A DNA stretch of 44,813 nt from a virus (taxonomy: Duplodnaviria > Caudoviricetes): the IMG/VR virus record IMGVR_UViG_3300006169_000011, positions 1-44,813 of that record; one strand, given 5' to 3'. Of this stretch, positions 1-44,813 are shown one piece after another (positions within the stretch are counted from its first letter, which is position 1; each line of letters begins with the position of its first letter). The notes beneath the pieces were generated by a model. The model searched no databases. It saw only the letters and a program-made list of their open reading frames with translations, and was not told the DNA's origin. The position numbers and the translations under genes are program-made.

Positions 1-47
1 AGGAAAGTTGCTAACCAATCACGATTTGATTGGGAGGTGAAAATTTA

Positions 48-644
48 ATGGCTTACGACAAGAAGAATGTTATTGTCGGTGCAGCAGCGTTGTACGTCGG
101 ACCACCAGGCACGACGGCTTTTACCACGCCGCCAGCGACAGCGGCAGCGTGGCGTGATGCTGACCTGGCTACAGACCTAGGAACCGGATGGGACCACGTT
201 GGATATACCCAGGAGGGTGTCGAAGTTTCATACGAGCCTGACTACGGTGACGTTGAGGTTGACCAGTTGCTCGACTCTGCTCGTATTTTCAAGCAGTCTA
301 TGAGGGTTATGGTTAACACCACTCTTGCGGAGGCAACTCTAGAGAACTTGCTACTTTCATGGGGTCGTCCTGACAGCGATATCACGGCGGGTGCGACTGA
401 CATTAAGGGTGGTGCTCTAGGTGAGTCACCTTTCGAGAGAGGTCTCGTGGCTGTAGGTAACAGCGCCGAGGGTGCTTCAGGATATGGAGTAAGGGCGTAC
501 CGCCTGTACCGTGCAATTTCATCGGACACTACGGCTCACGCAATGAGGCGTAACGAGCCTACGGTATTCTCCTGCTCATTCCGTTGCCTACCAGATGACG
601 CAACAGGAAGTTACGGTAAGATTACGGACGTAGCAGCAGCCTAA
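48..644 (+). CDS. Major tail (tube) protein
   Basis: ATG at 48 behind SD GGAGGTGA; motif GYTQEGVEVSYEPDYGDVEVDQLLD typical of actinophage tail tube proteins; lies upstream of chaperones and tape measure. Confidence 0.85.
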   Translation: MAYDKKNVIVGAAALYVGPPGTTAFTTPPATAAAWRDADLATDLGTGWDHVGYTQEGVEVSYEPDYGDVEVDQLLDSARIFKQSMRVMVNTTLAEATLENLLLSWGRPDSDITAGATDIKGGALGESPFERGLVAVGNSAEGASGYGVRAYRLYRAISSDTTAHAMRRNEPTVFSCSFRCLPDDATGSYGKITDVAAA

Positions 645-655
645 GTTTCAGACTT

Positions 656-695
656 TGCAGGCCACCGCTTTCGGGCGGTGGCCTGCACATTTTTG
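656..695 (+). terminator. Rho-independent terminator after major tail gene
   Basis: 13-bp perfect stem TGCAGGCCACCGC/GCGGTGGCCTGCA, T-TTCG-G loop, followed by CATTTTTG. Confidence 0.85.
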
Positions 696-721
696 CTCTT
701 TTACAATGCCTATGGTATGAT
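693..721 (+). promoter_or_regulatory. Sigma70/HrdB-type promoter for chaperone-tape measure operon
   Basis: TTGCTC-17 bp-TATGAT with TG extension. Confidence 0.6.
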
Positions 722-744
722 TGACTTACTACAAAGGAGGAAAA

Positions 745-1152
745 TTGGCAACTACAGTATTCACCGTCCAAGATATCACACTACAAGATGATACCAAAGT
801 GACACTAAAGCCTCTACCGATTAAGAAACTCAGAAAGTTCATGTCGGCATGGAACGAAATGGGAGAAACCGATGGTTCCGAAGAGGCTGGGTTCGACGTT
901 CTCATCAAGTGCGCTGGAATTGCACTGGAGACCGAACTGAAGGCAAAAGGAAAGTTGGACAAGGAACTACCCGCATTCAACGACGAGGGTGCCCTGGTAG
1001 ACGAGTACAAGGAATATCTAGAGGAAACCCTGGACATAGAGACAATCTACAAGGTTCTAGAGGTCACTGGCGGACTTAAACTCAATGACCCAAAACTAGC
1101 GGAGGAGATTCAGAGGGCTCAACTGGCGCAACTTGGGAAGAATTCGACCTAG
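745..1152 (+). CDS. Tail assembly chaperone (gpG-like)
   Basis: TTG start after SD AAAGGAGG; lies between tail tube and tape measure; overlapped by a -1 frame ORF. Confidence 0.8.
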   Translation: MATTVFTVQDITLQDDTKVTLKPLPIKKLRKFMSAWNEMGETDGSEEAGFDVLIKCAGIALETELKAKGKLDKELPAFNDEGALVDEYKEYLEETLDIETIYKVLEVTGGLKLNDPKLAEEIQRAQLAQLGKNST

Positions 1153-1439
1153 TTGAACTAGAGGCCGAGGCTTTCATGGCCTGCCCTGGTGCCTGGCACA
1201 ACTTCGAACATATGGAGGAAAATCTTACCTTGGAGGAACTGAAGGTTCTGGTTGACACAAGCCGAAAGAAGACTGAGCGCGAGCAGAAGTTTGCTGCCGC
1301 GCTCAAAGGTATTGATATCGACAAGGGTAAGAATGACGAAGCGGTGGAAGAGGTTCAGCGCAGAGTTGCGGCCAAACTACAGAACAAGTCCGAAGAAGCA
1401 GTTAAGTGGGAAGGTGGCGGCTTCGACTACGAAGGATGA
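745..1439 (+). CDS. Tail assembly chaperone, -1 frameshift extension (gpGT-like)
   Basis: -1 frame open from 1089 to 1439 (WEEFDLVELEAEAFM...EENLTLEEL); candidate slip site CTT GGG AAG AAT at 1132-1143. Confidence 0.7.
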
Positions 1440-1450
1440 GGTGACCTAAT

Positions 1451-4400
1451 TTGCAGAACATCGACATTAACTTCATAGGTCATGGTAATTTTGCCCAGGT
1501 TCAGGGGCAGGTCGCCGCGCTTAAAAAGCAGTTTGATGCTCTGAACGTGGCTATGAATCGTGCTGCCTCGCCGCTAACGGGTGGCACGGTAAATCCAGAG
1601 GCATATCGAAATGTAGCACGCTCAGCAGAGCAGATGAGCGCCACCTTCCGTGCTGCCGCTGCATCCTCAGGACAATTCAATATTCATCAGTACCGTGGAA
1701 TCTCTGCGGCTGAGCAGTATACCCAACTTCTACAGAAGCAGAAGTTGGGTCTTTCACAAGTAACAAAGGGAATGGGGACCCTCAAAGCAGCCTACCGCGA
1801 GCAACTCGCCCTGCGCCAGTCGTTCTTCACACAATGGGGACGAGACGAGGCCGGTAGAATCGTTGGAGACCTAGCAGTTCCAAACGCAGTACACAAGAGT
1901 TGGGACACATTCGCCAATAGGGCCGGATTCGCCAGAGAGGTTCTGAGGTCTGTCTCCACCGCCACGATTAACTGGGGTAAGAATGTCCAGTGGGCCGGTA
2001 GACAGTTGATGGTAGGTTTCACCATGCCTATTGCTGCATTCGGAGCAGCAGCAGCAGTATCATTCTACAAGGCAGACCAGCAACTAACTCGTATCGCCAA
2101 GGTTTATGACACCACCGCTAAGGGAGTCATGGCCCAGGAGAGGGAACTCGCAAAACTTCGTGCGGATTCCATGAAGACCGGCGAGGTTGCTGCACAGCAG
2201 TATGGTGTGGCTTTGGAGGATACGTTGTCTATTGAGGCCGACTTTGCCGCTACCGGCCTTCGTGGCGAGGAACTTATGAGGTCCACCACGGAAACATTGA
2301 AGAACGCAACACTTGGTGAAATCGACCATCAAGTTGCTCTAAAGGCAACCATCGCCCTACAGAGCATCCTTCAGCAGAGCGCCCAGGAAACCGCTGACTC
2401 ATGGGCATACATGAACGCCGTTGAAAACGCCACCAGCCTGAGCATGAGCGACTTCGCTGAGGCAATCCCTATTGCCATGGGACCGCTGGAGAAGATGGGC
2501 GGAAATCTGCAAGACCTTGGAACATTGCTCGTTGCCATGAAGGAACGTGGAATTGAGGCAAACCAGGGCGCAAACGCAATCAAGTCCATGATGCAGAGGC
2601 TCTACCGTCCTTCACAGCAAATCCGTGAAGAATGGCAGGCGATGGCCGGTGTCAACCTGAAGCAACTGGTATCACAGTCCGATAGCGTTATGGAGATTCT
2701 GAAGGGTCTTGATACAGCAACCAGAAACCTACCGGATGAGAAGAGAATTCAACTTCTCGGTGGACTATTCGGAACCTACCAAGTAACCCGTATGTCTGCC
2801 ATGATGGAAGGTCTGACCGAGGGAACAAAGCAGGTTAGCCGAGTCCTTGACGTCAACAACGACAGTGTGGCACAATGGCGCAGAATTCAAGACCGAGAGT
2901 TGGAGAAGTGGCAGAACTCGGTATCCGGTCGATTCAAGACCGCAATTGCAGAGTTGAAGGTCCAACTCGCAGAAATGGGCGAGCCGTTCCTCAACGCCGC
3001 CACCTCTGTCCTTGAAGTTGTCACGAAGATTATCGGCGCATTCAACGACCTACCAGAAGGCGTAAAGAAGTGGGCCATGCTTTTGGCTGTGGCCACCGCC
3101 ATTGCCGGTCCTATAATCATGCTCATCGGTCTTACCGCCAACCTCGTAGGATGGATTGGCAAGTCGGCGGTAGCCATGATAGGACTCGCCACAAGATTCA
3201 AGATTCTTGACAGAGACAGCGTTGCCGCAAAGGCAGCCTCCGACCTGGCCACCAAGGGATTTGTGACCCAGACCGAGGCAATAGTAATGCAGACACAGGC
3301 CATGAACGCTCTACACAAGTCTTATGTGGCAGCAGCACAAGCCGCAGGGTTCATGCCCACCGCTGCACAAGCCGCTGCCGCGCAGCACGGAATAATCGGC
3401 TCTAGTGCGCTTTATGCCGCCACAGGAAGGGCATACAAGCCAACATATAACCCCGCCACTCCACCGAAGACCGGAGGTCTGGGAGGCGCATCTGGTGTTA
3501 TGATTCTTCCTCAATCTACATATGACAAGATAGATGATGCAACTCGTGGAGCCGCAAACAACACCAAGGAAATGAGTTCCGGTATGAAGATGGCAGCAGC
3601 CAGCAGCGGGCTCATGGTCGGCTCTATGGCAGCAATGGCACTAACCAGCAACGAGACAGCAAACAACATCGCCATGTGGGGAATGTACTTTGCCATGTTC
3701 GTTCCGATGCTTTCCGGCCTGGGAACTCTCATGAAGGGGCTCACCGCAGCCAACCTCGCTGCCGGTGCAAGCAAGACCGCAGGATTCCTGAAGAGTGCAG
3801 TAACCTTTGTTCCTAGACTTGCAATGGGAATGGTGACCGGACTCGCAGCGGCGGGCGGTATTGTTACCGCTATTGGTGCCATTGCCGCAGGTCTAGCATT
3901 AGTACAAGCAAAGTCAGACGACGTAGCAGAGAAATGGGATGGAATAGCCAGCAGCGGAAAGGAATGGGCCGGTGTTCTAGGGTTCTCTCACCAGGAAGTC
4001 GGAACAACCGTTGACCCGTCCACAGGTGAAGCCGTCAAGAGCATGGCCGACAGAATCAAGGAAGTCCGCGAGAACATGCCTGACGTTGTTTCAGCAATCA
4101 AGGACGCCAAGAACGAACAACAGGCAATGGACATTGCAATCCGCCAGGGACTCCAGGTATACCGTGAAGGCGGTACAGCCGCAGATGCCCTAGAGGCAAT
4201 CAAACTATCCCTGACAGCAGCATTCGACAGCGCAGCAAAGGCAAAGAGGATGATGCTGAGGTTCGATGTTAAGCCGATGTTCAAGACCGACGACACTGTT
4301 ATCAAGACTGAGATGACACAGATGGTCAGGCAGATGAGAATAGCCTACAACGACGCAATGGAGAAGTCGAATTGGGAGAGTGTCTGGGACTTCATCACTC

Positions 4401-7400
4401 GTGACGACCAAAGTCTGAACGAGGGCTCCCAGCAGCAGGCCGCAAATGCCGCAAAGACATGGTATGCTTCATGGGTCAACCAGTCCAGAAAAGGCAAGAT
4501 GGACATGTTCCGCGAAGTCGAAGGACAGTTCAAGGAAGCCCGAGAAAACATCTTCTCAGGAGTGACAACAAACAGAGAAGCAATGTCCATGCTGGGCCGA
4601 GCCGGTATCCAGGGTGTCGAAGGCATCATCGGAAAGTTCTACGAGTTGCAGAGAATCCAGAAGAACTTCGGAGAGTTCCAGAGAAAGAACCAGCCAGCAT
4701 GGAAGGCAATTGAGAATGCCTTCGCTGCCGCAGGAATGGACGCCGAGAAGTTGTTCAACAAGTTCCGCCAGGTCACATCAGCCCAAGGAATCTTCATTCG
4801 CAACTTGGCTCTGGAGGCCGGTCTGTCAGAGGAAGCCGCAAACAACATTCAAGGAATGGAAGGCTTCATCCGACGCATGGTTCCAGGCTCAATGAAGATT
4901 CGTGACGCATTCCGTGGCTACACGGCAGCATGGCAGGGAATGGATGCCGCTATCAGAATTGCTTCATTCGGCCAGAAGGGAATCACCAAGGAACAGAAAC
5001 TTCAGATTCTCAACCAGTGGAGAGTAAAGGCCGGTCTACAGGAAACCAACAACCTCGCTGATGGATTCAAGGTTCGTGTCAAGGATGCCACCGCTGCCGC
5101 AAAGGAACAAGGCGGCGTTCACGATGAGAACATCAAGAAGATAAAGAAGCAGGCCGAAGAGGTTGCCAGAATTGCCGCAGCATGGCAGAAGGTGGACAAG
5201 GCCGCTGCCCTCCGTGGAGCATTCGAAGAGACCATGCAGGATATCGCTGACATTGCCACAGAGAATTTCGAGGCACGCGAGGAAAGGGCAATGAAAGCCC
5301 TCGATGCTCGCGCTGAAGCACGCATGGACTCATTCGAAAGAAGGTCCGAGCAGATTTCCAACAGGTTCGACCGCCAGATGGAACAGATGCAGCGCGAGCA
5401 GGAACGTGAGACCGAGCAGTTGCAGCGTGAGCAGGAGCGTGAGACAAACCGCCTACAGATTCAGCAAGAAAACCAGATGAACCGTTTCGACAACCGCTGG
5501 GAAGCAAGAACCGAGGCGGTAGAGGACCATTATGACAAGCGTATAGACCGTGTAAACAAGGCAATCAGGGCTGAGGAAAGAGCAGAGGAAATCCGCCAGC
5601 GCATCTTCGATGCAGAGGCCACCCGAATTCAGCGACTCAACGATATGGCGAACCGCCAGATTGACTTCAGCCTTGCTCTTAACACAGGAGACTTCGATGA
5701 AGCAGCAAGGGTCAGAAATGATGCTTCCGCCCAGGTTGAGCAGTGGGCACTGGAAGACGCCGGAAATGCAGCAAAGAACCGCTCAGAGCGCAGGGTCAGC
5801 AGGCTACAGAACACCCTCGACAGAATCGAGAAGGAGCGCGACACCCGCATAGAAGCCCTTCAAGATATGGAAGAGGCTCACCGCCGACGCCTGGAGCGTG
5901 AACAGCAGCGTGAGCAGAGGGCTTTGGAGCAGTCTCAGCAAAGAGAGCAGAGAGCACTCGAAAACAAGCAGAAGCGTGAGCAGCGTGCAATGGAGCGTGA
6001 GCGCGAGCGTTGGGAGCGCCAGAACGAGCGTCGTCGTGAGCAACTACAGGATGAAATCGAGATGGAGCGCGAGGCGGCAGAGAAGATTTGGGAGACCCGC
6101 CGAGACCACCTCGACAAGCAAATAGAGAAGTTCCAGAACTTCATCCCTCGCAATGAGGCAATGCTGAAGAAGCACACCCAGCGTCTACTCGGTGAGTACA
6201 TCGACACCGGAAAGTCCATTGAAGGAAAGGCCAAGGACTGGTCCGGTAGAATCGGTGACTTGCTACAAGAGAACGTCCGTGATGCAGCACGCTCCATTAA
6301 GTCTGATATCAACTGGGAGGCGGTAGGTAACTCTGCTGCCACCGCTGTTATCCGTGGCGCATTCGGAATGAGCAAGAACGAATTCTTCAAGTGGCTTGGT
6401 CTGCCAGGAAGCGCCGGTAAGGGTGCAGACGGTGGTGGCGGAAAGAACAACGAGAAGAACCGAATGACACCACAGGAACGTCGCAATATGAAGCGCAACG
6501 TTGGCCCTATCCGTCGTCACACCGGAGGTGTCATCGGAATTGGTGGAGACAGCGGCCCTGGTGGAACGCCACGAGGAAGCAAACAAGAAGTGCCATTCAC
6601 CGGACTAAAGGGTGAGGGTGTTCTTAACACCCAGGCTATGAGCCGTCTCGGCCCTTCTGGATTCAGGTCACTAAACGACGGAAGTGCATTCAGCCATTCA
6701 TCAGCAGGAATTCGAAGCGGTAAGCACCGTGGAGGATTCGGAGAGGGCGTCGCTGGTCTTCTAGGTGGATTCACCGCTGGTGTATCCGGTATGATGGTCG
6801 GCGCTGTCAAGCAGGCGGTACTTCAAAAGGGTCGTGAGCAGCAGGCCCTAGACGCAGCAGCCAGTGGAATGTTCACCGCTGGAAAGGCCGGTATGTATGG
6901 TGGTCGATTCTTCGGTAAGGAACAACTGAGAAACGCAGCAATCATCGCGTCGGTCGGTAGCAGGATGAGAATGAGCCCACGCGACATTATGATTGGTATT
7001 ATGACCGCTATTACCGAGTCCGGTCTTATCAACGTAAAGTTCGGTGACCGTGACTCTCTCGGTCTGTTCCAGCAGCGTCCTAGCCAGGGCTGGGGAAGTC
7101 CAAAGCAGGTTACCGACCCAGAATATGCATCACGCAAGTTCTTCCAGGCCCTAAAGAGAATCAAGAAGCGTGACGGAATGACTCCATGGATGGCAGCACA
7201 GTCGGTCCAGAGGTCCGGTACAGCCGATGGTTCCAACTATAAACCATACTGGGATGATGCACAGGCAATCTTCGGAAGAGGACTGAAGGAGTCTGAGATT
7301 GCAGGGGTCAGAAGCGGAGGCCACAGATACCCAGGAGTCGAGCCGGTAAAGCCATGGGTACGTGAAGCCGCTGAATACCTAGGTGCACTACATGATATCA

Positions 7401-8356
7401 AGACCATCGGTGGCTACCGCCCGACAAGCGCCGTAGCAAACTCCGACCACCCTAAGGGACTCGCGCTCGACCTTATGACCCGCAACTTCGCACAAGGTAA
7501 CGCAATTGCCAAAACTGTCGAAAGAATGTGGAAGGTGCTTGACGTTACCTACATGATTTGGAAGCAGCGCATCAAGACAAACCCACGTGGACGCTGGGAG
7601 CGCATGGAGAATCGTGGAAGTCCAACGGCAAACCACATGGACCACGTTCACCTTTCCTTCCAGAAGAGGGGAGACCTGGACAACCTGCTGAGGTCCGGTA
7701 GAGTGGGTGACGGTCCTCCTATTCACGGTAAAGGAAAGAAGCACCGCCCAACCAGAAGAGGAACCCCAATGTCCCGTGGTGGTGCAGTCCACGACCAGTA
7801 TACCGGATATCCCGCCCTCGACATTGACGGTCAGACCGGAGACCCCATTTACGCCATTAGGAATGGTCGTGTAACCAAGGTAAGACACCTTGGATACTCA
7901 TATGGAAATCACATCTACCTGGACCACGGTGGATTCAGTTCCCTGTATGCCCACCTAAAGAGCACCAAGGTACGTGGCGGGCAGAAGGTCCGCTCCGGTC
8001 AGATAATTGGTAGAATGGGTAGCACCGGGCACTCCACCGGCGACCACCTCCACTTCGGAGTAACCAGACCACCGGGACCACGAGCATACTACCCTAACCT
8101 CAATGTAGGCGGAAACATCAAGTGGGACAACACCATCGCCAACCTCCACAAGAACGAGACCGTGCTGACCGAGCCGCTGAGCCGTCAACTGAAGGACGGT
8201 ATCGCAAATCTTGACAGAGGAACTGGAGACGTGTATGATATTGATATCTCGTATGCGGACCCAACCGTTGACCCTAGGAAACTGGCTGACGATGTTATCA
8301 GGGAGATTGACCGCAAGAAGTCCAGAACAGGAGTGAGAAGGACACTTAGACCATGA
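1451..8356 (+). CDS. Tape measure protein with C-terminal lysozyme-like, LAS/M15-like and M23 peptidase domains
   Basis: 2301 aa; TP901-type TMP core, Ala/Gly-rich hydrophobic stretches, long coiled coil; motifs DRDSLGLFQQRPSQGWG..VQRS, HPKGLALD..HMDHVHLSF, ALDI..LYAHL..STGDHLHF. Confidence 0.93.
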   Translation: MQNIDINFIGHGNFAQVQGQVAALKKQFDALNVAMNRAASPLTGGTVNPEAYRNVARSAEQMSATFRAAAASSGQFNIHQYRGISAAEQYTQLLQKQKLGLSQVTKGMGTLKAAYREQLALRQSFFTQWGRDEAGRIVGDLAVPNAVHKSWDTFANRAGFAREVLRSVSTATINWGKNVQWAGRQLMVGFTMPIAAFGAAAAVSFYKADQQLTRIAKVYDTTAKGVMAQERELAKLRADSMKTGEVAAQQYGVALEDTLSIEADFAATGLRGEELMRSTTETLKNATLGEIDHQVALKATIALQSILQQSAQETADSWAYMNAVENATSLSMSDFAEAIPIAMGPLEKMGGNLQDLGTLLVAMKERGIEANQGANAIKSMMQRLYRPSQQIREEWQAMAGVNLKQLVSQSDSVMEILKGLDTATRNLPDEKRIQLLGGLFGTYQVTRMSAMMEGLTEGTKQVSRVLDVNNDSVAQWRRIQDRELEKWQNSVSGRFKTAIAELKVQLAEMGEPFLNAATSVLEVVTKIIGAFNDLPEGVKKWAMLLAVATAIAGPIIMLIGLTANLVGWIGKSAVAMIGLATRFKILDRDSVAAKAASDLATKGFVTQTEAIVMQTQAMNALHKSYVAAAQAAGFMPTAAQAAAAQHGIIGSSALYAATGRAYKPTYNPATPPKTGGLGGASGVMILPQSTYDKIDDATRGAANNTKEMSSGMKMAAASSGLMVGSMAAMALTSNETANNIAMWGMYFAMFVPMLSGLGTLMKGLTAANLAAGASKTAGFLKSAVTFVPRLAMGMVTGLAAAGGIVTAIGAIAAGLALVQAKSDDVAEKWDGIASSGKEWAGVLGFSHQEVGTTVDPSTGEAVKSMADRIKEVRENMPDVVSAIKDAKNEQQAMDIAIRQGLQVYREGGTAADALEAIKLSLTAAFDSAAKAKRMMLRFDVKPMFKTDDTVIKTEMTQMVRQMRIAYNDAMEKSNWESVWDFITRDDQSLNEGSQQQAANAAKTWYASWVNQSRKGKMDMFREVEGQFKEARENIFSGVTTNREAMSMLGRAGIQGVEGIIGKFYELQRIQKNFGEFQRKNQPAWKAIENAFAAAGMDAEKLFNKFRQVTSAQGIFIRNLALEAGLSEEAANNIQGMEGFIRRMVPGSMKIRDAFRGYTAAWQGMDAAIRIASFGQKGITKEQKLQILNQWRVKAGLQETNNLADGFKVRVKDATAAAKEQGGVHDENIKKIKKQAEEVARIAAAWQKVDKAAALRGAFEETMQDIADIATENFEAREERAMKALDARAEARMDSFERRSEQISNRFDRQMEQMQREQERETEQLQREQERETNRLQIQQENQMNRFDNRWEARTEAVEDHYDKRIDRVNKAIRAEERAEEIRQRIFDAEATRIQRLNDMANRQIDFSLALNTGDFDEAARVRNDASAQVEQWALEDAGNAAKNRSERRVSRLQNTLDRIEKERDTRIEALQDMEEAHRRRLEREQQREQRALEQSQQREQRALENKQKREQRAMERERERWERQNERRREQLQDEIEMEREAAEKIWETRRDHLDKQIEKFQNFIPRNEAMLKKHTQRLLGEYIDTGKSIEGKAKDWSGRIGDLLQENVRDAARSIKSDINWEAVGNSAATAVIRGAFGMSKNEFFKWLGLPGSAGKGADGGGGKNNEKNRMTPQERRNMKRNVGPIRRHTGGVIGIGGDSGPGGTPRGSKQEVPFTGLKGEGVLNTQAMSRLGPSGFRSLNDGSAFSHSSAGIRSGKHRGGFGEGVAGLLGGFTAGVSGMMVGAVKQAVLQKGREQQALDAAASGMFTAGKAGMYGGRFFGKEQLRNAAIIASVGSRMRMSPRDIMIGIMTAITESGLINVKFGDRDSLGLFQQRPSQGWGSPKQVTDPEYASRKFFQALKRIKKRDGMTPWMAAQSVQRSGTADGSNYKPYWDDAQAIFGRGLKESEIAGVRSGGHRYPGVEPVKPWVREAAEYLGALHDIKTIGGYRPTSAVANSDHPKGLALDLMTRNFAQGNAIAKTVERMWKVLDVTYMIWKQRIKTNPRGRWERMENRGSPTANHMDHVHLSFQKRGDLDNLLRSGRVGDGPPIHGKGKKHRPTRRGTPMSRGGAVHDQYTGYPALDIDGQTGDPIYAIRNGRVTKVRHLGYSYGNHIYLDHGGFSSLYAHLKSTKVRGGQKVRSGQIIGRMGSTGHSTGDHLHFGVTRPPGPRAYYPNLNVGGNIKWDNTIANLHKNETVLTEPLSRQLKDGIANLDRGTGDVYDIDISYADPTVDPRKLADDVIREIDRKKSRTGVRRTLRP
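5377..5480 (+). repeat. 33-bp (11-aa) tandem repeats in tape measure, block 1
   Basis: MEQMQREQERE TEQLQREQERE TNRLQIQQENQ. Confidence 0.75.
5892..6040 (+). repeat. 33-bp (11-aa) tandem repeats in tape measure, block 2
   Basis: LEREQQREQRA LEQSQQREQRA LENKQKREQRA MERERERWERQ. Confidence 0.75.
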
Positions 8357-8904
8357 GTTTCAACAAACTGGTGAAGCCAGAGATAATGACCTGGCGCAAG
8401 AGCAACTCGGACCCCGAGATTATCGTAACGGACCACAACAGGGGCGCACTGTCAATCGACACCGAGGAAATTGCCAAGCAGCAGAGAATGGTGAACGGCA
8501 CGCTGCGCAAGTTCATCGTGGCCGAGAAGCGCACAATCTCAATGTCATGGGAAATGCTGCCGACAGCAGTCGGGGCGGTAGTCGGTGGAGAGTCCAACGG
8601 CACCTATTACGGTACCAGCACACTCCAAATACTAGGCGGCGATGGAATCAGAGACTTCATCCGTGACGTTAGGTCCAAGTCTTCATGTGATGCGGACTTC
8701 TACGTAAGGCTGTATCGTGGAGACGACAAGCGACCAGATGACGCAACCAGAGTCCAGGCTGACATTGACAAGATTCTGAACCGCAAGGACGACATTCACG
8801 TGATGGTTGAAGACCTGTCCTGGGACATTCAGAAGAGAGGCGCAACCTACGAAGGAATCCCCTACGACTTTTGGAATGTGTCGGTGACTCTCGTTGAAGT
8901 ATAG
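8353..8904 (+). CDS. Minor tail protein (distal-tail-like)
   Basis: ATGA-coupled to tape measure; RMVNGTLRK..KRTISMSWEMLP and C-terminal WNVSVTLVEV pattern. Confidence 0.7.
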   Translation: MSFNKLVKPEIMTWRKSNSDPEIIVTDHNRGALSIDTEEIAKQQRMVNGTLRKFIVAEKRTISMSWEMLPTAVGAVVGGESNGTYYGTSTLQILGGDGIRDFIRDVRSKSSCDADFYVRLYRGDDKRPDDATRVQADIDKILNRKDDIHVMVEDLSWDIQKRGATYEGIPYDFWNVSVTLVEV

Positions 8905-11900
8905 TTCATCACACGATGTTTACAAGACCATACGAGAATGCTACTCGGTGTATGCTCAGCCGCTCCTGACGGCAGAGTGGAACTATAACAGGTTCTTCTT
9001 TGCATCTGCTGAGAACGACTCTGCAAGGGAGTCTCTCTACGGACAGGATACCGCCCTTTTTCCCATCAGGAGCATTGCTGAAGGCCGTCGCCCTGGCAAG
9101 GGAATTTGCAAGGCCCGCATCGGTGAGGCAAGAATCTCCTGGGACTATTTCGATGACCCAAGGGGGCCGGTATCATTTGGCGATGGAGCCCGTTACTACA
9201 TAGCATCAGTAGAGGACACCTACAAATATTGGAGTTCCCCAGCGCCAAGCCAGTCCATAGGAGGCTGGCCGAGCCACGAGGACAGCACTGTCCTGGGCGC
9301 AAAGCCAAAGGTGGAATATGAGCGCCAGGTCAGATGCAACAAAATCGTCATAGGAATAGAGAACACCTGGGCCAGTCCCACAGAGTATGACATTTGGATT
9401 CGTCGGGCCGGTACATGGACAAAGATTGCCGACGAGTCAGATACCAACATAGACTCAGAAGGCAGAATCATCCTATGGTTCAACTCAACAGGATGGAGTG
9501 GAACCCGCACAGACGCCTGGTACATTGGAGACAGGCCACACCAGTCAGAGGGAAGCCCGGTACAGGACTCGGATGACGACGACTCCCACCATGGAGTAAA
9601 ACTAGATGACGATGACCAGACAGGCGTAGGCTATGACAGCAACTCGGTAAACTACGGACCCTTCCAGTGGATAGATGGAATACGCTTCGAAGCCCACGAA
9701 ATGAGCAAGTCCGATGCATACCTCAACGTCATCGAGATTTCCGCCCGCCTGGAAAGAAACCTGACTCCCTACCTCATTTCCGTCAGTGACACGTTCGACA
9801 TGGGGGAGTCCGACCAAGTACACCCAATCGGCAGGGCCTCATCGAACACCGCAGAGGTGCAACTCGACAACGGCTGCATGGTATTCAACAACGACAACAG
9901 TTCCACGCAGTTCAAGGGACTCCTTGACGCAAACGTCAGGTTCAACCTGGAATATGTCTTCGACACCTATGACGGTTCAAGCAAGGTTCACGTCCAGCAG
10001 TTTGAGATGTACTCGGAAACATGGAACGGACAGGGCGACCAGACCGTCAACGTGCAACTCAGAGACGCATCGAAGTTCCTGCAAGAGACAAAGTCACGAC
10101 CGATGATGTACGAGAAGTATACGGTGGCAGAAATAGTGTGGCAGATTCTCGACTCTGTTGGGTTCGACAAATATGAGATTCACAAGAGAGACGACGACCC
10201 AACGACAACCATCGACATTTTCTGGACAGACAGAGACAAGACCGTCTGGGAGGTCTTCCTAGACCTATGTGAGTCACATCAGGTTGCCATTTACTTCGAC
10301 GGGTATGGAGTCTTGCAGGTCAAGACAGCCCGTGCCGCCTTCGATGAGAGCCGCAGCCCAGACTGGCAGATTTATGGAGACGACCCGAGCGGTAGTAAGT
10401 TGCCTGACCTCGTAACACTAGAAAAGGTAGCACAGTACGAGGCAAACCACGTTACCGTCTCATACCAGCAGACACAGTGGAAAGGAACAGACAAGCACAT
10501 TCCGGCCAGCGAGATTGTCTGGGAGCCATCGGTTGACGAGGAAGATGAAAGCGAGAAACTCGACAGATACGGCGACCCCGTATATCACCAACTGGAAAGA
10601 CGCAACGACGACACCATCATCATTCCGTCAGACGATAACACAGAGTCCAGTGGAACGGTGGTGCTTCGTGCCACCCCACTCACAAAGACATTAGAAAAGA
10701 CAGACGACTATGTTCACATCGACCCCCGTGAGGCACGCCACTGGCCTTTCCGTGGAATTCTCAACATTCAGGGCGAGTTGATTGAATATAGTGGTAAGGA
10801 GTACCGCTGGTATACCGGCCCGGGAAACGAGCACGTCAATCTCATTCTCTCCAGCAAGGAGGACAAGAGAAACGCCAACTACAATTCTCCAGTGAACCAG
10901 AAGCACAGAAACGGATACACCGGAAGGCTCTGGGTGAACAAGAGAGGTCTCTGGAACAGTGAGAACAAGCGTCATGTGGTCGAGGCCGAGGGCTGGAATG
11001 TGCGAAGTCTCCGAAACGGTGATAGGAAGACAAACGCCAAAGGATTCCGTCACATGAAGAAACATTCACAGGTTCGTATGCACACCCTGAAGAAGTGGAA
11101 TGCCCGCGACATGCTGATAGCGACCAGGGGAGAGCAGGACGACGCCCAGTATTACGGCTATGGTGCCCGCATGTGCATCAACAAGAAAAGCGCAAAGAAC
11201 GCAAGCGCGGGAATCGTGCTGTTCAACCGAGGCAACAATGAGGCAGGATACTACGTCTCATTCAAGCCAACCAACTCATTGAAGCGTGCAGACAGAAATG
11301 AGATGCTGTTCTATGCCAGAAATGACACCGGGGGTGTCAAAGTGTTCGGCAAGGGTGAGCAGATGGCCATTCGTGAAGGTGGCTGGTTCGACGTGGACGT
11401 TGTTTTCGAGTTGTCTGGAACCGACCACAAGGTTACCGTAATAGTCAATGGTCTGGTATTTGCAACGTATACAATATCTGGGGCAGACAAGGTACCACCG
11501 GGCGGTAAGTTTGGAATGTTCGTCAAAGGCCACGCCCAGGTTGACTTTGAATATATGTATGCAATCAAACGTAACGAGGGAATCAGACCGGACAACTCAC
11601 AGTTCTTTGACAGAGTGCACGGCGGATATCAGTCCGCCCAATGGGACCGTGAGTGGGTCTGGAACACCAGAATGAAGAAGGAAGACCGAATCACCAAGTT
11701 TGACAATGACAAGGACAAGGAAAGATTCGCCGGTAGGTTCATGGATGAATTCGGTCCTATTGTCCATGAGGTAAGAGAGTTCCATGCTGTCTTCGACCCG
11801 TTCCCCGTCCAGTTTGCCGACCTGTACCTGTCAAATGACTGGCAGGTTTTTGTTCCAGAGTACCGCTCCGATGCATTTGAGGCCCATTTCGTCTTGACCA

Positions 11901-12352
11901 ATGCAACACGTCAGAATGCTGTCGTCAACGGAGAGGACTCGCTGACCTTCGCAGGCTCAGGAGACAGCGTGAACCAGAGGCTCGCTGTGCTGGGCAGAAC
12001 CGTTGTGCAGAAAGAGGCCCAGAGAGTCATAGCCCGCAACGACGACATGATTGACCGTCGAGGCAAGATAGACATTGAGATTGCTAGCCAGTGGATTCAG
12101 TCAAAGGGTGATGCCCTGCGTCTTGCTGAGTGGATTATCGACCATTGGGCCGGTAGCACCGATGTTCTCAACGTAGAAATATTCGGCAACCCTCTTATCG
12201 AACTAGGTGATGTAGTAGAGGTCCAGTCCAAGTACCATGACATGAGTCCAAGCAGCCACAAATACTATGTGACTGGAACCACGTCCTCATTCGACAGCGG
12301 CCTTTCCACAAGTCTGACCCTCAGGAGGGTCCGTCCTGCGCCGGGTCCATAG
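8894..12352 (+). CDS. Large minor tail / baseplate hub protein
   Basis: 1152 aa in tail module; C-terminal EIFGNPLIELGDVV hub-type motif; internal beta-rich lectin-like region. Confidence 0.75.
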   Translation: MKYSSSHDVYKTIRECYSVYAQPLLTAEWNYNRFFFASAENDSARESLYGQDTALFPIRSIAEGRRPGKGICKARIGEARISWDYFDDPRGPVSFGDGARYYIASVEDTYKYWSSPAPSQSIGGWPSHEDSTVLGAKPKVEYERQVRCNKIVIGIENTWASPTEYDIWIRRAGTWTKIADESDTNIDSEGRIILWFNSTGWSGTRTDAWYIGDRPHQSEGSPVQDSDDDDSHHGVKLDDDDQTGVGYDSNSVNYGPFQWIDGIRFEAHEMSKSDAYLNVIEISARLERNLTPYLISVSDTFDMGESDQVHPIGRASSNTAEVQLDNGCMVFNNDNSSTQFKGLLDANVRFNLEYVFDTYDGSSKVHVQQFEMYSETWNGQGDQTVNVQLRDASKFLQETKSRPMMYEKYTVAEIVWQILDSVGFDKYEIHKRDDDPTTTIDIFWTDRDKTVWEVFLDLCESHQVAIYFDGYGVLQVKTARAAFDESRSPDWQIYGDDPSGSKLPDLVTLEKVAQYEANHVTVSYQQTQWKGTDKHIPASEIVWEPSVDEEDESEKLDRYGDPVYHQLERRNDDTIIIPSDDNTESSGTVVLRATPLTKTLEKTDDYVHIDPREARHWPFRGILNIQGELIEYSGKEYRWYTGPGNEHVNLILSSKEDKRNANYNSPVNQKHRNGYTGRLWVNKRGLWNSENKRHVVEAEGWNVRSLRNGDRKTNAKGFRHMKKHSQVRMHTLKKWNARDMLIATRGEQDDAQYYGYGARMCINKKSAKNASAGIVLFNRGNNEAGYYVSFKPTNSLKRADRNEMLFYARNDTGGVKVFGKGEQMAIREGGWFDVDVVFELSGTDHKVTVIVNGLVFATYTISGADKVPPGGKFGMFVKGHAQVDFEYMYAIKRNEGIRPDNSQFFDRVHGGYQSAQWDREWVWNTRMKKEDRITKFDNDKDKERFAGRFMDEFGPIVHEVREFHAVFDPFPVQFADLYLSNDWQVFVPEYRSDAFEAHFVLTNATRQNAVVNGEDSLTFAGSGDSVNQRLAVLGRTVVQKEAQRVIARNDDMIDRRGKIDIEIASQWIQSKGDALRLAEWIIDHWAGSTDVLNVEIFGNPLIELGDVVEVQSKYHDMSPSSHKYYVTGTTSSFDSGLSTSLTLRRVRPAPGP

Positions 12353-12381
12353 TTGACTTAACGTATAGGCTGGCGTATAAT
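12353..12381 (+). promoter_or_regulatory. Promoter, probably for a leaderless transcript
   Basis: TTGACT-17-TATAAT; ATG 6 nt after the -10, no SD. Confidence 0.75.
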
Positions 12382-12387
12382 TGCCAT

Positions 12388-12693
12388 ATGGCAAAGCAGA
12401 ATCAACCCGTAAAGAAAAGGATGCACCCGTTCTTTGAGGTGCCACCTAATGTCCTAGACCTAGTTCCCGACGAGGAACTGGTCATTGACAACGACGAGGA
12501 AGACAATGACGATACCGACCCTCTGGACGATTCTTTGGAATCAGAGGAACTACCGGCTGTGCCAACAAACTTCACCATCGTCTCGGCAACGTCGAGGTTC
12601 GGTCCTGACGGAAGCCAGATTGTTGACTTGATTATAGAAGTGGAAGACGTGGAAGATGTTATCCAGTATGACGTCCACGTAACAAAGGTGTAA
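12388..12693 (+). CDS. Small acidic minor tail protein
   Basis: 101-aa ORF within tail cluster; acidic linker then short beta-rich domain. Confidence 0.6.
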   Translation: MAKQNQPVKKRMHPFFEVPPNVLDLVPDEELVIDNDEEDNDDTDPLDDSLESEELPAVPTNFTIVSATSRFGPDGSQIVDLIIEVEDVEDVIQYDVHVTKV

Positions 12694-12694
12694 T

Positions 12695-13531
12695 ATGCTG
12701 ACAGACGAAGGAAAGATTATAGTCAAGAGATATCTAGAGGGGGCGGTAGGGTCGATTGCCCTCTCTATGGCTCTAGGTCTAGGTAACCGCACAGAAAGCG
12801 CAACAGACACAGCATTGCAGTTTGAGTTCGAAAGAGCGGATATCTACATCACATCATATGACTATGCAAACAACCAACTGGTGTTCAAGGCTCTGCTGGA
12901 CTCAGACATTTCCGGCCAGATTTATGAGATTGGCCTTTTTACCCTGGAGACAAACGAGGCGGCAGGAGAGTTTGGCTCGACCCTGATATCATCATTCGAC
13001 TCAGACACCGAGGAATGGACAGGAAATGTGACCTGGACGAGCACCGGAACCCGAATCGGGCTCGACTCCCTCATACTCACCCCTGGAGCGTCCACAACGC
13101 ACACTGTGACGCTCCCAGAAATTTTCAGCGACCTCTCGGGCAACTCCGCTGCCGATAAATTCCTGCTGGCGTTCAACAACGGCAACACCAATGCCAACAC
13201 CATCACCGTTCGGCTGAAGACTGACGCATCCAACTACTACTCGTTTGTCATTTCATCCCCAGCGACAGGATATACCGTCTATGAGATAACCAAGGGTGCG
13301 CTCACAGTGACCGGCACACCATCATGGGACAACATCACCACCCTGGAAGTGGCGGTAAACTCAAAGGCGGCGGGAGCATCAAGTGTGACACTCGACGGAC
13401 TCAGAATAGAGGACGTTGACACAACAAACCCAGACTATGTTCTTGTGGCAAGAAAGGTTGTCACTCCGTTCACCAAACAAGAGGGGAAGGTTCAGGAGGC
13501 AGAATACCGCCTCCCGGTGACAATTGGCTAG
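12695..13531 (+). CDS. Minor tail protein
   Basis: 278 aa; N-terminal LTDEGK..GLG..DTALQFE and EIGLF motif of tail-fibre collar-like domains. Confidence 0.7.
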   Translation: MLTDEGKIIVKRYLEGAVGSIALSMALGLGNRTESATDTALQFEFERADIYITSYDYANNQLVFKALLDSDISGQIYEIGLFTLETNEAAGEFGSTLISSFDSDTEEWTGNVTWTSTGTRIGLDSLILTPGASTTHTVTLPEIFSDLSGNSAADKFLLAFNNGNTNANTITVRLKTDASNYYSFVISSPATGYTVYEITKGALTVTGTPSWDNITTLEVAVNSKAAGASSVTLDGLRIEDVDTTNPDYVLVARKVVTPFTKQEGKVQEAEYRLPVTIG

Positions 13532-16500
13532 ACTCCTAGTACGTGACCTTCAGCCCGGTAGCAGATACGGAATCCAACTTCGTTCAAACGACGGCGAGGT
13601 TGTTTCCGACTGGTCTCCTATTCTCTACTATGATGTACCCTCTTCAACAGTAAGACCAAAGGACGTTACCGGCCTTTCCTGGACAACCCAGGGAACGTCA
13701 TTCCTGGCCACATGGAACCCGGTAACCCAGAAGACCGACAACAGTCCGCTCAACGGGCTCGTCACCTATGAGGTCCAAGTCTCCGCTCCAGGTGAGAATG
13801 TCACCTACCGTATCAGTGGAACAAGATTCGACTTCACCTTCGAAATGAACATCGAGGCATTCGGAGACCCCGAGCCAAGCCTCACAGTCTCGGTATGGGC
13901 AATAGACGTAGCAGGGGTCAGGTCGCTCAACCCGGCACAGTTGACAACCATGAATGCCGCACCGGACCCAATCCCAAGTTTGGACGCGACAGCATACACC
14001 AGCCAGGTTCTCCTTGAATGGGAAGAGTCGCCATCAGAGGACGTAGTGGCATATCGAGCATATGCCGGAACGACACCAGGATTTACGCCAAGCGCAGCCA
14101 ACGAGTTCTGGGCTGGCTCTGCATTCTCCACAGTCTTCCATTCAACAGACACAACCCAGGATTTCTATTTCAAGGTCTATGCTATTGATGTTTTCGGAAC
14201 AGAAAGCGCCACCTCGCCAGAGTTCGGGCCAATCTCCCCTCTCGGAATTGCCGGTAGTGTAGACACCACCCCGCCAGCAGACCCGACCGGCGTTACCGCG
14301 ACTGCCGCTGCGAACGCGGACACGTCTGGACAGTTTGCGGACTTGACTGTTTCCTGGACAGGACCAACCCCTGCCAGTGACACCTCTCTTTCTCACTTCA
14401 ATGTCAGATATGGAACCGGCGGCACATGGAACTATGTCCAGGTTCCAAGAGATGAACTTACTGTAAAGATTTCTAAGATTCTGGCCGGTAGCAGCCTGAA
14501 TGTCCAAGTCCAAGCAGTAGACTACACAGCCAATGACTCAGCCTGGGTAGCAGCAAACTCCGGTTCCTCCGTATCATTGCCAAAGGACACAACATTCACA
14601 GAAACACCTAGCGCCCCAACAGCCAACGCTGGTGCCATGAGAATCCAGGTTGTCCATGACCTGACAGCCTCTCCTAGCGGAACTTTGCCATCAGACCTGG
14701 ACTACTTTGAGGTATACGCCAGCACCGCCAATGGTTTCACGCCATCCAGTGCCACAATGATTGGCACGATGAAGGTAAATGTTCTAGCGATTCAGACATT
14801 TGACATACCGGCCTCTGGTTCATCCGGCACGACACAAACATGGTATGTCAAAGTTCGGGCGGTAGACCGAGCAGGGAACAAGTCTGCCTATTCTGCTCAG
14901 GCAACATCAAGCGTCAACCTTATAGCCACAGCCAACATCGGTGACGCCCAGATTACCAATGCCAAGATTAATGACGTAACAGCCAACAAGATTAAGACCG
15001 GAACACTCGCCGTTACCGAGACAATCAATGTTGACGGTAGCATAATCCTCGGTACAGCCACAAACCCAGGAAAGATTGAGTCATATGGATATGTCGCTGG
15101 TGTGACAGGGTTCCATCTTGACAAGAGCACTCTGGAAATCAACCAGGGCTTAATCAGCGCAGCGGCTCTGAAGTTACAGAGCGGAACCAACCTCATGCCA
15201 CCGCAGTACGCAGGCTTTGAGTATTCAACCGGATACTACACCACAGAGAACCAAGTTTACTTCCCAGCAGGAACGATTTCCCTGGTCAACACCGACTCTG
15301 TTTTCGAGACGCAATGTATCGAAGCCACATGGACGGGCGGCAACGTCCTGGGCGAGATGATTCACCTTACCCCAGAAGCCAGTGACTACAACATTCCACT
15401 AGAGCCTGGAGACTATGTTCTTTCCGCATATGTCAGGAACATGGATGCGGCAACAAGGTCATTCTCTGCGGGAATCTACACAGACAACGGAGTGCTCGTA
15501 GGAAACACCGGGCCGGTAGACTCCAGTGGCTTCGGCATTACCAGTTCTGTCACCCAAGCCCAGGGATGGAAGCGCATGTACGGTGTCTACACCATCCCAG
15601 TAGGAAGAAAAGCCGGTAAGGTAATCATCTATGGTTCAGGTGCATCAGGAACAATCCGCATTGACGGTGTTCAACTAGAGAAGAAACTCGGGCCGGTAGC
15701 CTCAATCAATGATGTAGGACCATGGAAGCCAGGAGGCCAAATCACCACCATAGATGGTGGCATGATTAGAACCTCCATGATTAAGTCAACGATGATTGAG
15801 TCAGAGGCAATCAAGGTAACCCACCTGGAAGGCCAGAGCGTCTCCGCTGACTGGCTGGAATCAGAAATGGTTATCTCCACCGTTGTCACCACCGGAAGGC
15901 CGGGAGAGTCGAGGTTCTGGGTAGGACCATCCGATGCCGCCACAGGCGTCGTCGGTGGACTGAAGATGTTCGATGCAGCCAACAATGCATACATTCACTT
16001 CCCTGACGATGGCAGCGGAGCAACATTCTCTGGAACAGTCAACGCGGACGGTGTGACCGTGACCGGAACAACCAAACTTGCCCAGACTGAAATAGCGAAG
16101 GGTAAGAACTTTATTCTCAATATGGGAACAACCCCTCCTGCTACCGCCCCGATTGTGTCCGTAGGGTATGACACCTACAATTTCAAGTCAGCAGACCTCA
16201 GCACAGCAATGTTTGTTCAAGACCTGGGAGGGTTCGGGGTATCCTACCCCAACTGGTCTAACATTCAGGGAATCACTGTTGGCACCTCAGAGGTCGCCCT
16301 GATAGAGACAAGGGTCTCAGGAGCGTTCACCGGCTCGTGGGTGTGGGTCTACAACAGGACACCAGACTCAACAGGAAAACTTCCATGTCTGAGAATTGTC
16401 GAGTACCGATTCTCAGACAACAAGCAGCACATCGGCCTTGCCGTCATTTCAAACAGGTACTTCACCATTCATGATAGTACCACGGCGAGCCTGTACGAAA

Positions 16501-17909
16501 TCAATGTGTGGGCCGGTTCCCCAAGAAACTCGTTCACTGCGAGGACAAACCTTCCAGACACGTACTACGACTTCTGTGGTGTTGACTATGGCGACCCGAT
16601 GACTACCGCCGACAAGATTTTTGTAGGCTTCCAGACCAACGTGAGCGGTAGCACCGGAAATATCACCTACAGGACAATTGCCATGGACACATGGACCATC
16701 AGTTCTCCTACCACCACGGCCAACAACGCTGGGTTCTACCTGAAGCCTCCACAGCAGGCAATCAAGGGTAAGTTCGACTACGCCGCTGACAGGCTGGTAT
16801 TCGCGGGCGGTATCCCATTTAGTTCAAACACCGTAAGAAATGCCTGGGTAGTAGAAACATCCACAGGAACGAGAAAGGCAATAGAGGAATGGAACTATGC
16901 TCATGCTGAGACATACCAGACTGCCGGTATCGCCTACGATGGAACATATTTCTACACCCTGGGAACAGACGGAAAACTTGTCAAGTACAGCAACCTGAGA
17001 TATGACAGTGGTAGCACCTGGCATTGGGTCGGTATCAAGTGGAGAAACACAATAGGAAACACCGACAATCATGAGTCTCCAACACGTTCGTTGCTTCCAT
17101 ATGAGACCTCTCTGGGAGCAACAACAAGCATTATCGTCAATGCTCGTCAGTTCCTCACCGTGTCTCACCCTCTTGTCCCTCTTGACAATGACCCGGTAGT
17201 GCCAAATGATGAACCCGACTCTATGGGAATATACATGGTTAGACAGGCTCCTGCTCCTGCTGTTGGTGATTATGTATACCAGGCAAATACCGCCCGATTT
17301 GTGGGAGCACAGACATTCGGCTCCCCGATAGCAACATCAGCAACGGCTCCTTCCACAATCACATTTCCTAACGCCACTGCATCTGCTATTCAGTCAACAA
17401 TGAAACTGGCTGACAACGTTACCCCTCGTGTGGATATCAGGGCTGATGGAACCAGCCGTCTGTACCAGTTGATTCTTGACTCTGCAACAGACGTTAACGC
17501 AACGTCAGGAAACACACCAGCCTTGAGAGTTGGACCGCCTACCGGACAGCACCTAAGAGTCGATGGAAACGAAATACAGCCGATGGATAATGACACCACC
17601 GTCGGAATCGTGCAGATAGGCCAAGGAGGGGGCGGTATCAGAATTGGTGCCAGTAGCAGTGCAATCGGAAGAGTAAGATTCGCCTCAGCAACCAGCGTAT
17701 CACTCTCCAGCGGAGCAGGCTCATTCAATCATGGAATGGGCGCTACCCCCGACTTGGTTTTGGCAACCGCTGATGTGGGAACAGCATACGTCGTTGTCAA
17801 CTCGTATGATGCGACACAGGTTAACGTGACATTCAGAAGACTTTCCGATGGTGTTCTGGATGGAAACGCATCCCGAGCGTGCTCATGGATAGCACTTAAG
17901 TTTGCATAG
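13524..17909 (+). CDS. Tail fibre / receptor-binding protein with Fn3 repeats and carbohydrate-binding-like domain
   Basis: 1461 aa; several Fn3-like units (W..P..Y.V...AVD..GN.S), IGDAQITNAKI spacer, CBM-like YVLSAYVR..W.R..IDGVQLE region. Confidence 0.8.
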   Translation: MARLLVRDLQPGSRYGIQLRSNDGEVVSDWSPILYYDVPSSTVRPKDVTGLSWTTQGTSFLATWNPVTQKTDNSPLNGLVTYEVQVSAPGENVTYRISGTRFDFTFEMNIEAFGDPEPSLTVSVWAIDVAGVRSLNPAQLTTMNAAPDPIPSLDATAYTSQVLLEWEESPSEDVVAYRAYAGTTPGFTPSAANEFWAGSAFSTVFHSTDTTQDFYFKVYAIDVFGTESATSPEFGPISPLGIAGSVDTTPPADPTGVTATAAANADTSGQFADLTVSWTGPTPASDTSLSHFNVRYGTGGTWNYVQVPRDELTVKISKILAGSSLNVQVQAVDYTANDSAWVAANSGSSVSLPKDTTFTETPSAPTANAGAMRIQVVHDLTASPSGTLPSDLDYFEVYASTANGFTPSSATMIGTMKVNVLAIQTFDIPASGSSGTTQTWYVKVRAVDRAGNKSAYSAQATSSVNLIATANIGDAQITNAKINDVTANKIKTGTLAVTETINVDGSIILGTATNPGKIESYGYVAGVTGFHLDKSTLEINQGLISAAALKLQSGTNLMPPQYAGFEYSTGYYTTENQVYFPAGTISLVNTDSVFETQCIEATWTGGNVLGEMIHLTPEASDYNIPLEPGDYVLSAYVRNMDAATRSFSAGIYTDNGVLVGNTGPVDSSGFGITSSVTQAQGWKRMYGVYTIPVGRKAGKVIIYGSGASGTIRIDGVQLEKKLGPVASINDVGPWKPGGQITTIDGGMIRTSMIKSTMIESEAIKVTHLEGQSVSADWLESEMVISTVVTTGRPGESRFWVGPSDAATGVVGGLKMFDAANNAYIHFPDDGSGATFSGTVNADGVTVTGTTKLAQTEIAKGKNFILNMGTTPPATAPIVSVGYDTYNFKSADLSTAMFVQDLGGFGVSYPNWSNIQGITVGTSEVALIETRVSGAFTGSWVWVYNRTPDSTGKLPCLRIVEYRFSDNKQHIGLAVISNRYFTIHDSTTASLYEINVWAGSPRNSFTARTNLPDTYYDFCGVDYGDPMTTADKIFVGFQTNVSGSTGNITYRTIAMDTWTISSPTTTANNAGFYLKPPQQAIKGKFDYAADRLVFAGGIPFSSNTVRNAWVVETSTGTRKAIEEWNYAHAETYQTAGIAYDGTYFYTLGTDGKLVKYSNLRYDSGSTWHWVGIKWRNTIGNTDNHESPTRSLLPYETSLGATTSIIVNARQFLTVSHPLVPLDNDPVVPNDEPDSMGIYMVRQAPAPAVGDYVYQANTARFVGAQTFGSPIATSATAPSTITFPNATASAIQSTMKLADNVTPRVDIRADGTSRLYQLILDSATDVNATSGNTPALRVGPPTGQHLRVDGNEIQPMDNDTTVGIVQIGQGGGGIRIGASSSAIGRVRFASATSVSLSSGAGSFNHGMGATPDLVLATADVGTAYVVVNSYDATQVNVTFRRLSDGVLDGNASRACSWIALKFA

Positions 17910-17919
17910 GAGGTGACTT

Positions 17920-18291
17920 ATGAATCTTGATATCCCAGATATTGTCAGAGACCCAAACTCTACAACCTATTCCGACCTTACCGCCTCCGTCCTGACGGGG
18001 CCGGTATACCAGGAAGAAAATGAAACATGGACATTTCCGTTCAACCCAGAGATTACCAATGAGACAGAAATGTATAGAATAAAGTTGAGACTAAGAACAA
18101 CACCAGAGGAAGAACAACTTTACATTGACGCATGGCAGGTTATGGGACAACTCCAGGCAACCGCAGGATTCACCGGAACGGCAACAGCACAACAGTTGAC
18201 AGACCAAGTGAAACTTCATGCAAGCATCCTGAATAAACTGATTCCTCTTGTTCTTACGAAGTTCGAAGGACTTTACCAACTGGGGGGTTGA
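17920..18291 (+). CDS. Hypothetical protein, possible tail fibre-associated protein
   Basis: SD GGAGGTGA; directly follows fibre gene. Confidence 0.55.
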   Translation: MNLDIPDIVRDPNSTTYSDLTASVLTGPVYQEENETWTFPFNPEITNETEMYRIKLRLRTTPEEEQLYIDAWQVMGQLQATAGFTGTATAQQLTDQVKLHASILNKLIPLVLTKFEGLYQLGG

Positions 18292-18317
18292 CAAGAATAG
18301 AGAGGATGGATTATACT
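18288..18317 (+). promoter_or_regulatory. Promoter
   Basis: TTGACA-18-TATACT; -35 overlaps upstream TGA stop. Confidence 0.65.
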
Positions 18318-18347
18318 TGTCTTTAGAAGAGAAAGAGATACAAATAT

Positions 18348-18572
18348 ATGAATGATAAGGTAGTTGAAGTAGATACTCATAGATATCTGCTGAAAATAGA
18401 GCATTATAAGCAGCGTGTAGCAGAACTTTCCCGAGAATACGAAGAGAAAGTGGCTGACCTGAGAGTTCAAGTCACCATTCTCTCAGACTCTCTGGAGAAG
18501 TTGCAGAAAGAACTAAAGGATAGGGACGGTCAGCCCGATGTTTCAGAGGAAACCGAAGAAGCCGCTTCCTGA
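18348..18572 (+). CDS. Small coiled-coil hypothetical protein
   Basis: 74 aa with heptad pattern. Confidence 0.6.
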   Translation: MNDKVVEVDTHRYLLKIEHYKQRVAELSREYEEKVADLRVQVTILSDSLEKLQKELKDRDGQPDVSEETEEAAS

Positions 18573-18933
18573 TACTCCACAAGTGTATCCCAGCGGAGTC
18601 TGTGTACGCACAGAGAAAGGCTGGTACTACATAAAGGGAACCAAGAGATTCCGCCTTGTCTCAGACAGGGTGGTTTCTTCTTGGGGATTCCCTCGCGTCT
18701 ATGATACCACAGAGAAGGCCCTGGCGAAATACCCGGTGGCCGGTAGGCTCGGGTTTCGAGACGGTAGTTTGATTCAGAATATAACCAATGGTACAATGTA
18801 TATTGTAGCGGATAACCGCCGAAGGCCGGTAGTCAGCCCAGATGTGCTAGACCTACTAGGAATCGACAGATTCTCCTTTATGGTGGTATCCAAAGAAGAA
18901 ATCGAACTACAGAAAGAGGGAGAACCAGTCTAA
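18538..18933 (+). CDS. Hypothetical protein with internal duplication
   Basis: 131 aa; two related units (WYYIKGTKRFRLVS / MYIVADNRRRPVVS). Confidence 0.6.
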   Translation: MFQRKPKKPLPDTPQVYPSGVCVRTEKGWYYIKGTKRFRLVSDRVVSSWGFPRVYDTTEKALAKYPVAGRLGFRDGSLIQNITNGTMYIVADNRRRPVVSPDVLDLLGIDRFSFMVVSKEEIELQKEGEPV

Positions 18934-19371
18934 GTGGCAGTATCATCATTCAAGCCTATCTCGTGGCAGCCAAACGAGGTAATCACCGAAGGCAAGATGG
19001 ACCGCATGAGCAACAATGACAACTGGCTAAGGTCTCATCGAGTCGAAGGTCTCTACCGCGCCCCAGGCGCACGTCACAACACGTGGGTCAAGATGGCCTC
19101 GGGGTACGTAATCATTCCTGCCAGCAAGCGAGCAAGAGCAAACAACGAAGTCTATTTCGGTGAGTTCTTCTCGCCAGGCTGTCATCCCATTGTAACTACA
19201 GGCATCATCAGCCAGAGAAACCGTCTGGTCTTTCTTACGGTGAACGGGTTCGGGAAACTGGACCCAGACCGTCGAGGGTTCAAAGTATTTGTGCGCGTAC
19301 AGGCTAAACACAAAAAGAACCAGCGCATCGCCCGTGGCCTCCACATTCACTGGACCGCCGTGGGATACTAA
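18934..19371 (+). CDS. Hypothetical, possibly virion-associated protein
   Basis: 145 aa; W..NEVIT..KM..MS.N N-terminus and W.AVGY C-terminus seen in fibre-tip-like small proteins. Confidence 0.55.
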   Translation: MAVSSFKPISWQPNEVITEGKMDRMSNNDNWLRSHRVEGLYRAPGARHNTWVKMASGYVIIPASKRARANNEVYFGEFFSPGCHPIVTTGIISQRNRLVFLTVNGFGKLDPDRRGFKVFVRVQAKHKKNQRIARGLHIHWTAVGY

Positions 19372-19459
19372 GGAGATTTCATGCACAAGTTGAAAGCCAT
19401 TATTCAGAAGACATACGAAAGGGTCGTCATGTGGCGACGCACACCCGCCCCTATCCAGG

Positions 19460-19780
19460 GTGTCCTGTTTTCTGAGAGGATGGCGCTGCATGAGGTACAG
19501 ACAACAGAAAAGAACACGTAAGTATTACTCTGCCAAGAGACGAGCGGTAATGGCTCAGGGGGATGAAATCAACCACCTGGAGGTTTTCGAGAGAGACAAC
19601 TGGATTTGCCATATCTGCAAGGAGCCGGTAGACCCAAAGTTGAGAAAACCAAACAAGATGGCAGCAACAATAGACCACATCATCCCTATCAGTCTAGGTG
19701 GAGGACACTTCTGGGACAATGTTGCCACCGCCCATGCAATCTGCAACTTCAGCAAGTCAAACGTGACATTGAGCGCCTGA
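19460..19780 (+). CDS. HNH endonuclease (start may be ATG 19490)
   Basis: VFERDNWICHIC...TIDHIIPISLGGGH..DNV..AHAICN..K. Confidence 0.85.
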   Translation: MSCFLRGWRCMRYRQQKRTRKYYSAKRRAVMAQGDEINHLEVFERDNWICHICKEPVDPKLRKPNKMAATIDHIIPISLGGGHFWDNVATAHAICNFSKSNVTLSA

Positions 19781-19791
19781 CGTGTTAGAAT
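19763..19791 (+). promoter_or_regulatory. Extended -10 promoter, leaderless
   Basis: GTGACA-17-TAGAAT with TGn extension; ATG 6 nt downstream. Confidence 0.6.
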
Positions 19792-19797
19792 GGAAAC

Positions 19798-20580
19798 ATG
19801 AGAAGGGTGTGGGCGCTTGTTGTCCTGATGATATTCCTGCCGTTGTTGATGGTTATTCCCGCTACGGCTGGTCAGCCTGGTCCCAACGTACCGCCCGTGA
19901 ATCCTCCACCAGTCGTCTTTCCGAAGAGAGTGGAGTTGAGATGTGATGCGGGAGAAAGAACATGCCGATTCAGGATTGATGGAGAAGGCGGTGTCGTGGG
20001 GAACAACTCTATCGACATTCTTATTCGTAGGGTGGGCAGGCTACCGGCTCGGCCTCCACGAGTGGTTCGTGTCCCTGGCCCGGTTCGAACTAGAACGATT
20101 ACGCCACCCCGAAGAACGGTCACAATCAGACCCGCACCAAGAACAGTCAGAGTCACCACGGAATCAGGGGGAGGCTCGTCCTCAGAAACAGTCACCAGAC
20201 GCCGTGTAGTGCGCGTTCCCGGCCCAACAAATACGGTCACGGTAGGACCACCCCAGACCACCGCCACGACAATTACCAGGCCCCGTGTTACCATCACCGC
20301 TGAGAATCCGCTACCACCCAGAATAACGGTCACGTCTAGCCCTACTGGACAAGCACCTAGTCCTCGTGCTACAATAACGGAGACGCCAGAATCAGCCCCG
20401 ACGAAGAAACTCAGCGTTGCGGTCACGATTCCGCAGGCGGTAGGAATTAGTGTGCTAGGAATTCTCATCCTCATGGCTATAGTTCTGGCCGGTATGTACG
20501 CCGGATATGCCCTGGGATTCAAAGAGTCGGACGACCAGAGCGTAGAGTTCCTGACGTTCCTACGAGACAAACTTAGATAG
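19798..20580 (+). CDS. Exported Pro/Thr/Arg-rich membrane-anchored protein
   Basis: Signal-peptide-like N-terminus (MRR + hydrophobic + ATA), low-complexity middle, C-terminal TM helix. Confidence 0.7.
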   Translation: MRRVWALVVLMIFLPLLMVIPATAGQPGPNVPPVNPPPVVFPKRVELRCDAGERTCRFRIDGEGGVVGNNSIDILIRRVGRLPARPPRVVRVPGPVRTRTITPPRRTVTIRPAPRTVRVTTESGGGSSSETVTRRRVVRVPGPTNTVTVGPPQTTATTITRPRVTITAENPLPPRITVTSSPTGQAPSPRATITETPESAPTKKLSVAVTIPQAVGISVLGILILMAIVLAGMYAGYALGFKESDDQSVEFLTFLRDKLR

Positions 20581-20586
20581 GATACA

Positions 20587-21342
20587 ATGACAAACGACAT
20601 TAAGTGGCTGATGGTTAGCGATATCCATTTTCCTCTGCACGACCAGCGAAAGGTTGAACTGTTCCTGAAAGTGGCTAAATGGTTCAAGCCTGACGCGGTA
20701 GACCTTTTGGGAGACATTGACAATGCCGACTCCACAAGCCGATGGGCGGACGGAGGAACCGGCGAGTTCAAGGGAATCGAAGACGAAGGTGTCAAGGACA
20801 CCCGGGACTTCCTGGTTGACCTCAGAAAAACGGTCGGTATGGATGCGGAGTGTCATTTCCACGACGGTAACCACGGTTGGACTCGCCACGAGCAGTACCT
20901 AGACAGAAAAGCACCCACATTCAAGGAGTTCATCACACCTGACCTATTGTACGAGTATTCCAAGGTCGGGTTCGAATGGCATCGTTATGACGAAGCGCCG
21001 GTACACAGGTATGGCGACATGTATGCCCACCACGGAGAGAGCGTATCCAAGCACTCGGCCGAGTCGGTACGAAATGATGTTCTCAATTGGGGTTGCAGTC
21101 TCGTCAGAGGGCACTCTCACAGACAGGGCTCATACTACAAGACCTATGACCTTACCGGCCAGAAACTCAGAGGATTTGAGATAGGCCACCTGTGTGACGA
21201 GAACAAGATGAGTTACACAATCACAAAGGACTGGCAGGCTGGCTTCGCCATAGCCCATGTTGTTAACGATTATCCTCACTTTTCTCTCGTTGAGATTGTG
21301 GACTATACCTGCGTAGTCGATGGAAAGCGATTCGCAGCGTAA
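20587..21342 (+). CDS. Calcineurin-like metallophosphoesterase
   Basis: Motifs SDIH, GDID, GNH, HG, GHSH. Confidence 0.88.
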   Translation: MTNDIKWLMVSDIHFPLHDQRKVELFLKVAKWFKPDAVDLLGDIDNADSTSRWADGGTGEFKGIEDEGVKDTRDFLVDLRKTVGMDAECHFHDGNHGWTRHEQYLDRKAPTFKEFITPDLLYEYSKVGFEWHRYDEAPVHRYGDMYAHHGESVSKHSAESVRNDVLNWGCSLVRGHSHRQGSYYKTYDLTGQKLRGFEIGHLCDENKMSYTITKDWQAGFAIAHVVNDYPHFSLVEIVDYTCVVDGKRFAA

Positions 21343-21351
21343 GGGAAAGTC

Positions 21352-21360
21352 TGCTATAAT
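21352..21360 (+). promoter_or_regulatory. Extended -10 promoter upstream of holin
   Basis: TGCTATAAT; weak -35. Confidence 0.5.
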
Positions 21361-21391
21361 GAGAGTATCCTTTGGATGAAGGAGGTTAACT

Positions 21392-21721
21392 ATGGAATAT
21401 GCAAAGGCTGGACTAGCCGTTGTCGCAACCGTTCTCACAGCACTTGTCGCTGCCTTCACAGGCGGTGTGACAGCAGTGGAATGGGTCAACGTAGCAATTG
21501 CCGGTGTCACAGCAGCAGCGGTATTCGCAGCACCGAACGTGCCAGGCGCAAAGTACACGAAGGCTGTGCTCGCCGTCCTCGGCGCGGTACTGGTCTTCCT
21601 GACTTCTGCAATTATCGGTGGACTTTCAACACCTGAACTAATGCAGTTGGTCGTGGTTGCACTTGGCGCTCTCGGCGTCTACGCTGTGCCTAACCGCTCA
21701 GGCCGCAAGGTGGTGGCTTGA
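21392..21721 (+). CDS. Putative holin (4 TM, tandem duplication)
   Basis: SD AAGGAGG; two related 2-TM units each ending in (F/Y)A(A/V)PN; basic C-tail. Confidence 0.65.
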   Translation: MEYAKAGLAVVATVLTALVAAFTGGVTAVEWVNVAIAGVTAAAVFAAPNVPGAKYTKAVLAVLGAVLVFLTSAIIGGLSTPELMQLVVVALGALGVYAVPNRSGRKVVA

Positions 21722-21903
21722 TGTTTTGTGGCAAGTGCGGAGGAAGAATGTTCGTGGACAGAGTTTTCTCAGAGAACAAGAACTATGAGTTGTTCTGCAT
21801 TCTCTGTGGGAACCGTCCCTTTGTAGGGAAAAACACAAGTTTCGGAAGATGGCTACACAGAAAAGAAACGGCGCTCGCAAACGCGGCAGCAAGAAAAAAC
21901 TAA
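21721..21903 (+). CDS. Zinc-ribbon protein
   Basis: CxxC...CxxC (CGKC, CILC). Confidence 0.65.
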   Translation: MFCGKCGGRMFVDRVFSENKNYELFCILCGNRPFVGKNTSFGRWLHRKETALANAAARKN

Positions 21904-22382
21904 AGTTCTGGTTCCTCAACGACGAACTTCACATGACCCTACACATAAACAGGCCGGGAGACCTGATAACGGCGTGGTCCTACCCGCGAGGCAAGCGGGT
22001 AGGCTACTCCTACTCAGACGTACTCAGAAACCACAAGCCGGGTTTCACAACCATGGAGGTTTCAAGAATGCTCAACAGACATAGAGTGACTGTTGAGAAC
22101 TATATTCTCAACGGAATCATACCGGCCCCTCAGTTTACATACACACTAGAAGACAGAAAGAAGCACAAGTATATGTGGAGGGAGGAAGACGTTTTAAGGC
22201 TACATGAGTATGTCGCCAACCTGCATCACGGAAATGCAAGGAACGACGGGTGCATCACACCCTGGCCTCCATTGCCTACCGCCCGTGAGTTGCGGGCCAT
22301 GATGCGCGACGGAATCGTCTACTACGTAGAGACGGAGGACGGTTTCAAGCCAACATGGAAAGCGGAAGAAAATTTTGTCTAA
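21849..22382 (+). CDS. Helix-turn-helix DNA-binding protein (excisionase/MerR-like HTH)
   Basis: FTTMEVSRMLNRHRVTVENYILNGIIPAP. Confidence 0.7.
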   Translation: MATQKRNGARKRGSKKKLKFWFLNDELHMTLHINRPGDLITAWSYPRGKRVGYSYSDVLRNHKPGFTTMEVSRMLNRHRVTVENYILNGIIPAPQFTYTLEDRKKHKYMWREEDVLRLHEYVANLHHGNARNDGCITPWPPLPTARELRAMMRDGIVYYVETEDGFKPTWKAEENFV

Positions 22383-22677
22383 AGCAAAGTACACACCATT
22401 GGAGTATTTCGACGAAGATGAAGTCTTAGACAGTCCCACCGCTCTGAGACAAGCGGCCATGGCACTTGACGTGGCGGCACAGTTGGCGGTAGAATCAAGG
22501 GACACCGAAACCCTCATCGCCGTCTCTATGGGATGGACAAAACTGTCAGAGTCCCTAGGGGAAGAAGAGGAAGAGGAAGAAGAGAAGGACAAGGAAGAGA
22601 AGCCCCAAGTCGGGTTCTCATCAGGAGGAATGAATGGCCAAGCAAGTAACGGACGAGACAGAAGTAACAGTGGCTAA
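22375..22677 (+). CDS. Acidic hypothetical protein
   Basis: 100-aa ORF with poly-Glu tract, coupled to neighbours. Confidence 0.55.
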   Translation: MSKAKYTPLEYFDEDEVLDSPTALRQAAMALDVAAQLAVESRDTETLIAVSMGWTKLSESLGEEEEEEEEKDKEEKPQVGFSSGGMNGQASNGRDRSNSG

Positions 22678-22882
22678 GAAGGTTCTGACCGAAGATTGGG
22701 TCGAACTCCACATCGAGACCACCAAGAACACAGGAAATTTCGAGAACGTCAGAATTCGTCTCGGATATGGAAGGAACGTCAGAGACGGAGAAACTCCCGG
22801 CGCGGCTATCGACAAGATGTATGAACAGGTCGGTACCAAGTTGGTCGAGAAGGTAAACTCAGCAGCAGCAGACTTGTCATGA
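22634..22882 (+). CDS. Hypothetical protein
   Basis: SD AGGAGG; T.N.GNFENVRI.LG motif common in small phage proteins. Confidence 0.6.
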   Translation: MAKQVTDETEVTVAKKVLTEDWVELHIETTKNTGNFENVRIRLGYGRNVRDGETPGAAIDKMYEQVGTKLVEKVNSAAADLS

Positions 22883-23214
22883 CCCCACAGCAGCAGGCCC
22901 ACGCCCTCATCACCTATTTCGAGAAGACTTACGAAGACAAGTATCATCGTAAGCCCAAGGTGAACAGGGTCGCTGACAAATGGGGATTCCTAGACATTCT
23001 GCAAGACCTTGACAGTAAGAGGGTGCAGCAACTAATCGACTTCTACTTCATGACAGGGGGAACTCACACAATAAAGAACTTCATGTTCAACTATGACTCT
23101 CTTCTGGAAGGACTGGAAGAGAAGGAACAGGATGTGGCAGCCCGCCGCAAACTGAGGCAAGAGACAAAGCGGAGGATGGAACAAAGTGGCAACGCCAGAA
23201 GCGAAGGTAATTAA
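22879..23214 (+). CDS. Hypothetical protein (possible helicase accessory)
   Basis: 111 aa, overlaps helicase start. Confidence 0.55.
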   Translation: MTPQQQAHALITYFEKTYEDKYHRKPKVNRVADKWGFLDILQDLDSKRVQQLIDFYFMTGGTHTIKNFMFNYDSLLEGLEEKEQDVAARRKLRQETKRRMEQSGNARSEGN

Positions 23215-24406
23215 CTCCGTATGCAAGAACAAGGACATGGCATCCCTGCTCTCTTTGCAGGTTGATGACCTGTTCGTGGGATATGCAGATGTGTGGCAGA
23301 CCCTAAAGACGTACTACAGCAAACACCGCAAGGTGCCCGACCTGTCCGTTCTCCAAGAGCGTCACGACGACCTGGAGGCGGTAGAGGTAAATGGTGAGAC
23401 CTCCCACTATGTAGATGAACTCAGAAGTGAATTCATCAACAACCGCATGGAGACCATCATGGAGCGTGCGGGTGAATTCCTGAAGACAGAGGCACCTACG
23501 CTCGTGCTGTCAAGAATGCAGCAGGAACTTGCAAGACTCAACAAGTATACCGCTGGTGTCAGGGACTTCAACCTCACCGACGTAAACAGGCTGACCGAGC
23601 ATTTCGAGGAACGCCGCCAGCGCAGTGAGGAAATGCAGGGTGTTCCCGGTATCACCACCGGCATAAAGTTCATCGACCAGGCTTATTCGACAGGAATGGG
23701 CCAGGGTCACCTAGTCGTATCAATTGGCTGGCCAGGAAAAGGAAAGACGTGGCTTGCATCATACATCGCCATGAACGCCTTTTTCAAGGGTTACAAGCCG
23801 ATGATATTCTCCCTGGAAATGACCTCGGAGAGCATGGCAGAGCGTATCGTGACCATGATGGGAGACGGCCTCTTCAGCAATGCCGCCCTCACACGTGGTG
23901 ATATCAACATGGACGATTTCAGCACGTTCTCCAAGAAAAAACTGCTCGACCGTCAGGACTTCATTCTGGTGGAAAGGGACGGTATCGCAGATGTAACACC
24001 GAACATGATTGGCGGTAAGATAGAGCAGTACAAGCCCGACTTCGTTGTGCTCGACTATGCTCAGTTGTTCAGCGACAACCGCCACACAGAGGGCATGACA
24101 CCACGCATGATGAACTTCTCGCGTGAGGTCAAGGGCCTCGCCACGGCAAATAGAATCCCGATTCTCCTGATTACCGCCGCCACAGCGGAGGAAAACAGCG
24201 ACCTCAACGACCCGCCAACGCTGCACAAGGTGGCATGGAGCAAGTCGATTGAGTACGATGCGGACCACGCTTTCGCGGTACAGTACAATGAGGAATCTGG
24301 TCTATTCGAAGTAGTATGTCGAAAGAACCGTTGGGGACCGTACTATGCAGGGTTCCTAAACTGGGATATCGACAAGGGAATCATTAGAGAGCAGTTCGAT
24401 TTCTAG
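23186..24406 (+). CDS. dnaB: DnaB-like replicative helicase
   Basis: Walker A GWPGKGKT, FSLEM, VVLDYAQL, SIEYDAD, KNR motifs. Confidence 0.92.
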   Translation: MATPEAKVINSVCKNKDMASLLSLQVDDLFVGYADVWQTLKTYYSKHRKVPDLSVLQERHDDLEAVEVNGETSHYVDELRSEFINNRMETIMERAGEFLKTEAPTLVLSRMQQELARLNKYTAGVRDFNLTDVNRLTEHFEERRQRSEEMQGVPGITTGIKFIDQAYSTGMGQGHLVVSIGWPGKGKTWLASYIAMNAFFKGYKPMIFSLEMTSESMAERIVTMMGDGLFSNAALTRGDINMDDFSTFSKKKLLDRQDFILVERDGIADVTPNMIGGKIEQYKPDFVVLDYAQLFSDNRHTEGMTPRMMNFSREVKGLATANRIPILLITAATAEENSDLNDPPTLHKVAWSKSIEYDADHAFAVQYNEESGLFEVVCRKNRWGPYYAGFLNWDIDKGIIREQFDF

Positions 24407-24708
24407 TGCACGGACACATAAAAGCCTTCAACATGAAGGGTGACATAGAAGAAAAAAGGCTGGTACAGACCAGAGAGAGACTGATAAATGACCTGGAAGG
24501 GCAGATGCGGGACTGTGGATATATTCCGGTCCTTGACATACCGCCTCAGTTCAATGTATCATACCATAGTGACAAGGGTGGCACATTCACCTTCAAACTG
24601 ACACTATACGGAACATGGATGGGAGAAAGAGCGTGGCAAGTAGATGGAATGCTGGATGGGAAGGTACTTCCGAAGTCTACACCGCCGCGCAAGTCGAAGC
24701 CGTCCTAG
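24406..24708 (+). CDS. Hypothetical protein
   Basis: 100-aa ORF between helicase and primase. Confidence 0.6.
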   Translation: MHGHIKAFNMKGDIEEKRLVQTRERLINDLEGQMRDCGYIPVLDIPPQFNVSYHSDKGGTFTFKLTLYGTWMGERAWQVDGMLDGKVLPKSTPPRKSKPS

Positions 24709-25739
24709 AAAACTCTGATGTAGAGATAGTAGGTGAGACCGCAGAGGTATTCACCTGTCTATGCCCATATCACGGAAACACGGATACGGCTGCCTTCGCG
24801 GTGAACAAGCGAAACGGTACCTACATTTGCTTCAATCCGGCCTGTGGCCGAAGCGGAAACCTGGAAGGGCTGGTAATGTCCTTGCAGAATGTAGGCGTCT
24901 ACCAGGCGAAGCGTATCATCATGCGTCAGAGGCGTGCGGGAGGCTCGTCGTTCCAAGACAGGCTGAAGGAAATTCTGGCCGATGAGCCCCTACCCGCATT
25001 TCCTCAGGACATAATCTACAGGCTGCACAGCCAACTATGGAAGACGCCTCATGCCCTGGAATATATGCACGACAGGGGGTTTGAGGACGACACCCTGAGT
25101 TATTTTGAGGTAGGCTATTCAAACGCCTACGACAAGCGTCTAGGTCGTGACAAGGACATGATTACCGTCCCCATGCATGACTACCAGGGCAACCCTGTGG
25201 GGCTGGTGGGCCGCTGGGCCTCCCACACAGAGAAGATATTCAGAAACTCTGACAAACTACCCAAGAAAGAGACGCTTTTCAACCTGCACCGTGCACGAAA
25301 AGTGGGCGGTACAGTCATTATTGTGGAAGCAACCTTCGATGCCATGAGAATACACCAGGCGGGCTTCCCAGGAGTAGTCGCTGTGCTTGGAGGCCATATC
25401 TCACCATGGCACATCGCACAACTCAACAGGTATTTCGATACCGTCATCATCATGACGGACTACGACGACTGGCAGTATTATCCCAACTGCAAGAAATGTG
25501 GGAGGAAATGCAAGGGACACCGCCCTGGACGTGACCTGGGCAACCAGATTGTCGAACAACTAAGAAACAAGAAGATGCGCTGGGCGGTAACCGACGAAGG
25601 GGCGGTATTCCCAAGGGAGCAAAAAGACGCCTGTTCAATAACAGACGAAGAGATAAGAACAATGCTCAGGAATGTCATCCCCAACTTCAAATACCAGCAA
25701 CTACCCCTTGCATCAAGGCACAACCCGTGCTATAATTGA
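24615..25739 (+). CDS. dnaG: DNA primase (DnaG-like; start may be GTG 24633)
   Basis: CPYH..CFNPAC zinc domain; TOPRIM IVEATFD and TDYD. Confidence 0.9.
   Translation: MDGRKSVASRWNAGWEGTSEVYTAAQVEAVLENSDVEIVGETAEVFTCLCPYHGNTDTAAFAVNKRNGTYICFNPACGRSGNLEGLVMSLQNVGVYQAKRIIMRQRRAGGSSFQDRLKEILADEPLPAFPQDIIYRLHSQLWKTPHALEYMHDRGFEDDTLSYFEVGYSNAYDKRLGRDKDMITVPMHDYQGNPVGLVGRWASHTEKIFRNSDKLPKKETLFNLHRARKVGGTVIIVEATFDAMRIHQAGFPGVVAVLGGHISPWHIAQLNRYFDTVIIMTDYDDWQYYPNCKKCGRKCKGHRPGRDLGNQIVEQLRNKKMRWAVTDEGAVFPREQKDACSITDEEIRTMLRNVIPNFKYQQLPLASRHNPCYN
25708..25736 (+). promoter_or_regulatory. Promoter for ssb-dnaE
   Basis: TTGCAT-17-TATAAT with TG extension. Confidence 0.75.
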
Positions 25740-25790
25740 GTCACAGGGTTCAACATGGACCCGCACATTTTAAGGAGATATACATAACAG

Positions 25791-26480
25791 ATGGGTGTAC
25801 TAAAAGGACTAAAGGCAATCAAGGCTCACCAGGCCGAGCAGGAAGCCAGGAGAGAAAAGTCTGACCGTCCCAAGACAACTTGGTTCAAGTTGCAAGGTGG
25901 AACGTCAGCAAAGGTCAGGTTCCTTCAGGAACTAGACGAGGAATCCCCACACTATTCGGAGAAGAACGGACTCGCCCTCATGGTGGTCGAGCACCGTCAC
26001 CCGACACGCTTCATGCAGAAGGCGGTTTGCACCGCCGACGAAGGCGGATGCTGGGCCTGCGAAATGAACGCAGCGAACCCGCGTGAGGGATGGCACCAGA
26101 GAACACAACTATATGCTAACGTCCTCGTGGACGACGGCACGAACGAGCCATACGTGGCGCTGTTCTCACGAGCAGACGGAAAGAACTCCATCGTCGGAAC
26201 AATCGTGGAATACGCGGAAGAGAACGACAGTATCTCAAACCGCTGGTTCAAGATTACCCGCAAGGGTACCGGCAAGGAAGACACTTCCTACTCTATTATG
26301 GGATTCGACCCCAAGGATGACGTGAACGTCGAGGACTATGAACTCTTCGACCTACAGAACGTTCTCCGTGAGGTTCCCTATGACAAGCAGGAAGAACACT
26401 ATAATTTCGTCTGGGAGAACAGAGACAACAAGGACTCTGCTCCCAAGGAAGAGACAACTTCAATCAACGAGAAGTGGTGA
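25791..26480 (+). CDS. Single-stranded DNA-binding protein (gp32-like)
   Basis: WFKL..VRFL, H..C..CWAC zinc site, ITRKGTG..TSY, acidic tail; SD AAGGAG. Confidence 0.8.
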   Translation: MGVLKGLKAIKAHQAEQEARREKSDRPKTTWFKLQGGTSAKVRFLQELDEESPHYSEKNGLALMVVEHRHPTRFMQKAVCTADEGGCWACEMNAANPREGWHQRTQLYANVLVDDGTNEPYVALFSRADGKNSIVGTIVEYAEENDSISNRWFKITRKGTGKEDTSYSIMGFDPKDDVNVEDYELFDLQNVLREVPYDKQEEHYNFVWENRDNKDSAPKEETTSINEKW

Positions 26481-26486
26481 GCGTGC

Positions 26487-26510
26487 GGGGTGGCCTTTCG
26501 GGGCCACCCC
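26487..26510 (+). terminator. GC-rich UUCG hairpin after ssb (no U-tract)
   Basis: GGGGTGGCCT-TTCG-GGGCCACCCC. Confidence 0.55.
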
Positions 26511-26516
26511 CGCCGC

Positions 26517-26825
26517 ATGGTTACAGAGAAATATCGAAGGTATCTGAAGAGTGACAAGTGGAAGGCAAAGCGACAGGCTTATTTTGACCGATATGGTTAC
26601 TCCTGCAAGGCGTGTGGCACCAGAAAAGGGCCTATCCAACTACATCACCTTGACTACAGCAGAATCTTCAACGAACGGCTCAGTGATTTTGTTTCACTGT
26701 GTGTACCCTGTCACCGTGAAGTGACAAGAGTCTACCGGCGCAACCGCAGAGTAGGTCTGCGTCGTGTTACAATGGACTATATAAGATACAGGCAATCCCG
26801 AAAGCCTGCGAACGGAGAACAATGA
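26517..26825 (+). CDS. HNH endonuclease
   Basis: YLKS..W...R..CKAC..LHHLDY....E...D..LC..CH. Confidence 0.8.
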   Translation: MVTEKYRRYLKSDKWKAKRQAYFDRYGYSCKACGTRKGPIQLHHLDYSRIFNERLSDFVSLCVPCHREVTRVYRRNRRVGLRRVTMDYIRYRQSRKPANGEQ

Positions 26826-29800
26826 CTTTTTCACATTTGCACGTCCATAGTTATTTTAGTCTCATGGATGGCTTGTCCAGTCCACGTGAATTGCTTGAAG
26901 CAGCGAAGGCCCAAGGCCAGTCCGCGCTCGCAATTACCGACCATGGTACTATGAGTGGACACAGAGACTTTCAGCGTGAAGCCAAGAATCTAGGCATGAA
27001 GCCCGTTCTCGGGCTGGAAGCCTATATCTCTCCTACTACCCTGGACGACAGGAGGCCGGTAGCCAAGAGAGACGACAACACCAAACTCTACAACCACATC
27101 ATCCTACTAGCCAAGGATGCAAACGGATACAGGAACCTCTCCAACCTATCAGAGATAGCATGGACCCAGGGTTTCTACTCAAAGCCAAGAATTGACAGGG
27201 CTGTCCTCGCAGAGAACAGGGATGGTCTCATCGTGTTGTCTGGATGCATGACCGGGCTAATCTCCAAGGCCATCGAGAATGGCAATGAAGACCAGGCAAA
27301 TGACCTGACCCGCTGGTTCAAGGAAACCTTCGAAGAGAACTTCTACATGGAGATTCAGCCACACAACCCTGTTGAACTTAACATGGGACTGCTGGAACTC
27401 GCAGACAGGTTCAACATCAGGCCGGTAGTGACTGGTGACTGCCACTATGCCAAAGAAGAAGACAGATGGAGAGAAGAGGCAATGCTCATCCTCTCTACCG
27501 GCCCGAACATCAACAGAAAGGCAACCTATGAGTCAGCAAAGGCACAGCCGAATATATTTGCCCGCCTCAACCATCTCTATCCAGACAGAGCAATCAGTTT
27601 TCAGGACATTGATGTATTTGTCACAAGCGAGGACCAGATTGCAAAGGCACTACGGAATGCATGTATTGACCGGGCAGACGTTATTGAGAACACTGCTAGA
27701 ATCACCGATAGTGTAGGTGAGTACGACTACCACGAAAAGGGAGAGTTCCTTCCGCGTCCCAAGACAGACAACCCTTCCGCCCTTCTCAGAAAGAAGGCAT
27801 ACGAAGGGCTGAAGCGTCGTGGGCTGCATGAGTCAAAGCCCCATGTTGACCAACTGAATGTTGAACTGAAGGTATTCAGCGACCTGGACTTCGACCCGTA
27901 CATCATCATGGTGGCGAATGCCGTATCCTGGGCCAAGAAGCAGGGAATCAGAGTCGGGCCGGGACGAGGTAGTGCAGCAGGCTCAGTAGTATGTTACGCC
28001 CTGGATATCACAGACGAAGACCCGCTGGCCCACAACCTCCTGTTCTTCAGGTTCGTCAACCCAGAAAGAATGGCAGCAGGAGAACTTCCTGACATTGATA
28101 TTGACTTCGAAGACAGGAGAAGGAACGAGGTAAAGGAATACGCCAGGAGGCAGTACAAGGACGTGGCCTCGATTGCCACATTTGGGCGCTTCCAGGGAAA
28201 GAACTCAGTCAAGGATGCCTCCAGGGTTTTCAACGTTCCTCTGGGTGATGTGAACCGTGCCTTGAAGGCCGTTCACACAGACCCAGCCGAGACTTTCTTT
28301 GACCGCTGGGAGGCCACTCCTGCCGGTAAGAAATTCAAGCGGGACTACCCTGAGGTGGTGGGCCTGGCCCAATTTTTGCACGGTCGTATCAGGCAGATAG
28401 GCGTCCATGCTGGCGGTCTCATTGTGTCCAGGGAGCCAATCAACCAGTACGCTCCAATTCAGACGGTAGCGGAGAAGGGAAATCCCAACAGGGTGCCTCT
28501 CGTCGCTCTCGACATGGAGGACGTGGCCGGTATCGGCTTTGTGAAGCAGGACTTCCTAGGTCTGAAGAGTCTCTCCGTCATCGAAGACACTGTTAGACTT
28601 ATCAAGGAACGCCATGGCATAGAAATCGACACGGCCAGAATTCCAAGGGACGATGCTCGTGTATACAAAATGCTCTCAGAGGGATACACCAAGGGAGTGT
28701 TCCAGTGTGAGCAGCCAGCGTACACAGGAATGCTTATCAAGATGGGCGGTGTCAAGAACTTCGATGAACTAGCGGCGTCAAATGCTTTGGTTCGTCCTGG
28801 TGCCATGGACTCCACCGCTGGAGCAGCGTTCATTGCACGAAAGAACGGACGTCAGACCGTCCAGTACCACCACCCTGACATGGTTGAATTCACCAAGGAA
28901 ACATACGGAACCATCATCTACCAGGAACAGGTCATGCTCACCATGACAGAACTGGCCGGTATGTCAATGGGAACAGCCGACAAGGTACGTAAGATTATCG
29001 GTAAGAAGAGAGACGTAAGAGAGTTCGAACAGTATAAGGAAGAATTTGTCGAAGGCGCGAGCCGGAAGGTATCCAGGTTGGTAGCAGAAAAACTCTGGCA
29101 CGACTTCGAAGCCCACGCCAACTACTCGTTCAACAAGTCCCACGCTGTCGTCTATTCCCTGCTGTCCTACTGGACGGCCTGGTTCAAGGTAAACTACCCA
29201 ATAGAGTTCATGGCATCCGTCCTGTCCAACGAGGGAGAGAAAGAGTCCCTGCTCGACTATCTCATTGAGACCAAGCGTCTCGGAATAGAGGTCATGCTCC
29301 CGCACATCAACAGAAGCGGGGTAAACTTTGAGATTCAGCAAGACGGAGACAGTGAGGCGATTCGCTTCGGCCTGTCCAACATCAAGAATATCTCAGACAC
29401 AGGAGCACGTCGCCTGATTGACAGACGGCCATTCTCTACGTATAATGAGTTGTATGAGATTGTCATGGCCAAGGGCAGCGGTCTCAACGCAAGAATGCTC
29501 CAAGGGCTCAATGCAGTAGGAGGCGCGGCATTCAGGGACAACCCTAGGACAGGAAACGAAAGGGAGAACTTCTACGAATACCTCAACATACCGGCCTTTG
29601 AGCACAAGGTTCTGCCACCTTCGATGGTGGTGCAGTTTCGTCCTCTTGACGAGTTTGACCCTACTGACGCTTTTGTGTCACGTGCTATGGTCAGAAGCAT
29701 CAAGACTGGCCCTGGCTGGGCTAGGCTGGATTTGGTTGACGAGTCCGGTACAGCGGGTGTGTTCACTGACGAGAATACCCCGATTGAGTCGGGAAACATG

Positions 29801-30142
29801 TACGTCTTCCTTATCGCCAACAACAGAGTAGCAAGATATGTCAGCGTCAACGACCTCAGCATCGGTGACGGCTCAGAGTTTGAGGAATTCCTGAAGGCAA
29901 CGGAGTTCCCAGACATTCCTGACAGCATGGTCAGGGTGGTGTCCTTCAGGACACGCAAGACGAAGGCCGGAAAACTCATGGCCGATGCAGTGTTTGCTGA
30001 CAACCAGAAGGAACTTATGGGGGCGATGATTTTCCCCCAGCAATACCACAAGGCTTTCGGCAAGTGCAAGGAAGGGGCGGTAGTCGATGTTCAGTTCGAT
30101 GAAACTCAGGACGGAAGCATATTTGTGAGAAACGTACTTTAG
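26822..30142 (+). CDS. dnaE: DNA polymerase III alpha subunit (family C, DnaE)
   Basis: PHP domain HLHVHS/TDHG/DCHY; GRGSAAGS; PDIDIDF; KQDFLGL; YSFNKSHA. Confidence 0.97.
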   Translation: MTFSHLHVHSYFSLMDGLSSPRELLEAAKAQGQSALAITDHGTMSGHRDFQREAKNLGMKPVLGLEAYISPTTLDDRRPVAKRDDNTKLYNHIILLAKDANGYRNLSNLSEIAWTQGFYSKPRIDRAVLAENRDGLIVLSGCMTGLISKAIENGNEDQANDLTRWFKETFEENFYMEIQPHNPVELNMGLLELADRFNIRPVVTGDCHYAKEEDRWREEAMLILSTGPNINRKATYESAKAQPNIFARLNHLYPDRAISFQDIDVFVTSEDQIAKALRNACIDRADVIENTARITDSVGEYDYHEKGEFLPRPKTDNPSALLRKKAYEGLKRRGLHESKPHVDQLNVELKVFSDLDFDPYIIMVANAVSWAKKQGIRVGPGRGSAAGSVVCYALDITDEDPLAHNLLFFRFVNPERMAAGELPDIDIDFEDRRRNEVKEYARRQYKDVASIATFGRFQGKNSVKDASRVFNVPLGDVNRALKAVHTDPAETFFDRWEATPAGKKFKRDYPEVVGLAQFLHGRIRQIGVHAGGLIVSREPINQYAPIQTVAEKGNPNRVPLVALDMEDVAGIGFVKQDFLGLKSLSVIEDTVRLIKERHGIEIDTARIPRDDARVYKMLSEGYTKGVFQCEQPAYTGMLIKMGGVKNFDELAASNALVRPGAMDSTAGAAFIARKNGRQTVQYHHPDMVEFTKETYGTIIYQEQVMLTMTELAGMSMGTADKVRKIIGKKRDVREFEQYKEEFVEGASRKVSRLVAEKLWHDFEAHANYSFNKSHAVVYSLLSYWTAWFKVNYPIEFMASVLSNEGEKESLLDYLIETKRLGIEVMLPHINRSGVNFEIQQDGDSEAIRFGLSNIKNISDTGARRLIDRRPFSTYNELYEIVMAKGSGLNARMLQGLNAVGGAAFRDNPRTGNERENFYEYLNIPAFEHKVLPPSMVVQFRPLDEFDPTDAFVSRAMVRSIKTGPGWARLDLVDESGTAGVFTDENTPIESGNMYVFLIANNRVARYVSVNDLSIGDGSEFEEFLKATEFPDIPDSMVRVVSFRTRKTKAGKLMADAVFADNQKELMGAMIFPQQYHKAFGKCKEGAVVDVQFDETQDGSIFVRNVL

Positions 30143-30149
30143 GAGAAGT

Positions 30150-30386
30150 ATGACTAACGAAGTTGAGGACTTGCGTAAGCAACTCATCGGGGTACAGGAA
30201 ATGCTGGCCCTGGTGCTGAAGCAGGTCGGTCAGCCAGTGGTTGTGACTGGCAAGACAATCCGCGAAGGTCTGCCCGCAGGGGTAGGAATCAGCGTAGAGC
30301 AGGACATTGAGAATGACTGCTTCATATTCAGTTTGGAGAATCACGCAGATGGTGTCCCTCAGGAACCTAGCGGACAGGATTCATAA
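30150..30386 (+). CDS. Hypothetical protein
   Basis: SD AGGAG, 78 aa. Confidence 0.55.
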   Translation: MTNEVEDLRKQLIGVQEMLALVLKQVGQPVVVTGKTIREGLPAGVGISVEQDIENDCFIFSLENHADGVPQEPSGQDS

Positions 30387-30675
30387 CACAGCAAAGATGA
30401 AGGGGTTCTGGAAGGCCCCGACCATGATGGACGTGTACGTCGCCAAAATCTGTCTCATCATCAGTGAGGGCGTGGAAATTATGGAGGCTCTACGCAAGGA
30501 CCAGGGTGCCCAGAAGGTCACCGAGGAATTTGCCGACCTCTTCATCCGTGCTCTGGACGTGCACCATACACTAGCCCAGGCAGGACTAGCAGACCCTAAT
30601 CTTGAACTGGCGATACAATCGAAAATGGAGAAGAATGACCGTAGGCCAGTCATGCACGGGCATCGCTGGGGTTGA
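30349..30675 (+). CDS. mazG: MazG-like nucleotide pyrophosphohydrolase
   Basis: LIISEGVEIMEALRK...EEFAD..IR.LD...KMEKN..R. Confidence 0.8.
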   Translation: MVSLRNLADRIHNTAKMKGFWKAPTMMDVYVAKICLIISEGVEIMEALRKDQGAQKVTEEFADLFIRALDVHHTLAQAGLADPNLELAIQSKMEKNDRRPVMHGHRWG

Positions 30676-30700
30676 GATTCTAAGTGACTTGTGGTATAAT
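30672..30700 (+). promoter_or_regulatory. Promoter for recA operon
   Basis: TTGAGA-17-TATAAT with TG extension. Confidence 0.75.
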
Positions 30701-30710
30701 TGAAGGTGAT

Positions 30711-31706
30711 ATGACCGATATTGACGAGATTCTGGCTAGGCTGAACCCCTCCGTTCGTGAGAAGGTTCTGAAGGCCCTAGACACCACAAGCGATAAACAA
30801 GAACTGCCGAGCATTGGACTTACAAGAACACTCGGTGGCGGCATAGGATACGGCAGGCAGACATTACTTTGGGGAAACCGTTCAAGCGGCAAGACCCTGT
30901 TTGCCTTACAGACGGTCTCCAAGGCCCAGCAGGAAGGCAAGGGCTACGCCTGGATTGACGGCGAGCGCAACTTCGACAAAGATTGGGCCGGTAGGCTGGG
31001 TGTAGACAACGACCAACTAATAGTATCACAAGTAACAAGCATATCAGATGTAGCAGACGCGGTATCAGATATGATTAGAGCGGGGGTAGACGGTGTAGTA
31101 ATCGACTCTATCTCCGCTCTACTTCCATCATCGTTCTTCAGTGACAAGGATGAAATGAAGCCAATGGAGAATACCGGCCAGATTGGTCAGTTCTCCAAAG
31201 ACATAGGAACGCTGTCCAAGATGATTAACTCCATCAACCACAAGGCGGCGCTCATCCTTATCTCCCAGGTCAGGACGAACCTAGGCGGCTATGTGGCAAT
31301 GCTGAAGCCTATGGGCGGACTCACGATTGACCACATGAACAGCACAAGCATCAAACTTTGGAGCAACACATCAGATGTTAAACAAATTAAGGGAGAGATT
31401 AGGAACGGAGATTATCTGTATAAGGCACCAATCGGACGGAAGGTTGATTGGTTTGTGGACAAGAACAGGGGTCCTGGTATGGGAATGTCAGGAGCCTACG
31501 ACCTTTACTATGCAGGAGATTTCGTTGGAGTTGATACCTACGGAGAACTTATTGACCTTGGCGTCGAGTTAGGCAAGGTCCAGAAGAAAGGAACCTCCTG
31601 GTACACCATATACGGAGAGCAGTTGCAGGGTAAGACAGAAGCCTCCAAGTATCTCCGAGAGACACCAGAGATTTTCGAGAAACTGAAGGGTGATATTCTT
31701 GACTAA
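30711..31706 (+). CDS. recA: RecA-like recombinase
   Basis: GGGIGYGR, Walker A GNRSSGKT, WIDGE, VIDS, ISQVR, GSWY-like C-terminal motif. Confidence 0.93.
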   Translation: MTDIDEILARLNPSVREKVLKALDTTSDKQELPSIGLTRTLGGGIGYGRQTLLWGNRSSGKTLFALQTVSKAQQEGKGYAWIDGERNFDKDWAGRLGVDNDQLIVSQVTSISDVADAVSDMIRAGVDGVVIDSISALLPSSFFSDKDEMKPMENTGQIGQFSKDIGTLSKMINSINHKAALILISQVRTNLGGYVAMLKPMGGLTIDHMNSTSIKLWSNTSDVKQIKGEIRNGDYLYKAPIGRKVDWFVDKNRGPGMGMSGAYDLYYAGDFVGVDTYGELIDLGVELGKVQKKGTSWYTIYGEQLQGKTEASKYLRETPEIFEKLKGDILD

Positions 31707-31911
31707 CCCATATGCAGCCCTGGTGGGCAACGCCAAGCCCAAGAACAGTGAGAAGATAGGCGGAAACTTCCTCTGCGAGAGGCCGGTAGACTCTTTGGGT
31801 AGACCCTGCTGGGAATCCGCAAACGAGGCGGTATACTACCCAGATGACAAGATACTCGTCTTCGTCTGTCCAAAAGGACACACAACGACATTAGAGAAGT
31901 TCAGGCTATGA
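31699..31911 (+). CDS. Small Cys/His hypothetical protein
   Basis: C..C..CPKGH; coupled to recA. Confidence 0.55.
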   Translation: MTNPYAALVGNAKPKNSEKIGGNFLCERPVDSLGRPCWESANEAVYYPDDKILVFVCPKGHTTTLEKFRL

Positions 31912-32216
31912 GCGAGCGCAACGAGATAAAGAGGGATGGCGCACGCCCGCAGAAGAACTCAGGGCGCGGTAGAGACAAGGGCGATGCCATTCTAGGCCCT
32001 TTCTGCTATGATGTAAAAGAGTTCAGCATGGTGTTCTCAATCTCCCAGAACGTATGGGGAAAGGTGTGCACCGATGCCCTCAGAGCCAGGAAAGAGCCAG
32101 CCCTGAAAATCGTCCTGGGCAGAGGAAACGACAAGACCCGGCTATGGGTCATATCAGAGGACATGATGAATGAAATGCTAGACGCATGGAGGGACAAGTA
32201 CAATGGTGGTAGTTAA
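31908..32216 (+). CDS. PD-(D/E)XK Holliday junction resolvase-like protein
   Basis: E......NSG....KGD......DVKE pattern. Confidence 0.7.
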   Translation: MSERNEIKRDGARPQKNSGRGRDKGDAILGPFCYDVKEFSMVFSISQNVWGKVCTDALRARKEPALKIVLGRGNDKTRLWVISEDMMNEMLDAWRDKYNGGS

Positions 32217-32547
32217 CGACGACACACCGCTGGGCTACCTAAGCCAGATTCAGGACTTGGTTGACTTGCACGACTATCTGCAAGATGACGAGTTTGCCAA
32301 TGCGTGCGACCGTGCGCTGAAGTGCATCGCCAAGCCCATGATTCCCGACGCCAAAATCGGGCCGCTGATTGTCGAACTACAGGCTTACTCCTTCCAGTTC
32401 CATCTAAAGGCCAACACATACAATGGACTGAAGGCAAACGGAACAAAACAGAACAGAGACAAGAAGAACGCATACTACGCAATGTACGACGCCCTTGACA
32501 GGCTGGTGGACGCCTTGAAGATTCAGGCGAGGTTCGGACGTGGCTAA
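32203..32547 (+). CDS. Hypothetical protein
   Basis: 114-aa helical ORF coupled to neighbours. Confidence 0.6.
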   Translation: MVVVNDDTPLGYLSQIQDLVDLHDYLQDDEFANACDRALKCIAKPMIPDAKIGPLIVELQAYSFQFHLKANTYNGLKANGTKQNRDKKNAYYAMYDALDRLVDALKIQARFGRG

Positions 32548-33320
32548 TGGATAACATAACCCCAGGTAGAAACTTCAACCCGGCCTCAGGAGACTTCGAT
32601 GTAGCCACCATGAACAAGTTGCTGGACGACGCCTACCTCCAGCAGCGCCGAGCGGACAGTGACAAGGCGAAGAAATCCTTTGCCCCTTCCGGCCTCGGCT
32701 GGGGTTCAGGAAACTGTCCTAGATTCTGGTACTACTCATTCAAGGGCGGTATCACAAGAGTAGACGACAATGACGCCAAGAGTATAGCAAACATGGCCTA
32801 TGGAACACAGGCTCATGACCGCATCAAAGACTTGTTCAAGCGGGCGGAAGTGCTAATTGACGACGAGATTAAGGTAAACTCTTCCGACCCTCCCATCTTC
32901 GGATTCGTTGACCTGCTCATTCGATGGCAGAACGAGTCCGTCCCAGGTGAGATAAAGACGGCCAAGCAGGAGTCTTTCAATATCCGCAAGGCAAACAAGC
33001 GCCCACCAGGCTACCACCTTATCCAACTTCTCATCTACATGAGACTGATGAACAAGCAAAAAGGTTTCTTCCTTTACGAGAACAAGAACACACAGGAGTT
33101 GCTGGTAATCCCGGTAACCTGGACGGACGCAAACACCAAACTTGTAGACGATGTGTTCGACTGGATGAGACAGACCTACAAGGCTTTCGAGGAAGACAAG
33201 GCTCCCAAGCGTCCGTTCACCATCAAGAGCAAGACCTGTAAAGAATGCCCATTCTACAAGAACTGCTGGGAAGACCCAGAGGGCAAGGTTGAAATCCCAC
33301 CACTGGAGTTGCCGAAGTAA
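32547..33320 (+). CDS. Cas4-family (PD-(D/E)XK, Fe-S) exonuclease
   Basis: PS..G..CPR, GT..H, GFVD, EIKT, QL.IY, CKECPFYKNC. Confidence 0.88.
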   Translation: MDNITPGRNFNPASGDFDVATMNKLLDDAYLQQRRADSDKAKKSFAPSGLGWGSGNCPRFWYYSFKGGITRVDDNDAKSIANMAYGTQAHDRIKDLFKRAEVLIDDEIKVNSSDPPIFGFVDLLIRWQNESVPGEIKTAKQESFNIRKANKRPPGYHLIQLLIYMRLMNKQKGFFLYENKNTQELLVIPVTWTDANTKLVDDVFDWMRQTYKAFEEDKAPKRPFTIKSKTCKECPFYKNCWEDPEGKVEIPPLELPK

Positions 33321-33332
33321 GGTGGTGATACA

Positions 33333-33617
33333 ATGAAGTGTGCAAGAGACGGATGTGAAGTTGAATTTTCTCAGAAAACTCACAATCAACGTTATCATGA
33401 CGCAGAATGCTGTCGGCTGGCAACAAACGAACGCCTGAAAGTCAAATACCATGAGGGTCGAGCCCGCAGGCGAGGGGCGGTACGGCTCTGTGCGGTGTGC
33501 GGAACAACCCGACTATCAAGATACAATGAGAGTAGAGTATGCTCAGGCTGTGAGGACAGCCACAGAAAGGAACTGAATAGGGGACTGGCAGATTTGCTGG
33601 AATCAATAGCATCATAA
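33333..33617 (+). CDS. Zinc-binding hypothetical protein
   Basis: C.RDGC..H..C and CAVC..CSGC. Confidence 0.6.
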   Translation: MKCARDGCEVEFSQKTHNQRYHDAECCRLATNERLKVKYHEGRARRRGAVRLCAVCGTTRLSRYNESRVCSGCEDSHRKELNRGLADLLESIAS

Positions 33618-34195
33618 TGGTACTGGAAGGACTGAAAAAGACACAGGCTTCAAGGGTTATGGGAATCGACTGTTCGACACATAGCCTGGCCTTCACGGTA
33701 TTCTGGAACAGACGTCCCGTCAAGTGGGGCAAGATAAACTTCAACGGGTCAGATGTTTTCGAGAGGCTCTCCGACGCAGCCGACAAGATTCGGGCGGTAG
33801 CCAAGGATTTCGATGTTGACTACATAGCCTTTGAGTCCGCTATTCTAGCCAAGGTACAGAATGCTGACGTAACGATAAAACTAAGCATGATGTACGGCGT
33901 GGTAATAGCAGAACTCCTGAAGACCGGGACGAAGGTAATCACAGTAAAGCCTCTGGAATGGCAGTCCTTCATAGACAACCCCAACTTCACCAAGGCCCAG
34001 AAAGACGAAGTAAAGAAACAGTACCCCGGGTACTCAGCGGGCTGGTACTCAAACAAAATCAGGGAACTGAGAAAGCAGAAGACCATGGACTATTTCAACA
34101 AGAAGTGGCCGAAGATGAACCTCAGCGACAACGACGTCGGTGACTCTGCTGGCATAGCCTACTTTGCCTACTACCGCTTGACTAAGCGGGGCTAG
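33617..34195 (+). CDS. ruvC: RuvC-like Holliday junction resolvase
   Basis: VMGIDCS, IAFE, DND..DS.GI acidic motifs. Confidence 0.82.
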   Translation: MVLEGLKKTQASRVMGIDCSTHSLAFTVFWNRRPVKWGKINFNGSDVFERLSDAADKIRAVAKDFDVDYIAFESAILAKVQNADVTIKLSMMYGVVIAELLKTGTKVITVKPLEWQSFIDNPNFTKAQKDEVKKQYPGYSAGWYSNKIRELRKQKTMDYFNKKWPKMNLSDNDVGDSAGIAYFAYYRLTKRG

Positions 34196-34206
34196 GGGAG
34201 TACAAT
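34178..34206 (+). promoter_or_regulatory. Promoter
   Basis: TTGACT-17-TACAAT. Confidence 0.7.
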
Positions 34207-34265
34207 GGTAGGCGTGAGACGATTTATTCGATGGTTTTGGAGCAGAACATACAGCAAGGAATATC

Positions 34266-34748
34266 GTGACTACTATTGCGGTTAGTGGGCATCGGCCTGA
34301 GAAGATAGAAGATAAGATAGACGTAAAGGTGTTCTTCCAGAGGGAATTTGAGCGCCTTTCACCCGAGAGGGTCATTCAAGGCTGCGCAGCAGGCTGCGAC
34401 CTCTGGGCCGGTGAAGTGGCAATTGGGATGGGAATTGACCTGACCAGTGCAAAACCCTGGGCTGGCTTCCGCCCGAGACAACTAGACCGAGAACTCTACA
34501 AGTATGTCATCGACAACTCCAAGGAGGTCGTTGATGTGACTGAATACGAGAACTACCCCGGCCCATGGGTGTACCAAGTACGTAACAAGTGGATGGTTGA
34601 CCATGCTGATATTGTGGTGGCTGTCTGGGACGGCACACCGGGCGGTACCGCCAATTGTGGCAACTACGCAGCCGACAAGAACATTCCTATTATACGTTAC
34701 CACCCCGTACTTAAGTGGGTCAAGGAAACAAACGCACGATGGGTGTGA
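34266..34748 (+). CDS. SLOG-family (YspA/DprA-like) protein
   Basis: IAVSGHRP, GCAAGCD, RNKWMVD..D..VAVWDG..GGT.N. Confidence 0.85.
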   Translation: MTTIAVSGHRPEKIEDKIDVKVFFQREFERLSPERVIQGCAAGCDLWAGEVAIGMGIDLTSAKPWAGFRPRQLDRELYKYVIDNSKEVVDVTEYENYPGPWVYQVRNKWMVDHADIVVAVWDGTPGGTANCGNYAADKNIPIIRYHPVLKWVKETNARWV

Positions 34749-34903
34749 AACTCTATCAGTCAAAGGCTTGGCTGACGAGAAAATACCAGCGTGAGCACCT
34801 AGACGCCAAGCAAATTGCAGCGTTGTGCAACACGACTGAGGTAACAATCTGGCGCTGGCTCGACCGCTTCGGATTGATACGACACAGGAGAAACTTGAAG
34901 TGA
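34739..34903 (+). CDS. Small HTH protein
   Basis: WL...Y......KQIAALCNTTEVTIWRWLDRFGL. Confidence 0.7.
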   Translation: MGVKLYQSKAWLTRKYQREHLDAKQIAALCNTTEVTIWRWLDRFGLIRHRRNLK

Positions 34904-35391
34904 GCAGAGAACTAATCTTCGTAGACACAGAAACTACGGGGTTTGACGCACAGACGGAGCGTCTGGTAGAATTGTCCTGGGGACGTGAGACGGGGCCGGT
35001 AAACACATTGTATTTTGGTGTCAAAGAGGTACCGCCCCACATTGATGAACTCATAGCCTTCACCGAACGTGAGATTTCTGGAATGACCTCAGCACTCCAA
35101 GAGTTCACAGATTTCTTCGACGCGACTCGTGGCAATACAATGGTATCAGCCAACCCACCATTCGACCGTTCGTTTCTAGCGGAGAACAATCTATGGCTTT
35201 TCAGTTACCGCTCGTTGGATATCGAGTCCTACGCAATGGCGAAGTTGCGGCTTGACTATGTGCCAGGAATGAAGGACATTTATGAACTACTGACCGCTCG
35301 TGGTCACACCTTAGCAGAGCCGAGGCACACGAGTTGGAGTGACGTAATGGCCCTGAGAGAAGCATACACTATTCTAAGGGTTGGATATTGA
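34900..35391 (+). CDS. DnaQ-like DEDDh 3'-5' exonuclease
   Basis: FVDTETTG, N..FD..FL, H....D. Confidence 0.85.
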   Translation: MSRELIFVDTETTGFDAQTERLVELSWGRETGPVNTLYFGVKEVPPHIDELIAFTEREISGMTSALQEFTDFFDATRGNTMVSANPPFDRSFLAENNLWLFSYRSLDIESYAMAKLRLDYVPGMKDIYELLTARGHTLAEPRHTSWSDVMALREAYTILRVGY

Positions 35392-35981
35392 TTATTGGTC
35401 TAAGCGGGTACGCCCGCAGCGGAAAAGACGAGGCCGCAAAGGTCTTGGTTGAGCACTACGGATTCCGTAGGGTGGCATTTGCAGACAAGTTGAGAGAGTG
35501 CCTGTATGAATTGAATCCTATTGTTGGAATCTCTATGTGGGATAGGGCTGAACCAGAATTCATTTTAGACATGCCAACCGACACTCATCCGAAGGTGCAA
35601 GATGTTATTGACTACTACGGATGGGACGGTTATAAGGAAACCGCATTCGGTCCAGAAATCCGCAGGCTGCTCCAACGTTTAGGTACCGAGGCCGGTAGAA
35701 AGACATTATGGGATTCTATCTGGGTAGATGCTGCATTTGCAGGACTAGAGGGTGAAGATGTTTGCGTCCCAGACTGTAGATTTGAGAATGAATACGAAGC
35801 CATAAAAAGTCGGGGTGGGGAAGTTTGGAGGATAACACGTCCTGGCGTCGGCCCCGCCAATCTACACGCATCAGAAACATCATTAGACTCAGCAGAGTTT
35901 GACGCTGTTATTGAAAATGACGGCACTCTTCTTGACCTGAAAGAAAAAGTTGTTCGGTTTGCAAATGAAAGACTCTTGTAA
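35388..35981 (+). CDS. Deoxynucleoside monophosphate kinase
   Basis: GYARSGKD, FADKL, RRLLQRLGTE, DCRFENE, HASE. Confidence 0.9.
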   Translation: MIIGLSGYARSGKDEAAKVLVEHYGFRRVAFADKLRECLYELNPIVGISMWDRAEPEFILDMPTDTHPKVQDVIDYYGWDGYKETAFGPEIRRLLQRLGTEAGRKTLWDSIWVDAAFAGLEGEDVCVPDCRFENEYEAIKSRGGEVWRITRPGVGPANLHASETSLDSAEFDAVIENDGTLLDLKEKVVRFANERLL

Positions 35982-35987
35982 TATAAT
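35959..35987 (+). promoter_or_regulatory. Promoter of HNH gene, leaderless
   Basis: TTGCAA-17-TATAAT; ATG 6 nt after. Confidence 0.7.
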
Positions 35988-35993
35988 GAGCAC

Positions 35994-36662
35994 ATGGATA
36001 AATACTGCCCAGGGTGTGACCAAGATTTAGATATATCACGATTTGGTAAGAACCGTTCTACAAAGGATGGATTACAAAGTTATTGTAAGGAATGCCGTAA
36101 GCGCCTGACACAGACCAAATATGCCCAAGCAACCAGAGAATATCAAAGAGGTTATCGACGCCAAAACAGAGAATGGTTGTCAGAGTATTCAAAGGGTCGG
36201 TATCAAGAAAACCCAGAATATTACAAACAGAAGTCGAAAGAATGGAAGGCTGCAAACCCCGAACGAAAGAAAGAGTTGGATAGGCTCTGGAATCTAAATA
36301 ATCGAGAGCGAGCCAATGAAAATAGTAGGCGATGGGCTGCCGCTAACCGAGAAAAGCGAAAAGAGATTCTGCGAAAATACAATGAATCTCACCGTGAAGA
36401 ACTTAGAATAAGGTCTGTGCGCTATCGAGCACAGAAGCAAGAAAATGGGTGCGTGCCATACACAAAAGAACAACTGCTGGGTAAGTTACTAGTGTGGCGA
36501 TATCGCTGTTACCTATGCGATAAGCCATTAGATGATACATTGCATTGGGACCATGTAAAGCCTATATCAGCGGGCGGTATGGATATGCTCGCTAATTTAA
36601 GGCCGACTCATGGCAGATGCAATCAGAGCAAGGCGGCTCAATGGCCGCTGAAAGGAAGGTGA
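35994..36662 (+). mobile_element. Free-standing HNH homing endonuclease
   Basis: AT-rich; N-terminal CxxC..F...DGL.SYCKEC domain, charged helical spacer, CYLC..DHVKP..GG....NL...H..CN. Confidence 0.85.
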
Positions 36663-36668
36663 TTTAAT

Positions 36669-37285
36669 ATGGTCAAGCCAATGCGTATTGGGTTCGACCT
36701 TGATTAGACGGGGTTCTATACAACTTCGGAAACTCCGTAAAGAGATACCTCGACCACATAGGAAAGGGTGACCTCTGGAAGTCCGGTCCAACGGAAAGAC
36801 CATATTGGGACTTTTTCAAGGATTGGGGTTGGACGAGCAAGGAATTCGTAGACCTCTGCAACGCGGGAGCAGACGCGGGATTCATCTTCTGCGGTCCTTG
36901 CAGAGAGGGCGCGGTAGAGGCTGTGCAACTCGTCAAGGAACTAGGTCATGATGTTGTCATCATCACCGACCGCAGATTCGGAAGCAGCCCAGAGGTTTCT
37001 CAGAAGAACACCTACGAGTGGCTTGCACAGCACAATATTCCCTATGACGAACTGTGGTTCTCAGCAGACAAGACGGTTGTCCGAACTGACATGTTTGTAG
37101 AAGACAAAATCGAGAACTACGATGCTCTTGAAAAGGCCGGTACTGATGTGTACCTTATCAACAGAGCATGGAACTACATCGAAGGCGGTGACAACAGAAA
37201 GCGCATCCCCTCAGTCTCAGTCTATGCAGGCATAGTTGAACTGAAAACGTTTTGGGTTGCAAGAACTCAGCCACCTATGGTATAA
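36669..37285 (+). pseudogene. HAD-family 5'(3')-deoxyribonucleotidase interrupted in motif I (pseudogene or translationally recoded)
   Basis: MVKPMRIGFDLD-stop (36669-36707), then DGVLYNF...IITDR...K...DMFVEDK..N continuing in another frame to 37285. Confidence 0.8.
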
Positions 37286-37286
37286 T
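37257..37286 (+). promoter_or_regulatory. Promoter for terminase operon
   Basis: TTGCAA-18-TATAAT with TG extension. Confidence 0.65.
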
Positions 37287-37303
37287 TTACCTAGGAGGCC
37301 ATC

Positions 37304-37516
37304 ATGGTTTGCGAAATGCAGTATGGTAGCAATACCATCACACCAGGCACCTACATCAGATTCAAGAATACCCCAGGTGTCTTTAGGTTCAGAGGAATCG
37401 TTCATCAGGAAGATGAAGACAGAATTTTGTGTGTTGGACAGGAAGGAGACTACCACGCCTTTTCTGCCGCCCGATTCATGGGGCCGGTAATGAAAAGGAG
37501 CAGAAGATTCAAGTGA
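37304..37516 (+). CDS. Small hypothetical protein
   Basis: SD AGGAGG, 70 aa. Confidence 0.6.
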   Translation: MVCEMQYGSNTITPGTYIRFKNTPGVFRFRGIVHQEDEDRILCVGQEGDYHAFSAARFMGPVMKRSRRFK

Positions 37517-38061
37517 CAAGACTACCAGAGAAGGCCGAACGCTATGAGGACATGGACAAGATTGTCGGCATGTACGTCAAGCGACAAGGCCCTACAGAAA
37601 TAGCCAGGCAGACAGGATTCAAACGCGCCTATGTCGTGGAAATCCTCGATGAGTGGAAAGCCTCAGCCCGACACATGGACGAAATGCGAGACCGTGTGGC
37701 TGAGGCTATCCGTATTATGGAGGAACACTTCAACTTCCTCGTGCGTGAAGGCCACAAGACTCTCTCGCAGGTTGACGAGGAAATAGGCAACAACGGAATC
37801 GACCATCAGTTGCTATCCCAGAGGACGAAGGCGTCAGCCTTCCTGCTGGACCTGGAACAGAAGAAAATCGACACGCTACAGAAGGCCGGTCTGCTGGACG
37901 CAGCCGAGGTTGGCGACCAAGTTGCCGAAATGGAGCGTCGTCAGGGAATCATCGTTGACATTCTGAGAAATGAACTGTGCCCAGCCTGTCGTCAGAAGGT
38001 CATGCGCCGACTAGGAGAGGTAACAAATAAAACCGAGGTTGTCGTAGTGCATGAGCAATGA
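37513..38061 (+). CDS. Putative terminase small subunit
   Basis: GTG overlapping upstream stop; N-terminal HTH (PTEIARQTGFKRAYV) plus coiled coil; overlaps terL start. Confidence 0.65.
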   Translation: MTRLPEKAERYEDMDKIVGMYVKRQGPTEIARQTGFKRAYVVEILDEWKASARHMDEMRDRVAEAIRIMEEHFNFLVREGHKTLSQVDEEIGNNGIDHQLLSQRTKASAFLLDLEQKKIDTLQKAGLLDAAEVGDQVAEMERRQGIIVDILRNELCPACRQKVMRRLGEVTNKTEVVVVHEQ

Positions 38062-40939
38062 TTTTCTAGACTATTTCAACGCCCTCAGTAATGAGGACTT
38101 CGAAGAGAAGCCGGTAGAGATTGAAGAGTTCGTAGAGTCAGACGAATTCCTGGGACTACCGCCCCTTTCTCAAATCCAGTATGAAATCATCAGGGCCGGT
38201 AGCCAGATATACAAGTATGAAACTCTAGTCTCCCTCTATGGAGAGACAAAGGCAGCAACCCGCTGGGAAGAGACATTCAACGAGGTCATTCTCCAACTAG
38301 GAAAAGGCTGCCATGCCCCGTATACACCAGTCTACAACCCAGAAACAGGCAACTGGAACAGACTTGACTCTGCTAGAGAAGATGGTCTGGTAGTTTCCGA
38401 TGATGGTTCCGTCCACTACGCCACAGAATCATTCAAAGAGGGGTATGGAAGAATGGTCAGAGTCCGCACTGCTCTTGGTTTCGAAGAAGACGTTTACGTT
38501 GGGCACAAGTATCTATCATATACAAGGTCAAGGTTTTATCACAGATACAGAGGGTACCAACCGGAATACCGGCGCGTGGATGAAATTTCTGTAGGTGACA
38601 GAATTGCCATAGGTGTTGGATTTGATGTGTCTCAGCCGGTTGACATGCCTTTGGAACATGCAGAACTGATAGGGTACTGGCTAGGCGATGGGATGATGCC
38701 AACTGATAGCAACCCAACGATAAACATGGACTTCTGTGCCGATGAGACCGAAAGTATATCAAGATACGAGGCCCTTTGCATTTTCATTGGAGACAATCCG
38801 AGCAAGACCAAGCACCCAACAAAGAACCTGATATTCTTCCGGCATGGCAGAAACTCAAAGGCTGTTGCCCTGGCAAGGGAATATGGGCTGTGGGGTATGC
38901 GCTCGAAAACAAAGTGTGTTCCTGACGTTGTTTGGGCCGGTAGCAACAAGGTTGTCTCAGCCACCCTATCTAAGTTGTGGCAGACAGACGGATGCGTCTA
39001 CTCAAAGAATGGACTGACAGCAGAGTTCGTCTCTGTGTCAAGGCAACTGTCCACGGACGTTCAGAGAATGCTACTCAGACTAGGTGTTCCATCTTACATT
39101 AGATTCAGAACTCCCAAGTCAAACTTTGCTAACCCATCGGAAGCGGGATATGTGACTGTCACCAGTCAGGAATGCATGAATGCATTCTTGAATGTTGTTG
39201 AGTTGCTTGACCACAAGAGGGCAGAGCCCCTTCAGAAATTAGGAAGGGTGTATGCCAGGATGCAAGAGGGCCGGTACTACGATAGAGTTGTCTCTATTGA
39301 AGAAATAGGAGAAGGTGAATACTGGACAAGAACTGTTCCTGATACCGGCAACTATCTGGGCAACGGTATGCTATCCGCGAACAGCGGCAAAGACTACACA
39401 TCAGCAATCTCCTGTGCTTATGTAGTCTATCTGCTGCTATGTCTGAAAGACCCCGCCCGCTACTATGGAAAGCCGAAGAACGACCCTATTCACATTGTCA
39501 ATATCGCTGTGAACAGCGACCAGGCTCGCAACGTTTTCTTCAAAAGATTTGCCGAGATTATCAAAGACTGCCCTTGGTTCGACGGAAAGTATGAGCAACT
39601 TAAATCTCCACCGTCAATGGAATTCGACAAGAATGTCATGGTCCTCTCAGGACATTCCGAGCGAGAAGCCTTTGAGGGTCTAAACTTAATATACGCGGTG
39701 TTGGACGAGATTAGCGCATTCGCGCTGGAATCCAACACAGGAAACGAGCAGGCCAACACCGCCAGCGCAACCTATGACACTTACAGTAACTCAGTAACCT
39801 CACGTTTTGCCAAGTTCGGAAAACTCATGCTGCTGTCGTTTCCTCGCTTCAAGGACGACTTTATACAGACGAAGTACAATGAGGCAATAGCGGAGAAGGA
39901 AACTCTTCAAAAAACCCATACATTCAAACTAAAGGAAGACCTCCCAGACGGAACACCAAACAACGAGTTCACAATCGAATGGGAGGAAGACCATATCATC
40001 AGATATGAGACTCCTGGCGTGTTTGCGCTCCGTCGCCCTACATGGGATGTTAACCCAACCGTAGACATAGAAGACTTCAAGATTGCCTTCTACAAGAACC
40101 CTGGAAACGCTCTAGGTAAATTTGCATGTATGCCTTCTAACCTAGAAGAGGGTTTCTTCAAGAACGTCGAGGCAATCAAGTCGGCGTTCTCCAAGATAAA
40201 CGGAGTGGACGAGCATGGAATATTCCACCCCAAGTTCCAGCCGATAGAGGGAACCAAGTATTACATGCATGTTGACCTCGCCCAGAAGCACGACTACTGC
40301 GCTGTGGCTCTGGCACACGTAGACAGATGGGTTGACATTGAGGTTGGCTCAAACTATAAGGAAACTCTGCCATTCGTCGTTGTCGATGCAATCAGATGGT
40401 GGACACCCGAGCCCGGTAGGGACGTGGACTTCAAAGACGTTGTAAGTTACATCAAGGCGGTAAGGAGAAAGAAGTTCGATATCGACCTCGTAACCTTCGA
40501 CCGCTGGAACTCCAACGATACCATGAAAGACCTGGAGCAAAACGGAATCAATACCGACACCCTGTCTGTGGACAAGCCACACTACGACGACTTTTTGTCC
40601 GTTATGTACGATGCTCGTCTACTTGGCCCGAATGAGCAACTTCTGAAAGACGAACTGTCCCAACTGAGAATCGTAATCAAGGGAAAGAAAGTCACAATCG
40701 ACCACCCACGCTCAGGCACTAAAGATTTATCTGACGCCACTTGCGGAGCGATTTTCAATGCTGTAACATGGACCGAGAAGCCACGCAACGTGGCCGCGCA
40801 AGTCATGACCCTGGAAGACATACGCAAGGCGAACAGGCCGGTAGAGGAAAAAGAGTCCACCTTGCCTATCAAGGCACCAGCAGGCACAAAGATACCGAAA
40901 GAGTTGGAAGACTACATCTTTGCAGCCCGTATCGTCTAG
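38051..40939 (+). CDS. terL: Terminase large subunit, intein-containing
   Basis: P-loop GKG/SGKD rejoined after intein removal; VLDE Walker B; nuclease HVDLA, TFDRWN, IDHP..G.KD..DA. Confidence 0.92.
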   Translation: MSNDFLDYFNALSNEDFEEKPVEIEEFVESDEFLGLPPLSQIQYEIIRAGSQIYKYETLVSLYGETKAATRWEETFNEVILQLGKGCHAPYTPVYNPETGNWNRLDSAREDGLVVSDDGSVHYATESFKEGYGRMVRVRTALGFEEDVYVGHKYLSYTRSRFYHRYRGYQPEYRRVDEISVGDRIAIGVGFDVSQPVDMPLEHAELIGYWLGDGMMPTDSNPTINMDFCADETESISRYEALCIFIGDNPSKTKHPTKNLIFFRHGRNSKAVALAREYGLWGMRSKTKCVPDVVWAGSNKVVSATLSKLWQTDGCVYSKNGLTAEFVSVSRQLSTDVQRMLLRLGVPSYIRFRTPKSNFANPSEAGYVTVTSQECMNAFLNVVELLDHKRAEPLQKLGRVYARMQEGRYYDRVVSIEEIGEGEYWTRTVPDTGNYLGNGMLSANSGKDYTSAISCAYVVYLLLCLKDPARYYGKPKNDPIHIVNIAVNSDQARNVFFKRFAEIIKDCPWFDGKYEQLKSPPSMEFDKNVMVLSGHSEREAFEGLNLIYAVLDEISAFALESNTGNEQANTASATYDTYSNSVTSRFAKFGKLMLLSFPRFKDDFIQTKYNEAIAEKETLQKTHTFKLKEDLPDGTPNNEFTIEWEEDHIIRYETPGVFALRRPTWDVNPTVDIEDFKIAFYKNPGNALGKFACMPSNLEEGFFKNVEAIKSAFSKINGVDEHGIFHPKFQPIEGTKYYMHVDLAQKHDYCAVALAHVDRWVDIEVGSNYKETLPFVVVDAIRWWTPEPGRDVDFKDVVSYIKAVRRKKFDIDLVTFDRWNSNDTMKDLEQNGINTDTLSVDKPHYDDFLSVMYDARLLGPNEQLLKDELSQLRIVIKGKKVTIDHPRSGTKDLSDATCGAIFNAVTWTEKPRNVAAQVMTLEDIRKANRPVEEKESTLPIKAPAGTKIPKELEDYIFAARIV
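38309..39382 (+). mobile_element. Intein with LAGLIDADG endonuclease in terL P-loop (358 aa)
   Basis: Starts Cys (CHAPYT), ends GNGMLSAN before Ser+1; LIGYWLGDG and LWQTDG motifs. Confidence 0.9.
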
Positions 40940-40942
40940 GTC

Positions 40943-40971
40943 TTGACTCAGCCCCATTTTCATGCTATAAT
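40943..40971 (+). promoter_or_regulatory. Promoter
   Basis: TTGACT-17-TATAAT with TG extension. Confidence 0.75.
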
Positions 40972-40993
40972 GTACGCGAAGGGAGGTTCTCAA

Positions 40994-41614
40994 ATGGAGA
41001 CGATGGAAGAGTTGCTGGAGCAAAGAGCATCCAGAGAAGCATTGATTTGCGAACTACGCAGACGTGACGGTGACACGTGTCAGTATCCTGGCGCAAATCA
41101 CAAACTAGACTTCAGTGTCACCGAGGGTAACCAGCAGGTTACCATCGACCACTGGTTCGGTCAGGCGTGGGCATACGCGAACGGGTGGACCTACGAACAG
41201 GTCTGGGACTTGTCCAACCTTAAGTTGATGTGCAAGGGCCACAACGCCAAGAAGGGCTCACGTGTCCCAAATGAGGACGGTACCCTTCCTGAGCGTACTC
41301 GAAAGACCTTCCGCTACAGGCGGCAGAAGAGGGCAAACCGTCCTGAGGTCTGTGATTCATGTAATTCTGGTCGCAATCTGGGACCGGACGAAATATGTGC
41401 GGCCTGTGGTTCCGGCCCTATGCCGCACAGGTGGCCTAGATGGGCTAAGGTTCCAAGTAAGGAATGTTTACACGACGGTACCTTTTGGTGTTGGGCGTGT
41501 GCATCAGGTGTCATTGAACGGCCAAGTGCCACAGAGATGATATTGATAAATGGAGAAGGTGGAGACGAAGACGAAAGTCTGTCAGAAATGTCAGACAACG
41601 AAGAGTCTCTCTGA
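40994..41614 (+). CDS. HNH endonuclease with C-terminal zinc fingers
   Basis: RRDGDTC..TIDH..NL.LMC..HN..KG; CDSC, CAAC, C.H..CWAC; SD GGGAGG. Confidence 0.78.
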   Translation: METMEELLEQRASREALICELRRRDGDTCQYPGANHKLDFSVTEGNQQVTIDHWFGQAWAYANGWTYEQVWDLSNLKLMCKGHNAKKGSRVPNEDGTLPERTRKTFRYRRQKRANRPEVCDSCNSGRNLGPDEICAACGSGPMPHRWPRWAKVPSKECLHDGTFWCWACASGVIERPSATEMILINGEGGDEDESLSEMSDNEESL

Positions 41615-41984
41615 ATTCCATAAGGATAATTCACGAGTTGATGGGTACTCCTACGTTTGTAAAGAATGCAGGAGTACCCACCGACATGCATATTATGAGG
41701 CAATTAAGGTTCGGCTCAAAGAAAATTATGACCCCGTAGCCCAAAGAGAGAAAAGACTTCTGCTAAAATATGGAATAACACTTGAAGATTATCAAGTAAT
41801 GTATGATGAGCAGGATGGTAGATGTAAAATTTGCCAAGAAAAATTTGAGTTGCTACATGTAGACCATTGTCACGAAAGCGGGAAAATCAGGGGATTGTTA
41901 TGTCAATATTGTAATACTTCCCTGGGAGGCTTCCGAGACAGTATTGAAAATTTGCAAAGGGCAATCGAATACTTAGGAGGATAG
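41550..41984 (+). mobile_element. Endonuclease VII-family homing-like nuclease
   Basis: KYGIT..Q.G.C.IC..VDHCH.SG.IRGLLC..CN..LG; AT-rich. Confidence 0.85.
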
Positions 41985-41985
41985 A

Positions 41986-42609
41986 TTGACTAATCCAGAT
42001 TACACCCACCTGGCCGTGGTGGTAGACAGAAGCGGCAGCATGGCAACCTGCTATAAGGATATGATTGGTGGGCTTGACACCTTCTTCGGTGACCAGGCAA
42101 GCCAGCCGGGAGACTGTCTTGTAGACTATTTCCAGTTCGACACCGAATACGAGTCGGTATTTGAGGATAAGCCGGTAGGAGTTGCTAAGGCACAACTTAG
42201 CCCTCGTGGTGCTACCGCCCTCTTGGATGCCATTGGTAAGACGGTGACGACCCTTGGGGAGAAGTTGGCTGCAAAGCCAGAAGACGAACGACCAGGCAAG
42301 GTCATTGTCGTAATCGTCACGGACGGTTACGAGAACTCGTCAAGAGAATGGACGAAGGGCTCCGTAAAGAAGGTTGTCGAGACACAGCGCAATGACTATA
42401 ATTGGGACTTTGTGTTCCTTGGCGCAAACATGGACGCGGTTTCCGAGGGGGCATCCTTCGGAATGCTTCGTGGCTCTAGCCTGACGTACGACACGCATGA
42501 CACTGCGGCTGCTACGGCATCGCTGTCGGCGTACACAACGCAGACTAGAAGTTTCGGTGCGGCTGCGTTCTCAGACGAAGACCGTAGGAAGAACGCCCCG
42601 AAGTCTTGA
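41986..42609 (+). CDS. vWA-domain protein
   Basis: MIDAS DRSGSM, T.LLDA, TDG.ENSS, FLGAN. Confidence 0.85.
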   Translation: MTNPDYTHLAVVVDRSGSMATCYKDMIGGLDTFFGDQASQPGDCLVDYFQFDTEYESVFEDKPVGVAKAQLSPRGATALLDAIGKTVTTLGEKLAAKPEDERPGKVIVVIVTDGYENSSREWTKGSVKKVVETQRNDYNWDFVFLGANMDAVSEGASFGMLRGSSLTYDTHDTAAATASLSAYTTQTRSFGAAAFSDEDRRKNAPKS

Positions 42610-42634
42610 CCGTACCTTAGACCCCTGGTATAAT
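42606..42634 (+). promoter_or_regulatory. Promoter
   Basis: TTGACC-17-TATAAT with TG extension. Confidence 0.75.
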
Positions 42635-42654
42635 CGGGGCATCAGGGAAGCGAC

Positions 42655-42685
42655 GGAGGGAGCCAGATACCCGCTGGCTCCCTCC
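42655..42685 (+). promoter_or_regulatory. 5' UTR stem-loop
   Basis: GGAGGGAGCCAG-7 nt-CTGGCTCCCTCC, perfect 12-bp stem just upstream of SD. Confidence 0.6.
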
Positions 42686-42702
42686 CACTAGAAAGGAAAA
42701 GT

Positions 42703-43674
42703 ATGTCTTCTGCTCTTAGAGAGCGTACAAGCGAAATCATCGAGGCCGGTAAGGCTGAAAGAGGAAATTTCGAGCCAACCGGCGTTCCTCTAGCCATGTA
42801 TAACTACTGGCTTGGACACTCATTCACAGACAGGGCCAACAGGATTCGCCTGGGTATCCGTCGTGAGAACTTCTGCCATTTCTGGCGGGTAGTGGCAATC
42901 TGGGCACCCCTCATGTTCCTGGTGGTACGTCCGACAGCAATCACCGCTGATGCTTTGGCCAGGTTCTTTTCAACCAGACTCGGCCAGGCGGTAGCCATTG
43001 TGTTGTACGGCGTCCTCTTCTCCCTTATGGGACTCATAGGAGGATTAGCCCTGGTGTCATTTGTAGCCCTGACACTCCCTGTCGTCGCACTAGGACTTGT
43101 GTTGGGAATCTTGCTGGACAAGGCTGTGCCACAGACGACACAGGGTAAGGTTTTGTATGGAGGGGCAATGCTCCTGACACTACCGGCCTCTGCTCCCACC
43201 TATGGAGTAATCAAGTTCTACCGCTGGTGGCCCCGCGAGTGGACAGCGCCATTCTGGAGGGGAGTATGGTTTGCCATTGCGGGTGCTCTCGGGCTCGTGG
43301 CGGCTGTTATCGCAGTCGGTGGTTTCATTGCAGGAACCATGCAGTACGGATGGTGGTTTGTGCCCGCCCTTGCCGGTGGTATTGCGGCATTCATAGGGGT
43401 AGGAATGGTCCTGATTTCCGGTATGATGTGGCTTGGTGAGTTTATTCAAGGAAAGCGCAGAGTCGCTGTCCGTCAAAGAGAGAGCGCACGTGCCGAGGCA
43501 ATTGCCGAAGGCACCTACGTCGCCCCATCGGTTAGGTTCAAGCAAAGTCTCTTTGCGAGATTCTTCAGGGGACTCGGAGACCTGATTGTCTTCGGAACCC
43601 AGGTGGCACGAGTCAAGAAATGGGGCGTATGCCCCCTCGTAGAAATCGAGCATGACAATGTGGGTGTGGGTTAA
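42703..43674 (+). CDS. Multi-pass membrane protein
   Basis: About 6 hydrophobic segments; NFCHFWR and CPLV flanking motifs. Confidence 0.75.
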   Translation: MSSALRERTSEIIEAGKAERGNFEPTGVPLAMYNYWLGHSFTDRANRIRLGIRRENFCHFWRVVAIWAPLMFLVVRPTAITADALARFFSTRLGQAVAIVLYGVLFSLMGLIGGLALVSFVALTLPVVALGLVLGILLDKAVPQTTQGKVLYGGAMLLTLPASAPTYGVIKFYRWWPREWTAPFWRGVWFAIAGALGLVAAVIAVGGFIAGTMQYGWWFVPALAGGIAAFIGVGMVLISGMMWLGEFIQGKRRVAVRQRESARAEAIAEGTYVAPSVRFKQSLFARFFRGLGDLIVFGTQVARVKKWGVCPLVEIEHDNVGVG

Positions 43675-43837
43675 CCTGCCTTATGCCTGCTTTGGCATAA
43701 AGGTCACCTGTGAGAAGGTTGTCGATGCCGCACCCATCGCTGGCTGGATGATAGGAAAAGACACAAAGTTCATCCGTGACTGGATTGTCTCAAAAGGTGG
43801 AAAGTACGTCTGCTTGACACCAGACGAGAACGCATGA
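43652..43837 (+). CDS. Small hypothetical protein
   Basis: 61 aa; ACFGI...VVDAAPIAGWMIGK. Confidence 0.55.
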   Translation: MTMWVWVNLPYACFGIKVTCEKVVDAAPIAGWMIGKDTKFIRDWIVSKGGKYVCLTPDENA

Positions 43838-43843
43838 TACAAT
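43814..43843 (+). promoter_or_regulatory. Promoter for RNA cluster
   Basis: TTGACA-18-TACAAT with TG extension. Confidence 0.7.
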
Positions 43844-43913
43844 TGAATGAGTGGGCGTTCGTGCATTGAACTTAATGGTATTTGCTTGGCATTAGCGCAT
43901 CGCGGCCACCCAC

Positions 43914-43976
43914 GGCGGTTGACAAACCAGTAAAGGTCGGGAAGTTGAGGGTTGTAACTCCCGTCTACCGCCACCA
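43914..43976 (+). ncRNA. tRNA-like RNA with ACCA end, lacking a canonical anticodon arm
   Basis: GGCGGTTGAC pairs with GTCTACCGCC followed by ACCA; T-arm-like GGGTTGTAACTCCC; 1 nt upstream of tRNA-Gln. Confidence 0.5.
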
Positions 43977-43977
43977 A

Positions 43978-44048
43978 TGCCCGGTAGTGTAATGGCAGCA
44001 CGCAGCACTCTGGATGCTGAAATCTAGGTCCGATTCCTAGGCGGGCAG
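43978..44048 (+). tRNA. tRNA-Gln (CTG)
   Basis: Acceptor TGCCCG/CGGGCA, D arm GTGTAATGGCAGCAC, anticodon arm CAGCA-CTCTGGA-TGCTG, T arm CTAGG-TCCGATT-CCTAG; CCA not encoded. Confidence 0.88.
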
Positions 44049-44062
44049 CAAGAAAGAATCCA

Positions 44063-44071
44063 TGGTACAAT
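44063..44071 (+). promoter_or_regulatory. Extended -10 promoter, leaderless
   Basis: TGGTACAAT, ATG 6 nt downstream, no SD. Confidence 0.55.
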
Positions 44072-44077
44072 GAATAC

Positions 44078-44788
44078 ATGGAACGAGGACTAGGGCGCTA
44101 TCAGGAATTCGATGAGCGCAGCAGAAAATTCAGGGCGATAGTCGGAGTAGAAGACCTCCCCCTTCAGAACAAAATCTGGACGGTCCCTGTGTGGAACGAC
44201 CAGGGACAGGAAGGTGCCTGCGTCGGCTTCGGCTGGGGACATGAACTTGCGGCCCAGCCCGCTCCCTATATGACAGACTATGATTTTTCCATGAAGATTT
44301 ATCATAGAGCACAGCAACTTGACCAGTGGTTCGGTGAGGACTATGAAGGAACATCGGTACTCGCAGGAGCCAAAGCAGTAAGAGAACTGACCACCCCTAC
44401 AGGCCAACCCTTGATTGAGGGATATTCCTGGGCGTTCGGCACGGAGGAACTTTGCCGAAGCCTGGCCTTCAAGGGGCCGGTAGTCTTTGGATGCGACTGG
44501 TATGAAGGAATGTGGGATACAGACGAGAATGCCTACATTCACAAAACGGGCGGTAGAGTCGGAGGCCATTGTGTCTGTCTCAACAGAGTTGTCCTAAAGA
44601 AGATAGACGCAACCAAGCCCCTGCTATGGAACAACGTGAATATGGAAACATCATTTGTCAGGGGCCGGAATAGTTGGTCTAGAGATTGGGGTTACTATGG
44701 TAACTTCCGCTTAAGTTTAGTAGATTTAGATGCATTGGTAAAGGATGGGGCGGATGCTTGTATTCCTTATGGAAGGCACTGGCTATGA
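44078..44788 (+). CDS. Papain-like (C1) cysteine peptidase
   Basis: DQG.EGACVGF (Gln/Cys), GGHCV (His), RNSW..DWG (Asn). Confidence 0.85.
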   Translation: MERGLGRYQEFDERSRKFRAIVGVEDLPLQNKIWTVPVWNDQGQEGACVGFGWGHELAAQPAPYMTDYDFSMKIYHRAQQLDQWFGEDYEGTSVLAGAKAVRELTTPTGQPLIEGYSWAFGTEELCRSLAFKGPVVFGCDWYEGMWDTDENAYIHKTGGRVGGHCVCLNRVVLKKIDATKPLLWNNVNMETSFVRGRNSWSRDWGYYGNFRLSLVDLDALVKDGADACIPYGRHWL

Positions 44789-44813
44789 CCTCATTCTGGA
44801 AGGGTATGTTTGC

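Follow-up and report, generated by a model that had tools for sequence, protein, structure and literature searches.

A selected, evenly spaced two-part DNA word in a putative Stanwilliamsviridae-like phage: possible priming sites of the phage-encoded DnaG

The stretch of phage DNA analysed here (44,813 nucleotides; hereafter the window) carries a short asymmetric word, G[CG]CGGTA, accompanied 6-10 nt 3' of this core by a C-poor, G-rich patch. The persistence of its enrichment in codon and dipeptide-context shuffles, its enrichment on both strands and the synonymous conservation of its sites in relatives support the conclusion, already proposed for the word in the initial annotation, that word and patch constitute a selected DNA-level signal on both strands. 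We tentatively favour the view that they may be where the DnaG primase encoded by the phage preferentially starts its primers. The sites are distributed as follows:

1850 to 44555, + strand: the core G[CG]CGGTA occurs 71 times, dispersed, with its first copy at 1850 and its last at 44549; 23 copies have the full form GG[CG]CGGTAG, and gaps average 610 bp and reach 2094 bp.
498 to 43972, - strand: 34 dispersed copies of the core on the non-coding strand, of which 8 are GG[CG]CGGTAG; mean gap 1317 bp.
1849 to 1866, + strand: an example of a two-part site, with GGCCGGTAG at 1849-1857, a 4-nt spacer and the C-poor patch at 1862-1866, 6-10 nt past the last A of the core.

Across the whole window, protein-preserving codon shuffles predict about 7 and 6 copies of the core on the + and - strands (13.4 on both strands) against the 71 and 34 present (105 in all), and words that differ from it by any single substitution occur at 0.1-2.3 times expectation. 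Three protein-preserving nulls, codon and dipeptide-context shuffles among them, were run with 300 shuffles each: in 51 ORFs, 72 copies were counted against 6.7-11.6 expected (one more than in the whole window because overlapping ORFs register one site twice), and 33 were found on the minus strand against 6.2 expected. The initial annotation had reported 22 copies of GCCGGTAG on the + strand and 6 on the - strand, all 28 of which proved to be present, each at its exact coordinate; the 17 + strand copies of GGCCGGTAG were recounted with the same result, and the variant GGCGGTAG, put at about a dozen, occurs 13 times on the + strand and 7 times on the - strand. The 22 copies compare with 0.8, 1.2 and 2.2 expected under the three nulls, no shuffle yielding more than 7, so that the codon-preserving shuffle suggested at that stage leaves the enrichment intact. 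The core, first given as CGGTAG, has to be redefined as G[CG]CGGTA, a terminal G being merely preferred (48 of 105 sites), as is a G in front of the core (65 of 105). The copies do lie in different reading frames (35, 2 and 35 per frame) and the strand bias is real (71:34, about 2:1 toward the coding strand, p=0.0004), but it is not one-sided, the minus strand being enriched as well, and "genome-wide" holds only for the 44.8 kb fragment. On the coding strand, GSCGGTA fills 72 of 180 protein-permitted positions and GGSCGGTAG 23 of 32, compared with 0-9% for 11 control words. Another word, ACCGCTGG (12 copies on the + strand, none on the -), is prominent under a Markov model but absent from the top words under the codon null, and was attributed to codon usage. 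The flanks of the 105 sites have, by eye, no extended sequence in common, leading us to reject a repeat or mobile element, and an RNA-level signal is ruled out for the window because the template strand is enriched.

That codon, dipeptide or restriction-avoidance bias, and not a signal, produced the enrichment is scarcely credible, and this reading may be considered already largely refuted. Avoided words can shift a null, and phages phiC31 and Jayan show many inflated words; the signal nevertheless survives all three nulls, is spread over two reading frames, is present on both strands, and comes with the even spacing and second element described below. Synonymous conservation, put forward as a check in the initial annotation, was compared with expectation in 11 pairs of relatives and exceeded it 2-10 times, with three control words near expectation; in the window itself, it amounts to 2/2, 2/3 and 2/6 testable sites only.

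Synteny and the homology of tail, replisome and recombination genes, as seen over a 45-kb fragment, indicate that the window belongs to a Stanwilliamsviridae-like phage. Gene order from tail to terminase is the same as in Stanwilliamsviridae (Streptomyces clusters BE and BK) and the Rhodococcus phages Trina, Weasels2 and NiceHouse, and the window's DnaE and DnaB are 52-55% and 44-51% identical, respectively, to those of BE/BK phages. The window nonetheless represents a lineage separate from BE and BK (closest primase 49-54% identical), with a word that is denser and less one-sided than theirs; no close relatives were found, megablast giving 157-bp matches only. Among 28 family sequences, 27 have a word with the [C/G]CGG core within their four highest-ranking hexamers, and the tail that follows this core, TA, TG, GT or AA, differs by lineage. 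Twenty metagenome loci were covered as 12-23 kb pieces. Tails differ even among phages isolated on one strain, S. griseus ATCC 10137: TG in Karimac and GT in Comrade, Annadreamy and Sham.

The distal patch is apparent in the window as a loss of C at offsets 12-17, peaking at 14-16, and in BE1-like and BE2-like sites at offsets 11-14; BK phages have a T-rich run immediately 3' of the core. Hairpin avoidance was rejected as its origin because offsets 8-10, where tighter hairpins would form, show no C depletion, C being enriched at offset 9. Sites in the window are also more evenly spaced than sites drawn from protein-permitted positions (gap CV 0.70 versus 0.96; 0 of 2000 draws as low), and even spacing was found at p<0.05 in 7 of 10 genomes tested, whose mean gaps of 0.46-1.2 kb match Okazaki fragments in scale. 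The initial annotation had overlooked the G/C degeneracy, the distal patch, the regular spacing and the variants that distinguish lineages across the family. With regard to orientation, for which that annotation had proposed a genome-wide check, the polarity of the word flips where gene direction flips in complete relatives, at about 17 kb in BE and about 5.7 kb in BK phages; in 19 relatives pooled, however, majority-direction genes were polar (observed/expected 1828/686 and 372/286.6) and minority-direction genes enriched on both strands (172/59.7 and 91/34.7). There is no polarity switch at mid-genome, and protection of the ends of a linear genome was discarded.

Coding-strand sites lie inside called genes in 67 of 71 cases and do not cluster at promoters or gene starts. 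Stoperators of phage L5 are 13 bp long, number about 30 copies, are mostly intergenic and in a single orientation, and are bound by the repressor of a temperate phage. They share with the window word a multitude of asymmetric copies oriented with transcription; the latter, however, consists of 105 seven-mers in 45 kb, nearly all intragenic and on both strands. A stoperator of this type was rejected given the length of the words (7-9 nt), their position in genes, the enrichment of both strands and the finding of no repressor or integrase match among the 52 ORFs of the fragment. An improbable proposal is that the word is bound as double-stranded DNA by some conserved protein of the phage, attached head-to-tail one helical turn apart, that would load or restart DnaB or organise the replicating genome, an example being the product of the following gene, a minor candidate reader:

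21849 to 22382, + strand: MerR/HTH_17-like helix-turn-helix protein, conserved in the family, upstream of DnaB.

The patch (offsets 12-16) sits 10 bp from CGGTA (offsets 2-6), and the G/C degeneracy would suit reading from the minor groove. The gene is found in 22 of 24 sequences, its atlas matches are to MerR-type HTH and Cox-like proteins, and its tree groups the TG phages. The intragenic location of the sites speaks against such a role, no column of the protein separates the tails, and a plain binder leaves both the orientation bias and the evenness on each strand unexplained. We consider it still less probable, indeed highly unlikely, that an enzyme of the phage modifies DNA at the word, leaving marks by which phage DNA is protected or labelled. 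Twenty of the 24 sequences compared carry a glycosyltransferase gene, outside the fragment covered by the window, but no methyltransferase or glycosyltransferase was found among the 52 window ORFs scanned; GATC and AGCT are both entirely avoided in the window, as expected of unprotected DNA, and neither polarity, even spacing nor a distal patch would be expected of a modification target.

Another reading holds that the word serves as a Chi-like site for AdnAB, the helicase-nuclease of the host, with possible retuning by an accessory protein of the phage; hosts of high GC content would have enough sites by chance, and phages of 35-52% GC would have to select for them. The common [CG]CGG core resembles B. 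subtilis Chi (AGCGG), GGCGGGT is common to BK phages and the unrelated Mycobacterium phage Patience, phiC31 is about three-fold enriched for GSCGGTA on both strands (16/4.8 and 14/4.3), and GCCGGTA was counted at 23/9.0 in a 200-kb sample of one actinobacterial genome (G118). Genome-wide, however, G118 has only 75 copies of GCCGGTAG, which are non-polar (its replichore assignment is doubtful owing to mixed skew), a 400-kb Streptomyces sample displayed neither enrichment nor polarity of the word, and GGGCGGTAG in the Streptomyces genome G029 is split 49 leading to 51 lagging (first 100 of 120 sites, hand count). In 301 actinobacterial genomes, GGSCGGTAG reaches at most about 50 per Mb, usually below its reversed control, as against about 690 per Mb in the window. 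The over-representation and leading-strand polarity that mark Chi in host chromosomes were thus not seen in the actinobacterial chromosomes sampled, which may not include the true host of the window phage. RecC (PF04257) was found in none of five large genomes searched, G029 among them, unlike in the RecBCD hosts of Chi. Chi has a host enzyme as its reader and is over-represented in the chromosome of that host; the window word instead follows phage lineage, its tails being mutually exclusive among phages from one host strain. The low-GC phages Mudcat, ReqiPepy6 and Gravy are without signal. We therefore regard a host-set site as unlikely; the absence of comparable enrichment or polarity from actinobacterial chromosomes and the differing tails of phages from one host indicate instead that the reader of the word is probably phage-encoded. 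As for other phages, the word is absent from the unrelated Streptomyces phages FlowerPower and Satis and at most two-fold enriched, on small counts, in Scap1; nothing clear was seen in Myrna and Bxz1 (65% GC), and Bacillus phage Jayan, with a distant DnaG and no RecA match, has the symmetric GCGGC/GCCGC.

Among the candidates listed in the initial annotation, the primase and Chi-like readings remain, while a host-determined site and a stoperator are disfavoured and a modification target is without support. The relevant genes of the window are:

23186 to 24406, + strand: DnaB-like replicative helicase.
24615 to 25739, + strand: DnaG-type primase, the favoured candidate reader, with a CHC2 zinc-binding domain and a TOPRIM domain bearing an extra Cys/His-rich insert; the 368-aa database form starts at about 24633.
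24762 to 24845, + strand: zinc-binding domain of the primase, delimited by its outermost zinc ligands (C44 and C71 in the 368-aa form) and containing the beta4 residues T-Y.
25791 to 26480, + strand: single-strand DNA-binding protein.
26822 to 30142, + strand: DnaE-type DNA polymerase III alpha.
30684 to 31706, + strand: RecA/UvsX-like recombinase, part of the rival candidate reader module.
31908 to 34195, + strand: two resolvase genes on either side of the Cas4-like gene, one for a Holliday junction resolvase (31908-32216) and one for a RuvC-like resolvase (33617-34195).
32547 to 33320, + strand: Cas4-like PD-(D/E)XK exonuclease, a rival candidate reader.

The window thus encodes both DnaB and a primase with zinc-binding and TOPRIM domains, the latter a bona fide DnaG by its structural model (pLDDT 91; best fold match, Aquifex primase 2au3). 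In the primase reading, DnaB would expose the lagging-strand template, assumed here to be the coding strand, as it is when forks run with transcription. DnaG would then begin primer RNA across from the invariant C (or the T) of the core, copying the G/C bases 5' of the start into a stable primer while its zinc-binding domain contacts the uncopied 3' bases and the distal patch. Because a requirement for 7-9 bases is met by chance only about once per 6 kb in the window, selection would fill synonymous positions until gaps reach Okazaki-fragment length, and minus-strand copies would serve forks moving in the opposite direction. Even spacing, occupancy, enrichment of both strands (indicative of DNA rather than RNA) and tails that are not set by the host all argue for this reading. 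Like the window word, DnaG-type sites (E. coli CTG, Firmicutes CTA, T7 (G/T)2GTC with its "-10 element", M. tuberculosis GC(G/C)) are asymmetric words with a pyrimidine, spaced at kilobase distances and carrying information to about 10 nt 3'. T7 primase prefers TA, TG, GA or GG at a distance of 9-10 nt on the 3' side of its site, beyond an A/T-rich spacer (PMC12839067); none of these dinucleotides contains C, and the patch of the window is C-poor. M. tuberculosis DnaG is cited as relying on GC(G/C) together with seven bases on its 3' side (PMC12839067). Known DnaG sites, however, are 3-5 nt long and, when the same null is applied to T7 and T4, enriched at most 1.2-fold (138/112 for T7 pentamers; 975/973 for T4 GTT and 686/677 for GCT), whereas the window word is a sharp 7-9-mer enriched 11-27-fold with lineage-specific tails; no precedent was found for a 10-30-fold enrichment of primase sites. 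Also against the primase reading, phiC31 is enriched without a match to the window primase, and Patience, which has a prim-pol rather than DnaG and lacks the C-poor patch, carries an evenly spaced BK-like word (TGGCGGG, 28/5.3, CV 0.46).

Tests of co-evolution are split between the primase reading and a Chi analogue encoded by the phage. Within the BE-like group, TG-tail phages form one clade in FastTree trees of primase, DnaB, SSB and the HTH protein and stay together, joined by one GT-tail genome (G026), in that of DnaE; they are not a clade in the RecA, Cas4-like, Hjc and terminase trees, the RuvC tree being without resolution, and RecA loop L2 is identical across the group except for one V/I change. 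Of thirteen primase columns common to the window and TA-tail BE1-like phages but not TG phages, eight are in the zinc-binding region, compared with one of the opposite kind. One of them, matched by eye, is the beta4 position, which sets the 3' base in bacterial DnaG (PMC2978363). The corresponding columns siding the window with TA versus TG phages number one in RecA and none in Hjc and RuvC although the tails differ, which tells against the Chi analogue. Across the family, on the other hand, only one primase column separates T from G tails, and the beta4 pairs A-Y, A-F, K-Y and S-F all occur with GT, giving no clean mapping. Also against the primase, the excess of columns joining the window to BE1 is larger in a DnaE stretch (16) than in the zinc-binding domain (7). 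In a co-variation scan of 23 genomes and 707 windows, the zinc-binding domain ranked 150-360 (partial r about -0.07 to 0.10), which goes against the primase, while RecA L2, RuvC, Hjc and Cas4-like windows made up 28 of the top 30 (best r 0.45). Parsimony gave a near tie, with nine changes on the RecA tree and eight on the primase tree (one taxon fewer). A column-by-column search for specificity residues in 12 proteins returned clade markers only, and the extra Cys/His insert in TOPRIM was dismissed as the cause, being absent from Rhodococcus and several low-GC relatives that carry the word.

The Chi analogue, the main rival of the primase reading, which we hold to be possible but doubtful, would have the Cas4-like exonuclease resect broken ends, pause or cut at the word and pass the 3' strand to the phage RecA, limiting resection to about 1 kb and restarting recombination-dependent replication. 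It might constitute a private system, in which a lineage-specific, evenly spaced self-signal is read by the phage's own Cas4-like nuclease and RecA such that resection is stopped and replication restarted only on DNA with the lineage's word; the word would then have been silently written into about 40% of permitting codon positions, conceivably co-evolving with its reader across a phage family ranging from soil to freshwater. Like the window word, the Chi sites of RecBCD and AddAB (GCTGGTGG, AGCGG) are G-rich polar words over-represented inside genes; a purine preference a few nucleotides 3' may be a further common trait. GCCGGTAG is identical to E. coli Chi GCTGGTGG at six of eight positions and the BE2 word GCCGGTGG at seven, and Chi is more active when A or G occupies nucleotides 4-7 on the 3' side of the octamer (PMC5041463), the region where BE1-like and BE2-like sites lose C. 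All eight GT-tail genomes fall in one RecA clade (100/100 support), and Patience encodes a PD-(D/E)XK exonuclease and a Sak4-like protein besides its BK-like word. Lambda exonuclease, acting like the window candidate through a PD-(D/E)XK fold, pauses before GGCGA (PMC7496540), a strand-specific word of GGCG type, but this motif has been described as causing pausing in vitro and at a single cos end rather than as a dispersed selected signal. Against a Chi analogue, the patch of the window peaks further out than the 4-7 nucleotides of Chi, BK words agree with Chi at no more than 3-5 of 8 positions, and a 6/8 match to some known Chi has, by rough estimate, a 10-20% chance of arising for a G-rich word. 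The fragment is without a helicase-nuclease able to thread and read a strand, and the RecA signal may reflect one gene swap common to BK and Rhodococcus phages.

The two-part site, its even spacing, the lineage-specific variants found throughout the family and the synonymous conservation in relatives are new. If the words are priming sites, the full recognition code of a primase, distal element included, would be readable straight from genomes, and a family with several natural specificities would provide a test set for how the zinc-binding domain of DnaG chooses Okazaki fragment starts, a choice that primase papers describe as unresolved. If they are instead phage-encoded Chi sites, they would represent a new kind of self-recognition in phage recombination. 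Since BE1, BE2 and BK phages have a common laboratory host and different words, the question is directly testable. Under either reading, synonymous codon choice would be constrained across whole genomes of cultured, tractable Streptomyces phages, with effects on the recoding and engineering of such phages, in which foreign genes arrive without the word.

The window makes up the entire record (44,813 bp) and carries nearly all of its genes on the + strand. All copies listed in the initial annotation were found at their positions, with GCCGGTAG occurring 22 times on the + strand (17 of them as GGCCGGTAG) and six times on the - strand, and a recount of the variant GGCGGTAG gave 13 and 7 copies. 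The core proposed there, CGGTAG, had to be replaced by G[CG]CGGTA (GSCGGTA), and the strand bias that it described stands at 71:34, with both strands enriched. These revisions follow from three shuffles that preserve the protein (synonymous, either plain, with 3-1 context or within dipeptide), under all of which the enrichment persists, and from the effect of substitutions: GSCGGTA was observed 72 times on the coding strand against 6.7, 6.9 and 11.6 expected and 33 times on the other strand against 6.2, 6.4 and 7.1, and any single substitution brought the heptamer from 105 copies against 13.4 (both strands summed) to 0.1-2.3x. GG[CG]CGGTA reached 47 copies against 1.7-3.0 expected under the shuffles; a G precedes 65 of the 105 cores and follows 48. 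Among permitted positions of the window, GGSCGGTAG fills 23 of 32 on the coding strand, and GSCGGTA fills 72 of 180 there and 33 of 182 on the template strand, compared with 0-9% for 11 control words. Gaps between sites are more regular than chance (CV 0.70 vs 0.96; mean 610 bp), the minus strand by itself being borderline (CV 0.74, p=0.052), and even spacing reached p<0.05 in seven of the ten genomes tested, the exceptions being the Rhodococcus phage NiceHouse and the relatives G001 and G006.

A second element of the site is a patch poor in C and rich in G, which spans offsets 12-16 counted from the core's first G, 6-10 nt beyond its final A. The C count over these offsets is 0.58 at used vs 1.25 at unused permitting positions (n=103 vs 240, p=4e-11), and each of the five groups of relatives examined shows the effect too (p between 3e-4 and 2e-13); none of these p-values is blind, since the offsets were picked after viewing the window and group profiles. 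The effect also holds at synonymous positions, and used and unused positions are alike in C content at offsets 18-22. Hairpin avoidance as its cause is argued against by the undepleted C at offsets 8-10. BK phages, a Streptomyces phage cluster of Stanwilliamsviridae, have a T-rich run directly 3' of the core. The word is a real, strongly selected, two-part and evenly spaced DNA signal, and that it is an artefact can hardly be entertained. The position of the patch, one helical turn away from the core, would suit a protein that binds double-stranded DNA, for instance the HTH protein, a reading which we nonetheless consider improbable; modification of the DNA at these sites, also raised in the initial annotation, is very improbable.

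Profile matches give the gene order major tail protein, tape measure, minor tails, HTH protein, DnaB, DnaG, SSB, DnaE, RecA, Hjc, Cas4-like nuclease, RuvC and intein-bearing terminase, a synteny that is that of Streptomyces phage Muntaha. DnaE is 52-55% identical to that of phages of clusters BE and BK, DnaB matches at E<=1e-40 come from Streptomyces and Rhodococcus phages only (136 records) and, with a best primase identity of 49-54%, the window phage represents a separate lineage. Located within these genes are:

38051-40939: gene for the large terminase subunit, which contains a LAGLIDADG intein; two free HNH/endonuclease VII genes come next
25470-25530: C-x2-C...C-x2-H insert within the primase TOPRIM domain, around residues 280-300 in the 368-aa form

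The Cys/His insert, possibly a second zinc site, is invariant in 120 aligned homologues; Streptomyces-type members have it, and Rhodococcus members and several of low GC do not. The window's five free endonuclease genes contain three sites over 2433 bp, a density half that of the window as a whole, on numbers too small to test. The ORFs at 42703-43674 (323 aa) and 19798-20580 (260 aa) gave no PHROG/Pfam match, and tblastn against 13 relatives found nothing for either. GATC and AGCT have 0 copies each in window 1-44813 and are likewise missing from its nearest relative, G004, many BE/BK phages lacking GATC alone; their absence is likely to reflect restriction avoidance and to be a clue to the host.

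The window was compared with 27 relatives (11 named phage records and 16 others; 26-140 kb each, several partial). Of the 4096 hexamers, one with [CG]CGG or its complement is among the four highest-ranked in 27 of the 28 sequences and is tenth in the other, G019; as about 5% of hexamers contain [CG]CGG or its complement, one rank is weak and the count across genomes is what matters. G013, G014, G017 and G019 have a signal that is weak or different. The two 3' bases of the word, its tail, depend on phage lineage.

Tails of the word by phage or group
TA: the window, G004, NiceHouse and the BE1-like G001-G003 (G001-G003 also TG and CA)
TA and TG: G006
TG: Karimac, Naboo, Coruscant
GT: four BK phages, G024, G026, G005 and Trina (Trina also TA)
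AA: Weasels2
GGCGG words: relatives with 35-39% GC

An orientation switch, one of the checks proposed in the initial annotation, was seen in the relatives, where word orientation tracks gene blocks and flips where gene direction flips. Across 19 pooled records with genes on both strands, enrichment was 2.7x coding and 1.3x template in majority-direction genes and 2.9x coding and 2.6x template in minority-direction genes. Synonymous conservation was also seen, unchanged-amino-acid sites being kept at 42-69% vs 5-33% expected in 11 pairs of relatives (some reciprocal or with a genome in common), and three control words at 38-42% vs 31-39% in the same comparison. A glycosyltransferase, found in 20 of 24 sequences compared, lies in Muntaha (L001:5791-6774) at the switch point of gene direction and motif polarity. 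Longer GC-rich repeats, prominent under a Markov model though not within genes in G001 and Karimac (CCGGGGCGGC) and in Coruscant (GGCGCCGGGCGC, TATATATA), are probably intergenic regulatory repeats.

A 400-kb sample of the Streptomyces kronopolitis chromosome showed neither enrichment nor polarity for these words, and 100 listed sites of GGGCGGTAG divided by hand count into 49 leading and 51 lagging relative to oriC. Of two smaller actinobacterial genomes, G067 gave no signal and G118 one blip (GCCGGTA 23/9.0, observed/expected), non-polar genome-wide. GGSCGGTAG occurs at no more than ~50 per Mb in 301 actinobacterial genomes, mostly under its reversed control, vs ~690 per Mb in the window; the tally takes in 11 genomes flagged as unpublished (G030, G045, G073, G081, G130, G152, G184, G207, G240, G278, G300), on no single one of which any claim depends. 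The word differs from Chi proper in failing this host-chromosome test. Chromosome counts are not decisive alone, because a GC-rich host could carry enough sites by chance; weightier are the mutually exclusive tails of phages from one S. griseus isolation strain. Reading of the word by host AdnAB seems unlikely to us; the supplements of PMC8022716 list over-represented bacterial octamers that might bear on it.

The outgroup comprised eight unrelated actinobacterial phages and Myrna. Among the unrelated phages examined, FlowerPower, Satis, Bxz1, Mudcat, ReqiPepy6, Gravy and Myrna were without signal, and Scap1 showed <=2x on small counts. Running counter to a phage-specific pattern are phiC31 (L357-L358), with GSCGGTA at 3x on both strands, and Mycobacterium phage Patience (L417, L421), with an evenly spaced, BK-like TGGCGGG(T). 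Many words are inflated in phiC31 under the codon null (e.g. TGAGG 60/16.4, CTGGG 105/50.7). Patience carries TGGCGGG 32 times on the + strand at 2.2-kb spacing (CV 0.46 vs 0.95) and 18 times on the - strand, mostly as [CG][CG]TGGCGGG(T), near Chi and the BK word; its gene set includes prim-pol, DnaE, a PD-(D/E)XK exonuclease and a Sak4-like protein. A strongly one-sided in-gene word, ATATT(T/C), was seen in ReqiPepy6 (L419; 92/22.3, reverse 4/12.9), Gravy (L420; 90/25.9, reverse 1/15.3) and Scap1 (L359-L360; 20/5.4, reverse 0/1.3), clustered rather than evenly spaced (CV 1.4 and 2.6); Mudcat, similar in gene content, is without it. A distant DnaE-bearing contig of 32% GC (L094:1-22628) has one-sided CCGATG (16/2.5, reverse 1/0.5).

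Primase recognition sites come closest to the word in behaviour, and we tentatively favour priming by the phage DnaG. Such priming would account for the even kilobase spacing on each strand, the orientation with the presumed fork direction, the tails tracking the replisome block in BE phages and the information reaching 10 nt 3' of the site, as in T7 primase, whose recognition information extends ~10 nt 3' (PMC12839067, through which the specificity of M. tuberculosis DnaG is also cited, second-hand). The G-or-C degeneracy 5' of a pyrimidine may stem from how strongly the first bases of the primer pair. Weak points of the primase reading are that the same null reveals no enrichment of T7 or T4 primase sites, that a family-wide co-variation scan missed the primase, and that Patience has a similar word without DnaG. 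A serious rival, and one we regard as possible, is a phage-encoded Chi analogue: the words are 6/8 to 7/8 identical to E. coli Chi, and PMC5041463 and PMC7496540 report, respectively, that Chi itself prefers purines 4-7 nt 3' and that lambda exonuclease pauses at GGCGA.

Tests of which phage protein reads the word disagree between the family-wide scan and the BE-like group. Windows of RecA loop L2, RuvC, Hjc and the Cas4-like nuclease topped the partial Mantel scan (23 genomes, 707 windows; best r 0.45), with the primase zinc-binding domain near zero; GT-tail genomes all fall within one RecA clade, which may reflect one gene swap. Within the BE-like group, TG phages form a clade in the primase, DnaB, SSB and HTH trees, stand together in the DnaE tree, and are not a clade in the RecA, Cas4-like, Hjc and terminase trees. 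RecA, Hjc and RuvC have hardly any columns in which the window goes with TA phages and not with TG phages. The window zinc-binding domain is, over residues 51-90, 69% identical to that of TA-tail BE1-like phages vs 48% for the TG and GT groups, and holds eight of the 13 primase columns uniting the window with the former. One of the uniting columns is the beta4 position, the one that, together with the adjacent residue, changes the specificity of S. aureus DnaG from CTA to CTG (PMC2978363). The beta4 pair varies among BK phages having one word, and a DnaE stretch has a larger window-BE1 excess than the zinc-binding domain; this likeness could come from shared ancestry rather than convergence. 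RecA (window 30684-31706 and relatives) is of two types, L2 starting Q-x-R or Q-T-T-T, and its tree puts BK and Rhodococcus phages on one side, BE-like phages and low-GC relatives on the other, contradicting the DnaE tree; replisome and recombination genes differ in history.

That no described motif of this sequence was known to the initial annotation agrees with the titles and abstracts searched (most subscription journals lying outside the search), none of which describes this word or a dispersed BE/BK phage motif. The term 'motif' appears nowhere in the accessible text of PMC5764925 or bioRxiv 2024.02.16.580700, the latter noting that the replisome proteins had received no further study. 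A signal for which the literature searched holds no earlier description is, in variant forms, common to a large phage family.
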